From Trueperaceae bacterium (GTDB taxonomy: Bacteria; Deinococcota; Deinococci; Deinococcales; Trueperaceae): DNA of 64,000 nucleotides. A program made the translations under genes and the position numbers. The notes below the pieces were generated by a model. It worked only from the letters and a program-made list of their open reading frames with translations. It was not told where the DNA came from and did no database searches. Positions 1 to 64,000 of the stretch are shown here, one piece after another. The stretch is from contig OZ243913.1 in assembly GCA_965213705.1 (NCBI GenBank), forward strand, positions 160,001 to 224,000, given 5' to 3'. Position 1 is the stretch's first letter; the number at the start of each line of letters is the position of its first letter.

Positions 1-2
1 AA

Positions 3-47
3 GTTGCCGAACTTCACCCTGAAATTTTGCGGGAAATAGCAGCTTAA
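3..47 (+). CDS. 3' end of a gene running in from the left edge (…VAELHPEILREIAA*)
   Basis: Open frame from the window edge to TAA at 45-47, convergent with the 51..512 ORF; too short to assign. Confidence 0.35.
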   Translation, partial: VAELHPEILREIAA

Positions 48-50
48 AGG

Positions 51-512
51 TTACTCAGGGTCTTTGGGCAGTTCGCCCTGTTGAGCGGTGTCGCCTTGGC
101 TATTGTCCGCCCACTCCTCCTGCGGCTGAAAGTTGAAAAAGCGCAACTCCGGCACCGCCGCCCTGTCCTCAGCCGTCTCGCCGTCCCGCGGCGCGTCCAT
201 CGTGTAGTGCCCGATGGAGCTGATGAGCACGTTTGTCTTGATTTCGGTTCGCTCACTGTCACCGGGGTCGTCGAGTCGGCCCGAGTAGACGACCGGGGTG
301 CCCTGTTCGTAAGCCTGCTCGAGGGCCTGCAGGTCGCCGCCCGCTTGGCCTATCTCCAAGTGCCAGGTGCCGGTCACGTCGGTTACTTCGTCCTGTTGCC
401 CGCGGACTACTTGCAGGGTGCCCCGCCCAGGAACTCCGCCCAGTTCGGCCGGACCGGTCTCCGCACTGGGGGCGGCCTCGCCTGCGCTCAAGTCGTCCAT
501 GTCGAAACTCAT
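51..512 (-). CDS. Acidic hypothetical protein (153 aa)
   Basis: GAGGAGG RBS before ATG; typical codon usage; no recognisable motif. Confidence 0.75.
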   Translation of the reverse strand: MSFDMDDLSAGEAAPSAETGPAELGGVPGRGTLQVVRGQQDEVTDVTGTWHLEIGQAGGDLQALEQAYEQGTPVVYSGRLDDPGDSERTEIKTNVLISSIGHYTMDAPRDGETAEDRAAVPELRFFNFQPQEEWADNSQGDTAQQGELPKDPE

Positions 513-636
513 TTAGGGCCTCCTCTGAAACGTGGTTTTTCTTGTCGTGCAGTGTAACACCCTCTCGAGCCCCTAGGATAAGGGGTCAAAAAAACCCGCA
601 GCCAGGAGGAGGGCCGCGGGGAGGAGGTGTACGGGA

Positions 637-669
637 AGTATAGGGTTCAAACCCTTACAAATTTCTTAC
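637..669 (-). promoter_or_regulatory. Direct-repeat box GTAAG-AAATTT-GTAAG (654-669) plus -10 TATACT (637-642)
   Basis: One of six copies with identical 11-nt box-to--10 spacing; overlaps the mutM stop codon. Confidence 0.7.
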
Positions 670-1487
670 TTGCGCCGCGGCAGCTGACACTTCGGGCAAA
701 AGTGCGTGCCTCGCCCGGCCACGACGATTTTCGAAATCGGCGTGCCGCAGCGGGGACAGGGTGCCTCTTTTTGGCCGTAGGCGTTGAGTTCGTCCAGGTA
801 CGCCCCGACCTCGCCGTTGACGGTGCGGTAGTCGCGCAGGGTCGTGCCCTGAACCGCAATCGAGGCGGTAAGCACGTCTTTAATCATCGTCACCAGGAGC
901 GGGATTTGCCGTTTAGGGACGCGGTTCGAAGGGGTCAGCGGGTGGATTTTGCTCGCCCATAGCGCCTCGTCCGCGTAGATGTTGCCGACGCCCGACACGG
1001 GTTTTTGGCTCAGGAGGTAGGTTTTGACGGCGACGCTGGACTTAGCGAGCGCTTCGGCAAGCTGTTCGGGGTTGAAGGCGTCGCTCAGCGGTTCCGGCCC
1101 CATCGCGTGCAGGGTCGGCAAGCTTGTATAGTCGCCCGTCGGCACGACCAGAAAGCGCCCGAAGCGGCGCGCGTCTTGAAAGTAGAGGGTAGGGTTCTCG
1201 CCCTCGTCAAGCTCGAGCCTCACCCGCACGTGCTTACCGGGGTCGCGCGGACTGACGATGCCGGTCATGCCTAAGTGGACGACCATTTCGTCGCCGCGCT
1301 CGAGCGGCAACAGGAGAAACTTGCCGCGCCGGTTCACGGCGTCGATGCGCTGCCCGGCGGCGCGTTCCAGACCGGCGTACTTCGGGCCCGGCGGCGCGTC
1401 GACGCGCTCGGCTCTCAGGATGGTCCGCCCGGTAAGCCAGGGCGCTAGCTCGCGTCGGACGGTTTCGACTTCGGGAAGTTCGGGCAA
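666..1487 (-). CDS. mutM: Formamidopyrimidine-DNA glycosylase
   Basis: N-terminal PELPEVET, HLGMTG, GVGNIYADE, C-terminal CPRC…CPKCQ zinc finger. Confidence 0.97.
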   Translation of the reverse strand: MPELPEVETVRRELAPWLTGRTILRAERVDAPPGPKYAGLERAAGQRIDAVNRRGKFLLLPLERGDEMVVHLGMTGIVSPRDPGKHVRVRLELDEGENPTLYFQDARRFGRFLVVPTGDYTSLPTLHAMGPEPLSDAFNPEQLAEALAKSSVAVKTYLLSQKPVSGVGNIYADEALWASKIHPLTPSNRVPKRQIPLLVTMIKDVLTASIAVQGTTLRDYRTVNGEVGAYLDELNAYGQKEAPCPRCGTPISKIVVAGRGTHFCPKCQLPRRK

Positions 1488-1501
1488 GGGGTATCACCTC
1501 A

Positions 1502-1590
1502 AAGAAGTACCGAGTACCGAGTGGAAAGTAGAAAGTGAAAAAGAAAGTTCTAGCCTTTTCGCCTCTGCTCCTCTGCGCTTTCGGCTCGAG
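1502..1590. repeat. AGTACCG-heptamer-based intergenic repeat with imperfect hairpin
   Basis: AAGAAGTACCGAGTACCGAGT…; related units at 16738-16835 and inverted at 61710-61723. Confidence 0.5.
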
Positions 1591-1693
1591 ACGGTTCACC
1601 AACAGAAGCGTCCAACTTGCCTAGAGTCTACCGCGCGCCGAATTGCAGCGCCGTCGGCACCTCGACATGCCACGGTAGTGCTAGCCTGGGCGC

Positions 1694-3112
1694 ATGTCAC
1701 GCTTCGACGCCGCCGTGGTGGGTTCCGGGCCGAACGGGCTGGCCGCGGGAATCGTGCTCGCCCAGGCCGGGCTCAAGGTCGCGTTGTACGAGGCGCGCGA
1801 GACCGTCGGCGGCGGGATGCGTACTGCTGAACTCACGCTGCCAGGGTTCAAGCACGACGTTTGCTCGGCGATTCACCCGCTCGGGGTGGGCTCGCCGTTT
1901 TTCAGGACGTTGCCGCTTGAAAACTACGGCCTCGAGTGGGTCTACCCGGACGCGCCCCTGGCGCATCCGCTGGACGGCGGGGCGGTAGTGCTCGAGCGGT
2001 CGTTGGACGCGACGCTGGAAAACTTGGGCGAGGACGCCAGGGCCTACGAAGCGCTGTTCGCGCCCCTCGTCGAGCACTGGGAAGGACTTGCTGGCGACTT
2101 TCTCGGGCCGCTGTTGCGCTTTCCGCAGCACCCCCTGACGCTCGCCCGTTTCGGCGTGCGGGCGCTGCCGAGCGCGACGCTGTTGGCGAACACGGTGTTC
2201 AAGGGCGAACGGGCGCGGGCGCTGTTTGCAGGCCTGGCGGCGCATTCCATTTTGCCGCTCGAGGCCCCCGCGACCGCCGCCTTTGGGCTCGTGTTGGGGC
2301 TGCTTGGGCACGCGGTCGGCTGGCCGTTTCCGAAGGGCGGGGCGCAGGTGTTCGCCGACGCCCTCAGCGCGCACTTCAGGACGCTCGGCGGCGAGGTTTT
2401 TACGGGTGCGAAGGTCGAATCGCTCGAGGGGCTCGAGGCCAAAACCGTCCTGTTAGATGTCGGGGCCAAGCAGTTTTTGGGCATGGCGGACGACAGCTTG
2501 CCGAGTGATTACCGGCGGGCGCTCGAGCGCTACCGCCACGGCGCGGGCGTGTTCAAGCTCGACTACGCCCTCAGCGGCCCGGTGCCCTGGCGGGACGAGG
2601 CTTGCTTGCGCGCCGGGACGGTTCACGTGGGCGGAACGCTGAACGAGATTGCCGCTTCGGAACGGGCCATGAAACGGGGTGAAGTCCCTGAGCGGCCCTA
2701 CGTCTTGGTCGCGCAGCAAAGTTTGTTCGACCCCAGCCGCGCACCCGAGGGCAAGCACACCTTGTGGGCGTACTGCCACGTGCCGAACGGCTCGGCGGCG
2801 GACATGACGGAGGCGGTCGAGGCGCAGCTCGAGCGCTTCGCCCCCGGTTTTCGGGAGCGCGTGCTGGCGCGGCACACCATGAACGCTCCGGCTTTCGAGA
2901 GCTACAACCCCAACTACGTCGGCGGCGACATCAACGGCGGCGCGGCTAGTTTGTGGCAACTCTTGGCGCGGCCCGTCCCGCGCCCGAATCCTTACAAGAC
3001 ACCCTTGGACGGCGTTTACCTGTGCTCCGCCTCGACGCCTCCGGGTGGCGGCGTCCACGGCATGTGCGGTTACCACGCGGCGCGGGCGGCGCTGCGCGAA
3101 GTGTTGGGTTGA
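1694..3112 (+). CDS. FAD-dependent oxidoreductase, phytoene desaturase-like family
   Basis: VVGSGPNGLAA FAD motif, HDVCSAIHP, C-terminal STPPGGGVHGMCG. Confidence 0.88.
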   Translation: MSRFDAAVVGSGPNGLAAGIVLAQAGLKVALYEARETVGGGMRTAELTLPGFKHDVCSAIHPLGVGSPFFRTLPLENYGLEWVYPDAPLAHPLDGGAVVLERSLDATLENLGEDARAYEALFAPLVEHWEGLAGDFLGPLLRFPQHPLTLARFGVRALPSATLLANTVFKGERARALFAGLAAHSILPLEAPATAAFGLVLGLLGHAVGWPFPKGGAQVFADALSAHFRTLGGEVFTGAKVESLEGLEAKTVLLDVGAKQFLGMADDSLPSDYRRALERYRHGAGVFKLDYALSGPVPWRDEACLRAGTVHVGGTLNEIAASERAMKRGEVPERPYVLVAQQSLFDPSRAPEGKHTLWAYCHVPNGSAADMTEAVEAQLERFAPGFRERVLARHTMNAPAFESYNPNYVGGDINGGAASLWQLLARPVPRPNPYKTPLDGVYLCSASTPPGGGVHGMCGYHAARAALREVLG

Positions 3113-3235
3113 AGTCAAGCAGGTTTGCTTAAACAAACTACGTTTTGACAAGGCTGACGACGGGGTGACACGTTTGAGGTGATGGGTTGTGACTTACACC
3201 GTCAATCTTCTCCTCGGTCTGTTTATTCGCGCTGT

Positions 3236-4342
3236 TTATGCGTACAGGTAAAATCCGTTTTTGCCCCGTTTTTTGGCGCAGTACATCGCCTGGTCGGCCT
3301 GCGCGAGTAGGGCGTCGGGCGTGCCTGTAGTCGTTTGATAAATCGCAAAACCGACGCTGGCACTAACTTGGTATTCAACGCCTTTTAAGTCGAAGGGAGC
3401 TTGCAGCGTTTCTATCAACTTGGCGGCCACGGCGTTGACCCCTGCGGGCGTGGTAGCCGCCGGTAACAGCGCCGCAAACTCGTCACCGCTGATGCGCGCC
3501 AGCAAGTCTGCGGCGCGCAACTGCGTTTTCAAACGGGCGGCGACCTCTTTGAGAAGCAGGTCGCCTGCATGGTGACCAAGGGTGTCGTTGACCGTTTTAA
3601 AGTTGTCGAGGTCGATGAACGCCAGCGCAAACCCGCCCTGGTCGCGCTGAGCACTTTTGCAGGCCTGCGTTAAGTGAGTGTCGAACAGCAGCCGGTTGGG
3701 CAGTCCGGTCAGAGGGTCTTTGTAGGCCAGCTCGGCCACCGCCTCCGCACGGGCGCGCACCTGGTTGCTGACCTCTAAAAAGTGAGTAAGTGTGTAGAGC
3801 ATGGCAATATACACACCGCCCAAGGTGGGCACAGACAATAGAAACCCCTGGACGACGTCGTGCTCTGCTCGCGCGGGCGTCAGGTGCAACAAGTAAGGAG
3901 CGGCGAGCGCCAAGGTGCTGGCTATAAACAGGAGTGAGACTTGCAAACCTCGCCGCCTTTTGAAAGCTAAAAACGACCACACGTAAATGGGCGGCGAGAA
4001 CATCAAAAAAGCCTCGAGGTAAATTCGCATGTGAGGCTCTGACCTGCCGTACAGCAACTGCTCGAGCACCAGCAAGTTGTAGCTGCACAAAACGGCTAAA
4101 ATGCCCCACTCGACCAGTTTCAAGCTGTCCGGACGCACCCACAGCAAAAGTGCCAAAAGAGCGAGCGCGGCAAGAACCACCGGAACCAGCGTTTCATAGA
4201 AACTTTGAAACCATAAAAAGCCGCCCAGCAGCGTTTGGGATAGGCCCGCAGCGAAACCCAGCAGCAGGGCGACAAGGTAAAAGCTGCGCCGAGAGCGCTC
4301 TTCCAGAGCCGGGGGTTGGGGTTTGTTCGGGGCAGCGTACAA
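3236..4342 (-). CDS. Membrane-bound diguanylate cyclase (multi-TM plus GGDEF)
   Basis: Several hydrophobic helices, DPLTGLPNR, DLDNFKTVND, SGDEF active site. Confidence 0.9.
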   Translation of the reverse strand: MYAAPNKPQPPALEERSRRSFYLVALLLGFAAGLSQTLLGGFLWFQSFYETLVPVVLAALALLALLLWVRPDSLKLVEWGILAVLCSYNLLVLEQLLYGRSEPHMRIYLEAFLMFSPPIYVWSFLAFKRRRGLQVSLLFIASTLALAAPYLLHLTPARAEHDVVQGFLLSVPTLGGVYIAMLYTLTHFLEVSNQVRARAEAVAELAYKDPLTGLPNRLLFDTHLTQACKSAQRDQGGFALAFIDLDNFKTVNDTLGHHAGDLLLKEVAARLKTQLRAADLLARISGDEFAALLPAATTPAGVNAVAAKLIETLQAPFDLKGVEYQVSASVGFAIYQTTTGTPDALLAQADQAMYCAKKRGKNGFYLYA

Positions 4343-4352
4343 GGTAGCAAAC

Positions 4353-4385
4353 AGTGTAAGTCAGCAGACGTCACAAAACTCTTAC
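4353..4385 (-). promoter_or_regulatory. Direct-repeat box GTAAG-AGTTTT-GTGAC (4370-4385) plus -10 TACACT (4353-4358)
   Basis: 11-nt spacing; directly upstream of the GGDEF gene. Confidence 0.75.
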
Positions 4386-4533
4386 ACTTCGTCGGCACTC
4401 AGCGGCCCGCGTCGCGCTGCCGGGAGTCGTGCAGCTAAAAAAGCACAAAGGCAAACCCGCTCTACCGGCCGCCGGGGACGGCAGCGGTTCGCCGCTCTTT
4501 TTTTCTCTGTAGCCGCTTGGTTTATCATGCGCT

Positions 4534-6516
4534 ATGACCGACGTTTTGGAACCACCGCTCATCCCGCGCAAGCTGCTGTTCGGCAACCCCGAAAAAACGC
4601 AGGCGCGCCTCAGCCCGGACGGCACCCAACTCAGCTTTTTGGCGCCGCTGGACGGCGTGCTGAACGTTTTCATAGGGCCGGTGGGCGACGCGAGCGCGGC
4701 CCGGCCCGTCACTTTCGACAAACAGCGCGGCGTTCGCCAGCACGTCTGGGCCTACACGAACACCGACGTTCTTTATTTGCAAGACCAGGGCGGCGACGAG
4801 AACTGGCACCTCTACCGGGTCAACTTGTCCAGCGGCGAAACGCTCGACCTCACGCCGCTGGACGGGGTACAGGCGCAAATTCAGCACCTCAGCCCCGAGT
4901 TTCCGAACGAAGTGCTCGTCTTGCTCAACGACCGCGACCCGGCGGCCCACGACCTGTACCGGGTTGACGTAAACACCGGCGAGCGGAAAATCGTGCTGCA
5001 AAACGACGAGGGTTTTTTAGAACTCGTCAGCGACGAACAGTTTCGGGTGCGCTTCGGCGTGCGCATGACCCTCGACGGCGGCTCGGACATCTTCCAGCGC
5101 ACCGAGGTCGACACGTGGGCGAGCTACGCCTCGGTGGTGTTGGAAGACCAGCTGACCACGACGCCGGTCGGGGTGGCCGGCACCACCTTGTACCTGCTCG
5201 ACAGCCGCGGGCGCGACACGGGCGCGCTGTTCGACATAGACTTAGCGAACGGCGACCGCACGGTGTTGCTGGCCGACGAGCGCGTCGACGTCAGCGACGT
5301 GCTACGCCACCCGCGCACCCAGCGTGTTCAAGCCGCCGCCGTAGACTTTGAGAAAAAGCGCTGGGTCGCGCTCGACCCGGACATCGAAGCGGACTTGAAG
5401 TATTTGGGGACGGTCGCCGAGGGCGTGTTCGACGTCGTCGACCGCACCCTCATGGACGACGCCTGGATAGTCGCCTACCGCCCCGACGACGGCCCCGCGA
5501 GCTACTACTTGTACGAGCGGCCGGGGCTGAAAGCGCGGTTTTTGTTCTTCGACAAACCCGCCCTCGAGCCCGTCCCACTCGCCAAGCTGCACCCGGTCGT
5601 CATTCCTGCGCGGGACGGACTTGAGCTGATGAGCTACCTCACGCTTCCCTTAAACAGCCACGAAAACAGCGACCCGGACGGTTTGCCGCGGCCTGCACAA
5701 CCCCTGCCGACGGTGCTGCTCGTTCACGGCGGCCCCTGGGGGCGCGACGGCTGGGGTTTCGACCCGTACCACCAGCTCCTCGCCAACCGCGGCTACGCGG
5801 TGTTGAGCGTGAACTTTCGCGGCTCGACCGGTTTCGGCAAGGCGTTCGTCAACGCGGGCAACTTGGCCTGGGGCCGGGAGATGCACGACGACCTGCTCGA
5901 CGCGGTCGCCTGGGCGGTTGCAAAAGGCGTCGCGCAGGCGGACAAAGTCGCCATCATGGGCGGCTCTTACGGGGGTTACGCGGCGCTGGTGGGTCTCGCT
6001 TTCACGCCCGACGTGTTCGCGGCGGGCGTGGACATCGTGGGGCCGTCGAACCTCGTGACCCTGCTCGAGTCTATTCCGCCCTACTGGGCACCGATGCTCA
6101 ACATGCTCGCCACCCGCGTCGGCGACCCCCGCACCGAGGCGGGCCGAGAACTGTTGACGGAGCGCTCGCCCGTCAACCACGCCGACCGCATCGTCAAACC
6201 GCTCCTCATCGGCCAGGGCGCGAATGACCCGCGCGTCAAGCGGGCCGAGTCCGACGGCATCGTTCAGGCGCTGGAGAACAACGAGGTCCCGGTGACTTAC
6301 GTCCTTTATCCCGACGAAGGCCACGGCTTCGCCCGGCCCGAAAACGCGCTGTCGTTCAACGCCGTCGTCGAGGCGTTTTTGGCTCAGCACCTGGGCGGAC
6401 GCTTCGAGCCCGTGGGGAAAGATTTTGCGGGCTCGAGCCTCGAAGTCCTGAGCGGCTTGGACGGCGTGCCGGGTTTGGCGGAGGCCGTGACGGCCAAAAC
6501 AGAGGCCGAAGCGTGA
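4534..6516 (+). CDS. S9 family (dipeptidyl/acylaminoacyl) serine peptidase
   Basis: VHGGPW, GGSYGG nucleophile, DPRV, DEGHG; leaderless TATCAT-N5-ATG start. Confidence 0.93.
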   Translation: MTDVLEPPLIPRKLLFGNPEKTQARLSPDGTQLSFLAPLDGVLNVFIGPVGDASAARPVTFDKQRGVRQHVWAYTNTDVLYLQDQGGDENWHLYRVNLSSGETLDLTPLDGVQAQIQHLSPEFPNEVLVLLNDRDPAAHDLYRVDVNTGERKIVLQNDEGFLELVSDEQFRVRFGVRMTLDGGSDIFQRTEVDTWASYASVVLEDQLTTTPVGVAGTTLYLLDSRGRDTGALFDIDLANGDRTVLLADERVDVSDVLRHPRTQRVQAAAVDFEKKRWVALDPDIEADLKYLGTVAEGVFDVVDRTLMDDAWIVAYRPDDGPASYYLYERPGLKARFLFFDKPALEPVPLAKLHPVVIPARDGLELMSYLTLPLNSHENSDPDGLPRPAQPLPTVLLVHGGPWGRDGWGFDPYHQLLANRGYAVLSVNFRGSTGFGKAFVNAGNLAWGREMHDDLLDAVAWAVAKGVAQADKVAIMGGSYGGYAALVGLAFTPDVFAAGVDIVGPSNLVTLLESIPPYWAPMLNMLATRVGDPRTEAGRELLTERSPVNHADRIVKPLLIGQGANDPRVKRAESDGIVQALENNEVPVTYVLYPDEGHGFARPENALSFNAVVEAFLAQHLGGRFEPVGKDFAGSSLEVLSGLDGVPGLAEAVTAKTEAEA

Positions 6517-7598
6517 GGGCGGCTTCGGCCTCAGCTCTGGTCATCGTCGTTGTTTTAACGCTTCTCCAAACTGCGGTGTTTGCCCAAGACGCGTCCTTGC
6601 AGGTGGGTGTTTCAGAACTGCCGCCGTTCGCGTTTCAAACGGACGGGCAGTGGGACGGCGTCGCCGTGACGTTGTGGCGCGAGGTGGCGGACGACCTCGG
6701 CTTGGAGTTCGAGTTTGTGGCGACCGAGCCCGACGCGCTCGTTGGGGCGGTTGCGGACGGGACGCTCGACCTCGGGCTTACCGGCACCGCGACGGCCGAG
6801 GCCGAGGCGAGGGCCGACTTCTCGTATCCCTACTACACCACCACCTTGAGCGTGGCGACGCCGCGCGCGCAGAGCCTGTGGAACACGCTCAGGGGACTGT
6901 TCACGGCACGCTTTTTCAGGGTGGTGCTGTTTTTGTCGGTTCTGTTGCTCGTCGTCGGGGCGCTCGTGTGGCTGATAGAGCGCGGCGGCAACGAGGATTT
7001 CGGCGGCGAGCACAGCGCGCTGCAGGGCGTCGGCGCGGGTTTTTGGTGGGCGGCCGTGACCATGACGACGATTGGCTACGGCGACAAAGCGCCCGCCACC
7101 TTTTGGGGCCGCGCGCTGGCCTTTTTGTGGATGCTGCTGGCAATGGGCATTACCGCCAGCCTCACCGCCGCGCTCGTCTCGGTGGTGGGCGCGGGGGCGG
7201 GCGGTAGTCTGTCGGTGCCGAGCGACCTGCGGGGGACGAAGGTCGGCGTTGTGGCGGACACGCCCGCCGCGTCTTACCTGGAAGGAGAAGGTATAGGGTT
7301 CCGGGCGTTCGACACACCCTTGGCGGGTCTGCGCGCCTTACAGCAGGGCGACTTGGACGCGTTCCTGGCAAGCGACGCGACCCTTCGCTACCTAAAGAGC
7401 GAGAACTCGAGCCTCACCTTTCGCCGCACCGAAACAAACACCCGGCCGCAGCGCTACGCTTTCGTGTTACCCCAGGCCGACGCACAGACAAGCCCTAGCC
7501 GCGACCTGAACCGTGAAGACTTGAACCGTGTGCTCCTGACGCGCCTCAACGCCCAGCCCTGGGGGAGGTTGTTAGAGCGCTACCTGCTCAACGAGTAA
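6513..7598 (+). CDS. Substrate-binding domain fused to a K+ channel pore (GluR0-like ligand-gated channel)
   Basis: Signal peptide, split periplasmic-binding domain around TM-pore-TM with WWAAVTMTTIGYGD filter. Confidence 0.85.
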   Translation: MRAASASALVIVVVLTLLQTAVFAQDASLQVGVSELPPFAFQTDGQWDGVAVTLWREVADDLGLEFEFVATEPDALVGAVADGTLDLGLTGTATAEAEARADFSYPYYTTTLSVATPRAQSLWNTLRGLFTARFFRVVLFLSVLLLVVGALVWLIERGGNEDFGGEHSALQGVGAGFWWAAVTMTTIGYGDKAPATFWGRALAFLWMLLAMGITASLTAALVSVVGAGAGGSLSVPSDLRGTKVGVVADTPAASYLEGEGIGFRAFDTPLAGLRALQQGDLDAFLASDATLRYLKSENSSLTFRRTETNTRPQRYAFVLPQADAQTSPSRDLNREDLNRVLLTRLNAQPWGRLLERYLLNE

Positions 7599-7627
7599 CG
7601 ACCGAGTCAACTACCTGGCGAGCAACG

Positions 7628-8236
7628 CTAAGGCAGACCCTGTGGCAGCCAGAACACCAGCGCCGCGCAGGACACGCCTACAAAGAAGCCCCACACCACG
7701 TCGGGCACCGTGTGACGGCCTAAGTAGACGCGGGACCAAGCGACCAACCCGCACAGCGCAAACAGCAGCGCCCCAACCGGCGGTTGCAAAAAGGCGAGGA
7801 AGGTCGCGCAGGCCGCGTCGGTCAGGACGTGCAGACTCACCTTGTGGACGAGCAGGTTGACAAACGCCCCCACCGTAATCGCGACGAGCGCCGTAACAAG
7901 CGCCCACCACACGATTTCAGGTGCGGGCAGTACGGCGAGGGCGGCCAACAGAGCGACCATCGTCAGCCCGGCCATGACGTAAAGCGTGTGGCGGTCCTCG
8001 CGGCGCGACACGTCCCAGTCCTCGTAGCGCCCGCGCCGCACGCGAAACTGGATAAACGCGAACAAGGGCACCAGCGTCGTGCCGCAGGCGAAACAAGTCC
8101 ACAGCGTCGCCTCCAACGAGGTCGCCCCGGACAACCGCTGCACCGCGAACAGGGACAGCGGCGCGACAAACAGCGGGTGGAGCGCGCGCGACGCCCACAC
8201 GGCGATAAACTTTGGAACGGGCGAAAGCTCAGACAA
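7628..8236 (-). CDS. PAP2-like membrane protein
   Basis: KVSLH and WSRVYLGRHT motifs, multiple TMs. Confidence 0.75.
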   Translation of the reverse strand: MSELSPVPKFIAVWASRALHPLFVAPLSLFAVQRLSGATSLEATLWTCFACGTTLVPLFAFIQFRVRRGRYEDWDVSRREDRHTLYVMAGLTMVALLAALAVLPAPEIVWWALVTALVAITVGAFVNLLVHKVSLHVLTDAACATFLAFLQPPVGALLFALCGLVAWSRVYLGRHTVPDVVWGFFVGVSCAALVFWLPQGLP

Positions 8237-8303
8237 ACTGGGTCCGAGCGTAACCGCGCGCGTGCGCCTCTATAAAGGGTTCTTTCACAGCGTTTAGGTT
8301 TAC

Positions 8304-8567
8304 CTAAATGCCCATGCCGCTGAGCTGCATCATGAGCTGGTTCAGGGTGAGCGTGAGGCGCGGGTGCTCGGCCTCGAAGTGCGTTACGGAACCTGACAAG
8401 TCGTCCAAAAGAGAGGTTTTGTGCTCAGCGTCGTCGGGGTCGTCCAGGTGCCTCTCGACGGCCCCGATGTGGCGCTCGAGCCGCGCCCGGTCAGTGTCGC
8501 CGGGGGGCAGCGCGTCCGCCTCGGCGCGGAGGTCGTCAAGCGTTCGTTGCCACTCGTCATGAGTCAT
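8304..8567 (-). CDS. Small helical protein, DUF4404-like
   Basis: FEAEHPRLT…LSGMGI C-terminus; leaderless TATCGT-N6-ATG. Confidence 0.75.
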   Translation of the reverse strand: MTHDEWQRTLDDLRAEADALPPGDTDRARLERHIGAVERHLDDPDDAEHKTSLLDDLSGSVTHFEAEHPRLTLTLNQLMMQLSGMGI

Positions 8568-8606
8568 ATATTTACGATACTGCGCTCGAGAGGGCTTGTC
8601 CAGCCT

Positions 8607-10976
8607 TCAAATAATCTGCCGAAACCCGACGGCCTCGCTGCGGCGCTTCAGTTCGGCCTTCAATCGGCTGGCCCAGGGCGCGTTGAGTTGGGGGTCGGCG
8701 TCCAGCATCCGCTTGGCTAAGTCCCTTGACTTCTCGATGATGTCGCCGTCTTGGATCAGGTCGCCCAAGACCAGGTCGGGCAGCCCGGACTGGCGCGTGC
8801 CGCGAATCTCGCCGGGGCCGCGCAGTTCTAAGTCTTTTTCGGCGATGACGAAACCGTCGGTGTACTTTTCGATGACTTCCAAGCGGTGCTGCGTTTTCTT
8901 GCTGCGGTCACCCGCGACGAGGATGCAAAAGCTCTCGTGTTCGCCCCGCCCGACCCGCCCGCGGAGCTGGTGAAGTTGCGACAAACCGAAGCGCTCGGCG
9001 TTTTCGATAATCATCACGCTGGCGTTGGGGATGTCCACGCCGACCTCGATGACGGTGGTGGAGACGAGCAGGTCGAACTCGTGGCGGCGAAAGCGCTCCA
9101 TCGTCTCGTCTTTCTCGACGCCGGTCATCTTGCCGTGGAGCATGTCGATTCGGCAACCTTCGGGCATGATGAGCTTCAAGTCCTCGAACATCTGCGTGGT
9201 CGAGACGATGTGCTCGAGGGCTTCGGAATCTTCAATAAGAGGTGTGACCAGGTAAACCTGCCGCCCTTTTTGAATCTCGCCCCAGGCGAAGCGGTACACG
9301 TCGCGGCGTTTCGAGTCGTTCACCAGGCGCGTTTTGATGGGCTGGCGGCCCGGCGGCAGTTCGTCAATCACCGAGAGTTCTAAGTCGCCGTAGTAGGTCA
9401 GCGCCAAACTCCGCGGGATGGGCGTCGCGCTCATCACCAGCACGTCCGGGTTGCCCTGGAGGAGCTTGCGCCGCTGCTCGACGCCGAAGCGGTGCTCCTC
9501 GTCCACGACGGCTAACCCCAAGTCGCGGAACACCACGCCCTCCTGAATCAGCGCGTGCGTGCCGACGGCGAGGTCGACCTGGCTGCCGCTCAGCCGCTCG
9601 CGGGCCTCGCGGCGTTCGCGGTAGCTCATCGTGCCGATGAACAGTTCGCTCTGCACGCCGAGCGGGTAGAGGTACGCTATCAGGTTGAGGAAGTGCTGCC
9701 GCGCCAGGATTTCGGTCGGGGCCATGAGCGCGACCTGAAAACCGTTTTTTATCGCCACGAACGCCGCCGCCGCCGCGACGGCCGTCTTGCCCGAGCCCAC
9801 GTCGCCCTGGAGCAACCTAGCCATCTGTTTGGGCTCGGCCATGTCGGCCAGGATTTCGCGCAGCGCGCGGTCTTGCGCCCCGGTGAGTTTGAAGGGCAGG
9901 CTCGAGGAAAACGTCTTCAAGTCGCGTTCACGCACCGTGAAGTGTTTGCCCAACAGCGTCGTGTCGCGGTTGAGGAGCACGCGGAGTTCCAAGAAGAAAA
10001 ACTCGTCGAACTTCAAGCGCCGCGTCGCGGCTTGCAGGGCTTGCTCACTCGTCGGAAAGTGAATCTCACGTACCGCTGTGTCGAAGCTCACCAACGAGAA
10101 GCGGTCTAAAACGCTTTTCGGCAGGTGGTCGGGCAGCGTGGGCAGGGCTTCTAAGAGCCGGTAAGCCGCGCGGCGGATGTAGGCTTGCGACAAGCCTTGC
10201 GTCGCCCCGTAAATCCCCACGATTCGCCCGGCCGACAGCGACTCGCCCTCCTCGTCGATTTCGTGGTGCGCCACGCCTATGTCGACAAAGCGCCCCTTGC
10301 GTTTCACCTTGCCGGAGACGATTAAACGCTGGCCCGGAAAAAGCTGACTCTCCAACCACGGCTGGTTGAACCACACCGCCGTCACCCGGCCGCCGTGCTG
10401 GTCCTCCAACACCGCGCGCATCACACTCATGCCGCGTTTGGACTTGACCGCCTTGCGTCCGGTGACGGTGCCGACCAGCGTCACGCTCTCCTGGTCGCCC
10501 AACGCGCCGAAGTGCGGCAGGGCGCGGCGGTCTTCGTAGCGCTTGGGGTAGGTGTAGACGAGGTCGCGGTAGCTGTGGACGCCGATTCCGGCCAGTTTTT
10601 TGGGGGCTTGCGCGCCCAAGTCAATGGTTTTGTCGCTCAGGCTGTGGTCAAGGACGTTCAGCTCGAGGGTTTCGCGGGGCGTCTCCGGAACCGGCTCGGG
10701 CTCTGGCTTTTTGGTCCTGTTAAGTTTTTTGGCAGCTACGGGTGAAGCGCCCTCAGGCTCGAGCAAAGAGAGGGCTTGCTCGAGCTTTTGCTGCCTCTCG
10801 TCGGGCTCCAGGTCCGCGTAGCCCTTGACGAGCGCGCGCACGTCGCCGAACGGCTTACCGACCGTCTCGACGAGCTTTTCGATGCCGCCCACCACGACCC
10901 CGTCCTGGCAACCGGAGCGCAGTTCCAACAACAGGGGTTTTTTGAGGCGCTCGCGCAGGTCCTGGACACTTGCCAC
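8607..10976 (-). CDS. recG: ATP-dependent DNA helicase RecG
   Basis: QGDVGSGKT, DEEHRFG, MSATPIPRSL, QLHQLRGRVGRG. Confidence 0.97.
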   Translation of the reverse strand: MASVQDLRERLKKPLLLELRSGCQDGVVVGGIEKLVETVGKPFGDVRALVKGYADLEPDERQQKLEQALSLLEPEGASPVAAKKLNRTKKPEPEPVPETPRETLELNVLDHSLSDKTIDLGAQAPKKLAGIGVHSYRDLVYTYPKRYEDRRALPHFGALGDQESVTLVGTVTGRKAVKSKRGMSVMRAVLEDQHGGRVTAVWFNQPWLESQLFPGQRLIVSGKVKRKGRFVDIGVAHHEIDEEGESLSAGRIVGIYGATQGLSQAYIRRAAYRLLEALPTLPDHLPKSVLDRFSLVSFDTAVREIHFPTSEQALQAATRRLKFDEFFFLELRVLLNRDTTLLGKHFTVRERDLKTFSSSLPFKLTGAQDRALREILADMAEPKQMARLLQGDVGSGKTAVAAAAAFVAIKNGFQVALMAPTEILARQHFLNLIAYLYPLGVQSELFIGTMSYRERREARERLSGSQVDLAVGTHALIQEGVVFRDLGLAVVDEEHRFGVEQRRKLLQGNPDVLVMSATPIPRSLALTYYGDLELSVIDELPPGRQPIKTRLVNDSKRRDVYRFAWGEIQKGRQVYLVTPLIEDSEALEHIVSTTQMFEDLKLIMPEGCRIDMLHGKMTGVEKDETMERFRRHEFDLLVSTTVIEVGVDIPNASVMIIENAERFGLSQLHQLRGRVGRGEHESFCILVAGDRSKKTQHRLEVIEKYTDGFVIAEKDLELRGPGEIRGTRQSGLPDLVLGDLIQDGDIIEKSRDLAKRMLDADPQLNAPWASRLKAELKRRSEAVGFRQII

Positions 10977-11207
10977 GCCACTAAGTTTACATGCCGCAGC
11001 AAGTGGGCGGTGTCGAGCAGCGTCCGGGTCTCACGATTTACAAAGTGTTGGGGTTCATCGGTCGCTCTCAAACAGACTGCGAAGAACGAGCGACGAACAA
11101 CTCTTCCTCTCCGGTTCACAGTCTTGCGCAAACAAGTCGGGACGAAACGCCTGGCGAAAGCGGGGTTCTGACAAATCTATTTGAAAAGTTTGAGTATAGT
11201 TGTCTTT

Positions 11208-13031
11208 ATGACGTTTTTTCTCGAGCACGTAGGTCTCGCTATCGGCCTCGTCGTCGCGCTAGGCGCGGCGGCGCAGTGGCTGGCTTGGCGCGTCGGGCTG
11301 CCCGCTATTTTGCCGCTCTTGATCATCGGCTTCTTTTTGGGGCCGGTTTTAGGCCTCGTCAACCCGACCGACTTCGTCAGCGAAGATTTGCTGTTTCCGG
11401 CGATTTCACTCGCAGTCGGTTTGATTTTGTTCGAGGGTGGCCTGACACTGAGGTTCTCCGAATTGCGCGAAATCAGGGGCGTGGTGCGGCGACTCGTGAG
11501 TGTCGGCGCGCTCGTGACCTGGCTCGGCGCGACCGCCGCGGGGCACTACATCGTCGGCCTCAACCTAGGGCTGTCGTTTTTGTTCGGCGCGCTCGTGATG
11601 GTCACCGGCCCGACGGTCATCGGGCCGCTGCTGCGCATTGTGCGACCCACCTCCAAGGTCGGCAACGTGCTCAAGTGGGAGGGTATCTTAATCGACCCCA
11701 TCGGCGCGATGGTGGCGGTGCTGGTATTCGAGTATCTGGTGACTTTCAACCGAAGCGAAGCCTTAGGCCAGGTCGTGCTCGTGTTTTTGAAGTTCGTCGG
11801 GGTCGGTGGGCTGACCGGAGTTGTGGGCGGCCTGCTGCTCGCGGTTCTTCTCTCGCGTCGCCTCGTCCCGGACTACCTTGTCAGCTTAGTCGCGCTGGGT
11901 TTCGTGTTTTTGGTGTTCGCGGTGTCGGGTACCTTTGCCGAGGAGTCGGGTCTGCTGGCGACGACGATCATGGGCATCATCCTGGCAAACCGGCAGGTGC
12001 CGAACATCAAAAACCTGCTGAATTTCAAAGAAGACCTGACCGTGCTTTTTATCTCGCTGCTTTTTATCGTGCTCGCCGCCAACATCGAACTGGATACTCT
12101 ACTCCAGGTGCTGGACTTTTCGACCCTGCTGCTGCTGGCCGCCCTCATGCTGGTGGTGCGTCCGCTGAGCATCTTCATCAGCACCATCGGCTCGGACTTT
12201 ACTGTCAGGGAAAAGCTTTACCTGTCCTGGATAGCGCCGCGCGGCATCGTGGCGGCGGCGGTCAGTTCGCTGTTCGCCGCGGAACTGGTCGCCGAGGGCG
12301 CGACCGACGCCGCCGTTTTGGCACCGCTGGTTTTTACGGTCATCGTGGGCACGGTGCTGCTCAACAGCTTGACCGCTAAACCCGTGGCGCGCCTACTGGG
12401 CATCGCCGAGCCCGACCCGCAAGGTTTTCTCATCATGGGCGCGCACCCGTTCGCGCGGCGCATCGCCGAGTTTTTAAAAGGTGAGGGCGTGAACGTGTTG
12501 TTGTCAGACACCAACTGGCAAAACGTGTCGGCGGCGCGCGTCGAAGGCTTGGACGCTTACTACGGCAGTTTGCTGTCCGAGCGAAGCGACGACGAGTTGC
12601 GTTTATCCGGCATCGGCAGGCTGCTCGCACTCACCAGCAACGACGAGGCCAACGGTCTCGCCGCCCTGAAATACGCGCGCGAGTTCGATTCGCTGCACGT
12701 CTACCAGCTCAAACCCGGCCGCCCCAGCGAACGCGACCAGATAAGCGACGAGAGCCGCGGGCGCCTCCTGTTTCACAAGGCCGTCACCTACGCTGAGTTG
12801 AGCCACCTGTTCAGCCGCGGCGCGAAGATCAAAAAGACGAACATCACCGAGCGTTTCAACCTTGCCGACTTCGAAGCCGTCCACGGCACCAACTACTTGC
12901 CCATGTTTGTCATCAACGGTTCCAACGTGCGCGTGCTCGCCGAAGACGACCCCATTCAGGAAACGACCGGGACGCTGGTCGCGCTGGTCTTGGAGCCCGA
13001 ACCCGAAGAGGTTATGGCGGCGACGGCGTAA
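11208..13031 (+). CDS. CPA1 Na+(K+)/H+ antiporter with C-terminal TrkA-N-like domain
   Basis: ILFEGG, TGPTVI, WEGILIDP, APRGIVAAA; start set at ATG 11208 after TATAGT -10. Confidence 0.9.
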   Translation: MTFFLEHVGLAIGLVVALGAAAQWLAWRVGLPAILPLLIIGFFLGPVLGLVNPTDFVSEDLLFPAISLAVGLILFEGGLTLRFSELREIRGVVRRLVSVGALVTWLGATAAGHYIVGLNLGLSFLFGALVMVTGPTVIGPLLRIVRPTSKVGNVLKWEGILIDPIGAMVAVLVFEYLVTFNRSEALGQVVLVFLKFVGVGGLTGVVGGLLLAVLLSRRLVPDYLVSLVALGFVFLVFAVSGTFAEESGLLATTIMGIILANRQVPNIKNLLNFKEDLTVLFISLLFIVLAANIELDTLLQVLDFSTLLLLAALMLVVRPLSIFISTIGSDFTVREKLYLSWIAPRGIVAAAVSSLFAAELVAEGATDAAVLAPLVFTVIVGTVLLNSLTAKPVARLLGIAEPDPQGFLIMGAHPFARRIAEFLKGEGVNVLLSDTNWQNVSAARVEGLDAYYGSLLSERSDDELRLSGIGRLLALTSNDEANGLAALKYAREFDSLHVYQLKPGRPSERDQISDESRGRLLFHKAVTYAELSHLFSRGAKIKKTNITERFNLADFEAVHGTNYLPMFVINGSNVRVLAEDDPIQETTGTLVALVLEPEPEEVMAATA

Positions 13032-13092
13032 GAAAAGACGCATTTACAACAATAGAACGAGTGTACAGCCCTCGTTCTATTTCTTCTCGCTG

Positions 13093-13172
13093 AGCAGTCC
13101 TGAACCGATGGTATCATCAACGATTTACCAACGCTCAGCAATTAAAGTCACTACCTCTGGTTCAGGACTGCT
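13093..13172. repeat. 80-bp element with perfect 14-bp terminal inverted repeats (MITE-like)
   Basis: AGCAGTCCTGAACC (13093-13106) and GGTTCAGGACTGCT (13159-13172). Confidence 0.55.
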
Positions 13173-13175
13173 TGC

Positions 13176-13205
13176 TCCGGTTAATTCCTTAAAGAATTAA
13201 CCGGA
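13176..13205. terminator. Hairpin between the convergent antiporter and Crp genes
   Basis: TCCGGTTAATTC-cttaaa-GAATTAACCGGA, 12-bp perfect stem. Confidence 0.5.
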
Positions 13206-13212
13206 AAGGGTG

Positions 13213-13914
13213 TTACTCGCTCGCCTCGTCCAAAAACTGCTGCAACTTTTTCGGGTTGACCGTGATTGGTGCGCGGCGGCGGCGCACCGCGCCGTACTCG
13301 AGCAACCTCGCCAAGCAGTGCGACACGGTTTCGCGGGTCGCGCCTATCATCTTGGCTAAGTCTTGCTGGGTCAGGTTCAGGTCGATGACCGTGCCACGCT
13401 CGCCGTCGACGCCGAAGTCGCTCGAGAGCCGCAGCAGCAGGTTCGCCAAGCGGCCCGGCGCGTCGTAAGCGCCGACCTCGGCGAACCGCGCCTCGGCGCG
13501 CCACAGGTTGGTGGACATGACCTGGATGAACTTCATGGCGATTTTGGGGTACTGCTGGAGCAAGCGCTGAAAGTCGGTTTCGGGCAGCACGATGAGGGTG
13601 GTGTCGCTCACCGCCTCGGCCTGGTTGGGGCGGCGCTCGCTTTGCAGCAGCAGCAACTCGCCAAAAGCGTCGTACTTGCCGAACAGCGCCAAAATCATCT
13701 CTTTGCCGTTGGGAAAGTACATCGAGATTTTGACCATGCCGTCGCGGATAAAGTAGAGCGCGTCGGCGGGGTCTTCCATGTGGTAGATGATTTCCCCGGC
13801 GCTGAACTTTTTGTACGGGGTGATGCGGGTGATTTGCTCCAACTCGTCCTCGGACAAGTCTTCGAACAACTGCGTGTTTTTGAGGTGCCAAACGAGGCTG
13901 GGATATTCTTGCAT
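13213..13914 (-). CDS. Crp/Fnr family transcriptional regulator
   Basis: cNMP-binding FGE motif; HTH LTQQDLAKMIGATRETVS. Confidence 0.93.
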   Translation of the reverse strand: MQEYPSLVWHLKNTQLFEDLSEDELEQITRITPYKKFSAGEIIYHMEDPADALYFIRDGMVKISMYFPNGKEMILALFGKYDAFGELLLLQSERRPNQAEAVSDTTLIVLPETDFQRLLQQYPKIAMKFIQVMSTNLWRAEARFAEVGAYDAPGRLANLLLRLSSDFGVDGERGTVIDLNLTQQDLAKMIGATRETVSHCLARLLEYGAVRRRRAPITVNPKKLQQFLDEASE

Positions 13915-14010
13915 GGGTCAGAGTATCTTACCGGCGCGGCTCTAAGCAACACTAAAATGAGAAAAATGGGCGAAATTGAGGGGAAAGTGAGATTATTCGC
14001 ACCGCGTCTT

Positions 14011-14931
14011 CTAGGCTATTCGGGGCGGCCCCGGCAAGTAAGTGTCGTCCGGCAACGCCGCGAGTTGGGTCAACTGACTTTTCACAAGCCCGGATAGTTC
14101 GGCCTCGCCGGGCGGCTCGAGCAGCAAGCTGAGCGGGTGCCGCTTCGCCAGTTCGTTCAGCACCACGAAACCGATAACGTAGCCCGCGCGACCCGGCACC
14201 TGGGGGTCGTTCGTCCAGGGGGTGAAGTAACGCCTGTTCGTCTTTTCATCCGTCGACGCCAGCTTGGCGGCGAGGTCGGAGGCTAAAAAAGCCCTGTCCT
14301 GCCAGACCCGTTTGAACAAACCCTCGGGGAAGTCGAGGGTCAGCTCAACGTAGTCGGCCGACGGGTTGAGGAGGTGACTGACGTAGACCGCCAAGCCTTC
14401 TTCCCACAAACTCAGCAAAAGCTTATCCGAACCGTACCAGTGCGTCGTCGGGACGTGCAGTTGCTTGGTGTAGGCGTGCAACAGCTCGTGGTGAAAGAAG
14501 GGCGTTTCGTTTTCCCAGGGGTGATACCTAGCCATCATGTCCAGACCGAAGATAAAGGTGTGCTCGCCGTCCAGCTTGCGCGTGCCCCCGTCCATGCTTT
14601 TTAGAGAGTGCAGCAGGTGAACGTCGAAACCCGCGTCGAAGTCGGGAAAGGTTTGTTGAAACGACGCCACCGCGTCTGCAAGCTGCTTCGGCACGGCGCT
14701 TTGCAGCCGGACGAACTCGTCCCGGTAAGTTCCAAAAGCCGCTAACTCCCCCAACAGCGCGGCCTCGACGTCCTCCCCCCGCTTTTCCCATTCGGACAAC
14801 CGCAGACTGTAAAAAGCGGGGTTGGCGGGGTGCAGGTCGGACCAGAAACGCCTCAGCTTTTCGGCGTCCGACTCGCCTTGGGTCGCGTCGAAAAAGGTGA
14901 GAAAGTGAGGAGTTGTGTCATGAACCGTCAT
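14011..14931 (-). CDS. Putative Zn-dependent peptidase (DUF2268-like gluzincin)
   Basis: HHELLH plus EEGLA, and GYVIG near the C-terminus. Confidence 0.7.
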   Translation of the reverse strand: MTVHDTTPHFLTFFDATQGESDAEKLRRFWSDLHPANPAFYSLRLSEWEKRGEDVEAALLGELAAFGTYRDEFVRLQSAVPKQLADAVASFQQTFPDFDAGFDVHLLHSLKSMDGGTRKLDGEHTFIFGLDMMARYHPWENETPFFHHELLHAYTKQLHVPTTHWYGSDKLLLSLWEEGLAVYVSHLLNPSADYVELTLDFPEGLFKRVWQDRAFLASDLAAKLASTDEKTNRRYFTPWTNDPQVPGRAGYVIGFVVLNELAKRHPLSLLLEPPGEAELSGLVKSQLTQLAALPDDTYLPGPPRIA

Positions 14932-14964
14932 TGAGCTGGACCTTTGGCGCGTGACATGTCCTGA

Positions 14965-15969
14965 TTACAGGTTGAGGAAGGGCTCGAGCCGCCGCACGCC
15001 CGTCAGCTTTTCCCGCAAACGCTCGCCGTACGCTGAACCGGTAAAGTCGTCTATCGTCACGCGCATGTAGTGGGCGTTGGCGTGAATAAAACGTGTACCG
15101 CCCAAAGACAGCGCCACGTGGCCGGGAAAAAAGAGGAGGTCGCCGGGTTGCGCGTCGTCGGGGCCGACTTCCGCGCCGCAGCGCGCTTGCTGGTCCGCGT
15201 CGCGGGGCAAGGCCACACCGAACGCGCCGTAAACGGTCTGGACGAGGCCCGAGCAGTCCAGGCCCCAGGCGCTCACGCCGCCCCAACTGTAGGGCGTCTC
15301 GAGAAACCTCTTTGCAAAATGGGTCACGGCGTGCGGACTGGGTTCGGGGTGAGGAGTAGTTAGGGGCTCGAGCAAACTCGTCCTGACGTACCCCGTTCCG
15401 TCACGCCCGTACACGACCCGCGCCCAGCCTTTTTCCTCACCTTCGACCCGCAACGCTCCTCCGAACGAAAGCTCGAAAAGACGTTCGCTCGCCACCGTCG
15501 GCGCGGCGAAAACGTGGCCGCGCGGCGCGGTAAAGCGGTAGTTGGGCTCGGGCAGGGTTTCGGCAAGCGCGGCAGCGTTCAACCAGCCCAAATACCCGTC
15601 ACGTTCCGTTGTCACGCGCAACCAGGCGTCCACGCGGTCGTAAACGTGTACCCGTTCGCCGTAGAGAAGTTCGTTCGCGGTTTCGCCGTCGGGGCGGGGC
15701 GCGGCGCGCAAAAAGACACGCTGGGGTAGGACGTAATGCAGGGTCGGGCTTATAAACTCGACCGCCGACCCGATACCTTGCTCGGCAGCAAAATGGGACA
15801 GGTCGGGCTCGAGCGCAGCTTCGGCCACCCCGGTCAGCACGCCGCCCTGCACGCCCACGTCGCAGAGCGCGGTGCGCGGGTCAGGGACGAGGTCACGTCT
15901 AAAGCGTGCAAAAGTTTCGGTCAAACTCGCAGGTTCCGGACTCACAGGACGACTCGTTTCAGACGCCAC
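14965..15969 (-). CDS. NlpC/P60 (C40) peptidase with SH3-like domains
   Basis: PYSWGG…GLDCSGLV, GDLLFFPGHVA, IHAN; start uncertain (GTG 15969 or 15945). Confidence 0.88.
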   Translation of the reverse strand: MASETSRPVSPEPASLTETFARFRRDLVPDPRTALCDVGVQGGVLTGVAEAALEPDLSHFAAEQGIGSAVEFISPTLHYVLPQRVFLRAAPRPDGETANELLYGERVHVYDRVDAWLRVTTERDGYLGWLNAAALAETLPEPNYRFTAPRGHVFAAPTVASERLFELSFGGALRVEGEEKGWARVVYGRDGTGYVRTSLLEPLTTPHPEPSPHAVTHFAKRFLETPYSWGGVSAWGLDCSGLVQTVYGAFGVALPRDADQQARCGAEVGPDDAQPGDLLFFPGHVALSLGGTRFIHANAHYMRVTIDDFTGSAYGERLREKLTGVRRLEPFLNL

Positions 15970-16438
15970 GATTGGACAACCCCGCCGGGTCTTCGGCGTC
16001 GCTGGGGCCGAGCGCTTCGGAGGCCGCGCCGAGCGCGCCCCACTCGTCCACGCTGCCCTCCTCAAGATAGGGTTCGAGGCCGCGCAGGTAGCCCGCGCGC
16101 GCAATCATGTAGCTCGACAAGGGCGCGGTGAGAAAGAAAAACGCGGCCGTGAGCAGCACCCGCTGGGTCACGCCGAGGGGCGCGAAGGCAATCGCCGCGC
16201 CGCCGAACACGCCGATGCCGCCCAGAGTCACGAGCTTGCTCGAGGCGTGCAGGCGCGCGTAAAAGTCCGGAAACCTGAGCATTCCGATACCCGCCGTGAG
16301 GATGAACACGCAACCGAACAAGATGAGCAGTTCCGCGACCACGCTGCTCCTGACCGCTCGCTCGACGCTCGCCGCCTCCGGCGAGGCGAACGCGACCGCG
16401 CTCAGCAGCCCTAGCCAGACGTTGAGCTTGCCCCTCAC
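15959..16438 (-). CDS. mrpG: Mrp antiporter subunit G
   Basis: GMLRFPDFYARLHA, LTAP; operon position. Confidence 0.9.
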   Translation of the reverse strand: MRGKLNVWLGLLSAVAFASPEAASVERAVRSSVVAELLILFGCVFILTAGIGMLRFPDFYARLHASSKLVTLGGIGVFGGAAIAFAPLGVTQRVLLTAAFFFLTAPLSSYMIARAGYLRGLEPYLEEGSVDEWGALGAASEALGPSDAEDPAGLSNRGV

Positions 16439-16695
16439 CGCATCACCCGGCCGCCCAGCAAGTACCGCGCCAGCGCGACCGTGCTCAAAAAACCCAAAAT
16501 CGACACGATGAGCGCCACGTCGATAAACGCCGCCTGACCCGTTTTGAGGGCAACCACCATGACGAGCACCGCCACGCCGGTGCTCAAGAAGTCCAGCGCC
16601 GCGATGCGGTCACCCCAGGTCGGCCCGGCCAGCGCCCGGTAAAGCGTGAGGCCGATGGCGACGACGAGACAAACGAGTGCGATGGTTAGGACCAT
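16435..16695 (-). CDS. mrpF: Mrp antiporter subunit F
   Basis: GPTWGDRIAALD, GFLSTVALARY; GGAGG RBS before ATG 16695. Confidence 0.9.
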   Translation of the reverse strand: MVLTIALVCLVVAIGLTLYRALAGPTWGDRIAALDFLSTGVAVLVMVVALKTGQAAFIDVALIVSILGFLSTVALARYLLGGRVMR

Positions 16696-16737
16696 GATGA
16701 CCTCCGTAGGGAGTGTAGGTTTTGAAATAGGCTTGGG

Positions 16738-16835
16738 AAAGTACCGAGGACCGAGTTGAAAGTACCGAGTGAAAGGCAAAAGCTTTTGACCTTAGTCTTC
16801 TCTCTTTCTACTCGGTACTCAGGACTCGGTCCTTT
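16738..16835. repeat. Heptamer-based palindromic insertion between mrpE and mrpF
   Basis: Arms AAGTACCGAGGACCGAG…AGTACCGAGT and ACTCGGTACT…GACTCGGTCC. Confidence 0.6.
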
Positions 16836-16849
16836 TTGCCCCGTCCGCC

Positions 16850-17317
16850 TCACCTCATAAACCCCAGAATAAGCGTCTCGATGCGGGTGATGTTGGCGTG
16901 AGCTTTGCCCAGTTCAGCCTCGCCGATGGCGTGGGCGTAAAGGACCGACTTGTCCGCCGACACGCCCATCGCGACCGTACCCGGCAGCAGCGTGATGGTC
17001 GCGGCGAGAAGCGAAATCGCGCCGTCGCTCTGCAGGCGCAGCGGCACCGCGAGCACGTGCGGGTGAAAGGCGGGCCGCGGCAACAGGGTCAACTTGGTAA
17101 CCGCGAAACTCGCCACGACCAGTTCAACCAAAAAGCGGTAGACGAAAAACACCAGCGCCCCGAGCCGCTTCGGGAACGAGCGCTCCCGGTCGCGCTGCAC
17201 GATGCTGAGGAGGAACAAGCCGAGCAGCGCCCCCACGACGAGGTTGTACCCCGACAACTCGCCGAAAAACAGCGACCAAACGAGGGAAAAACCCAAAATA
17301 GCGAGGATGTCGACCAT
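16850..17317 (-). CDS. mrpE: Mrp antiporter subunit E
   Basis: ITLLPGT, LYAHAI. Confidence 0.9.
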   Translation of the reverse strand: MVDILAILGFSLVWSLFFGELSGYNLVVGALLGLFLLSIVQRDRERSFPKRLGALVFFVYRFLVELVVASFAVTKLTLLPRPAFHPHVLAVPLRLQSDGAISLLAATITLLPGTVAMGVSADKSVLYAHAIGEAELGKAHANITRIETLILGFMR

Positions 17318-18879
17318 CAGCGACCTTCGTCCCCAATACCTTCATTCTGGACGGGTGGGGAGGTCGAATCGGCGGGTGGCGTGAGGACGGCGGTAACATA
17401 TGCGCCGTTGGTCTCCAACTGGAGAGCCGTTTTTTCAGCCGCGCCGAACACGGGGCCGCTGAAAACGGCCAAGCCCGCGACCAAGAGGACGGCGGTGAGC
17501 GTTACCAGCCTCATCCCGGCGGGCAACTCGACGTGGTGGACGGCGTCGGATTCGCCCCAAAAAAAGCCGCGCCAGATTTGCATGGCAGCGTAGAGCAGCA
17601 GCAACCCTGCCAGCACCGCGCTGGTTGCCACCGAAATGTTGAGCGCGCTCGGCGCGCTCAAGAGCGCGGTAAGGAGCGCGTACTTGCCGATAAACCCGCT
17701 TGTCGGCGGCAGACCGGCCAACGCCAGCGCACCTATAAAAAAGCCGACGCCCAGGTAAGGGTAGCTGCTGAGGTGGCCGCTCGAGCGGTAACGCTCCCCG
17801 CCGACTTTTTCGGCGAGCGCGGCGATGAGAAAGAGCATAAAAATGAGCAGCACCGAGTGGACGAGGTAGTAAAGCGCCGCGCTCAAACCCGCCGCCGTGC
17901 CGATAAACGCGCCCATCACCAGGTAACCGACCGAAGAGACGTTGGCAAACGCAAGCGCGTGCCGCCAGCGCTGCCGCGCAATCATGCCGAACGCGCCGAC
18001 GAGAATCGTCACCCCGGCCAGCACGAGCAAGACAAGCTGCAGCCCCCGCTCTTGCGGAAACAGCAGCGTAAAGCTGCGAATCAAGGTGTACACGCCCACC
18101 TTGGTGAGCAGTGACGCAAAAAACGCGCTCACCGCCGCCGTGGGCACCGGATAGGCGTTCGGCAACCAAAAACCGAGCGGAAACAGCGCCGACTTGGTCG
18201 CGAAGACCAGTGCCAGCAACGCCGCGACGAGCGTCACGCGCGCGTCCGGCCCGTGCGCCGCGACGCGCACCGAAATGTCCGCCATGTTGAGCGTGCCGAA
18301 CAACCCGTAAGCGAAGCCCGCCGCCACCACGAACACCGCCGAGGCGACCAGGTTGATGACGACATATTTGAAACCCTCGCGCAGTTGCGGCAACTCGTTG
18401 CCCAAGAGCAGCAACCCGTAGGACGAAATCAGCATCACCTCGAACGCGACGAACAAGTTGAACAGGTCGCCCGTCAAAAACGACATGTTGACGCCCATAA
18501 ACAAAAATTGCAGCAGCGCCTGGGCGCCCAGGCGCTCGCGCAGCTGGTTGAGCGTCGCCGACTGGCCCCGGCGCGGCGCGTGTTGCAGCGACGAGCCCGC
18601 GAACAGCACAGTGAGCAGTCCGACCAGTCCGCTCAAACCCAACATCGTCCCGGTAAGCCGGTCGGCGACGAGGCTGATGCCCCAGGGCGCGGCCCACTGC
18701 GCCATCTGCACGACCAAAACCTCACCTTGCAGGGTGCGTTCCAGAATAAAAACGTCGGCGAGCAGGGTGAGCGTCGCGGCGACGGTCGCCACAACGGTGC
18801 GCGCTCCGGGACGCCCCACCAACAACAATACCGACCCCGCTAAAAGCGGCAGTAACACCGGCAAGGCGAGAAGGTTCAC
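17317..18879 (-). CDS. mrpD: Mrp antiporter subunit D
   Basis: TGDLFNLFVAFEVML, KSALFPLGFWLP, GLPPTSGFIGK. Confidence 0.93.
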   Translation of the reverse strand: MNLLALPVLLPLLAGSVLLLVGRPGARTVVATVAATLTLLADVFILERTLQGEVLVVQMAQWAAPWGISLVADRLTGTMLGLSGLVGLLTVLFAGSSLQHAPRRGQSATLNQLRERLGAQALLQFLFMGVNMSFLTGDLFNLFVAFEVMLISSYGLLLLGNELPQLREGFKYVVINLVASAVFVVAAGFAYGLFGTLNMADISVRVAAHGPDARVTLVAALLALVFATKSALFPLGFWLPNAYPVPTAAVSAFFASLLTKVGVYTLIRSFTLLFPQERGLQLVLLVLAGVTILVGAFGMIARQRWRHALAFANVSSVGYLVMGAFIGTAAGLSAALYYLVHSVLLIFMLFLIAALAEKVGGERYRSSGHLSSYPYLGVGFFIGALALAGLPPTSGFIGKYALLTALLSAPSALNISVATSAVLAGLLLLYAAMQIWRGFFWGESDAVHHVELPAGMRLVTLTAVLLVAGLAVFSGPVFGAAEKTALQLETNGAYVTAVLTPPADSTSPPVQNEGIGDEGR

Positions 18880-19295
18880 GCCCCACCCCGGCCCTTTGGA
18901 CCGACTTCCGGCGAAACGCTCGGGTGTTCACTGTCGGCGTAGCGCTCGGACAGTTCGGGCGGGTCGGGTTGTTCGGTCAAGTCCTGCACCTGGTCGGTGC
19001 CGGTCGCCTGGTAAGCGCGCATCGACAGCACCAACAGCAGCGCCGTCGTGCCGAAGCCGATGACGATGGCGGTCAGGATGAGCGCTTGCGGCAGCGGGTC
19101 GACGTAGGGTCCGGCGACGTTCAGCAGCGGCGGCGCGGCTTGACGAGTCCCGGCCCCGGCCAGCAAAATGCTGACGTTGACGCCGTAGGAAATGAGTGAC
19201 AAACCCAAAATCACGCGGATGAGCGCTTTTGAAAGCACCATGAATACCCCGGCACCGACCAACAGTGCGGCCAGCAGCGGCAGCGCGAGTTCCAT
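18876..19295 (-). CDS. mrpC: Mrp antiporter subunit C
   Basis: DPLPQALILTAIVIGF. Confidence 0.95.
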   Translation of the reverse strand: MELALPLLAALLVGAGVFMVLSKALIRVILGLSLISYGVNVSILLAGAGTRQAAPPLLNVAGPYVDPLPQALILTAIVIGFGTTALLLVLSMRAYQATGTDQVQDLTEQPDPPELSERYADSEHPSVSPEVGPKGRGGA

Positions 19296-19747
19296 CAGGC
19301 CTGCTCCGCGGGTTCGGTGTCCAGCGGTGTGGGCTCGTCGCGCGTCTCAGCGAGCAGGTTGATGATGGTCAAGGTCGTGCCGATGACGACCAGGAACACG
19401 CCCAAGTCGAACAGGGCCGCCGTCGCCCACTCCAGCTCGCCCGCCCACGGCAACTCCACGTAGCCGTAGGCACTTGTCAAAAAAGGGCGGCCGAAAAGCA
19501 GCGGCGCCGCGCCGGTCGCAAAAGCGATAAGCAGCCCAATCGGCACGAGTTTTTCCGGGGCCAGCGCGAGCAGCCGCCGCTCCTGCGCGATGCGCATGAG
19601 CAAAGCCGACACCGCCACGATTAGACCTGCGATAAAGCCGCCGCCCGGCGCGTTGTGACCGCGCAAAAAGAAGTGAAACCCGATGGCGATGAGGACGAAA
19701 ACTATCGGCGTGGCAAAAGTGCGCAGGATAACTTCCGGAAACTTCAC
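19295..19747 (-). CDS. mrpB: Mrp antiporter subunit B
   Basis: LRGHNAPGGGFIAGL, FDLGVFLVV; GTG at 19747 overlaps the mrpA stop. Confidence 0.9.
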   Translation of the reverse strand: MKFPEVILRTFATPIVFVLIAIGFHFFLRGHNAPGGGFIAGLIVAVSALLMRIAQERRLLALAPEKLVPIGLLIAFATGAAPLLFGRPFLTSAYGYVELPWAGELEWATAALFDLGVFLVVIGTTLTIINLLAETRDEPTPLDTEPAEQA

Positions 19748-22101
19748 GCTTCGACCTCGTCTGCGGGTAGGGTAGTTTCTTGGACGGGTTCGGTTGAGGT
19801 CGGCCTGGGTCGCGCCGACGCCCGGCCCGACGCCGTTTTCAGCAGCGCGTACACGCTTACCGCCACAACCCCCAAGACCGTAATCTCCCCCATCGTGTCG
19901 TAGCCGCGAAAGTCTACCAAGATGACGTTGACGACGTTGTATCCGCCACCGAGCGTTTTGCTGTACTCGAGAAAAAAACCTTGAATGCGTTCGGCGATGG
20001 GCGTTTGCACCGCAACCAGCGTGGTGAACACGGTCGCCGTCACGCCTGTTGCGAGCAAGATGTCCACGGCGGCCGCGCCCTGCCCCCTCGAGTACCGCTT
20101 CATCGGCGGCAAAAAGCGGAACACCGACAAGAACAAAATCACCGTGACCGTCTCGATTAAGAGTTGGGTCAGCGCCAGGTCGGGCGCGCTGAGCAGCACG
20201 AACAGCACCGTCGAGCCGATACCCGCCAGCCCCGAAAAGATGATGGCGCTTAAGCGCGAGCGCGCCCGCAACACCCCGACCACGGCGGCGACAATCGCCA
20301 AAATCACCACCCAAAACGCCAGCGGCACCGGCGTCAGCGCGCTCGGCACGTAGCGCCACAGTGCGGACGCCCCCGTCAGCACGACGGCCGCGAAAACCAG
20401 CCGCAGGTGAGTGGCGAAGGGTGCGCCCTGGGTGAGACGGGTGAAGTAACTAGAGAACCGCTCCAGGGCGTCGACAAACGCGTAATACACCGTGTTGCTG
20501 CTCCAACCCGGCGTGACGGCCTTTTGCGCGCGGTAAAACAGGTCGCGCGACAGGTGCAGCCCTGCGCCCGCAAACCAGGTGAACACGCTCAGCGCCAGCG
20601 CCAGCGAAGCGCCGTGCCAGGCGTAGAGCTTTTCAGGCTCGAAACCGAGGGCAGGCGCGGCGAGGTTGGTGAACCAGGTCGCCACGGTGGCACTTGTCAA
20701 GGGATTGCCGGTCAACCCCAGCGGCAGCACGCCGAACAAAACCGTCGCGACGCTCAGCGGCGCGGCGGGCAGCCAAAAGCGCAGCGGCGCTTCGTGAACC
20801 CGCGGGTTGTCGCAGCGGAAAGGCCCGAAGAAGACTTTTAAGAAGCGCAAACTGTAGGCGAACGTCATGATGCTCCCGGCCACGGCGATGGCGATGGGCA
20901 AAACGCCTTCGTGGAGCATGTGTTCGTAAAAAAGTTCTTTCGAGATAAACCCGCCGAAGATAGGCAACCCCGCCATACTGAGCGCGGCGGGCAGGGCGAG
21001 CAAAAAGGTGAGGGGCAGTTTGCGCCGCAGCCCCGACAGGGTGCGAATGTCACGACTTTTCGTCTCGTGGTCGATGATGCCCACCACCATAAACAGCGCC
21101 GCCTTGAACACCGCGTGGTTGACGAGGTGCGCCGTCGCCGCAAAGCTGTCGCCCGCGCCGTAAAGCGCCATCAAAATTCCGAGTTGCGACACGGTCGAAT
21201 AAGCCAGGAGCGCTTTCAGGTCGTTTTGCCGCAACGCCAAGTACGAACCCCAGAACATCGTCGCCAAACCGACGTACATGATAAAGGGGGCGAAAGCCGT
21301 GCCCGCGAACACGAAACCCAGTTTGGCAATCAGCACGACCCCGGCCTTGACCATCGTCGCCGAGTGCAAGTAGGCCGAAACGGGCGTGGGCGCTTCCATC
21401 GCGGTCGGCAGCCACAGGTGGAAAGGGAGTTGCGCCGACTTGGTAAACGCGGCGATGACGAAAAAAACCACCATAGGGACGAACAGGGGGCTGGCGCGCA
21501 GCGCCGCCCCGTCGAGTTCGGAAAGTAAAAAACTGCCTCCTGCCAGACCCGCCAGGATCGTCGCGACCAACAGCGCCAGGCCGCCCAAAGCGGTAATGAC
21601 GAGCGCCTTCAACGCCCCGTCAACCGACGCGCGGCGACCGTCCCAAAAACCGATGAGGAGAAAACTCACCACGGACGTCAGTTCCCAAAACGCGAACAGC
21701 GCGACGAGGTTGTCCGCCAACACGAAACCCAACATCGAGCCGCCGAACAAAAGCAGGTAGCTGTAAAAGCGCCCGTGCCGCTCCCGCGGCCCCAGATAAG
21801 CGGCGGCGTAGAGCAAAATCAGCACGCCTATGCCCGCCACGAGCAGCGCAAACAGCAGCGAAAACCCGTCGGCGCGCAGGGTGATGGAAAGGTTGACGGT
21901 CGGGACCCAAGCCAGGTCGGCGGTGAGGGGTTGGCCCGCTCGAGCCGCCCCGGCTTCACTTAGCAGCCCCAAAGCGGGCACGAAAGCCAAAATCAACAAG
22001 TAACCCGCCGCCGCCCTGAACACGCGGCCCAGCAGGGGCGCAAGGACAGCGCCGGCGAAAGGTGTAAACACGGCCCACAGCAACAATGAACTCACACGCA
22101 C
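19744..22101 (-). CDS. mrpA: Mrp antiporter subunit A
   Basis: FWELTS, KSAQLPFHLWLPTAMEAPTPVSAYLHSATMVKAG, DFRGYDTMGE. Confidence 0.96.
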   Translation of the reverse strand: MRVSSLLLWAVFTPFAGAVLAPLLGRVFRAAAGYLLILAFVPALGLLSEAGAARAGQPLTADLAWVPTVNLSITLRADGFSLLFALLVAGIGVLILLYAAAYLGPRERHGRFYSYLLLFGGSMLGFVLADNLVALFAFWELTSVVSFLLIGFWDGRRASVDGALKALVITALGGLALLVATILAGLAGGSFLLSELDGAALRASPLFVPMVVFFVIAAFTKSAQLPFHLWLPTAMEAPTPVSAYLHSATMVKAGVVLIAKLGFVFAGTAFAPFIMYVGLATMFWGSYLALRQNDLKALLAYSTVSQLGILMALYGAGDSFAATAHLVNHAVFKAALFMVVGIIDHETKSRDIRTLSGLRRKLPLTFLLALPAALSMAGLPIFGGFISKELFYEHMLHEGVLPIAIAVAGSIMTFAYSLRFLKVFFGPFRCDNPRVHEAPLRFWLPAAPLSVATVLFGVLPLGLTGNPLTSATVATWFTNLAAPALGFEPEKLYAWHGASLALALSVFTWFAGAGLHLSRDLFYRAQKAVTPGWSSNTVYYAFVDALERFSSYFTRLTQGAPFATHLRLVFAAVVLTGASALWRYVPSALTPVPLAFWVVILAIVAAVVGVLRARSRLSAIIFSGLAGIGSTVLFVLLSAPDLALTQLLIETVTVILFLSVFRFLPPMKRYSRGQGAAAVDILLATGVTATVFTTLVAVQTPIAERIQGFFLEYSKTLGGGYNVVNVILVDFRGYDTMGEITVLGVVAVSVYALLKTASGRASARPRPTSTEPVQETTLPADEVEA

Positions 22102-22140
22102 CCCTGCAAGCGGCTACTCGGAAGACTCACCCAACCACTT
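22098..22140 (-). ncRNA. Candidate Na+-sensing riboswitch (DUF1646/Na+-I-like) in the mrpA leader
   Basis: GTGGTTG-GGTGAGTCTTCCGAG-TAGCCGC stem followed by …CAGGGGTGC abutting the start; resemblance recalled from memory, not searched. Confidence 0.4.
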
Positions 22141-22302
22141 TAACCGATTGCCCCGGGCCGTTGCCCTGGACAACTGTCCGCAATCACAAGAGCCCCGTGT
22201 CCGCAGCTATGAGGAGTCCCGGCGAACGCCTGCCCCGGTTCAACTCTCCTCAGTTCAACGCCCTCGTCCAAACACGCAGGCCCCGAGTAAGCCGTTTCTT
22301 TT

Positions 22303-23304
22303 TTACGGTTCAAAAGCGTCCGCGAGTTTCATCAGGTCCAGGTAGCTCGAGAGCTGTGTGTAGTCCCCGAGCTTGTAGCCGTTTACGAACACCGTCGGCG
22401 TGCCGCCTAAGCCGAGTGTTCCACCCGCGACGTCGTAAGCCGCCTTGACCTCGGCGGCGAAGTCGCGGTTTTCGATACAAGCCTCCGTACCCGCAGTCGC
22501 TAAGCCCACGTCCTGCGCCAAACGCACGAAGTAGTTCGTCGGGTCGCCTAAACCCGACCAGGCCTGCTGGCGCGCGAACAGGGCGTCGTGATAGGTCCAA
22601 AAAGCGTCGGGGTCGTTGGCGGCGGTCACGCACTCGGCGGCTTCTGCGGCGGCGAGGGCGTTGGCGTGGATGCTGGACAGCGGAAAGTGGTGGTACTCGA
22701 AGCGCACGTCGCCCCTGCTGAGCAGTTCGTTCTTGATTAAAGGCAGCGCCTCGGTCGCGAACCGCGCGCAAAACGGACACTGGAAATCCGAAAACTCGCG
22801 GACTATGTACCTCGCGTCGGTGGGGCCGAGCGTGTGGGTCGCGGTGGGAAACTCGGCTGCCGGAACTTCGGGCAGCGACACGGTAAAACGAACCTCGTAG
22901 GGAGCTTCGCCGCTGACGGTAAGCGTCAGCAAATACCGCTGCACCGGCAGGGCGACCTCGCCCCGGCCCGCAAGTTCGCCCGCGCGCTCCTCGAAAAACG
23001 TCTCGAGGGGTTCGGCGACGGCCTCCCCGTAGCCGGTCGCCGCGCCGACGAGGGCGGCGGCGAACGCGCGGTTGGTTTCGCTCAGCGCGCCCGCGCCCGT
23101 CACCGTGTAAACCGCGCCGCCGCGCTCCTGGGTCGAAAACGTAAAACCGTCGAAGGTGTAACCGTCGCCGGTTTGAGCGAGGTTGTAAGGCCCCAAACTG
23201 CGGATGAGGCTTGTCTCGGGTTCGCCGACCTGCGCCCAAGCCGTGGCGAACAGCGCCGCGAGCACCGAAACAACCGTAAAGACCATGACACAACGTACTT
23301 TCAC
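22303..23304 (-). CDS. Exported DsbA/thioredoxin-family protein
   Basis: Signal peptide, EFSDFQCPFC, GTPTVFVNG. Confidence 0.9.
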   Translation of the reverse strand: MKVRCVMVFTVVSVLAALFATAWAQVGEPETSLIRSLGPYNLAQTGDGYTFDGFTFSTQERGGAVYTVTGAGALSETNRAFAAALVGAATGYGEAVAEPLETFFEERAGELAGRGEVALPVQRYLLTLTVSGEAPYEVRFTVSLPEVPAAEFPTATHTLGPTDARYIVREFSDFQCPFCARFATEALPLIKNELLSRGDVRFEYHHFPLSSIHANALAAAEAAECVTAANDPDAFWTYHDALFARQQAWSGLGDPTNYFVRLAQDVGLATAGTEACIENRDFAAEVKAAYDVAGGTLGLGGTPTVFVNGYKLGDYTQLSSYLDLMKLADAFEP

Positions 23305-23544
23305 GCAAAACTCCTAACTTCGCTGAAGCCGAGGATGACAGGGTGAGAATGACAGGGCAACGCCTCACCCGTTGAAACTTTGCCCTTCATCTTACCGCGC
23401 TCCGGCTAGAGTTCACGTCCGTTAAAAACTCACCTCAACGCCTCTGTACTTTCTTCTTTGTCCTTTTCGCTGTCCTCACTCTCCCGCTTTCCGAGTGCCC
23501 AAACGCCCGTTACCGCCTGGAGGCGCGTGCTACACTTCGTACTC

Positions 23545-25296
23545 ATGAATGTCGACTTATCCGAGGCCACGCGCATGTTGCTGGCGCGCGAACGCCTCGC
23601 CATCACCGACCTCCAAACCCTGCTGAGCCGCTTGGACGCCTCGCCCGAGGACCTCAAAGACCTCAAAACCGCCGTGCGCGACCTTGAGGGTATTTTTATG
23701 CTGGTGGTGGTCGGCGAGTACAACGCAGGCAAGTCCAGCCTCCTCAACGCACTGTTGGGTCAAAAAGTCATGCTGGAAGGCGTCACCCCGACGACCGACC
23801 GCGTCACGATTGTGACCTACGGCACCGAGCCCAAAAACGTCGAAGAGTCCACCATGATTTTGCGGCGCGAGTATCCAGCCCCTATCCTGCGCGACTTGGC
23901 GTTTGTGGACACGCCCGGCACCAACGCGGTCATCAAAAAACACCAGGAACTCACCGAGGGCTTTGTGCCGCGCGCCGACCTGGTGCTGTTCGTCACCAGC
24001 GCCGACCGGCCCTTTACCGAGTCCGAACGCACGTTTTTGGAACTTATCGGCTCGTGGGGCAAAAAAATCGTCATTGTGGTCAACAAGCTGGACATTTTGG
24101 AAGAGCCCGAGGAACGCGCCAAAGTTTTAGACTTCGTGCTCGAGCAGGCGCGGCTCAACTTGGGCGTGACGCCGCAGGTCTTCGGGGTCGAGGCGCGGCG
24201 CGCGTTTCGCGCCAAACAAGACGGCGACCGGGCTGCCCTGGCTAAAACGGGGCTGCCCGAACTCGAGCGCTACATCGAAGCCACCTTGGCCGCCAGCGAA
24301 CGCCTCAAGCTCAAGCTGTTGAACCCCCTGGGCGTAGCCCTGCACGTCGCCGAGCGCTACCACGGCGTGGTGAAGAGTCGCTTGGGTTTGTTGGAAGACG
24401 ACCGCAAAACCCTGGACGAAGTGGACCGCCAGCTCGCGCAGTACGACCGCGACATGCGCCGCGAGTTCGAGAGCTATTTAACCCGCATCAAGACGGTGCT
24501 CTTAGAAGTCGAGCGGCGCGGCGACATCTTTTTCGACGACGTGGTGAAACTGAGCAACGTCTTCGGACTCATGAACAGCGACCGCGTCCGCCAGGATTTC
24601 GAGGCGCGCGTGGTTCGCGGCGCGGACACCGAAATCGACCTGGCCGTGTCCGAACTCGTCGACTGGTTTATAGGGCGCAACTTGAACCTCTGGGAAGACG
24701 TGATGGTCTTCGTCAACGAGCGTCGCCAGGCGGGCGAGGAGCGCGTCATAGGCGAGGTCGGCGGGCGATTCTCCTACGACCGCGAACAGCTCATCCGCAG
24801 TTTGCGCAAAAGCGCCGAGGAAGTCTTGGAGACCTACGACGACAAAATGGAGGCGCGCCGACTCGCCGACGCGCTCCAGGGCGCGGTCGTGCAGTCGGGC
24901 ATCGTCGGCGTCGGCGGCATCGGCCTGGGCGCGGCGCTCGTCGCGTTTTTGTCCGGCGCGGCGCTCGACATCACCGGCATCACCTTGGGCTTGACGGTCG
25001 CCGGGTTGGGCCTGCTCGTCATCCCGCGCCGCCGCCAGCAGGCCAAAAAAGACCTGCACGTCAAGATGCAAGACCTGCGCGACAACTTAGGAGCCAGCAT
25101 CGGCCGGCAGTTCGAGGGCGAGTTGCGCCGCGCCTCGGAAAAATTGCACGCTTCGATTGCGCCCTACACGCGCTTTGTGCGCAGCGAGTTGGAACGCCTG
25201 GACACCCTGCAGGGTGAGTTGGAGGACGCCGAAGAGAGTCTGCGCACCCTGAAAAAAGACGTGGAAGCGCTCGAAGGCCCGACCGCGGTGGTGTGA
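23545..25296 (+). CDS. Bacterial dynamin-like GTPase
   Basis: GEYNAGKS, DTPG, NKLD; coiled coils plus two C-terminal hydrophobic segments; start after TACACT -10. Confidence 0.88.
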   Translation: MNVDLSEATRMLLARERLAITDLQTLLSRLDASPEDLKDLKTAVRDLEGIFMLVVVGEYNAGKSSLLNALLGQKVMLEGVTPTTDRVTIVTYGTEPKNVEESTMILRREYPAPILRDLAFVDTPGTNAVIKKHQELTEGFVPRADLVLFVTSADRPFTESERTFLELIGSWGKKIVIVVNKLDILEEPEERAKVLDFVLEQARLNLGVTPQVFGVEARRAFRAKQDGDRAALAKTGLPELERYIEATLAASERLKLKLLNPLGVALHVAERYHGVVKSRLGLLEDDRKTLDEVDRQLAQYDRDMRREFESYLTRIKTVLLEVERRGDIFFDDVVKLSNVFGLMNSDRVRQDFEARVVRGADTEIDLAVSELVDWFIGRNLNLWEDVMVFVNERRQAGEERVIGEVGGRFSYDREQLIRSLRKSAEEVLETYDDKMEARRLADALQGAVVQSGIVGVGGIGLGAALVAFLSGAALDITGITLGLTVAGLGLLVIPRRRQQAKKDLHVKMQDLRDNLGASIGRQFEGELRRASEKLHASIAPYTRFVRSELERLDTLQGELEDAEESLRTLKKDVEALEGPTAVV

Positions 25297-25664
25297 CGGG
25301 GTTCTCACCCCGGTAGAGGTTTTCAGGCCTCGAGTCCGACGACGGCGAACCGTTCGAAATCGCGCTGACCGAGGGCTTGCCGTTTCCCTGCCACAGCCGC
25401 TTCGACACGAGCGACGGGGTGACGGAAGTCCGCTTGGTTCAAGCCGAACAGGAATAAAAGCTTCTCAGCAAGTTCTCTGTGAACTGAAGGGGTTTGCCTT
25501 TCGCCTCGGTGTTCTCGTTCGGACTGGTCGCCCCTTTGCTGCCCCACACGCGCCTCGAGCTGACCGGGTTGAAAAGGGGCGGCTCGAGCCCATCCTCTCG
25601 CTCGTCGCACAAACTGCAGAAGATACCGGCTCGAGACACAGTTTACCTTTTGTACACTTTCCTG

Positions 25665-26033
25665 TCAGGCACGCACTCGAGACGCTAGTAGCGAGACCAC
25701 GAACTGGTTCAGGCTGACGCCTTCTTCGGCAGCGCGCTCGGCAAGGTCTCGGTGCAAGCTCTTCGGGGTGCGGACAACGAACTTCCCGCTGTAACCTTCT
25801 GTGCTGCGGGGTTCGGGAATAGGGTTGTCTTCCGCGTAGTTGCCGCGCAACCAAACTTCTCTGGCGTCGTCAATCATCGCCATAGCTTCTTCCAAACTGT
25901 CGCCCTGCGTTATGCAGCCAGGCAAGTCTTTAATGTGCGCGACGAAGCCGCCGTCCTCCGAAGGAACGACGGTAACAGGGTACTTGAGCCCGAGGTAATA
26001 CTCGAGCGGTTGACGAGCTTTGCTTTTAACCAT
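25665..26033 (-). CDS. hicB: HicB family antitoxin with C-terminal RHH
   Basis: DLPGCITQGDSLEEA, YSGKFVVRTPKSLH…GVSLNQ. Confidence 0.9.
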   Translation of the reverse strand: MVKSKARQPLEYYLGLKYPVTVVPSEDGGFVAHIKDLPGCITQGDSLEEAMAMIDDAREVWLRGNYAEDNPIPEPRSTEGYSGKFVVRTPKSLHRDLAERAAEEGVSLNQFVVSLLASRVRA

Positions 26034-26035
26034 GT

Positions 26036-26272
26036 TCAGGCCTCCAGTTCCAACACGTCAATGATGAGCTTTAGGTATTCACGCTTGACCACTTTGCCGC
26101 CCTGGGTGGCGATGGTCAGAGTCTTGCCTTTCCCGTCGCTGTATAAACGGTGACTCGTACCTACAGTTTTGGTTGTGAAGCCGTAACTTTCCAAAACAAG
26201 CTCAACCTCCGAAAAGCGCATCGTCGTTGGTCTGCGGAGCAATTTTTCAACAAGCTTGTCTTTTTTAGACAC
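26036..26272 (-). CDS. hicA: HicA family toxin
   Basis: 78 aa, basic, GTSH motif, directly upstream of hicB. Confidence 0.85.
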   Translation of the reverse strand: MSKKDKLVEKLLRRPTTMRFSEVELVLESYGFTTKTVGTSHRLYSDGKGKTLTIATQGGKVVKREYLKLIIDVLELEA

Positions 26273-26278
26273 ACGTTA

Positions 26279-26298
26279 TGATACTACGTTCAGTACCA
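26279..26298 (-). promoter_or_regulatory. Probable hicAB operator overlapping the -10 (TATCAT)
   Basis: Near-perfect palindrome TGATACT-acgttc-AGTACCA. Confidence 0.55.
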
Positions 26299-26440
26299 AA
26301 CATCAGTTGGGACGACAAGGTTGATGAAGCTTAGCGTTTCGATTTCCCGGTGAGTTTCGAATTTACACAACCCTTGACATCATTACCGGTGAAATCTTCG
26401 TCAGCCGAACCCCGACTCGAGTGTGGTACGCTTCCTCTTC

Positions 26441-27301
26441 GTGAAAGACCGAGTGGACGCCGAACACCCTTACCGCATCGCCTACCAGGGCGTCGCCGGG
26501 GCCAACAGCGAGCAGGCGAGTTTGCAGTTCCTTACCGACGCCGAGCCGGTCGGCTACCACTCGTTTATGGACGCGTTTACCGCGGCTGTCACAGGCGAAT
26601 GTCACTACGCCTGTCTGCCGGTCGAGAACAGCTTGGCGGGCTCCATCAACCAGACCTACGACCTGCTGACCGACTCGGTGCTGCACGTCGTCGGCGAGGA
26701 AATCGTGCGGGTTCACCACAACCTGATGGCGCGGCCCGGCACAAAGTTGGCAGACATCAAGCGCGTCTACAGCCACCCGCAAGCGCTGTTGCAGAGTCAG
26801 GCGTTCATCACCGGTCACGGCTTTGAAGCGGTGAGCGACTTCGACACCGCCGGAGCCGCCAAACTTTTGGCCGAGAACGGCGGCGAGGGCCGGGCCGCGC
26901 TCGCGACCAAACGCGCCGCCGAGATTTACGGCTTGGAGATTCTGGCCGAGAACGTCGAGGACGCGCCCTTCAACTACACGCGCTTTTTTATCCTGGGGCC
27001 GGTTGAGGCGCCTAAAACGGCTGGAAAAAACAAGTCCAGCCTTGTGTTGGCGACGCGGCACCGGCCGGGCGACCTGGTCGACTGTCTGCAGGAGTTTCCC
27101 AAGTACAACCTCAACCTGACGAAGTTGGAGTCGCGCCCGCGCCGGGACAAACCCTGGAGCTACCTGTTCTACATAGACATCGAAGGGCACATCGAAGACG
27201 AGAACGTCCAAAAAGCCATGACCGGACTCATGCGCAAGGCGGCGTTCGTAAAGTTTTTGGGCTCTTACCCGGCGGCCTCGACCGTCATAGAGCTGGGCTG
27301 A
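26441..27301 (+). CDS. pheA: Prephenate dehydratase
   Basis: LPVENS, YSHPQAL, NYTRF, LTKLESRP ACT domain. Confidence 0.95.
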   Translation: MKDRVDAEHPYRIAYQGVAGANSEQASLQFLTDAEPVGYHSFMDAFTAAVTGECHYACLPVENSLAGSINQTYDLLTDSVLHVVGEEIVRVHHNLMARPGTKLADIKRVYSHPQALLQSQAFITGHGFEAVSDFDTAGAAKLLAENGGEGRAALATKRAAEIYGLEILAENVEDAPFNYTRFFILGPVEAPKTAGKNKSSLVLATRHRPGDLVDCLQEFPKYNLNLTKLESRPRRDKPWSYLFYIDIEGHIEDENVQKAMTGLMRKAAFVKFLGSYPAASTVIELG

Positions 27302-27308
27302 GCGGGCG

Positions 27309-27536
27309 ATGACCGACGAGCACGGTGCCGAGCAAGGTACCCCGGACACCCTCACCCTGAACAACGCGCTTAAGCTCATCGGTGTGGCCGACACCGGCGG
27401 ACAAGCCAAACTGATGATTCAGGCCGGGCAAATCAAGGTCAACGGCGAGGTTGAGACGCGCCGCAAACGCAAGCTCCGCGCGGGCGACGTGATAGAAGTC
27501 GGCGGCGAAGAGTTTTTGCTCGAGCTGGAACCCTGA
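27309..27536 (+). CDS. S4-domain RNA-binding protein (YaaA/YbcJ-like)
   Basis: TGGQAK…VNGEVETRRKRKL. Confidence 0.9.
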   Translation: MTDEHGAEQGTPDTLTLNNALKLIGVADTGGQAKLMIQAGQIKVNGEVETRRKRKLRAGDVIEVGGEEFLLELEP

Positions 27537-27600
27537 ACCGGGGAGACTGAGGGTCCGGGACGTGGCTCCTAGATTTTCGCTGCCGTTAAAGCCACAAAAG

Positions 27601-27632
27601 AAAAGCCCCGATGAAGTACCGGGGCCTCTTTT
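27601..27632. terminator. Bidirectional intrinsic terminator
   Basis: AAAA-GCCCCG…CGGGGC-CTCTTTT between convergent genes. Confidence 0.65.
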
Positions 27633-27660
27633 TGATGCAGTGTTTCAGTTACCGCAAAGC

Positions 27661-27795
27661 TTACTGCTCGGGTCTGAAGCCGTCCGCACAGGTTTTGCAG
27701 ATTTTCAAGCTCGGAGCCGTTACCGAAGCCGCGAAGCTGAGACCGCCGCCGACGAGGATGAGGCTGAAGAGCAAACCTTTAACGATGTTTTTCAT
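27661..27795 (-). CDS. Small secreted peptide, 44 aa (MKNIVKGLLFSLILVGGGLSFAASVTAPSLKICKTCADGFRPEQ)
   Basis: AAAGGA RBS, ATG, signal-peptide-like N-terminus, own promoter and terminator. Confidence 0.75.
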   Translation of the reverse strand: MKNIVKGLLFSLILVGGGLSFAASVTAPSLKICKTCADGFRPEQ

Positions 27796-27850
27796 TTTGT
27801 TGTCCTTTCTTCCGGGGCTGCCGGCGCTTCGTTGCGTCCGGCTTGAAATG

Positions 27851-27883
27851 AGTTTACAAAAGACTGTCTTACACAAATCTTAC
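27851..27883 (-). promoter_or_regulatory. Direct-repeat box GTAAG-ATTTGT-GTAAG (27868-27883) plus -10 TAAACT (27851-27856)
   Basis: 11-nt spacing; upstream of the peptide gene. Confidence 0.75.
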
Positions 27884-27901
27884 GCGCGCTCGACGCACGG
27901 T

Positions 27902-28846
27902 TTAGACGGGCTCGACCACGGCGACCGCGGCGCGAAACGCGCACACCACTTCGCGGGGGTAGTGGACGTCGGCGAACTTTTCTAACTCGGCAAAAGCGAC
28001 GGCGGGCGCTAAAGCGGCGCGGTAGGGGCGGTCGGTCGTCATGGCGTCGTAGGTGTCCGCGACCGCGACGATGTAGGACTCCGTCAAAATCTCCCCGTGG
28101 CTGAGCCCATAAGGGTAGCCCGAGCCGTCCATGCGCTCGTGGTGCTGTTCGACGATGACGCCGACGTCGGCGAGCAGCGTGCCCCCCAGCAGTTCTCGCC
28201 CGTAGGTCGGGTGTTGTTTGATGACGGCCCACTCTTCCGGGGTGAGGCTGGTGGGTTTTTGCAAGATGTCCAGGGGGACTTTCAGCTTGCCGACGTCGTG
28301 CAGGTACGCGCCGTAGGAGAGCCGGTAACACTGGTCTACGTCCAGCGCCAGGTTGCGCGCGGTCGCGTTCGACAAGTCTCTCAGGCGGGCACAGTGTTCC
28401 GAGGTGTAACCGTCTTTCTCCTCGACCTCGACGGCCAAGCGCATGAGGTCGCCTGTAAAGGTGTCGGCCTCGCTGAAAACGGGCTGGTTCGACACGCACA
28501 AAAGCGTCGCCCCGTGCAGCGTGCTCAGCACGGCGCGCTCGGCCGTCACGCCCACCGTCACGCTGTCGCCGGGCTCGAGCAAGCTTTTTTGATTTTTGCC
28601 GCTCAGCTCGAAGCAGCCCGACGTGACGTGGTAAACTTCCGCGCAGCGTTCGTCCGACGACTCGGGCGGGGTTAAAAACAACCGCCCGCCCGCCTCGACC
28701 CGGACCTCTATCACTTCAAAGCCGGGCTGTTTGTTGAGCAGACGTGCGTGCGTTTTGCGCGAGGCGAACGCCCGCACGCGGTCCCCCTTGCGGATGACGG
28801 CGAGCCCGCCTTTGGTCGGCACTGTGATGGTCACTTTGGGAGTCAC
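27902..28846 (-). CDS. HD-GYP phosphodiesterase with N-terminal cupin-like domain
   Basis: KDGYTSEH, LHDVGK, HHERMDGSGYP, ADTYDAMTTDRPYR. Confidence 0.92.
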   Translation of the reverse strand: MTPKVTITVPTKGGLAVIRKGDRVRAFASRKTHARLLNKQPGFEVIEVRVEAGGRLFLTPPESSDERCAEVYHVTSGCFELSGKNQKSLLEPGDSVTVGVTAERAVLSTLHGATLLCVSNQPVFSEADTFTGDLMRLAVEVEEKDGYTSEHCARLRDLSNATARNLALDVDQCYRLSYGAYLHDVGKLKVPLDILQKPTSLTPEEWAVIKQHPTYGRELLGGTLLADVGVIVEQHHERMDGSGYPYGLSHGEILTESYIVAVADTYDAMTTDRPYRAALAPAVAFAELEKFADVHYPREVVCAFRAAVAVVEPV

Positions 28847-28868
28847 GTCAGGAGCAGCCTCGCCGCGA

Positions 28869-28901
28869 AGCTTAGCAGCGCACTTGTCACAAAACTCTTA
28901 T
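28869..28901 (-). promoter_or_regulatory. Direct-repeat box ATAAG-AGTTTT-GTGAC (28886-28901) plus -10 TAAGCT (28869-28874)
   Basis: 15/16 identical to the 4370 box; 11-nt spacing; partial second box at 28925-28940. Confidence 0.75.
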
Positions 28902-29232
28902 GAAAACGGCCCAAAAGGCCTTGTGTGACAAAACTCCTTTTCATGTCCCTTCCGGTTAACTTCCTCAATTAACCCGAGCGGAATGAAAAGGAACAACTAT
29001 GGATTGTGCTGAGGAACGAGAACTTCTTTTGTTAGTTTAGCATGTATATTATAGAGATTCGTAGGATAACTCAAAAACAGGGCTGCACGGCCGTGACGTT
29101 GTGAAAAAGTCTTCAGCTGCGGATTTAGCTTAGTGTGGGCTCGAGGGCGACAACAATTTCGTTTACTTCGTTGAGTATAGTTATTCATTTTTCGAACCGG
29201 TGGGGCGGTTGCGCTTCGGCAGCTGAAACCAC

Positions 29233-29260
29233 AAAAAGAGGTGGAGCCGAACTCCACCTC
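29233..29260 (-). terminator. Intrinsic terminator of the ysnF-like gene
   Basis: GAGGTGGAG/CTCCACCTC stem with a U-tract on the minus strand. Confidence 0.7.
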
Positions 29261-29286
29261 CTGCGCTACTACGTTGTGGCCGAACC

Positions 29287-30054
29287 TCAGCGTTCGATTT
29301 TTTTGTTCACGTCTACGTCCTCGACCTCGACTTCGGTTTTCCGTTCGGTGCCGCGCACGGTTTCGGTGCGCTCCACGGCTTCTTTCTCGACCAGGATTTC
29401 CTCGACGACGCGGGCTTCTTTTGCGACGACCACCTCTTCGTGCGTCTCGCGCATTTCTAAGGTTTGCTCTTGAAGGTCGGCTTCGGTCGCCGCGCGGTCA
29501 GCCGGGCGGCGCTGCACGTGAACCCGTTCTTCGCGCAGGGTGACGTTTTCCTCGACCGGGGTTTCGCGGACAAAGGTGCGGATGCGTTTGCCGCCCCCCT
29601 CTACGTTGCGTTTGCCCACCGTGATGTCCTCTTCGATGACGGGAATCACGTAACGCTCGCGCTCGGCCTCGACTTGTTCGGCGTCGTAGACGGGCGCGGT
29701 GCGGTCGTAACCGCTGTACCCTTCTTCGCGCCACATCGTCACTCGCTCGTCGATGTCGACGGGGTTGTGGCGGTTCAGGACGGTCTCGGCGTCGTCCAGC
29801 TTGTCGTCGGCAACGGTGACCGCGAGGACCGCACCGCCGCGGCGCACGCCCTCGGCGATGTGACCCGCGTCGTCAGCGTCGCCGGAGCCGAACAGGTTTT
29901 CCCAAAAGCCCGCGTCGCGCTCGGCCCGGTCGGCGTCGTGCGCGACGATTTCCATGTTGCCGCGCTCGAGACCGGCGTCGGTCAGGTCGCGCAGGGCGGC
30001 CTCGGCTTGGTCTTTGCGGTCGTACAGCGCTACTATAGTTGTCGACATGGTCAT
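29287..30054 (-). CDS. YsnF/AvaK-like (DUF2382) stress protein
   Basis: IPVIEEDITVGKR…EEVVVAKEARVVEE; N-terminal EGVRRGG general-stress domain. Confidence 0.85.
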   Translation of the reverse strand: MTMSTTIVALYDRKDQAEAALRDLTDAGLERGNMEIVAHDADRAERDAGFWENLFGSGDADDAGHIAEGVRRGGAVLAVTVADDKLDDAETVLNRHNPVDIDERVTMWREEGYSGYDRTAPVYDAEQVEAERERYVIPVIEEDITVGKRNVEGGGKRIRTFVRETPVEENVTLREERVHVQRRPADRAATEADLQEQTLEMRETHEEVVVAKEARVVEEILVEKEAVERTETVRGTERKTEVEVEDVDVNKKIER

Positions 30055-30210
30055 CTCCTAGTTGAAAAGGTCGTTTGAAAAAAGCGAAAGGTCGCGGGGC
30101 GGTTGTTTGGCGGGTAGGTGTCTAGGACGACGACGTGACGGCGATGACCGAGAAAAACTTGTGGTGCTCGAGCTGACAAAACGCTCGAGCACCTTTTTCG
30201 GGGCCGGCGG

Positions 30211-30687
30211 CTACTTGCGCCCCAGAAAGCGCTTGGCGGCGAACACGGCCAGCCCCGCCAAGGCCATGCGGCCCCCGGTACCCGACAAGGGGCTGTTCGG
30301 CCCGACGACCTGCTCGAGCAGGTCCGGGTCTTGCTGCGCCGCCTTGCGCGTCATCCGCCCGAGTTCACGCGGCGAGCTGGCCGTGTCCAGGTCCTGGTTT
30401 TGATTGTAGCCCTGGTACGGGCGGCTGTCGTCCTGGGTCGCCTCGCGGTAGCGCTCGGCGAGGGCGCGGCGTTCGCGCTCGGACAGTTTGCTGAACGCTT
30501 CGTCGTAGGCCTGCTGCGCGTCCTGGTCGTCTTGGTCATCAGCGTGCGCCATCAGTTCGCGGTAGCGTTGCGCCGCTTCTGCGTCCGAGAGCTGGTCGGG
30601 GCTTTCCCGGTAGCGCCTTTCAAAGTCCTGGTAGTCCTGCTGACGCTGCGGGTCCTGGTTGAAAAAGTCACCTAGTTTCTCGAGCAT
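30211..30687 (-). CDS. Hydrophilic hypothetical protein (158 aa)
   Basis: AAGGAGG RBS; Q/D/E/R-rich. Confidence 0.8.
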   Translation of the reverse strand: MLEKLGDFFNQDPQRQQDYQDFERRYRESPDQLSDAEAAQRYRELMAHADDQDDQDAQQAYDEAFSKLSERERRALAERYREATQDDSRPYQGYNQNQDLDTASSPRELGRMTRKAAQQDPDLLEQVVGPNSPLSGTGGRMALAGLAVFAAKRFLGRK

Positions 30688-30694
30688 GGTAGAC

Positions 30695-30742
30695 CTCCTT
30701 GGTTGCGTTGCTCCTTGATTGCGTTACTCCTCAGTTGCGTTG
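30695..30742. repeat. 16-bp tandem triplication, each unit carrying an AGGAG on the minus strand
   Basis: ctccttggttgcgttg / ctccttgattgcgtta / ctcctcagttgcgttg. Confidence 0.8.
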
Positions 30743-30822
30743 CGGGGCGGCTTTGAATACGGCTTCGGCATCCTTATTTGATTGGGGATTGGGGTTACAG
30801 CTACCGTAGTCGTATCTACACC

Positions 30823-31821
30823 TCAAGCGCGTCGCGCCTCACCCAACGTTTTGGGACGACCGACCAACCCGCCCAGCGCGGCAATCACGGCGCCGATGAG
30901 CAGGCCGACAAACGCCCAGATAGCCGCGGTGCCGATGGCGTCGGCGGCCGTTTGCGCCGCTTCCTCGGCACCTTGGCGAGCCTGCTGCAAGCTGTCTTGC
31001 GCTTGTTGATAAGTTTCTACCCAGCCATCGATGGTTTGGTTCGCCTCGGCCTCGGTGACTCCGGTGCGCTCGACCAGCACGTTGACCAGGTCCTGACGGT
31101 TGGCCGGGTCGGTCAAGTCTTGGCCTTCGGCGAACAGTTGGCTGACGAGTTGGTTGATTTCCTGGCCCGCCTGCTGCGGGTTTTGGGCAATGTCAGTTGC
31201 GGCGTTTTGAACGTCCTGACCAGCTTGTTGCGCTTCTTGCTGAACGTCCTCGGCCTGCAGTTCGGGGTCACCGGTTTGCGCCAAAAGTTGCTGCGCTTCT
31301 TGTTGAATGGTGCTCAGGCTCACGCCTTGCTGCTCGAGGGCGCCCTCCACCGCCTGCGCCGCCTGGGGCGCAACCGCCGAGAGACCCTGGCCCGCCAGCG
31401 ACAGACCCTGACTGACCGCGCTGCCGACCCCGCTCACCAGTCGACCTGCCGCGGTCGAGAGCACCAGAAAGCTGACCAACGTCACGACACCCCAGGTTAA
31501 AAGGCCGTGGAGCAGGCCGTCCGAGGCGCGCGTCAAACCCGCCAAACGGCCGGCGATGTAGCCGCCCGCAAACAGCGCCAGAACGTTGCTGATAATCAAG
31601 CCGACGGCGGTGCCGGTGCCGATGCCCGAAAAAGGCTGCGCTTCGGTCGCGGGGTTGATGGTCGGCGTGACGATGCCCAAAACGAGCAGGTTGATGAGTA
31701 CCGAAACCATCAGCGCGATGAGGCTGCCTGCCAATACCGCCGCCCAAGACACGCGGCGCACGGGCGTGTTGTCGGCAACGACGACAGTTTCGTTGATTGG
31801 GGTGTTTCTTTTTGTAGTCAT
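30823..31821 (-). CDS. Membrane protein with a Q/A-rich helical loop
   Basis: RVSWAAVLAG, GGYIAGRLAG, HGLLTWG; GGGAG RBS before ATG 31821. Confidence 0.8.
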   Translation of the reverse strand: MTTKRNTPINETVVVADNTPVRRVSWAAVLAGSLIALMVSVLINLLVLGIVTPTINPATEAQPFSGIGTGTAVGLIISNVLALFAGGYIAGRLAGLTRASDGLLHGLLTWGVVTLVSFLVLSTAAGRLVSGVGSAVSQGLSLAGQGLSAVAPQAAQAVEGALEQQGVSLSTIQQEAQQLLAQTGDPELQAEDVQQEAQQAGQDVQNAATDIAQNPQQAGQEINQLVSQLFAEGQDLTDPANRQDLVNVLVERTGVTEAEANQTIDGWVETYQQAQDSLQQARQGAEEAAQTAADAIGTAAIWAFVGLLIGAVIAALGGLVGRPKTLGEARRA

Positions 31822-32607
31822 AAATCGTTCTCCCTTTGGTTGTTTGCTGCGTTCGTTTTTTGCTGCGAGTGAAAGTGTATCATCGGTCGGTTGAGCAACC
31901 ACAGCTCGGGTCTTCAGTTTGCTAAGCGTAAGTTGCGCTCACGTCTTACGACTGCTGTGCCTCTTTGAAACCGGTTAGCCGACAAAACGCTGATGACGTG
32001 TGAGTAATCTCGAGAGTCACCTTTAAGGCATCACCTTAAAAAGTTGCTCTGGCTTGCCAGTCACCAAACCTGTCTTTGAAGTTGACACTTATTTTCCCTC
32101 CCACGGTTCCACAACCTTCTTCGGCACTTTCCGGCACGACGAGGCGCCTTTACATCGAGGTGCCTTTACATCACAGTTTGCCATAAGCCTTGGTGAACCC
32201 GAGATGCTGTCCCCTTCGGCAGTACGGTAGTTACAACTATAGGCGAAGCCTCATCTTACGCCTAGGTATGCTCTACCCACCTTGAACAGTATTGAGTTAC
32301 CGAGTACCCGCCGGTAAAAGGTTGCGCTTTGACCTTCAGGACGGCGGGCTCGAGCTTGAGCCGGCTTGCGACATTTCGGCCTAAAGGGCTCGGCATGTGC
32401 GAGGGCTTGACATCAGCAAGCCGACGCGCCCATTCTTAGTCCGGCACCGGACACCTACGGAACTCCCAGCACCTCGCGCTACACGGCGCGAGGTGGTGGC
32501 ACCGCCGAACGAGGTCGTCGGCGACGATTTCAAAAGCTTTGGGTTCGCTCGTTCACGATGCAGCTGTTTTTTCCGTCAATCCAGGAGGCTGGAAGTCTTG
32601 GGGCAAC

Positions 32608-33504
32608 CTACCTCAGCACTGCCCCGAACAACCGTGGCAGGGAAAAGTCTTGGCGGAGCAAACCTGGCAGCTCGAGCGAGAAGCCGCCGGAAAGTTCTAG
32701 GTCGAGCCCGCCACCCTGAGACAGTCCCGCCAGCTCTTGCACCAACGCGGTGCCCAAGTCGGCGGGCCGCAGCTCGAACGCCAAACTGAGCGCCGCGCTC
32801 GAGAAAGCGGGGAGCGGCTGCGCGGTCACGCCCACCGAGGCGACCGGGCGACCCCCGAGTTGAAGGGTGAGGGCCGGCGCGCTGAACACGTAGCCCAACG
32901 GCGTGGCGTTGTCCAGTTCGACGCCGACGGCGACGACGGCCCGGTGCAAACTCAGCTCGCGCAACCCGGACGCCTCGGGCAAGAACCGAAAGGTCGGCGC
33001 GCTCAGCGTGACGGCTTGTTGCAGCGTGCCCTCGGCTATCACCGTTTCGAAACGGCGCTCCACGCCGAACGCCTGCGCCGTCGCCGCGCCCTCCAGCCGG
33101 TAGGGCGTCGGCTCGCCCGCGACCAGGCGAGCCAAGTCGACGACTAAGTCCGGCGTCTTGTTCAGGTCGACCGTCACCTTCAGCTCGAGGGTTTCCGAAG
33201 CGTGCGGCGGCAGGTTTACGCCTTCGTTCGAGCGTGCCAGCGCCGCGGGCGTGCCGCCGACGGCCAAACCCACGTCTAGGTCGGACAAGGAGAGAGCGAA
33301 GCCGTTGGGGTTGCCGACCTCGACCACGAGCCCGAACACGGCCGTGCCCGAGCCCACGCCCGGCGGGTCGAGCCGTAGCAGGGTCAGGGTTTCGGGCAGC
33401 AGCCGAAACGTCGGTCGCTCGACCGCCTCAACTCGCGGAATGCAGCCCGGCAGCAAACCGAGGCCGACCACGACGAGCGCAAGGACAAGTAAGCGTCGGC
33501 TCAT
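32608..33504 (-). CDS. LEA type-2 (WHy) domain lipoprotein with tandem domains
   Basis: Lipobox-like LLPGC; VGNPNGFAL and LDNATPLG repeats. Confidence 0.75.
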   Translation of the reverse strand: MSRRLLVLALVVVGLGLLPGCIPRVEAVERPTFRLLPETLTLLRLDPPGVGSGTAVFGLVVEVGNPNGFALSLSDLDVGLAVGGTPAALARSNEGVNLPPHASETLELKVTVDLNKTPDLVVDLARLVAGEPTPYRLEGAATAQAFGVERRFETVIAEGTLQQAVTLSAPTFRFLPEASGLRELSLHRAVVAVGVELDNATPLGYVFSAPALTLQLGGRPVASVGVTAQPLPAFSSAALSLAFELRPADLGTALVQELAGLSQGGGLDLELSGGFSLELPGLLRQDFSLPRLFGAVLR

Positions 33505-33991
33505 AAAAACCTCTTCCCACTCACTAGAGCGAAACTCTGCAGAAACACCCGCCCCGACTTGTAGCGCGTCGACGACAGCGTGACGGGCGACAGCGTGGCG
33601 GGCAGCCGAGACACACCCACGAAACCGAGCAGTCAGCTCGCTCAGCAGACCGAGCGGTAAATTCGCTCGGCGCAGCCAAAGTCGAGGCTCACAGTTTGGG
33701 GCCGTGAGCCTCGAGGGCTCAGCAAACGCTGCTTCCCCGGTGGTCTCCACGAGTTTAGATGACTCAGCCACGTCCTGGCTAGATGCAGACGGCCCTGCCC
33801 GGCGGGTACCGGGTTACCAGGCGTAGCCGTTTGAAGAGGTCCGAGGCGTGTCGACCTGTTCTCGAGCCTATCCAAGCCCCTTCGGCACGCGGCGCGGTGT
33901 CCTGTACGAAAAGTCAGCTCTCACCGGCCGCCGTGAGAGCTTGGTCGGCTCCGAAGCCGTGCTAAACTCCTCCGAGCAGCGGAGGTTGACC

Positions 33992-37084
<3,093 letters not shown>

Positions 37085-37088
37085 AGGC

Positions 37089-38828
37089 TCAGCGGCCTCT
37101 GTTGGTTTGAAACGTCATAGCGACTTCGGTGTCCGTCTCGGTCTCGGCGGCGGCGAACCCTTCGAGAGGAGTTGACTCGTCCTCGCCGCCCTGGAACCTG
37201 GCGGTGCGGCGGCTGGGTAAGTGAACGCGCAAGGACAGCGCGTATTCGGATAGTTTAAGAAGCGCGTCCGACACCTTGAAACGCAGGCAGAACTCGCCGC
37301 TGTCCACCTTGCTGACGAGGTGAAACGGCGCTTGGCCCAGCAAGTCCAGAACCTTGAGCGCGTCTTCGCGGCCGACCTCTTCGTCTAGCACGTCGTCGAG
37401 GACGAAGACGGCGGGCGCTTTGAGGGCGGCCAAGTGCTGCAACACCGCCGAAAAAGTACCGCGTTCGCGAACACGGTCTTGGACGCCGCGCTCGAAGCGG
37501 TCAAAGCCTTTTTCAAACAAACCGTCACGCTCGAAATGGCTTTCTAGGTCGACGGGGCCGACCGGCAGGACGCCCAGCACGTTTTCCAAACGGCCCAACG
37601 CGGTCCAGGACCAGAGCGAGGTGTGCGCGACGTCTGCAGGCGCTTCGTACGAGGTGAGGTCGAGGGCGTGGCCGAACAACGCCGCGTAGGTCGAACCCAC
37701 TTCGCGGCGGCGCGCCGACAGGGCGGTAAGGTCGGGCTTGACGCGTTCGGGCAGCACGTGAACGAGCACGCTGTAGTAGCGCCTGCCTAGGTCGGCGTGA
37801 GCGAGCAGTTGACCGTGCGCCAAGCCTTCGACCCGGTAACCGAGCGCGACCAGCAGGCTTTTCGCGCGCTTTTGCTGGGACAAGTCACCCGGCTCTTGCT
37901 CGGAGTTGAGGCCGGTGTCGCCGGGAAAAATAACGACGCGCGGGTACGGCGTCACGCTGGCACGTTTGGCCTTGCCGGTTTTGGTAGCGTCGCGCAGCCG
38001 GGCGAAAGGCGCCTCGAAGAAGGGTTTTGTCGCCGGAAGGTGCGGTTTCGGCTCCGCCGAGGCCGTTGCCGACTGGGCCGGGGAAGTTTCAGCCTCGAGC
38101 CTCAGGGGTTCTTTGTTCAAATTTCGAGTGTTCAAATTGCGAGTGTTCGAACCGTGAGGGTTCGGATTCCCGACATCTGAACTCTCAGCGTTCGGATTTT
38201 CAGCGCTCGGATTTTCAGCGCTCGAGGCTTCGTTGTCCGGAGTCTGTCTGCTCAAACCCTCTTTGCTCAAACCCTCTTTGCTCAAACCCTCTTTGTTCAA
38301 ACCCCCGCCTGCGGCTTCTTTACCGGAGGCGCCGACGGTGACGCCCTTGCCGGTTCCGGCGGACGTTTCCGCGGACGCCGCGACGTGCCAGCGTCCTTTT
38401 TTAAAAGTAAAGCGGTCGTCTTTGGCGACCGCGTCGGCGAGAGTGCGCGGCTCCAGGTCCGGGTACAGCGCCTGCATCTCGGCTTCGGACAGGGCGACGC
38501 GCTGCTCGGCGAATGCCTTGAGCGCGTCCGGGGCCGCGCGGTCGTAGGGTTTGCGGGCGTTCTTAAAAGGCGTGAACGCGTAGTGGCCGTCGTCTTGCAG
38601 ACGAATCAGCACGGCGTCGTTGACCTCCAGGTCGTGCAGCTTGAAAAAGCCGTCGACCCCGCCGACGACGCGCGGCGCGTCGACGTGCAGGGTGAACTCT
38701 TCATTTTGCCGGGTGTCCAAAACCTTAAAGCTGCCCTCGCTCGGGAACAGCTCCAACATGCTTTGCGGTAACGTGAGTTGGCCGTTGCGAAGGCAGTAGC
38801 GGGTCAGCGTGTACTTGTACTCAGGCAT
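37089..38828 (-). CDS. Multidomain hypothetical protein with a low-complexity linker
   Basis: GGGGA RBS; 15-nt repeats (KEGLS, NPSAE, NTRNL) in the linker. Confidence 0.8.
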   Translation of the reverse strand: MPEYKYTLTRYCLRNGQLTLPQSMLELFPSEGSFKVLDTRQNEEFTLHVDAPRVVGGVDGFFKLHDLEVNDAVLIRLQDDGHYAFTPFKNARKPYDRAAPDALKAFAEQRVALSEAEMQALYPDLEPRTLADAVAKDDRFTFKKGRWHVAASAETSAGTGKGVTVGASGKEAAGGGLNKEGLSKEGLSKEGLSRQTPDNEASSAENPSAENPNAESSDVGNPNPHGSNTRNLNTRNLNKEPLRLEAETSPAQSATASAEPKPHLPATKPFFEAPFARLRDATKTGKAKRASVTPYPRVVIFPGDTGLNSEQEPGDLSQQKRAKSLLVALGYRVEGLAHGQLLAHADLGRRYYSVLVHVLPERVKPDLTALSARRREVGSTYAALFGHALDLTSYEAPADVAHTSLWSWTALGRLENVLGVLPVGPVDLESHFERDGLFEKGFDRFERGVQDRVRERGTFSAVLQHLAALKAPAVFVLDDVLDEEVGREDALKVLDLLGQAPFHLVSKVDSGEFCLRFKVSDALLKLSEYALSLRVHLPSRRTARFQGGEDESTPLEGFAAAETETDTEVAMTFQTNRGR

Positions 38829-39264
38829 GGTCTATCCCCTTCGAAACACGTCGTAAAAGGCTATGCAGTTCTTTTTAAGCTCCTCAAAGCTCAGGGTTGT
38901 CGCTAGTTAACAGCTTGCTCGGTAGCTGGGTCCGAGTCTACCAGACCTCTTTACAAGATGTGTGAACACCTCTTGTACCCAAGCGGCGCGCCAAGACAAG
39001 GTATAGCACTGAAAAACCCGAAGCGTCCTACCTCCGGGGCCTCCTGTTCTTGGCTTGGGCGAGTATAAAACGCTTTTGTCCCCAACCTCAATAGGGTGTC
39101 ACGAGCACCGGCACGCCGAACCTGTGCAAGAACCGTTTTGTACCCCGGTTCGCCTCAAACTCAGGGGGCATTGAGTAAACTTGGGCGTTGTTGATAGAGG
39201 TTTCTCAAGCTCTGTGACGAGTTGCGCTGACAAAGCGGTTAAGTCGAGAAACTGGAAAGGACTT

Positions 39265-41309
39265 ATGAACCCTTTACTTTCACGCGAATTTGTTATTCCC
39301 TTCGACAAAATAGATGCGGTATCCGTCGAGAGGGGCGTCGACACGGCGCTGGCGCAGGCTCGAGCCGATTTAGCTGCGCTGCTCACCGACGACCGCCCCC
39401 CCACCTACGCCACGACCCTGCAAGCCTTAGACGACCTCACCGAGCGTTTGGGGCGCGCCATGACCCTCGCTTATCACCTCGTCTCGGTCACCACGACGCC
39501 CCCGTTGCGCGCCGCCTTCAACGCCGCGCTGCCTGCCTACTCGGCATTTTTTGCGCAGTTGCCGCTGAACGAACAGCTGTGGCAACTCCTCAAAACCTAC
39601 GCCGACACGCCCGAGGCGAAGGCGTTGCAGGGCGTCAAAAAGCGCCACCTGGACAAAACCTTACAAGAGTTCAGGCGTGCCGGGGCCGACCTGGACCCCG
39701 ACGCCAAAGCGCGGGTCGAACAGGTTCAGGTCGAACTGAGCCGACTGCAGACGAAATTCTCCGAAAACGTCCTCGACGCGACCAACGCCTACGAACTCGT
39801 CGTCACCGACGAAACGCGCCTGAGCGGTCTGCCCGACTCGGTCAAGGCGCAGGCCAAAGCCGACGCGGCGGCCAAGAACAAAGAGGGCTGGCGCTTTACC
39901 CTGCAAGCGCCGTCCTACACGCCGTTTATGAAGTTCGCCGACGCCAGAGACCTGCGCCGCGAACTGTACGAGGCCTTTGTCAGCCGCGCCAGCACCGGCG
40001 ACCTGGACAACCGCCCGAACATCGACAAGATTTTAGCGTTGCGCAAAGAACTCGCTACCTTGCTCGGCTACCGCGACTTCGCCGACTACCGTTTGGAAAC
40101 CAACATGGTGAAGTCGGGCGACGCCGCGCTGGCTTTCGAGCGAGACCTGTTCGACAAGACTTTAGAGCACTGGCAGCAAGAAAAAGACGCGCTCACTGGT
40201 TTTGCCGCGACGCTGGGGTTGGACGACCTCCAACCCTACGACCTCGCCTACCTCACCGAAAAGCTGCGCAAGGCGCGGTACGACCTGGACGAGGAAGAGT
40301 TGCGGCCTTATTTTCCACTTCAACAAGTCCTGAGCGGCTTATTCGACATCGCTGGGCGGCTGTTCGGTGTGACCGTGAGCCGACGCGACAACGCCCAGGT
40401 GTGGCACGAGGACGTCGAGTTCTACGACCTCCACGACGAGGCGGGCACCCACCTGGGCTCGTTTTACGCCGACTGGTTCCCGCGCGAGAGCAAGCAGGGC
40501 GGCGCTTGGAAAAACGGCTTCATCATCGGCGGGCCGCTCGAGGACGGGTCCGACCCCCACGCTTTCGACCCTCACTTGGCGGTCATCGTCGCCAACTTTA
40601 CGCCGCCGCAAGAGGGTAAGCCCGCGCTGCTGACCCACCGCGAGGTGCAGACCATCTTCCACGAGTTCGGCCACCTGCTCCACCACGCGCTGTCCCGCGT
40701 CACGGTGCGCGCGCGCGGCGCGACCAACGTACCGCGCGACTGGGTCGAACTGCCCTCGCAGATTATGGAAAATTGGATTTGGGAACGCGACGCGCTGAAC
40801 CTGTTCGCGCGTCACTTTGAGACCGGCGAGCCCATCCCCGACGCGCTCTTTGCCAAGATGACCGCCGCCCAGACCTTTATGGAGGCGAGTGCGCAGGTGC
40901 GCCAACTGAGCTTGGGCACGATCGACCTGCTGCTCCACACGAGCTATAACCAAGAACGTGACGGTGACGTCGTCGCATTCGCCAACCGCACGATGGAGCC
41001 CTTTGTGCTGCGCCCCGAGTTCGCGCACAACAGCTTTTTGACCGCCTTCAGCCACGTGTTCGCGGGCGGTTACGCGGCGAGCTACTACAGCTACAAGTGG
41101 TCCGAAGTGCTGGACGCCGACGCTTTTTCACGCTTCAAGGCCGAGGGCATCTTCAACCGTGAAACGGGCCGCGACTACGCCGAGGCCGTCCTGTCGCGCG
41201 GCGACAGCGAGGACCCGGCCGAGTTGTTTCGCGAGTTCATGGGCCGCGACCCGGACGCCGCAGCCCTGATTGAACGCAACCTGGGACCGCTCGAAGGGGT
41301 GCCGAGCTG

Positions 41310-41310
<1 letters not shown>
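39265..41310 (+). CDS. M3A metallopeptidase (oligopeptidase A-like)
   Basis: FHEFGHLLH, VELPSQ, GGYAASYYSYKW. Confidence 0.93.
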
Positions 41311-43136
<1,826 letters not shown>

Positions 43137-43160
43137 CTCGCCTGCAAAGTGGAACTGTAG

Positions 43161-43219
43161 GTAGTCAGAATTCAGTAGTCCGTCGTCAGCATCGTTCGAA
43201 CCTACTGAATTCTGGCTAC
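43161..43219. repeat. Heptamer-built inverted repeat between convergent pepF and vapC
   Basis: GTAGTCAGAATTCAGTAG…CTACTGAATTCTGGCTAC. Confidence 0.65.
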
Positions 43220-43223
43220 TGCT

Positions 43224-43640
43224 TTATCCCTCGAGCGGCAACCTCAAGGTTTTCAAATCGGTGTGCTGGAAGTCGTCACCGACAAAAGCAAGCGTTTCAC
43301 CCGTAGCTTTGGCGAGCGCGTAGCTCATCACGTCGCCGTAGTTCAGGGCGGCGGGGTGGCCCTGGCCTTTGCCGTATAGAAGGTAAGCTTCGCGGGCTAT
43401 TCGGGCGTGTTTGACGGATAAGGGGACGACCTCTAGTTCCGCCTCGAGCACGAACTCGTCCACACGGCTCAGCGCTTCCGCCGGAGTTACGGTTTGGTCA
43501 CGCGACAGCACCGCTTGCACCTCGACAAGTGAAGCTGCTGAGATGAGCCGCGCTTTTTGTTGTTTGAGAAGGGTCAAACTCTCGAGCCAGCCCGCTTCTC
43601 GGAGCATGATTTGGATGACGACGCTGGTGTCGAAGACCAT
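43224..43640 (-). CDS. vapC: VapC PIN-domain toxin
   Basis: VFDTS, GHPAALNYGD, GDDF. Confidence 0.92.
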   Translation of the reverse strand: MVFDTSVVIQIMLREAGWLESLTLLKQQKARLISAASLVEVQAVLSRDQTVTPAEALSRVDEFVLEAELEVVPLSVKHARIAREAYLLYGKGQGHPAALNYGDVMSYALAKATGETLAFVGDDFQHTDLKTLRLPLEG

Positions 43641-43892
43641 TCAGGGCATACCCAACAGATGTTCGATTTCTTCTTTGGTGGGGGCCTTACCGAGCGAGTC
43701 GGGGGGAAACATTGTGTGGATTTTGCGCTTTGTGAACTCAACCAAGCGCTCCAATTCCTTGTCTTCCTCCAAACTTCTACGGTAACTTTCCAGGGCTTCG
43801 ATGACGAGTTCGGTTTTTCCCTTGCCCGTGCGCTTGGTGAGGTCGTTTAAGAGTTCGACGGCGTGGTCATTCTTGATGCTGAACTGTTGCAT
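43641..43892 (-). CDS. vapB: VapB antitoxin
   Basis: FSIKND…GKTELVIEAL; leaderless TATGCT-N6-ATG; palindromes TTTGTACAAA and CTACA…TGTAG upstream. Confidence 0.85.
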   Translation of the reverse strand: MQQFSIKNDHAVELLNDLTKRTGKGKTELVIEALESYRRSLEEDKELERLVEFTKRKIHTMFPPDSLGKAPTKEEIEHLLGMP

Positions 43893-44005
43893 GGGGTCAG
43901 CATAGCACGGTTTGTACAAACTACAGAGATTTGTAGAAAACGGTTTGTCGACGAACGCAACCGAGAAACCTCAACCCTGTAACGGCACCCGACGGCCGCG
44001 GCGCG

Positions 44006-44038
44006 GTGAGATTTTTGTAAGAGGAAACTCGCTAGACT
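44006..44038 (+). promoter_or_regulatory. Direct-repeat box GTGAG-ATTTTT-GTAAG (44006-44021) plus -10 TAGACT (44033-44038)
   Basis: 11-nt spacing; upstream of the TPR-GGDEF gene. Confidence 0.75.
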
Positions 44039-44102
44039 TTGAGCCGGAGGCAAAAACACTCGAGCGGGCCACGACCGCCCCCGAGTAGAAGGGCTCAGGG
44101 CT

Positions 44103-45686
44103 GTGACAACCCCCTACATCACCGACATCGTCCCACCCGACAGCGTCCCACCCGACAGCGTCGACGACGGTCGGCTTGCCGCGGCCGAAGCGCTGTTCGC
44201 AGCCTGCCGCTACGAGGCGGCGTTGGCAAGTTTGGAGGGGCTGCAAGAAATCGTCCACCGCGACCTTGACAAGTTCCGGCTTTACACACTCCTCGCCGAC
44301 TGCCACGCTCGCTTGGAACAACCTGCGGTGTCGCTCCGTTACGCCCTACAGGGCCTACGACACAGCCAGTCCTTGGACAACGCCAGCCGCGCCGAGGCGC
44401 ACTATCAGGTCGGCCGCGGCTACGGCATGATGAACGCCGAAACGAACGCCCTGGAGCACCTGCTCGCCGCGCACCGGCTCTACGCCTGCGACAACGGCAG
44501 AGTGCTCAACGGGATTGCCATTTGTCACAACCTGTTGGAGGAGTACGACCAAGCCGTAAGTTTTTACCAAAAAAGTCGCGAGGCCGCCCGCCGCGAAAAC
44601 CGTCTGGACGACGAACTGACGGCCACGGCCAACCTGAGCCGAACCTACTTTTTGCAGGACAAACTGCAAGAAGCCGCCGACGAAGCGCGTTTCGGCGTCG
44701 ACTTGGCGTTTGCAAGTCGACTAAGTCAACAGCGGTATCTTTGCTTGTGTCAGCTGTTGCAGGTTTACACGACGATGAGTCGCTTTGACGACGCGCGGGC
44801 TTGCCTCGAGCAAGCCATCGCCGCAGAAGCGTCGAAAGACGTCGTAAAAGCCCCTTTTTCGGAAGCCTACTACGGCGAGTATTGTCTCAAAATTCGAGAC
44901 CTCGAGCGCGCCGAAGCTCACCTGCTCAGGGCGCTCGAGCTGACCGTCGCCTACCCGGAAGACCTCATTCGGACCCACAAACTTTTGGCCCGGCTTTTTG
45001 AGTTGAAAGACGACTACAGCCGCGCCCTGAAACATCACAAAGAGGCGCACGGCTTAGAGGTCAAACGGCTCAAAGACGCGTTTTCAAGCCGCAGCGCCGC
45101 GCTCGTCATCGAACACGAGGTCGAACGCGTGCGCCAAGAGCAAGAACGCTACCGGCAGGTGAACTTGGCGCTGACCCGAGAAGTCGAAGGGCTTGCCGAA
45201 CTCAGCCGCCGCGACGCGTTGACCGGGCTGTACAACCGCCGTTTTTTGGACGCCTACCTCGCTCAGACCTGCACCAACGCCACCGCGCTCGGGCAGTCTT
45301 TGAGCGTGCTCGCCGTCGACATCGACAATTTCAAAACCATCAACGACACCTTCTCGCACGCGGTCGGCGACGCCGTGTTGAAACGCGTCGCCGAGCTGTT
45401 CACCGCCACTTTGCGCGCCAGCGACGTGGCGGCGCGTTACGGGGGCGAAGAGTTTATCATCGTCCTGGCCGACACAGGTGTTACCGTGGGGTTGCAAGTA
45501 GCTGAGAAAGTCCGCGCGGCGGTGAGCGAACACGTTTGGGCGCAGGTCGCGCCGGGCTTGAACGTGACCGTGAGTCTCGGGCTTGCCGGCGGCTCGGCTC
45601 ACTTAGTGCCCGAACACCTGTTGGCCCAGGCCGACGTCAAGCTCTACGAAGCGAAGCGGTCCGGCAGGAACCGCACGGTTCACTGA
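44103..45686 (+). CDS. TPR-repeat diguanylate cyclase
   Basis: TPR-like helices; DALTGLYNRR, RASD I-site, GGEEF. Confidence 0.9.
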   Translation: MTTPYITDIVPPDSVPPDSVDDGRLAAAEALFAACRYEAALASLEGLQEIVHRDLDKFRLYTLLADCHARLEQPAVSLRYALQGLRHSQSLDNASRAEAHYQVGRGYGMMNAETNALEHLLAAHRLYACDNGRVLNGIAICHNLLEEYDQAVSFYQKSREAARRENRLDDELTATANLSRTYFLQDKLQEAADEARFGVDLAFASRLSQQRYLCLCQLLQVYTTMSRFDDARACLEQAIAAEASKDVVKAPFSEAYYGEYCLKIRDLERAEAHLLRALELTVAYPEDLIRTHKLLARLFELKDDYSRALKHHKEAHGLEVKRLKDAFSSRSAALVIEHEVERVRQEQERYRQVNLALTREVEGLAELSRRDALTGLYNRRFLDAYLAQTCTNATALGQSLSVLAVDIDNFKTINDTFSHAVGDAVLKRVAELFTATLRASDVAARYGGEEFIIVLADTGVTVGLQVAEKVRAAVSEHVWAQVAPGLNVTVSLGLAGGSAHLVPEHLLAQADVKLYEAKRSGRNRTVH

Positions 45687-45689
45687 GTT

Positions 45690-45794
45690 GCCGCGTACTG
45701 GGCAGCCACGTACCGAGCAGCCGCATACCGAACAGCCGCGTACCGGGCAGTGACGTACCGAACAGTGACGTTTTCGACAGTGGGGTTCCGAAGA
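45690..45794. repeat. Degenerate 15-bp tandem repeat (about 7 units)
   Basis: gccgcgtactgggca / gccacgtaccgagca / gccgcataccgaaca / gccgcgtaccgggca / gtgacgtaccgaaca…. Confidence 0.8.
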
Positions 45795-45818
45795 TTCTCG
45801 GTTTCAGGCCCTTGCGCC

Positions 45819-45851
45819 GTCAGATTTCTGTGACAGCTGCACATTTATACT
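45819..45851 (+). promoter_or_regulatory. Direct-repeat box GTCAG-ATTTCT-GTGAC (45819-45834) plus -10 TATACT (45846-45851)
   Basis: 11-nt spacing; upstream of the PAS-GAF-GGDEF-EAL gene. Confidence 0.75.
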
Positions 45852-45934
45852 CGGTTTATATTGAAGGTCTAGGAGAACCATGTCTAAGGCGTCTTCCCAA
45901 CCCAACTTTTGCGCCGTCCCAGGAAAAGGCTGAC

Positions 45935-48784
45935 GTGTCGGGCGAACCCCTCATGACGTTCCTGGAAGAAGGCGCGCGCCGCGCAGCTCCGCGCAGTTCC
46001 CGCGGCGAGCGCGGCTGGGTCGGCAACGTACCCCAGGGCCATGAAGGCTACCGCCGAATTTTCGAGAACGCCACCGAAGGCATTTACCGCTCGAGCCCCG
46101 ACGGCACCCAGGTGCGCGCCAACCCCGCGCTCGTCAAACTCAACGGCTACGAGACCGAAGCGGCGATGCTCGAGCAGGTCAACAGCATCGCTCGTGAGTG
46201 GTACGTCGAGCCCGAACGCCGCGCCGAGTTCCAGCGGCTGCTCATGGCGCAGGGCCGGGTCGAAAACTTCGAGTCGGAAATTTACCGCCACAAAACCCGG
46301 GAACGCATCTGGGTGTCGGAAAACGCCTGGCTCGTGCGCGACGCCTTAGGGGAAGTGCTGTACTACGAGGGCACCGTCGAGGACATCACGGTTCGCAAGC
46401 GCTTCGAAATTTTCCGGGACGTGCTGATGGAGTTCGTCGAAGACACGCTGCAGCGCGGCCTCGACCAAAGCTTTTACCAGCGGCTTTTGGAGCGCACCGT
46501 CAGCACCGTGCCCGACGCCCAGGCCGGGTCGATTCTACTCAAAGACCCCCAGGGCTGCTTTTGTTTCGTGGCGGCGGTCAACTTTGACTTGGCGGGGTTG
46601 CAAAAGCTCGTTTTCTACCCGCACGAGTTCCTTATCGACCTGGGAAACCTAGACCCGCAGCGCGTCTACGACTACAACAGCGCGCCGCTGCCCGAAGCGG
46701 AGCGCCAGCACATTTTGGAAACCGCGGGCCGCGTCAACGACCTCAAAACCTCGCTGTCGGTGCCGATTGCTTTAGACGGCGAGGTCATCGCTTTTTTGCA
46801 CCTCAACAACTTTGAAAACAAAAACGCCTTCAGCAACGACGACTTGGACCTCACCAAGCTGTTCGCCCGGCAGGTCGCGGCGCTCCTCAAGCGGCTCAAA
46901 CTGGAAACCGAACTGCGCACGCGCCAGAGTGAGCTGGAGCGCTGGGCGACCTTTCGCAGCGAACTCAACCACTTTATGGTCGAAACTTTGGAGCAAGGCT
47001 TCAGCGATACTTTTTACCAGCGCTTGCTGGACCACGCCGCGCGGGCCATTCCCGGCGCCGAGGCGGGCAGCATCCTGGTCAAAAACGCTCACGGCGACTA
47101 CGAGTTCGTCGCCACGCTGAACTACGACCTAGAGGCGCTGCGCAAGGTGACTTTCAAACCTCACGAACTCATCGAAGCAGCCTCCGACAAACCGCTCGTC
47201 GCGGACAACTTGGCCGAACACTGCGACGAGGTGTTTGCCGACGAACGCCTCGCCATCCTCATCGAGGTCGGGCGGTTGAACGACATCAAGTCGTTTTTGT
47301 CCTTGCCGGTCGTGGTCGGCGGCGAGGTGGTCGCCGCGCTCAACTTGGACGCTTTTTCGCTGCACGCCTTCAGCGAGGAAGCCACCCTCATGGCCGACAC
47401 CTTCGCCACGCAAATCGGCGTCGTGCTGCAGCGCTTGAGGCTCGAGGAAACGCTCGCCGCCACCAACCGCAAACTCGCCAAGCTCGCCAACTTCGACCCC
47501 CTGACCGGTCTGCCCAACCGCGCGCTCTTTACCGACCGGCTGGGGCAAGCGCTGCTCAAGGCCGAACGCCACAAAAGCGGCGTCGGCTTGCTGTTCCTGG
47601 ACTTGGACGGCTTCAAACTCGTCAACGACAGTTTGGGCCACAGCGTCGGCGACACGCTGCTCGGGGCGGTGGGTGACCGCCTGAAAAGCTGTATCCGCGA
47701 AGGCGACACGGTGGCGCGCTTGGGCGGCGACGAGTTCACCCTCGTCTTGAACACTTTGGCAAACGCCGAGGACGCCGCCCTGGTCGCTCAAAAAGTCCTG
47801 GACACGCTGAGCGCGCCTTTTTGTTTGAACGGGCGAGCCGTTCACGTCGGCGCGAGCATCGGCATCACCACCTATCCCCAGGACGGGGCCGACGTCGAGC
47901 ACCTGGTCAAACACGCCGACACCGCGATGTACCACGCCAAACACCTGGGCAAAAACCGTTACCACTTTTTTACGCCGGAGCTGAACAGCCGCGTTTTGGA
48001 GCAACTGCACTTGGAGGGCGACCTGCGCCGCGCGCTCGACACAGGCGACATCAGCCTGGCTTACCAGTCCCGCGTTCACCTGGCGTCGGGGCGGATGACG
48101 AGCGTCGAGGCTTTGGCGAGGTGGAACCACCCGGAGCGCGGACCCGTCTCACCGGCGGTTTTTATCCCGCTGGCCGAGCGCACCGGTTTGATTCACAAAC
48201 TCGGGCGGCTCGTGCTGGTGCAGGCGTGTCGACAAGCGCGCGCGTGGCAACAAGCGGGCAAGTCGGTGCGCGTGGCGGTAAACTTGTCGGTCAAACAGTT
48301 GCAGCAAGAAAACATCGTCGCCGACGTCGCGGCCGTTCTGGCCGAGACCGGTCTGCCGGCGGGACTGCTCGAGCTGGAAATCACCGAAAGCGCCGCCATG
48401 AACGACGTCGAGACGAACATCGACACCTTGACCCGGTTGCGAAACATGGGTGTGTACCTGTCCGTCGACGACTTTGGCACGGCGTACTCGTCCCTAAACT
48501 ACCTCAAACGCTTGCCCATCAACAGCCTCAAAATAGACCAGTCTTTCGTCCGCGACATCGGCGTCAACGCGGCCGACGCGGCTATCGTGCGGGCGGTCGT
48601 GGCGCTCGGCAAAAGCATGAACTTCACCCTCATCGCCGAAGGCGTGGAAACCGAACACCAGCTCACTTTTCTGCGCGACCTGGCTTGTGACGAGGCCCAG
48701 GGCTACTTGTTCAGCCGCCCGAAACCCGCCGAGGACTTCGCCGCCGACCGCAAAGCGCTGGGGTTGGAAACCGCCTGGCGCTGA
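45935..48784 (+). CDS. PAS-GAF-GAF-GGDEF-EAL c-di-GMP cyclase/phosphodiesterase
   Basis: PAS (FENATEGIY), two similar GAF blocks, GGDEF, VEALARW, DDFGTAYSSL; start uncertain (45935 GTG or 45953 ATG). Confidence 0.92.
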   Translation: MSGEPLMTFLEEGARRAAPRSSRGERGWVGNVPQGHEGYRRIFENATEGIYRSSPDGTQVRANPALVKLNGYETEAAMLEQVNSIAREWYVEPERRAEFQRLLMAQGRVENFESEIYRHKTRERIWVSENAWLVRDALGEVLYYEGTVEDITVRKRFEIFRDVLMEFVEDTLQRGLDQSFYQRLLERTVSTVPDAQAGSILLKDPQGCFCFVAAVNFDLAGLQKLVFYPHEFLIDLGNLDPQRVYDYNSAPLPEAERQHILETAGRVNDLKTSLSVPIALDGEVIAFLHLNNFENKNAFSNDDLDLTKLFARQVAALLKRLKLETELRTRQSELERWATFRSELNHFMVETLEQGFSDTFYQRLLDHAARAIPGAEAGSILVKNAHGDYEFVATLNYDLEALRKVTFKPHELIEAASDKPLVADNLAEHCDEVFADERLAILIEVGRLNDIKSFLSLPVVVGGEVVAALNLDAFSLHAFSEEATLMADTFATQIGVVLQRLRLEETLAATNRKLAKLANFDPLTGLPNRALFTDRLGQALLKAERHKSGVGLLFLDLDGFKLVNDSLGHSVGDTLLGAVGDRLKSCIREGDTVARLGGDEFTLVLNTLANAEDAALVAQKVLDTLSAPFCLNGRAVHVGASIGITTYPQDGADVEHLVKHADTAMYHAKHLGKNRYHFFTPELNSRVLEQLHLEGDLRRALDTGDISLAYQSRVHLASGRMTSVEALARWNHPERGPVSPAVFIPLAERTGLIHKLGRLVLVQACRQARAWQQAGKSVRVAVNLSVKQLQQENIVADVAAVLAETGLPAGLLELEITESAAMNDVETNIDTLTRLRNMGVYLSVDDFGTAYSSLNYLKRLPINSLKIDQSFVRDIGVNAADAAIVRAVVALGKSMNFTLIAEGVETEHQLTFLRDLACDEAQGYLFSRPKPAEDFAADRKALGLETAWR

Positions 48785-48810
48785 GCTTTTTTCAAAGAGC
48801 CTCCGGGTGA

Positions 48811-48839
48811 GTAGGGGCGGGTTTTAAACCCGCCCCTAC
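48811..48839. repeat. GTAG-type REP palindrome
   Basis: GTAGGGGCGGGTTT-T-AAACCCGCCCCTAC perfect inverted repeat. Confidence 0.75.
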
Positions 48840-48908
48840 GGCGCACCGAAAAAGGGCACTCAGAACCGCAATTTTCGAGCCGTGTCCAGTTTGGATTCTC
48901 GAGGCTTC

Positions 48909-49043
48909 ATACGGATTCTGATCGATTTGTTTGCAAGCGAATCAATCCGAGCGTGGCGAGGAGGAACAGAGACACGGACTCGAGCGGTACGGAATAGCGC
49001 CGAACGTTTTTCTCGGCGCTATGGAATTTAGCGGAATCCGTAT
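48909..49043. mobile_element. 135-bp non-autonomous element resembling Deinococcus SRE/SNR repeats
   Basis: Terminal inverted repeats ATACGGATTC…GAATCCGTAT, two internal hairpins; abuts the DUF3810 stop codon. Confidence 0.65.
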
Positions 49044-50134
49044 CAATCAGCCAACAGACCCCGCCGCTGCGCCGCCGCCAACAAGGTCACGCTGCGCGAG
49101 TAGTCCCGTACGCCCGCCGCGACGCCCTGCGTTTTTAGGTAGCGGTCGTAGGTGCGGCGCTGCCAGGCGCTTAAAAACGCAGGCGGCCGGTAGCGCTGAA
49201 AGGGTGCGGACAGCGCCGCCAAGTCTTGCCGGGCAACCTCGGGCAGGGCGGCGTAAGCGGCGGTTCGCACTTCTCGGGGCACCTGCGCGGCCACGCCCTG
49301 CCACACCCGCAGCGCGACCGCGTAGCGCGCGAACGTGTCTCCCGCGCGCAGACCGGCCACCGTGGAGACAAAGTCCGCGTCCGCCTCGCCCGCGTAACCG
49401 GCGACGTGGGCGAGTTCGTGCGCGCCCACCGCGACGCGGCCCCACGCGGGCAGCGCGCCGTCCACGTGCGGTTCTAAAGTCAGCGGCGAGGCGATGCCCG
49501 ACGCGCCGCCCGACAAGATGAGCAGGCCCGGCCAGGTGCGTTTGACCCGCGCAGGTAACGTCGGGGTGACCTGGGTCGTCTCGAGCACGACTCCCTGCAA
49601 CGCTTCTCGCACCGCCCTCAGCGCCGCGGCCTCGTCCCTGGGCGCGGCGGCACCAGTTTGAACGACCCGCGTCAGCTTGGCTAAAAGAGCTTCCAAATCG
49701 GCCTGCGTTACGGCCTCGTCCTGCAACCCGAACTGCGTCTCGACCGACGCCCGGCGGTAGTTCGCGCCCCACAGGACGACAAACAGCAGAAAAACCGCCG
49801 CCAAACCGACGGCGGTGCGCCACAGCGTTTGCACAAACCAGCGCGGCGCGTTTTTCTTGCGCCGCCAGCTCACACCCAAACTCAGCAACCACACGAGCGG
49901 CAAAAAGACGACGAGCATTGCGCCCAGCGACACCGGCACGCTGTTCGTGACGGGCACGACGACGCCCGCCAGCGCCGGGTAGAGGCCGCGGCTGTACCAG
50001 CTTTCGACTCGTTCCGGGCCGGGGCTCCACACCAGCCACAACAAGGCTAAAGCGATAGCGCCGCCCCCCAGCACGAAGGGGAGAAATTGCAAGCCTCTCC
50101 CCTTTTGCGTTTTGGAACGGACTCGAGCCGACAC
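49043..50134 (-). CDS. DUF3810-like membrane protein with HExxH
   Basis: VESWYSRGLYP, LWGANYRR, AHELAHVAGY. Confidence 0.8.
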   Translation of the reverse strand: MSARVRSKTQKGRGLQFLPFVLGGGAIALALLWLVWSPGPERVESWYSRGLYPALAGVVVPVTNSVPVSLGAMLVVFLPLVWLLSLGVSWRRKKNAPRWFVQTLWRTAVGLAAVFLLFVVLWGANYRRASVETQFGLQDEAVTQADLEALLAKLTRVVQTGAAAPRDEAAALRAVREALQGVVLETTQVTPTLPARVKRTWPGLLILSGGASGIASPLTLEPHVDGALPAWGRVAVGAHELAHVAGYAGEADADFVSTVAGLRAGDTFARYAVALRVWQGVAAQVPREVRTAAYAALPEVARQDLAALSAPFQRYRPPAFLSAWQRRTYDRYLKTQGVAAGVRDYSRSVTLLAAAQRRGLLAD

Positions 50135-50144
50135 GCCCTGAAGT

Positions 50145-51203
50145 TTAGCGTATCCCTTTTTGCGCCAAGTAATCTTTGAGCGCGTCCACCCCCGCCTGCC
50201 ACACCGTTTCCGACAAGTAAGGCTTGAAGCCGAGCGCGCGGTTGATTTTGAGCATCGGCACGTTCTCGTCGGCGTTGCCGGTGCGGACGAACTTTACATC
50301 GGGGCGTTCGCTCAAGACTTTCGTGAGCATGGCCGCTTTCAACCACTTGCCGAGCCCGTGGCCGCGGTACTCGGGCAACACGCCGGTATCACCCTGGTAA
50401 AGCGTCTCGGGCGTTTCGGGGTCGATGAAGAGGGCGGTGTACCCGGCCAACTTGCCCGAGGCGTGCCGCGCGTAGAGCGTCCAGCGCTCGACGCCCTGCG
50501 CCGCCTGATACGCCTCCCGTTGGCGTAAGTGCTCGGGCGTGACGGTAAAGTCCTCAATCTCCAAGTCGCCCATCGGCGCGGTGTTCATGACCGTGTGCAA
50601 GTCGGCGATGGCCGCCAGTTCGTCCTCGGGGTAGGGACCCATCCACAAGCCAACCGTGAAGTCGCGTGCACTCTCCCGCGCACTTTCCTGCCAGTCGCGG
50701 AGAAGGTCGGGCGAGAGGTCGGCCAAAACGAGCCGGTTCGTGTGCGCTGTCAGCCCCGCTTTGGCCCCGACGTCCTCGGCGAAAGGAACCCCTGCGGGGG
50801 CGTTGGCGTGCGTAAAACTTATCAACAGGCTGCGGTCATTCGCCTCAGCGAGTTGGACGGCTTTCTCCAGGAGCGCCGTGCCGAGCCCGCGCCGCCGGTA
50901 AACGGGCAAGACGTTCAAATTGACGTCCATGAGGTGCCGGTTGTCCTCGCGGTGGGCAACGGTGGCGAACAGTTCGGCCACCACCTCACCCTCTCGGACG
51001 GCCTCCCAAACTTGAATATCGACGTCTTCAAAAACTTGCCAGCCCTTAGCGTTGTTGACCGTGGCCTGGAGCGTTCGCGGCGGGTCGTCCGGGTGGGCCT
51101 CGGCGCGAATCAGGTTTAGAAACGTGTGCCGCGCGGCAAAGTCGGCCTCGGTCGCCGTTTGCGGGTCGAAGCGGGTCAGGGTGTAGGTTTTGTCGAGAAT
51201 CAC
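50145..51203 (-). CDS. GNAT N-acetyltransferase (tandem domain)
   Basis: VLPVYRRRGLG and VLPEYRGHGLG…NVPMLKINRALGF. Confidence 0.9.
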   Translation of the reverse strand: MILDKTYTLTRFDPQTATEADFAARHTFLNLIRAEAHPDDPPRTLQATVNNAKGWQVFEDVDIQVWEAVREGEVVAELFATVAHREDNRHLMDVNLNVLPVYRRRGLGTALLEKAVQLAEANDRSLLISFTHANAPAGVPFAEDVGAKAGLTAHTNRLVLADLSPDLLRDWQESARESARDFTVGLWMGPYPEDELAAIADLHTVMNTAPMGDLEIEDFTVTPEHLRQREAYQAAQGVERWTLYARHASGKLAGYTALFIDPETPETLYQGDTGVLPEYRGHGLGKWLKAAMLTKVLSERPDVKFVRTGNADENVPMLKINRALGFKPYLSETVWQAGVDALKDYLAQKGIR

Positions 51204-52276
51204 AGGGTCACTCCTTTTTCGTCATGCTCAAAAGTGCGAGAGGGGTTCGCCAGCTTCGGCCGAACGTCGGCCACGTTCACTTGCCACACCGTGTGGGCGA
51301 TGTAAGGCCTAAAGCCCAAGCGGCGGTTGATGGACAGCATCGGCGCGTTCACGTCGGCGTTGCCGGTGCGAACCAGGGTAACTTGAGGGCGTTCGGCCAG
51401 GACTTTTAAGAGCATCGCCGCCTTGAGCCACTTGCCCAAACCGTGCCCGCGAAACTTCGGCTTGACCGCCGTACCCCACTGCCGCACGAGGGTCGGCATG
51501 TCCGCTTGCCAGGCGGTGGTGCTGAACCCGGCCAGTTCACCCGTGGCGCGGTGACGCACGTAGTATTCCCAGACTTCGGTGCCGGTTTTGGCGAGGTAAG
51601 CCTCGTCCTCGCGCAAGCGTTGCGGCGTGGCCTCGAAGTCCTCGATTTCCAAACTCCCGCGCGGCTCGGTGTTCATCACGTTCATCAGCTCGGCGATGGC
51701 CGCCAACTCGTCTTCGGGATAGGTGGCCGGCCACAAGCCTATTTCGAAGTCGGCGGCGCTCAAAGCCGCTTCCTCGCACCAGGTCTGCAGCAGCGAGCGG
51801 TCCAGGTCGGCCAAAACGAGCTGGTTCGTGTGGTTGGTGATGCCCATGCGCGCGCCGAGTTTGCCGGCGAACGCCTCACCCGCGGGCACGGTCGAACTCG
51901 AGTCGAACACGAGCAAGCTGCGCGCCTCCTGTTCGGCCAGCTTCACCTGTTCGGCCAGCAAGCTCCAGGCCAAACCCCGACGCCGGTATTCGGGCAAAAC
52001 GTAGATGTCGGGCTCGAGCAGGTGCCGGTTATCCGCCAGCGGCAGCCCCGCGACGGCTCTCGCGACCGGTTCCGCGCCGTCCCACAGCAGCTAATAGTGT
52101 TGCTTAAAGTCCGTAAACTCTGCTAGGCCCTCAAACGTCCGGCGGTGGTAGGCGGGGGTGAGCGGCGGGTCGTCCGGCAGTATTTCAGCGCGCAACTTGT
52201 TGACCAAGCGCGTGTAGGCCTCTAAGTCGGCGTCGCTTATCGTCTTCGTGTCCAATTTTTGCAGTCTGAGGTTCAT
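51200..52276 (-). pseudogene. Tandem GNAT acetyltransferase interrupted by one in-frame TAG (52091-52093)
   Basis: The 61-aa and 265-aa ORFs share a frame: …KQHY*LLWDGAEPVARAVAGLPLADNRHLLEPDIYVLPEYRRRG. Confidence 0.85.
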
Positions 52277-52518
52277 GTTCGTCCTTGTCCGGCGCGGCGT
52301 TCGTTGCCGCGCTTGAAGTTGCCCGTGAGTTTCGCCATGAGCAGTTGCGCGTCCGTTTCAGAAGCGCCCCCTACGGCGGCGGTGAAACGTTCGGCCTCTC
52401 GCCCTTTCAAAATCTTTACCTGTTTGCCTTCGTAAGAAAGAAACACTTTGCCGTCTTTGCTCGTTCGGTAAGCGAAAGGTCGAGCGTCCAACCTCTCACG
52501 CTTGTCGGTGGTGCTCAT
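52273..52518 (-). CDS. Small basic hypothetical protein (81 aa)
   Basis: ATGA overlaps at both ends; PFAYRTSKDGKVF…QLLMAKLTGNFKRGNER. Confidence 0.75.
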   Translation of the reverse strand: MSTTDKRERLDARPFAYRTSKDGKVFLSYEGKQVKILKGREAERFTAAVGGASETDAQLLMAKLTGNFKRGNERRAGQGRT

Positions 52519-53405
52519 GCGGGTTCTTTCGTGAGGGTGTACTCGAGTTCCTCGAACACCTCGCGAAAACCCAAAGATTTGTAGAGGCGTTCGGCAGCCG
52601 GGTTGTCCCGGTCGTGGCACACTTTGGCGAGCGTCGCGCCGTGTTTTTGCATACGCCGCAAGCCCTCAGACAACATCAGCTTGCCCAGCCCTCGTCGGTA
52701 AAAGTCTGGATGAGTGCGCACCGGTTCGAAGACGCCGATTTTGTTCACCGCGTCCAGCCAAACAATGCACTCCGCCGCGAGGCGACCGTCCGGGGCTTGG
52801 ACGACGAGGTGCAAGTCCTGGCGGTAGAGGGGCGTCTCCCTGACTTTTTTCAGGGCGGCAGCTTTTTGATGAAGGACGGGGGTGCCGCCGTCGACCAAGT
52901 CCTCGTCACGAAGGCTGCGGACGCTGTACCCGGCGGGCGGCTCGAGCAGAGCGGGAGGGGATAGCTCGAGCATCGTCTGCACCATCGCCTTACCACTCAG
53001 CGCGAAACCCGCCTGTTCCGCCAACGTGCGCAACGTGCCGTGGCTGTCCCGAACGAAAACCGAACGGGTTCCGCCGTCACTCGCCATCCGTTTCAGACCG
53101 TCCAGGCCCCACCGAAACATCTCGCCGACAACTTCATGCCCGTCGCCCAAGCTCGGCAAAAACTCATAGTCGAAGGCGCGGTAGTCCGTCGAGAGCAACC
53201 CGAAGGCCAGCACTTTTTCCTCGTCTTCCCAGAACATTTGCTTGCCAGGCTCGCGGTAATCGCCGTCGCGCCACCACCAGTTGAGGTCGCCTGCGTCGTA
53301 AAGGCCCGCGTACTTGTCGTCTTGACGAAAAGCGGTCATGGCTTCGGTTACTTTTTCCAAGTAAACGCGGTCCGCGTAGCCGCGCTTGTTTATCACGGTC
53401 GGCAT
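52515..53405 (-). CDS. GNAT N-acetyltransferase
   Basis: FEPVRTHPDFYRRGLG, NPAAERLYKSLGF; GGAGG RBS. Confidence 0.88.
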   Translation of the reverse strand: MPTVINKRGYADRVYLEKVTEAMTAFRQDDKYAGLYDAGDLNWWWRDGDYREPGKQMFWEDEEKVLAFGLLSTDYRAFDYEFLPSLGDGHEVVGEMFRWGLDGLKRMASDGGTRSVFVRDSHGTLRTLAEQAGFALSGKAMVQTMLELSPPALLEPPAGYSVRSLRDEDLVDGGTPVLHQKAAALKKVRETPLYRQDLHLVVQAPDGRLAAECIVWLDAVNKIGVFEPVRTHPDFYRRGLGKLMLSEGLRRMQKHGATLAKVCHDRDNPAAERLYKSLGFREVFEELEYTLTKEPA

Positions 53406-53406
53406 G

Positions 53407-54351
53407 TCAGCCTCCAAGCTTTTTCACAAAGTCGATGTTGGCGGGCTGCTTTACGAAGCCGAGCCGTTCGTTGATAGCCAGCATGGATACGTTGTTCGAC
53501 TCGTTCCAGGTGTTGATTTCGGGCGCGCCGAAAGTTTTGGCGAACGCAACGCCTTTGAGCTTCAGCGCCAGCGCGACGCCCTTGCGCCGGTACGCCCGAA
53601 GGACGCCCGTCAAACCCGTGTGCAGGTGAGCGTCGGCCTTGGACACGAACAGTTCGCTCAGGCCCACGTACTCGTTCCCCGCAACCGCGACGAGGTAACC
53701 CTCCGGCACGAAGCGCTCGTCCTCCCAATGAAACGAAGCAAAGCGTTCGAAAGTGGGTCTGGTGTACTCGCCCGTCATCGGCACGTCCTGGTCGAGGGTG
53801 GTGTGGAGACTGTAGATTTTGCGGTCGCGGCCTGGGTCGTGGGCGAGGTCGGCGTAGGTTTTCACCTCGACGCCCTTTGCTTTCAGTGCGTCCTCGAGCC
53901 CCTCGAACGGTGCCACGTCAAAGGCCGCGACGTCCAAGCGCGACTCGAACGAACGCGCTTCTTCTTCGAAACCTCGAGCCTGTAAAAAGTGATTCTTGCG
54001 CGCCCAGTCCTCGCGCGAAAAGTCCCGCAGTTCGGTGGGTCTGTAGGACGCTACCTCACTCAGTAGACGCTCGAAAAGCGCCCTGCCGTGGCCTCTCCCC
54101 TGCTGCTCGGGCGGTACGACCGCACCCAGCCAGAACTTTTGCGGGTGAAAGCTGTCTTCGCTGTGCTGAAACGAGCCGTAGCCGACAGGGTTGCCGTTTT
54201 GCTCGAGCAGCCAGCGCTTCAAAACGAGGTGTTCGGGCCGCTTGGCGTCGTTGCGGCGCAGTTCGTCGGCGGTCGTCTTGTAGGGGTAGGCCGCGTTCCA
54301 GATGTGGGCGACGGTTTCGAAATCGTCTTCGGTAAAGGGTCGGATGTTCAT
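53407..54351 (-). CDS. GNAT N-acetyltransferase (tandem domain)
   Basis: VPPEQQGRGHG; TGVLRAYRRKGVALALK…NVSMLAINERLGF. Confidence 0.9.
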   Translation of the reverse strand: MNIRPFTEDDFETVAHIWNAAYPYKTTADELRRNDAKRPEHLVLKRWLLEQNGNPVGYGSFQHSEDSFHPQKFWLGAVVPPEQQGRGHGRALFERLLSEVASYRPTELRDFSREDWARKNHFLQARGFEEEARSFESRLDVAAFDVAPFEGLEDALKAKGVEVKTYADLAHDPGRDRKIYSLHTTLDQDVPMTGEYTRPTFERFASFHWEDERFVPEGYLVAVAGNEYVGLSELFVSKADAHLHTGLTGVLRAYRRKGVALALKLKGVAFAKTFGAPEINTWNESNNVSMLAINERLGFVKQPANIDFVKKLGG

Positions 54352-55235
54352 GGTTTCATTTCCTCAAGCTTTGAAACGGGTTTCTCGAACCAACTCTTCG
54401 ACCATTCGGTTTGAAACCCTACGGACGCGAACGTTTGAAGCGCGGCGTGGTTGGTACTCATCGTCGTCAGCGCCGCTCGGGTGACACCACGTTCTGCCAG
54501 GGCGGCAAAGGCGGTTTGGAGGAGGGCTCGAGCCAAGCCCGAACGCTGGTACTCGGGATGGGTGCAAACGGGGTCGGTGAAACCGAGGCCGTCCTCTATC
54601 ACGGTGATGCAACTTGCCGCCAATCTGCCATCCGGCGCGACCACCACGAGGTCAAAGGCCGGGTCATAGTCGGGGCGTTGCACGATGGCGCGGCGCTCTT
54701 GAAGCGTGAAAAAGTCCGTCCCGAAGGCGGCTCGGTGGAGGGCCACAGCCGCTTCGGTTTCGTCACCGTCAAGGGGGCGAATGTTGAAACCTTCCGGCAA
54801 GCTCGGCTTCTCGAGCTGAGTCAAGTTCCGCGTCAGCCGCAACGTCTTCTCCTCTTGTTCGACAAAACCGTGACGCTTTAGCAAGCCAACGCGTGCCGCG
54901 CTGTCGCTGGGACAGGCCGTGTCTAGGGTTAATGCTTTGTCAGACTCGAGACGCGCTTCGCCCCAGGCAAAAATGTCGGCTGCAAGCGCGTCCTCGTCAC
55001 CCGCTATATCGAAGTAGATGTTCCGGTAGCGCGTGTCCACGAGCGCGTAGGCACGGAGCCGCCCGTCTGCGCTCCGCCACAGGGCGGTGTTGCGGCGAAT
55101 GTCGGTTTGTGAGAGCAGTTCGCCCAAGTCGGCGGCGCTCGGATGGTCGTGAAGATATTTTTGGGGCCTCACCTCGGCCAGAAGTGCCTGCATTTTCTGC
55201 AAATCACGCTCATCTGCGTAGGGTTGTGAATTCAC
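54348..55235 (-). CDS. GNAT N-acetyltransferase
   Basis: DPVCTHPEYQRSGLA, NHAALQTFASVGF. Confidence 0.88.
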   Translation of the reverse strand: MNSQPYADERDLQKMQALLAEVRPQKYLHDHPSAADLGELLSQTDIRRNTALWRSADGRLRAYALVDTRYRNIYFDIAGDEDALAADIFAWGEARLESDKALTLDTACPSDSAARVGLLKRHGFVEQEEKTLRLTRNLTQLEKPSLPEGFNIRPLDGDETEAAVALHRAAFGTDFFTLQERRAIVQRPDYDPAFDLVVVAPDGRLAASCITVIEDGLGFTDPVCTHPEYQRSGLARALLQTAFAALAERGVTRAALTTMSTNHAALQTFASVGFQTEWSKSWFEKPVSKLEEMKP

Positions 55236-56188
55236 GGCGTTTCTCCAAAATCTTTTTTCAGGTACAGCCAGGCGGGTTGTTTGACAAAGCCCATCCGTTC
55301 GTTGATGGCGAGCATCGGGCGGTTGGTCGAGTGGTTTTGGGTATCGACGGTGGCGACGCCGTGCGCTCGAGCGTATTCAGCGGCTTTGAGCTTGAGAGCT
55401 TGGGCAACGCCCTTGCGCCGCCACCCGCGACGCACCCCGGTCAGGCCGGTGTGCAGCGTGTCCGCGGCTTCGGCCCCGCGCAACTCGCTCACGCCGATGA
55501 GTTCGTCGCCGTCGAAGGCGAGGAAGTAGCTTGCAGGGTTGAAGGTCGGGTTGCCCCACCAGCGTTCGCGCCACAGCTCGAACGGCCAAATCTCGAGCGG
55601 CTCCGCAAAGGGCACGTCGCCCAGCAGTTCGACGACGACGCTGTAAAGAAGCCGCTGCGTGGCCTCATCGTCCGGCAACTCGGCAAGAGTCTTGAAGGTG
55701 ATGCCCGCGGCCTCCGCCTTTGTGGTCGCCCAGGCAAACCGCTCCGGCTCGAGCGTGTCGAGGGCCAGCGCCGACGTCCAACGCCGCTCGTATTCCTCGA
55801 AACCGCGCTTTTTGTAAAAGTCGGGCCAGTGCGACCAGTCTTCGCGCACCTGCACGCGCAAACTTACCGGGGCGTAAGGCTCGAGCGCCCCCACAAGATG
55901 CTCGTAAAGCGCCTCGGCGAGTTCGAAGTGTTCGGGCTCGAGCAGCAGGTCGAACACAAAAGCGTTCCGGCTGAGGACGTTCATGTCCCGCACGTAAGAC
56001 ACCGCGGCGACAAGACGGTCCCCACGCTCGAGCAAAAAACGCCCGTGATACTCGTCTTCGCCCCGCCTGGCCTCGAAGTGCCGCAACTCGTCAACGCTGC
56101 GCGGGCTCTCTGGGCGCAGGCGGTTGCAAAAGGCGACGAAGCGTTCGTAGTCGGCGTCGGTAAACTCTCTGAGGTCGGTTGCGTCCAT
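55232..56188 (-). CDS. GNAT N-acetyltransferase (tandem domain)
   Basis: TGVRRGWRRKGVAQALK…NRPMLAINERMGF. Confidence 0.9.
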   Translation of the reverse strand: MDATDLREFTDADYERFVAFCNRLRPESPRSVDELRHFEARRGEDEYHGRFLLERGDRLVAAVSYVRDMNVLSRNAFVFDLLLEPEHFELAEALYEHLVGALEPYAPVSLRVQVREDWSHWPDFYKKRGFEEYERRWTSALALDTLEPERFAWATTKAEAAGITFKTLAELPDDEATQRLLYSVVVELLGDVPFAEPLEIWPFELWRERWWGNPTFNPASYFLAFDGDELIGVSELRGAEAADTLHTGLTGVRRGWRRKGVAQALKLKAAEYARAHGVATVDTQNHSTNRPMLAINERMGFVKQPAWLYLKKDFGETP

Positions 56189-56298
56189 CAGTCACTCTTT
56201 CTGTAGGGGGTTCAAGACTGAGCCTCGAAGGAGCGAGGGCGACAGCACGCCGCTCGACAAAACTCGTAAATCTAAACGTATGGGGTTGTAAGTAGGGT

Positions 56299-56382
56299 TT
56301 AGCGCGTGGTCGGGTTCGAAAAATCCGTTTTTACAAGGACGCACCAGCCTACGCGGGAGGAAATCAAAGACATCTGAGACAT
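56299..56382 (-). CDS. 27-aa uORF/small peptide MSQMSLISSRVGWCVLVKTDFSNPTTR
   Basis: AAAGGAGG-AAAA-ATG; below the ORF-track cutoff. Confidence 0.55.
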   Translation of the reverse strand: MSQMSLISSRVGWCVLVKTDFSNPTTR

Positions 56383-56460
56383 TTTTCCTCCTTTCTCGCC
56401 CCGTGACAGGGCGGACGCGAACCCCGGCGGGGCTCGAGCGCGTAATGCAATGGGTGAACC

Positions 56461-56484
56461 TTAACGGCGTCGAACGTAAATCAT
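56461..56484 (-). CDS. 7-aa candidate leader peptide MIYVRRR
   Basis: ATG ATT TAC GTT CGA CGC CGT TAA, 10 nt after TACACT (56495-56500). Confidence 0.4.
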   Translation of the reverse strand: MIYVRRR

Positions 56485-56545
56485 GCTGCCGAGAAGTGTA
56501 GCACGTCCTGCAATTCAGGTCTAGCCCGGAACTAGAGGCTGGAGC

Positions 56546-58717
56546 TTAAGTCGTGTAGCCCAACCGTTCTTCATAGCGGGCGCGGCTCAGCAGCCACCAC
56601 TCGCCCCCGGCGGGTTCGAAACCCGCCCCGGTCAGGTCGTCCACAGTTTGGACTTGCAGCGTTTTTACGCCCAGATGTTCAAAAGCGATGCGGGCGAGCG
56701 CGCCGAGTGCAGCGATACGCGCCCAGCTCAAGGAGCACGCGTCCTCGGCTTCCAAAACCGTTACGTGGCCGACCGCCGCGCCTGGCGGCAACAACAGCCG
56801 CAAACCGAACGAAGCGCCGGTCGCAAAGTCGGCGCGACCGTTTTCGAGGCCGTTCGTCGTCACGACGACGCCGCGCGAGGCGGCGCGGTAGCGCGGCAAG
56901 GGCGCGGGGAGCGCGGCGTCGTAGCGCTCGGACAGCTCGTGAAACAGCTCTCGCAAACGCCCCCCGAGCCGTTCCCGCTCCCGCTCGCCCAAGCGCGACG
57001 GGTCGAGGAGGCGGGTCTCGAGCAGCGTTCGTTCGTCCTCTAAACTCTCGAGGGTGGCTTCCTCCGCTACGGTCAGCGAGGTTTCCTCTTCAAAATTCAC
57101 TTCGGGCTCGAGCCGCCGCACGCCCTTGAGGTAACCCGCCAAACCGCCCCGGTACTCGACGAGTTTGCCGCCGTCCAGCGACCAGAAGCGCGTCGCCACG
57201 GCTTCGACCAGGCGCTCGTCGTGGCTGACGAGGAGGACGGCGGCGTCGGTGCTCTTTAGGGTGTCCTCGAGGGTTTCCAGCGCCGGGATGTCGAGGTCGT
57301 TGCCGGGCTCGTCGAGGAAGAGCAGGTTCGCCTCTCCGGCGACGAGGAGCGCCAGGCCCAGGCGGGCGCGCTCGCCGCCGGATAAGGTGGCGGGCGGTTT
57401 GTCCCAGGCGGCGGGCGGCAACCCCACGAGCGCGAGCAGTTGGTGCGCCCTGGCGCGGGAGACGTAGCGCTCGAGTTGAGTCAGCGGTGTCGCGTCGTCC
57501 GCCACGCCGCGCGTGACTTGGTCGAACAGCTTTGTCCGGGTCGACCTGCTCAGGTTGAGTTCGGCCCGCGGGTCGTCCGACTCGGTCTCACCTGCCAGCA
57601 GTTTCAGCAACGTCGTTTTCCCGGAGCCGTTCGGCCCGAGCAGCGCGATTTTGTCGCCCGCTTCGACGCGCAGCCCCACGTCGTCGACCAGCACCCGCTC
57701 CCCCAAGACTTTGCTGAGGTGTTTGGCGCTGAGCAACGTGCCGCGGGCCGCCGCGGGGCGCAAGCTCAGGGTCGTTACTTTTTCCGCGGTGGGTGGGGCG
57801 CCGGGCGGGTGCCGCACTTCCGAACCTCGGCGTTCCAAACTTTTGCGCCGCCGGTGCGCCGTGGGTGTGCCCCAGGCGCGCAGTCGCTGCACACTCTCTT
57901 CCAGCCGCGCGGTCTCTTTGGCGCGTTCTTTGCTTTGCCTGACGGCGCTCCGCCGCAGCACACCTTGTTGCGTGTGAAAAACGCTGTAGTTGCCACGGTG
58001 CAGCGTCAGCTCGCCGTTTTTCAGGTACGCGACGTGCGTACACACCACGTCCAGCAGTGCCCGGTCGTGCGAAGCCAGGAGCAGCGCCCCTCCGTAAGCG
58101 CCGAGTCGCCGCTGAAGCGTGCGCCGCCCCAACAGGTCTAAGTGATTCGTCGGCTCGTCCAGCAGCAGCACGTCGGGGCGGGCCGCCAGGGCCGTCGCCA
58201 AACCCAAGCGGGCCCGCTCGCCGCCGGACAGACTTGTCACGCTGCGCCCGAACTGGTCTTGGGTAAACCCGAACTCGAGCAGCGTCTTGTCCAGTTCCGC
58301 CTCGGCTTCGTAGCCGCCTGCCGCTTCGAACAGGGCGGTAAGGTGCGCGTAGCGTTCCAGGTCGCCACCCGCCGCCAAACGCATTTCTTCGCGGCGCAGT
58401 TCGCGCTCTAAGCTGTGGACGTGCTCCAAAGCCGCGGCCGCCACTTCAAAAAGCAGACCCGTCATCTTACCGCCGGCTTGAGCGAGATAGGCCAGCCGCA
58501 CGCCCGGACTCCGCACCACCCGGCCCTCGCTCGGCGCAAGCTCGCCCGCCAGGATGCGCAGCAGCGTCGTCTTGCCCGCCCCGTTGGCCCCCAACAAACC
58601 GACGCGCTCACCGCTCCGCAGCGTCACGGAAATGTCGCGCAGTAAGTCGCGCCCGCGCAGCGCAAAACTCAAACGTTCGGTGCGTAGTTGCTCCACGCCC
58701 CCCAGGCTATGCAACAC
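56546..58717 (-). CDS. ABC-F family ATPase with C-terminal extension
   Basis: Two NBDs (GANGAGKT/LSGGE/LLDEPTNHLD; GPNGSGKT/LSGGE/LDEPGNDLD), inter-NBD linker, no TM; start possibly GTG 58696. Confidence 0.9.
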   Translation of the reverse strand: MLHSLGGVEQLRTERLSFALRGRDLLRDISVTLRSGERVGLLGANGAGKTTLLRILAGELAPSEGRVVRSPGVRLAYLAQAGGKMTGLLFEVAAAALEHVHSLERELRREEMRLAAGGDLERYAHLTALFEAAGGYEAEAELDKTLLEFGFTQDQFGRSVTSLSGGERARLGLATALAARPDVLLLDEPTNHLDLLGRRTLQRRLGAYGGALLLASHDRALLDVVCTHVAYLKNGELTLHRGNYSVFHTQQGVLRRSAVRQSKERAKETARLEESVQRLRAWGTPTAHRRRKSLERRGSEVRHPPGAPPTAEKVTTLSLRPAAARGTLLSAKHLSKVLGERVLVDDVGLRVEAGDKIALLGPNGSGKTTLLKLLAGETESDDPRAELNLSRSTRTKLFDQVTRGVADDATPLTQLERYVSRARAHQLLALVGLPPAAWDKPPATLSGGERARLGLALLVAGEANLLFLDEPGNDLDIPALETLEDTLKSTDAAVLLVSHDERLVEAVATRFWSLDGGKLVEYRGGLAGYLKGVRRLEPEVNFEEETSLTVAEEATLESLEDERTLLETRLLDPSRLGERERERLGGRLRELFHELSERYDAALPAPLPRYRAASRGVVVTTNGLENGRADFATGASFGLRLLLPPGAAVGHVTVLEAEDACSLSWARIAALGALARIAFEHLGVKTLQVQTVDDLTGAGFEPAGGEWWLLSRARYEERLGYTT

Positions 58718-58971
58718 AAGCTCGCTCAGCCGTAGTCCAGGACGAGAAAGCGTTTTTGGGTCGTCTCCACCGCTCGAGACCTTCTCTCTGTGGTCTACGT
58801 TGGTGAGACCGACTTGGGTGAGACCGACTTGGGCATCCCGCAGCCCGCCTTGTGCGCCGTGACCGTCTGCAAGGCGCCATCACGACCTTGTGACTCGAGG
58901 GAACGGCGCAGGTGCAACCGTTAAAGCCCACATCTTGAGCCCACCGGACCCCGACCGGGTAAGCTGTTGAC

Positions 58972-59685
58972 ATGAAAAAGTACCTGTTGCTCGGTTTGTT
59001 TTTGTTCGGGATAGCGAGTTGGGGGTTCGTCGGCGCGCAAGACGTCGGTTTGAACACCGGCATCAGCGTGACGGGCAGCGGCACCGTCTACGGCGAGCCG
59101 GACTTGGCGGTGCTCGAGCTGGGCGTCGACGTTACCGATGAAAACGTAAGCGCTGCCAGCGCCGCGGCCGACCGCACCATGCGCGCCGTCGTCGCCGCCC
59201 TCATCGCGGCCGGCGTCGACGAGAAGGACGTCCGCACCGCCTACTACAACGTCTGGCGCGAGGAGCGCTACACCGATAACAACACACCCACCGCGCCGCT
59301 CTACCGCGTGTCGAACACCTTACAAGTCACCGTGCGGGACGTTTCAAAAGTAGGCGAAGTCCTCGCCGCCAGCTTGGACGCCGGGGCCAACGCGGTCAAC
59401 AACGTCCAATACACCTTTGCCGACCCGAATACTTTGGCTGAGCAAGCCAGAGCCCTCGCCATGCAGGACGCGGCTGCCAAAGCGCAGCAACTCGCCAGCT
59501 TGGCCGGGGTCAGCCTCGGGCCGGTCGTGATGGTCAGCGACATGTCGGGGGGTGGCGGTCCGGTCATGCCGGTAGCAGCCGGGGCGAGCTACGACCTCGC
59601 CGCCCCCGTACCGGTGTCCGGCGGGCAGCTGTCGGTGAGCGCTTCGGTGGCGGTGCGCTACGGCGTCGGGGTTACTCAACCCTGA
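58972..59685 (+). CDS. SIMPL (DUF541) domain exported protein
   Basis: ISVTGSGTV…PDLA, ARALAMQDAAAKAQQLA. Confidence 0.88.
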   Translation: MKKYLLLGLFLFGIASWGFVGAQDVGLNTGISVTGSGTVYGEPDLAVLELGVDVTDENVSAASAAADRTMRAVVAALIAAGVDEKDVRTAYYNVWREERYTDNNTPTAPLYRVSNTLQVTVRDVSKVGEVLAASLDAGANAVNNVQYTFADPNTLAEQARALAMQDAAAKAQQLASLAGVSLGPVVMVSDMSGGGGPVMPVAAGASYDLAAPVPVSGGQLSVSASVAVRYGVGVTQP

Positions 59686-59866
59686 GATGTTGCTCTAAGT
59701 TTTTCACGCACTTCGCTGTTTCACCGTGCCGCGTCATAAATACCGAAATAATGGGTTCCTAAACCAAGCGGAAAAGAGTCACACAGAACGGACGAAAACG
59801 CCTGCGAAAGCCGCCCTAGTGACCTACCCAGCACTCCGCAGGGCCGGCGGCGGCTATCCTAGCAAC

Positions 59867-60709
59867 ATGTTACTCGCCTTCGACCTCGACAAAACCATCG
59901 TCCGCAACGACTACGAACTCCCCGCCGAAATCGTCGACGCCGTCCACAAGGTGCGCGACGCCGGCCACCTCGTCACGGTGCTGACCGGGCGGCCCAAGGC
60001 GGCCTCGACAGCTTACTTGGAGTTGTTAAAAGTCAGCGACTATTTCAGCACCAACCACGGCGCGCTCATCACCGGCAAGGCGGGCGCGGTGTTGCAGCAA
60101 AAACGTATCGGCGAAACGTACGTGGCCGGCCTGCTCAAGCCCTACCACGACCACCCGGACATCGAATTTTCCTGCATCGTCGACGACGTGCTGTACGTCA
60201 AAAACCCCGACGACGAACGTTGGGCTTGGGCGCACACCCAAAACCGCGGCGTCGAAAAGTTCGACCCCCAAGTCCTGCGGCACGCCGACAAAATCGTCTT
60301 CAGCTCGCGAGGCTCGACCGACGCGGTCCACCAACACGTGAGCGAGGCTTACCCCGACTTCGTCATGTACCCCTGGGAAGAAGGTTACCTGGAAGTGACC
60401 GGGCCAAACGCCGACAAGGGAACCGCGCTGCAACTCATCGCTCGAGAACTCGGGGTGGCGCAAAAAGACGTTATCGCCTTTGGCGACGGCCCCAACGACG
60501 TGACGATGTTGCGGTGGGCGGGCTACGGCGTCGCGGTCGGGCCGCACGCGCACAAAGACGTCATTGCCGCCGCCGACGAACACATCGGCTCGCCCGAAGA
60601 CCTCGGCGTGGCGCGGTGGTTGGAAGAGAACATTTTGAACGCGAACAAGTTCGAGCCGGACAGGACTAAGTTGGACGAACTCGCGGCGAACGAGGTCGTT
60701 TCCCACTGA
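59867..60709 (+). CDS. Cof-type HAD hydrolase
   Basis: FDLDKT, LTGR, KG, FGDGPNDVTML. Confidence 0.9.
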   Translation: MLLAFDLDKTIVRNDYELPAEIVDAVHKVRDAGHLVTVLTGRPKAASTAYLELLKVSDYFSTNHGALITGKAGAVLQQKRIGETYVAGLLKPYHDHPDIEFSCIVDDVLYVKNPDDERWAWAHTQNRGVEKFDPQVLRHADKIVFSSRGSTDAVHQHVSEAYPDFVMYPWEEGYLEVTGPNADKGTALQLIARELGVAQKDVIAFGDGPNDVTMLRWAGYGVAVGPHAHKDVIAAADEHIGSPEDLGVARWLEENILNANKFEPDRTKLDELAANEVVSH

Positions 60710-60728
60710 GATTCTCTCAGGTTCAAAC

Positions 60729-61628
60729 TCAAACCGGTTGCCGCAACCGTGCCAACACCGCCGCAAAGTCCGCTGGGTCGGGGCTGTGCGCTTTGATAGT
60801 CCCGACCGTAAGCCTTGCCGCGTGCAACATCTGCCGCGGCACGCTAGGGACGGCCGCCCCGTAAACCTCGTCGCCCAACACCGGGTGTCCCTTGTGCGCG
60901 AACATGGCGCGGATTTGGTGGAGGAAGCCGGTTTCCAGCCCTACTTCGACCAGGGTGGCGTTTGAGAAGGTCTCGAGCGCCGTCCAACCAAGGGTGCAGA
61001 CGCGCGCCGAGGACGTTGCCTCGTCGTCCAGCACCACGCGCACCTTGGCAGGTCGGTGGCGGGCGACGACGAGGGTCATGCTTTCTCGGCCCTTGCCCTC
61101 GAGACATCCTTCAAGAAGTGCTCGGTAAGTCTTTTTTACACGCCGCTCCGTAAAAGCCGCGCGCAGCTCGAGCCACTTCTCTTGACTTGTCGCCAGCAGC
61201 AGCGCGCCCGAGGTGTCGGTGTCGAGGCGGTGAACGACGCCGCTCTTCAAACCACCTTCGCCGACGCCTTGGATTTGCGGGTAGCGGGCGACGACCGCGT
61301 TCAGCAGGGTGCCGCGCTCGAAGGGCGCACGGGGCAGCACCGGCACGCCGGGCGGCTTGTCCACCACGAGGCAATCCTCGCCTCCGAACAGCACCGTGAG
61401 CGGCGCGTCGGCGTCGGGGACGATTTTTTTCAGGGGCGCTAAAGAAGCGACACCGACGGTGGTGGCGGTGTCGAGCGAGCGCCCTTTGTCGCGCGGCGCG
61501 GCCTTTTCGCCGTCGACCGTGACCAGGCCGGCACCTAGCGCCTGCAACGCCTCGCGCCGCGATACCTGCAAAGCTCGAGCCAAAAAGGTGTCGAGCCGCG
61601 TTGGCTCGTCGACCCGGAAAGTCTTCAC
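60729..61628 (-). CDS. RluA-family pseudouridine synthase
   Basis: S4-like N-terminus, VDKPPG, VHRLDTDTSG, HQIR…GHPVLGD; start approximate. Confidence 0.9.
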   Translation of the reverse strand: MKTFRVDEPTRLDTFLARALQVSRREALQALGAGLVTVDGEKAAPRDKGRSLDTATTVGVASLAPLKKIVPDADAPLTVLFGGEDCLVVDKPPGVPVLPRAPFERGTLLNAVVARYPQIQGVGEGGLKSGVVHRLDTDTSGALLLATSQEKWLELRAAFTERRVKKTYRALLEGCLEGKGRESMTLVVARHRPAKVRVVLDDEATSSARVCTLGWTALETFSNATLVEVGLETGFLHQIRAMFAHKGHPVLGDEVYGAAVPSVPRQMLHAARLTVGTIKAHSPDPADFAAVLARLRQPV

Positions 61629-61742
61629 GGCCCAAGTAAAGCACGTCACGCGCCGGTTGAGGGTCGTGGGCCGTTCGGGGTGAAGAAAGCTGACAGTTTT
61701 ACTACTCGAACTCGGTACTTCTTCGACCCCCACGGAGCGCCT

Positions 61743-63989
61743 CTAGCCTGCACCTTCTTTGGCCTGCTCGAGCAGCGCGGTGAACGCCGCCGCGGTCAGC
61801 GGACGGCTGAACAGGTAGCCCTGAGCCTGCACGCAGCCGTGCTCTTGCAAAAAGCGCGCCTGCTCGCGCGTCTCGACGCCTTCGGCGACGACCTTGAGCC
61901 GCATGTTGTAGGCGAGCGCCAGAATCGCCCGGACGATGCCGACGTCGCGCTCGTCGTTCGGCAGCCCGTGCAAAAAGGAGCGGTCTATTTTGAGGGTGCT
62001 GATGGGCAGGGTTTTTAAGTAAGCGAGCGAGGAGTAACCCGTACCGAAGTCGTCGACGGAAATGCTGACGCCGCGCTCCCGGAGCGCGACGAGTTGGGCC
62101 AGGGTCTCAGCGAGACCCTTCATCAGCACGCTTTCGGTCAGCTCCAAGACGGCGTGACCGGGCTGCAACCCGCTCGCGGCCAAGATTTCTTCGACGCTGT
62201 CCACCAGGCCGGGGTGCTGGAGTTGGCGCGCGGACAGGTTCACAGACATGTAGAGGTGGGACGAGCCTGCTTCGTGCCACGCCCTGACCTGCCGAAACGC
62301 CTCGGCCATCACCCACGCCCCGACGGGCACGATCAAGCCCGTCGTCTCGGCGAGGGGAACAAAGCGGTTGGGCGGCACCAACCCGCGCGTGGGGTGCTGC
62401 CAGCGCAGCAGCGCCTCGGCCCCTATTACCCGGTCGCCCAGGACCCGGCCGCCTCGCGCCGAATTCAAGCCGAGCAACATGATGGGCTGGTAGTGCAGGA
62501 CGAACTCGCCCCGTTCCAGGGCGCGGCGCAGGTCGTTTTCAAGCTGCAAACGCTCACGCGCTTCGCCCAACATCGCCTGGTCGAAGACCGCGTGGCGCGC
62601 GCGCCCCGCCGCCTTGGCGCGGCCCAGCGCGGTGCCGGCGCTGCGCAACAGGTCGGCGGGGCTCTGCTCACCGTCTGTGGCGAGCGCGATGCCGATGCTG
62701 GCCGTCACGCTCGTCTCTTGGTCGGCTACGGATTGCGGCTGCTCGAGGGCGGCGCGCACGCGGTTCGACACGGCGACGGATTCGTTCAAGCCCTCGACAC
62801 GCTCCAACACCATCACGAACTCGTCACCGCCGAGCCGCGCCACGGTGTCGCCGGGCCGCACGCTGTTTTGCAGCGTCGCTGCCACACTCTTGAGGACGGC
62901 GTCGCCGAAGGCGTGGCCGAACGAGTCGTTGAAGTTTTTGAAATGGTCGACGTCGACAAACAGCAGTGCGAAAAGGTGCGTGTCCCGCCGGTTGCGCGAC
63001 AGCGCCTGTTCCAGGCGGTCGAGCAGCAGCGCCCGGTTGGGCAAACCGGTAAGCGGGTCGTGAAAAGCGTGGTGGCGCAGGCGCGCTTCCGAGCGGTTCC
63101 ACTCGGTGACGACGGCGCTGAGCAGCACGCTGACAAAAGTGAGCGTGAGCAAACCGAACTGCAGGGCGAAGCCCTCGGCCTGCCCCAGCTTCGGCAGCGA
63201 AAAAAGGGCGATGAACACGTTGACGGCTAAAACAGCCGCCGCGCTCCAGGCGAAACCGTAGCGCACGGCTATCCACAGCACCGGGATAAAGGTGACGTAG
63301 GTGTGGTCCAGCGTGAGGTCGCCCGGTACAAAATAGGCCAAAAAAGCGGCCGCGGCGAGCAAACCTACCAGAATCAGCCCCTTGAACACCGCCCCGACGG
63401 CGGGCCAGCGCCAGGTGGCCGGCTTTACTGCCAGGTCGTCGGTCCACAAAAAGGGCGCGTAGCGCATCAGCACGAGCAAAAAAGGAGCCAAAGCCGCAAC
63501 GCCGGTCGCGTCTCCGGCGGCGAACTGCAGGGTTCGGACGAGCCAGTCCGACGGGTCTATCAGGCCGAACAGCGTAAAGTTGCCGAGACTCAGTAGAGCG
63601 GTCAAAAGCGGCGCTGCACAGGCGGCGACGACCACAAACCAGACCACGTCCCGCACGCTGTAGAGGCGTGGGTTGACACGCAGCTTTTGCAAAGCAAAGA
63701 CCGCCACACCGAAAACGAGCGTGTAGGTAAAACTGTGGATGACCGAGGACCAAAAGGGCACGTCGGGGCTGTTGACAAGGCCCGCCAGCAGGACGGCGGC
63801 GTAGGTAGCGACGCCGTAGCGCAGCCCGAAAGTCCACAGCATGACGACCGTGAGCGCGCTCGGCAAGTACCACACCGAGGCGACTTTGGGGTCTGAACCG
63901 ATGCTGAAGGCAGCCGCGACGTAGTCCAGCACAAGGTACGCGCCGATGTACAACCCCGAAACGGCCGCCGCCCGTACGAAAGGCGGCAA
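61743..63989 (-). CDS. MASE1-GGDEF-EAL protein (5' end may lie beyond the window)
   Basis: WYLPSAL-type MASE1 TMs, GGDEF, AEALLRW, DDFGTGYSSL; frame open to the window edge. Confidence 0.88.
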   Translation of the reverse strand: MPPFVRAAAVSGLYIGAYLVLDYVAAAFSIGSDPKVASVWYLPSALTVVMLWTFGLRYGVATYAAVLLAGLVNSPDVPFWSSVIHSFTYTLVFGVAVFALQKLRVNPRLYSVRDVVWFVVVAACAAPLLTALLSLGNFTLFGLIDPSDWLVRTLQFAAGDATGVAALAPFLLVLMRYAPFLWTDDLAVKPATWRWPAVGAVFKGLILVGLLAAAAFLAYFVPGDLTLDHTYVTFIPVLWIAVRYGFAWSAAAVLAVNVFIALFSLPKLGQAEGFALQFGLLTLTFVSVLLSAVVTEWNRSEARLRHHAFHDPLTGLPNRALLLDRLEQALSRNRRDTHLFALLFVDVDHFKNFNDSFGHAFGDAVLKSVAATLQNSVRPGDTVARLGGDEFVMVLERVEGLNESVAVSNRVRAALEQPQSVADQETSVTASIGIALATDGEQSPADLLRSAGTALGRAKAAGRARHAVFDQAMLGEARERLQLENDLRRALERGEFVLHYQPIMLLGLNSARGGRVLGDRVIGAEALLRWQHPTRGLVPPNRFVPLAETTGLIVPVGAWVMAEAFRQVRAWHEAGSSHLYMSVNLSARQLQHPGLVDSVEEILAASGLQPGHAVLELTESVLMKGLAETLAQLVALRERGVSISVDDFGTGYSSLAYLKTLPISTLKIDRSFLHGLPNDERDVGIVRAILALAYNMRLKVVAEGVETREQARFLQEHGCVQAQGYLFSRPLTAAAFTALLEQAKEGAG

Positions 63990-64000
63990 CGACTGCCACG

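Follow-up and report, generated by a model that had tools for sequence, protein, structure and literature searches.

An oriented direct-repeat box before -10 elements in a Trueperaceae bacterium, with many c-di-GMP genes among its predicted targets

A bacterium may have dozens of c-di-GMP enzymes, and what determines the subset present at any one moment is a long-standing question. To our knowledge this question has been answered for few organisms, none of them in Deinococcota. In Escherichia coli many GGDEF/EAL genes are controlled by Sigma-S. Direct repeats with a period of 11 bp are known in other promoters. The pho box, which is bound by PhoB, has two 11-bp units, each with a conserved part of 7 bp and an A/T-rich part of 4 bp; it lies some 10 nt upstream of the -10 and substitutes for the -35 (class II activation). 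SARPs also bind direct repeats of 11-bp period next to the -10.

The closest described system is that of streptococcal CiaRH, which belongs to the OmpR family. Its box is NTTAAG-N5-TTTAAG, with 10 nt between it and the -10, and a TGTAAG half-site still works; several CiaR promoters drive small RNAs which are complementary to Shine-Dalgarno sequences (PMC3091779, PMC9603419). CiaR is a proven activator with such geometry (PMC3091779).

Here we study a box found at six promoters in a window of 64 kb. The likeness to CiaR is clear: both boxes are direct repeats of hexamers with a TAAG core, a gap of 5 nt and a period of 11 bp, and short terminated RNAs are found in the CiaR regulon and, as a prediction only, here. 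The distance from the box to the -10 is 10 nt for CiaR and 11 nt here. Our case also differs in its host, which belongs to Deinococcota, in the number of promoters (about 75, as compared with 15) and by the targeting of half of the c-di-GMP enzymes. It differs from PhoB by the absence of phosphate genes among the box targets. With Sigma-S it would share the presence of one global transcription input for about half of the makers and breakers of c-di-GMP; however Sigma-S is an alternative sigma factor, whereas here the box is added on to promoters of the housekeeping type and no such sigma factor tracks it. The anatomy of the box, with its 11-bp period, its T-rich spacer and its place at the -35, resembles the boxes of OmpR-family activators, as an earlier note on this DNA had proposed.

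The box and its position

The features of the six sites are as follows; scores are those of the weight matrix described below.

654 to 669, minus strand: box 1, GTAAG-AAATTT-GTAAG (29.4 bits), overlapping the fpg stop codon (gene at 669 to 1487)
637 to 642, minus strand: -10 of promoter 1, TATACT, 11 nt after box 1 (whole site 669 to 637)
589 to 631, minus strand: short RNA (about 42 nt) predicted from promoter 1, with a putative start
4370 to 4385, minus strand: box 2, GTAAG-AGTTTT-GTGAC (28.7 bits)
4353 to 4358, minus strand: -10 of promoter 2, TACACT, 11 nt from box 2 (site 4385 to 4353)
3236 to 4342, minus strand: GGDEF diguanylate cyclase gene behind promoter 2 (PF00990, 163.7 bits)
27868 to 27883, minus strand: box 3, GTAAG-ATTTGT-GTAAG (34.0 bits)
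27851 to 27856, minus strand: -10 of promoter 3, TAAACT, 11 nt from box 3 (site 27883 to 27851)
27661 to 27795, minus strand: ORF of 44 aa behind promoter 3, with a signal-peptide-like N-terminus
28886 to 28901, minus strand: box 4, ATAAG-AGTTTT-GTGAC (32.1 bits)
28869 to 28874, minus strand: -10 of promoter 4, TAAGCT, 11 nt from box 4 (site 28901 to 28869)
27902 to 28834, minus strand: HD-GYP phosphodiesterase gene behind promoter 4 (PF13487, 111.7 bits)
44006 to 44021, plus strand: box 5, GTGAG-ATTTTT-GTAAG (31.0 bits)
44033 to 44038, plus strand: -10 of promoter 5, TAGACT, 11 nt from box 5 (site 44006 to 44038)
44103 to 45686, plus strand: TPR-GGDEF gene behind promoter 5
45819 to 45834, plus strand: box 6, GTCAG-ATTTCT-GTGAC (33.8 bits)
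45846 to 45851, plus strand: -10 of promoter 6, TATACT, 11 nt from box 6 (site 45819 to 45851)
45861 to 48784, plus strand: PAS-GAF-GGDEF-EAL gene behind promoter 6; AGGAG precedes the ATG at 45861, while the gene caller places the start at 45935

When the sequence was read again, the position, orientation and letters of all six sites agreed with the earlier note. In every one of them the half-sites have a period of 11 bp, point toward the gene and end 11 nt before the -10. They are the only sites in the window with a score of 14 bits or more.

The genome has 4.25 Mb in one contig, with 3853 genes and 81% of coding sequence. A strict pattern, which is a regular expression that covers just the six window sites, has 16 matches in the whole genome; five local shuffles gave 1, 1, 2, 0 and 0. 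The earlier note had called for a matrix scan of box, N11 and TAnnnT. Such a scan with an iterated weight matrix gave 76 sites of at least 20 bits, as compared with 2 in the shuffled genome. Although the genome is mostly coding, 69 of the 76 are intergenic. The consensus of the box is tGTAAG-AATTT-TGTAAGa, with AATTTT as the spacer consensus, and the spacer is T-rich in all 16 strict sites. The pattern GTAAG-N5-TGTAAG is found 14 times in the genome; its reversed control is not found at all. The box has therefore the direct half-sites of 11-bp period and the A/T-rich spacer of an OmpR/PhoB-type (CiaR-like) repeat.

The position of the box was studied with a definition of the box only, blind to the -10, which gives 70 boxes in the genome. 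A TAnnnT is found 11 nt away in 27 of them, 10 nt away in 4 and 12 nt away in 1. The other offsets between 6 and 15 have at most 4 each, offset 16 has 5 and the control side has about 1 per offset. Boxes at 11 nt always point toward the -10. The shared box is thus real, beyond chance, and has one orientation and one distance with respect to the -10: it is found in the -35 place, at the distance and in the orientation with respect to a housekeeping -10 which are typical of OmpR/PhoB-type boxes. A dispersed repeat or mobile element does not explain it, since the matrix has hardly any information, or none, in its columns other than those of the box and the -10, and the downstream sequences differ.

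The -10 itself was compared with a leaderless reference set, formed by the 575 genes of this genome with TAnnnT 5–8 nt before the start. These promoters show TAnACT (A in 55%, C in 60%) and no -35 signal, so that the -10 of the motif is of the housekeeping type. Of the 76 promoters with a box, at least 9 have a start codon at leaderless distance after the -10. Transcription would start 6–7 nt after each -10.

Genes and short RNAs behind the box

The predicted regulon, with its 75 or so promoters, extends beyond the c-di-GMP genes. These are nevertheless strongly enriched in the test that the earlier note had proposed: a site is found before 18 of the 40 GGDEF/EAL/HD-GYP genes, while the total for the 3853 genes of the genome is 59 (Fisher 1e-23), and 20 of the 58 ORFs downstream of boxes belong to this group. 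In the window all four c-di-GMP genes with a visible upstream region have a box, as had been noticed; this rule does not extend to the whole genome, where about half of such genes have one and 20 of the 40 have none. A fifth c-di-GMP gene of the window (61743 to 63953, minus strand), with its upstream region beyond the window, has no site (best score 1.3 bits).

The other targets include PelF (181.6 bits, over the cut-off), a PilT/PilU ATPase (425.5 bits, over the cut-off), pilins, subtilases placed behind riboswitches of the c-di-GMP-II type, two ORFs of 44 aa with a signal-peptide-like N-terminus and several predicted short terminated RNAs rich in CCUCC. The idea of a regulon for c-di-GMP and a secreted peptide stands as far as the enrichment is concerned, but it was too narrow, as Pel, type IV pili, subtilases and small RNAs are also reached. 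Some housekeeping genes are found among the targets in the genome; the earlier note had found no box before such genes. A single short box thus marks half of the 40 enzyme genes, and with them pili, Pel, proteases gated by riboswitches and a number of candidate small RNAs. It offers a directly testable wiring diagram for Trueperaceae, an uncultured family.

The first site of the window had been assigned to a hypothetical gene. This assignment is probably wrong, since a strong terminator lies in between: its hairpin starts about 10 nt past promoter 1, with a stem at 620 to 595 followed by a T7 run (9 pairs in the terminator scan, 8 of them G-C). Therefore an RNA of about 42 nt is predicted, not the mRNA of the hypothetical gene. 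This RNA would be CCUCC-rich in its 5' end and loop, with a fold of -18.9 kcal/mol (z -3.8). Other short RNAs are predicted at genome positions 36402, 1864373, 2734110, 3347725, 1542743, 1197502 and 1245891, and the expected lengths of the whole set are about 42–80 nt. An Rfam search of the short RNAs matched no known family.

Riboswitches of the c-di-GMP-II-GAG type (Rfam RF03169) have six copies in the genome, with 48.9–57.2 bits for a gathering score of 40. They are RNA elements found downstream and distinct from the box, but three of the six (leaders at genome positions 878889, 3132824 and 127676) start 19–53 nt past the -10 of a promoter with a box, which in one case is degenerate (20.9 bits). 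Promoter box and second-messenger riboswitch are thus found in natural combination. A search for c-di-GMP-I riboswitches in the genome gave none; the control also matched nowhere, so this result has little weight. The degenerate box and its riboswitch are those of the second signal-peptide-like ORF of 44 aa, which adjoins another HD-GYP gene (genome position 127845). The 44-aa ORF of the window (27661 to 27795) matched no family, and the small box-driven proteins, when compared with each other, are not paralogues.

Distribution among relatives

We have used 30 related genomes: 18 from Trueperaceae (f1), 3 from a sister family (f5) and 9 from three other families (f2–f4). The search was carried out with GTAAG-N5-TGTAAG, free of any spacer sequence; a pattern with a TTTT spacer gave a misleading division into genomes with and without box. 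Spacers such as AGTTC are commoner in the relatives with fewer sites. The pattern is present in 17 of the 18 Trueperaceae and in all three f5 genomes, and in none of the 9 genomes of f2–f4; reversed controls gave 0–3 matches per genome. The scan of relatives suggested by the earlier note thus places the box across Trueperaceae and one sister family. It can be searched in any genome or metatranscriptome of Trueperaceae.

The targets are conserved to a lesser extent. In another genus, that of G004, five orthologous targets retain the box. In two further genera the geometry of N11 and TAnnnT is retained in 6 of the 8 boxes of G018 and in 3 of the 6 boxes of G008; however a scan of the main ORFs at these 14 loci gave no GGDEF/EAL/HD-GYP gene. 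Therefore the name of c-di-GMP regulon applies to the present genus and G004, not to the whole clade. A literature search for a description of the motif in Deinococcus or Truepera in connection with c-di-GMP found none among the records listed.

The site with the highest score (genome position 3347725) lies before an AAA+ gene. The sister species does not share this box before its copy of the gene, and none of 80 loci with relatives of this gene has a box upstream (best score 12.6 bits). In G000 the site is followed by a predicted short terminated RNA instead.

The protein that may read the box

The six sites are members of a genome-wide class: about 75 promoters have a box of 16 bp at 11 nt before a housekeeping -10. 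This box is probably the site of a single activator of the response-regulator type, similar to CiaR or PhoB, which would bind in tandem and take over the part of a -35 element in the recruitment of RNA polymerase. One protein would read all the sites, and the box would activate, not repress. The output would be a coordinated build-up of the c-di-GMP network, both makers and breakers, together with surface and biofilm effectors; with one activator, the whole signalling network for biofilm and motility would switch on together. A wider scheme is tentative and in our opinion rather doubtful: one two-component regulator could govern the entire c-di-GMP apparatus of Trueperaceae as its master switch, cyclases and phosphodiesterases together. 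Secreted proteases and the small secreted peptide would then be under the control of two keys, the box promoter and the riboswitch of the c-di-GMP-II type, while the short CCUCC-rich RNAs would mask Shine-Dalgarno sites and leaderless mRNAs, of which there are many here, would escape.

The box might instead be the operator of a repressor, which would sit over the -35 region and block the promoters until a signal arrives, possibly c-di-GMP. The box is indeed located where a bound protein would obstruct RNA polymerase, several targets are of the feedback type, makers and breakers of c-di-GMP alike, and the sign of regulation is not visible in the sequence. A repressor needs no exact distance or orientation, yet 27 of the 70 boxes are at exactly 11 nt and always directed toward the -10, a geometry which matches proven activators such as CiaR (PMC3091779). 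Furthermore the G of an extended -10 is found in 9 of these 27 promoters, as compared with 65% of generic leaderless promoters; its scarcity fits promoters which need help, not strong ones which need silencing. We consider a repressor unlikely.

An activator of another kind is still less probable, namely a SARP-type protein (wHTH and BTAD). The genome has eight BTAD proteins to choose from, one of which is the following:

1626847 to 1627899 (genome positions): L066, REC-wHTH-like-BTAD candidate

It adjoins a box-driven GGDEF gene, and PDB alignments of OmpR-type regulators extend into its middle region, up to residue 207. G008 has a BTAD-STAND gene behind a box. Orthologues of L066 are found in 16 of the 18 f1 genomes (the two without it have 0 and 1 box), in 3/3 of f5 and in 0/6 of f3 and f4. 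However the box-free family f2 also has homologues (3/3, with 43–44% identity), and the detection of the wHTH in L066 is marginal (Trans_reg_C, E = 0.068).

That the box is the -35 of an alternative sigma factor, either the second sigma-70 paralogue or one of three of the ECF type, is very improbable: the genome does encode a pair of full sigma-70 proteins (of 450 and 454 aa, with 53% identity) as well as three small proteins of this family, and the motif does mark a discrete set of genes, but its -10 is of the housekeeping type, its half-sites end 11 and 22 nt before the -10, whereas the spacing in the sigma-70 family is 15–19 nt, a tandem repeat is not read by a single sigma region 4, and the region 4.2 helices of the two sigma-70 proteins are nearly identical. 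The second sigma-70 is also ruled out by its distribution, since it has a close orthologue (89% identity) in the same genus only, whereas the box spans two families. A CRP/FNR-type site is rejected because the half-sites are direct, not inverted, in all 16 strict sites. A gene of the Crp/Fnr family is present in the window (13216 to 13914), and nothing ties it to the box.

Coming back to an activator of the response-regulator type, the earlier note found none evidently encoded nearby, and indeed no regulator within the window stands out. In the whole genome the profiles among the relatives cover eight of the nine Trans_reg_C regulators, all except L094, with L098 compared in just 5 genomes; beyond these they take in L066, but neither the other seven BTAD proteins nor the seven REC-GerE regulators. 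Among those covered, the candidate whose distribution follows the box best is the following:

41268 to 43204 (genome positions): L099 two-component pair, a histidine kinase and a REC-wHTH regulator of 253 aa

The regulator L099 (REC and Trans_reg_C; genome positions 42443 to 43204) lies behind the histidine kinase gene. It has orthologues in 16/18 genomes of f1, 2/3 of f5, 0/3 of f2, 0/3 of f3 and 1/3 of f4, and it disagrees with the presence of the box in 5 of the 30 genomes (G005, G009, G010, G029 and G030). Its operon has no box upstream. Autoregulation gives no clue either: no gene of the OmpR type has a good upstream site, the best one (11.9 bits, L098) being unconvincing on reading.

The other regulators fit less well. 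The distribution of L093, L098, L100 and L101 does not follow the box; L095, L096 and L097 are found throughout the order, unlike the box. The PhoB-like regulators of this genome are L094 and the order-wide L097, neither of which stands out. L102, a protein of 988 aa (AAA-TPR-wHTH), has no box, nor is it related to the BTAD protein which a box drives in G008. A short list of candidates is left for binding tests. L096 (genome positions 3022003 to 3022689) is the regulator with the recognition helix nearest to that of CiaR; it is kept at 81–100% throughout the order, even in those families in which no box was found.

The box and its promoters

The six sites of the window consist, in gene sense, of a 5-6-5 box (GTrAG, a T-rich hexamer and GTrAs), a gap of 11 nt and TAnnCT. 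When the sites were read again, all the letters given in the earlier note were borne out. The whole genome is a single contig of 4,246,949 bp with 60.9% G+C, in which the window occupies 160001-224000. A regular expression which barely covers the six sites has 16 matches in it, versus 1, 1, 2, 0 and 0 in five shuffles with the local composition kept. A weight matrix seeded with these 16 sites converged in four iterations to tGTAAGAATTTTGTAAGa-N10-TAnACT. It finds 76 genomic sites with at least 20 bits (2 in the shuffle) and 90 with at least 16 bits (14 in the shuffle); in the window only the six reach 14 bits. The matrix columns beyond the box and the -10 have little or no information, so the motif is not a dispersed repeat element. 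A degenerate second copy, AAAGG-AGTTTT-GTCAC, is found at 28925-28940(-), 24 nt upstream of box 4. It has the spacer hexamer of boxes 2 and 4 and no TAnnnT downstream; a small GGCC...GGCC hairpin lies between it and box 4.

A rough gene caller with a dicodon model gave 3853 genes (81.5% coding), and 69 of the 76 sites begin in intergenic DNA. Leaderless genes are numerous: 575 have TAnnnT 5–8 nt upstream of the start codon, for example at 4342 and 45861 in the window. The peak is found 5–7 nt before the start, where the three offsets together account for 539 genes; elsewhere an offset has about 30. Their -10 hexamers have A in position 4 in 55% and C in position 5 in 60% of the cases (consensus TAnACT), and 65% of these promoters have a G two bases upstream of the -10. 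A -35 signal was looked for in them throughout the genome and none at all appeared. Since the motif has the same TAnACT, its -10 is an ordinary housekeeping one, to which the box is added. At least nine of the 76 box promoters have a start codon at leaderless distance. When boxes are defined with the -10 ignored we find 70 of them: TAnnnT stands exactly 11 nt past the box in 27, at 10 nt in four and at 12 nt in one, against about one per offset on the control side. The extended -10 G is present in nine of these 27 promoters, versus 65% of generic ones.

Genes and predicted short RNAs behind the boxes

Taking for each site the best coding ORF which starts within 450 nt, the 76 sites lead to 58 distinct ORFs, which were scanned with Pfam. 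Twenty of them code for GGDEF, GGDEF-EAL or HD-GYP proteins. Separate family searches of the genome gave 30 GGDEF, 10 EAL and 10 HD_5 matches within 40 called genes. The proposed enrichment before c-di-GMP genes is confirmed: a site of at least 20 bits lies no more than 400 nt upstream of 18 of these 40 genes, compared with 59 of the 3853 genes overall (Fisher 1e-23). Two further ones (1625285 and 3964808) bear a site masked by the start calls of the gene caller; the other 20 have none. Among these 20 is the window's fifth c-di-GMP gene, 61743-63953 on the minus strand, with a best score of 1.3 bits.

Boxes also precede the genes for PelF (181.6 bits against a cut-off of 100), a PilT/PilU ATPase (425.5 bits against 319.1), a type IV pilin, three subtilases, a patatin, a DPBB_1 protein, Lon, a REC-only protein and numerous small proteins with no family match and no mutual similarity. 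The statement that housekeeping genes have no box does not hold strictly over the whole genome, since CysS, GlnRS and MgsA lie behind boxes. This glutaminyl-tRNA synthetase (G000:C1:3901216-3903522) has a C-terminal GatB/YqeY domain, a fusion known from Deinococcus. In a PAS-GGDEF-EAL gene (G000:C1:945453-947543), whose box of 43.8 bits is listed as the best-scoring one, a TGA separates the GGDEF and EAL parts and the EAL match passes through one stop.

The genome has six c-di-GMP-II-GAG riboswitches (Rfam RF03169), two of them in subtilase leaders. Three start 19–53 nt past the -10 of a box promoter, those of the two subtilases and of a 44-aa ORF, which independently supports a transcription start just after the -10. 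The other three have other promoters. Two 44-aa ORFs have the same layout, with a signal-peptide-like N-terminus and an adjoining HD-GYP gene, and look unrelated:

Window 27661-27795, 44-aa ORF, box alone upstream
G000:C1:127845-127979, 44-aa ORF, degenerate box (20.9 bits) and c-di-GMP-II-GAG riboswitch upstream

Behind several box promoters there is no ORF, and an intrinsic terminator follows within 40–80 nt; the predicted RNAs are rich in CCUCC-type runs. At site 1, assigned in the earlier note to a hypothetical gene, a terminator scan found a stem of 9 pairs (8 G-C) at 620-595(-), with a T7 run after it, some 10 nt past the expected start; for the stretch of 47 nt the predicted folding energy is -18.9 kcal/mol (z -3.8). 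This position of the terminator makes a predicted RNA of about 42 nt, ending at the fpg terminator, more likely than an mRNA of the 153-aa ORF 51-512. Boxes at G000:C1:1542743, 1197502 and 1245891 precede related predicted RNAs of about 70–80 nt, with a common TTACTGAGC...CTTCCCTGCTCAC (also given as TTACTGAGC...GCTCAC) and a terminator hairpin at the end; no Rfam family matches them. Site 3347725, listed as the top-scoring of the genome, also lies upstream of a predicted short terminated RNA, a stretch absent from the corresponding locus of the sister species.

The box in related genomes

GTAAG-N5-TGTAAG, with any spacer, occurs 14 times in this genome (reversed control 0). It is present in 17 of 18 other Trueperaceae (f1) and in all three genomes of a sister family (f5), and in none of the nine genomes of families f2, f3 and f4; reversed patterns give 0–3 per genome among relatives. 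The form with a T-rich spacer is mostly found in larger genomes. In G004, from another genus, boxes precede 12 ORFs, of which four encode GGDEF or HD-GYP proteins; for five targets of our genome the G004 orthologue likewise has a box:

Two GGDEF genes, 65% and 69% identity
REC-HD-GYP gene, 57% identity
HD-GYP gene, 52% identity
56-aa ORF with a DPBB_1 gene, 56% and 49% identity

The geometry of N11 and TAnnnT is retained in six of eight boxes of G018 and three of six of G008, both from other genera. Their box genes code for histidine kinases, a GspH-type pilin, DPBB_1, a REC-only protein, a BTAD-STAND protein and others; among the main ORFs scanned at these 14 loci there is no c-di-GMP enzyme. 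Across the clade, the common core thus seems to consist of surface and signalling genes, and it is in this genus and in G004 that c-di-GMP enzymes are recruited heavily.

Comparison with CiaR and candidate regulators

By analogy, the box is built like a class II activator site for an OmpR-family regulator. Its two half-sites are oriented and lie one helical turn apart with a T-rich spacer between them, and it stands at a fixed distance from a housekeeping -10, in promoters that lack a -35 and have a weak extended -10. Among documented cases, CiaR of streptococci comes closest. In PMC3091779 its box is NTTAAG-N5-TTTAAG, in which T, A and G do not vary, and it was searched for 10 nt away from the -10; here we have TGTAAG-N5-TGTAAG at 11 nt. 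PMC9603419 reports that changing a half-site from TTTAAG to TGTAAG leaves regulation unimpaired. PMC3091779 also describes CiaR-driven small RNAs, terminator-ended and complementary to Shine-Dalgarno sites; our box also precedes predicted short, terminated, CU-rich RNAs. From this anatomy and likeness we take the box as a site where a tandemly bound activator would recruit polymerase; we infer both the activating sign and a single protein for all boxes.

In the literature listed on the motif or on c-di-GMP regulation in Deinococcus or Truepera, no description of the box was found. Elements of this type are known, and the novelty lies in the regulon. In an uncultured family of Deinococcota it brings together half of the c-di-GMP enzymes, proteases gated by riboswitches, pili, Pel and candidate anti-Shine-Dalgarno RNAs.

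As possible readers of the box we considered sigma factors and regulators. There are two full-length and three small sigma-70 genes:

G000:C1:3143893-3145245, sigma-70 L067, regions 1.2-4, 53% identical to L068
G000:C1:3183966-3185330, sigma-70 L068, regions 1.2-4, divergent from the REC-GerE regulator L060

L068 is rejected, since a close orthologue (89% identity) was found only in the sister species G001, so that it does not track the box. The window also has a Crp/Fnr-family gene (13216-13914(-), most similar to NtcA/CRP, below cut-offs), which nothing connects with the direct-repeat box. The genome has nine Trans_reg_C regulators, seven REC-GerE regulators and eight BTAD proteins; phyletic profiling covered the Trans_reg_C regulators except L094 and, of the BTAD proteins, L066. 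L093, L098, L100 and L101 have distributions which do not follow the box. L095, L096 and L097 occur throughout the order; L096, whose recognition helix comes closest to that of CiaR as given in PMC3091779, is 81–88% identical in the families that yielded no box. L066 (REC, a marginal wHTH and BTAD) tracks the box except in f2. The best phyletic fit is L099, a REC-wHTH protein of 253 aa encoded behind a histidine kinase of 392 aa and hemD-hemB. It has orthologues in 16/18 genomes of f1, 2/3 of f5, 0/3 of f2, 0/3 of f3 and 1/3 of f4, so that 25 of 30 genomes are concordant, counted over kin which are not independent. In G008 (contig C47) a box promoter drives a large wHTH-like-BTAD-STAND NTPase gene of at least 803 aa, which could be a downstream or autoregulated regulator.
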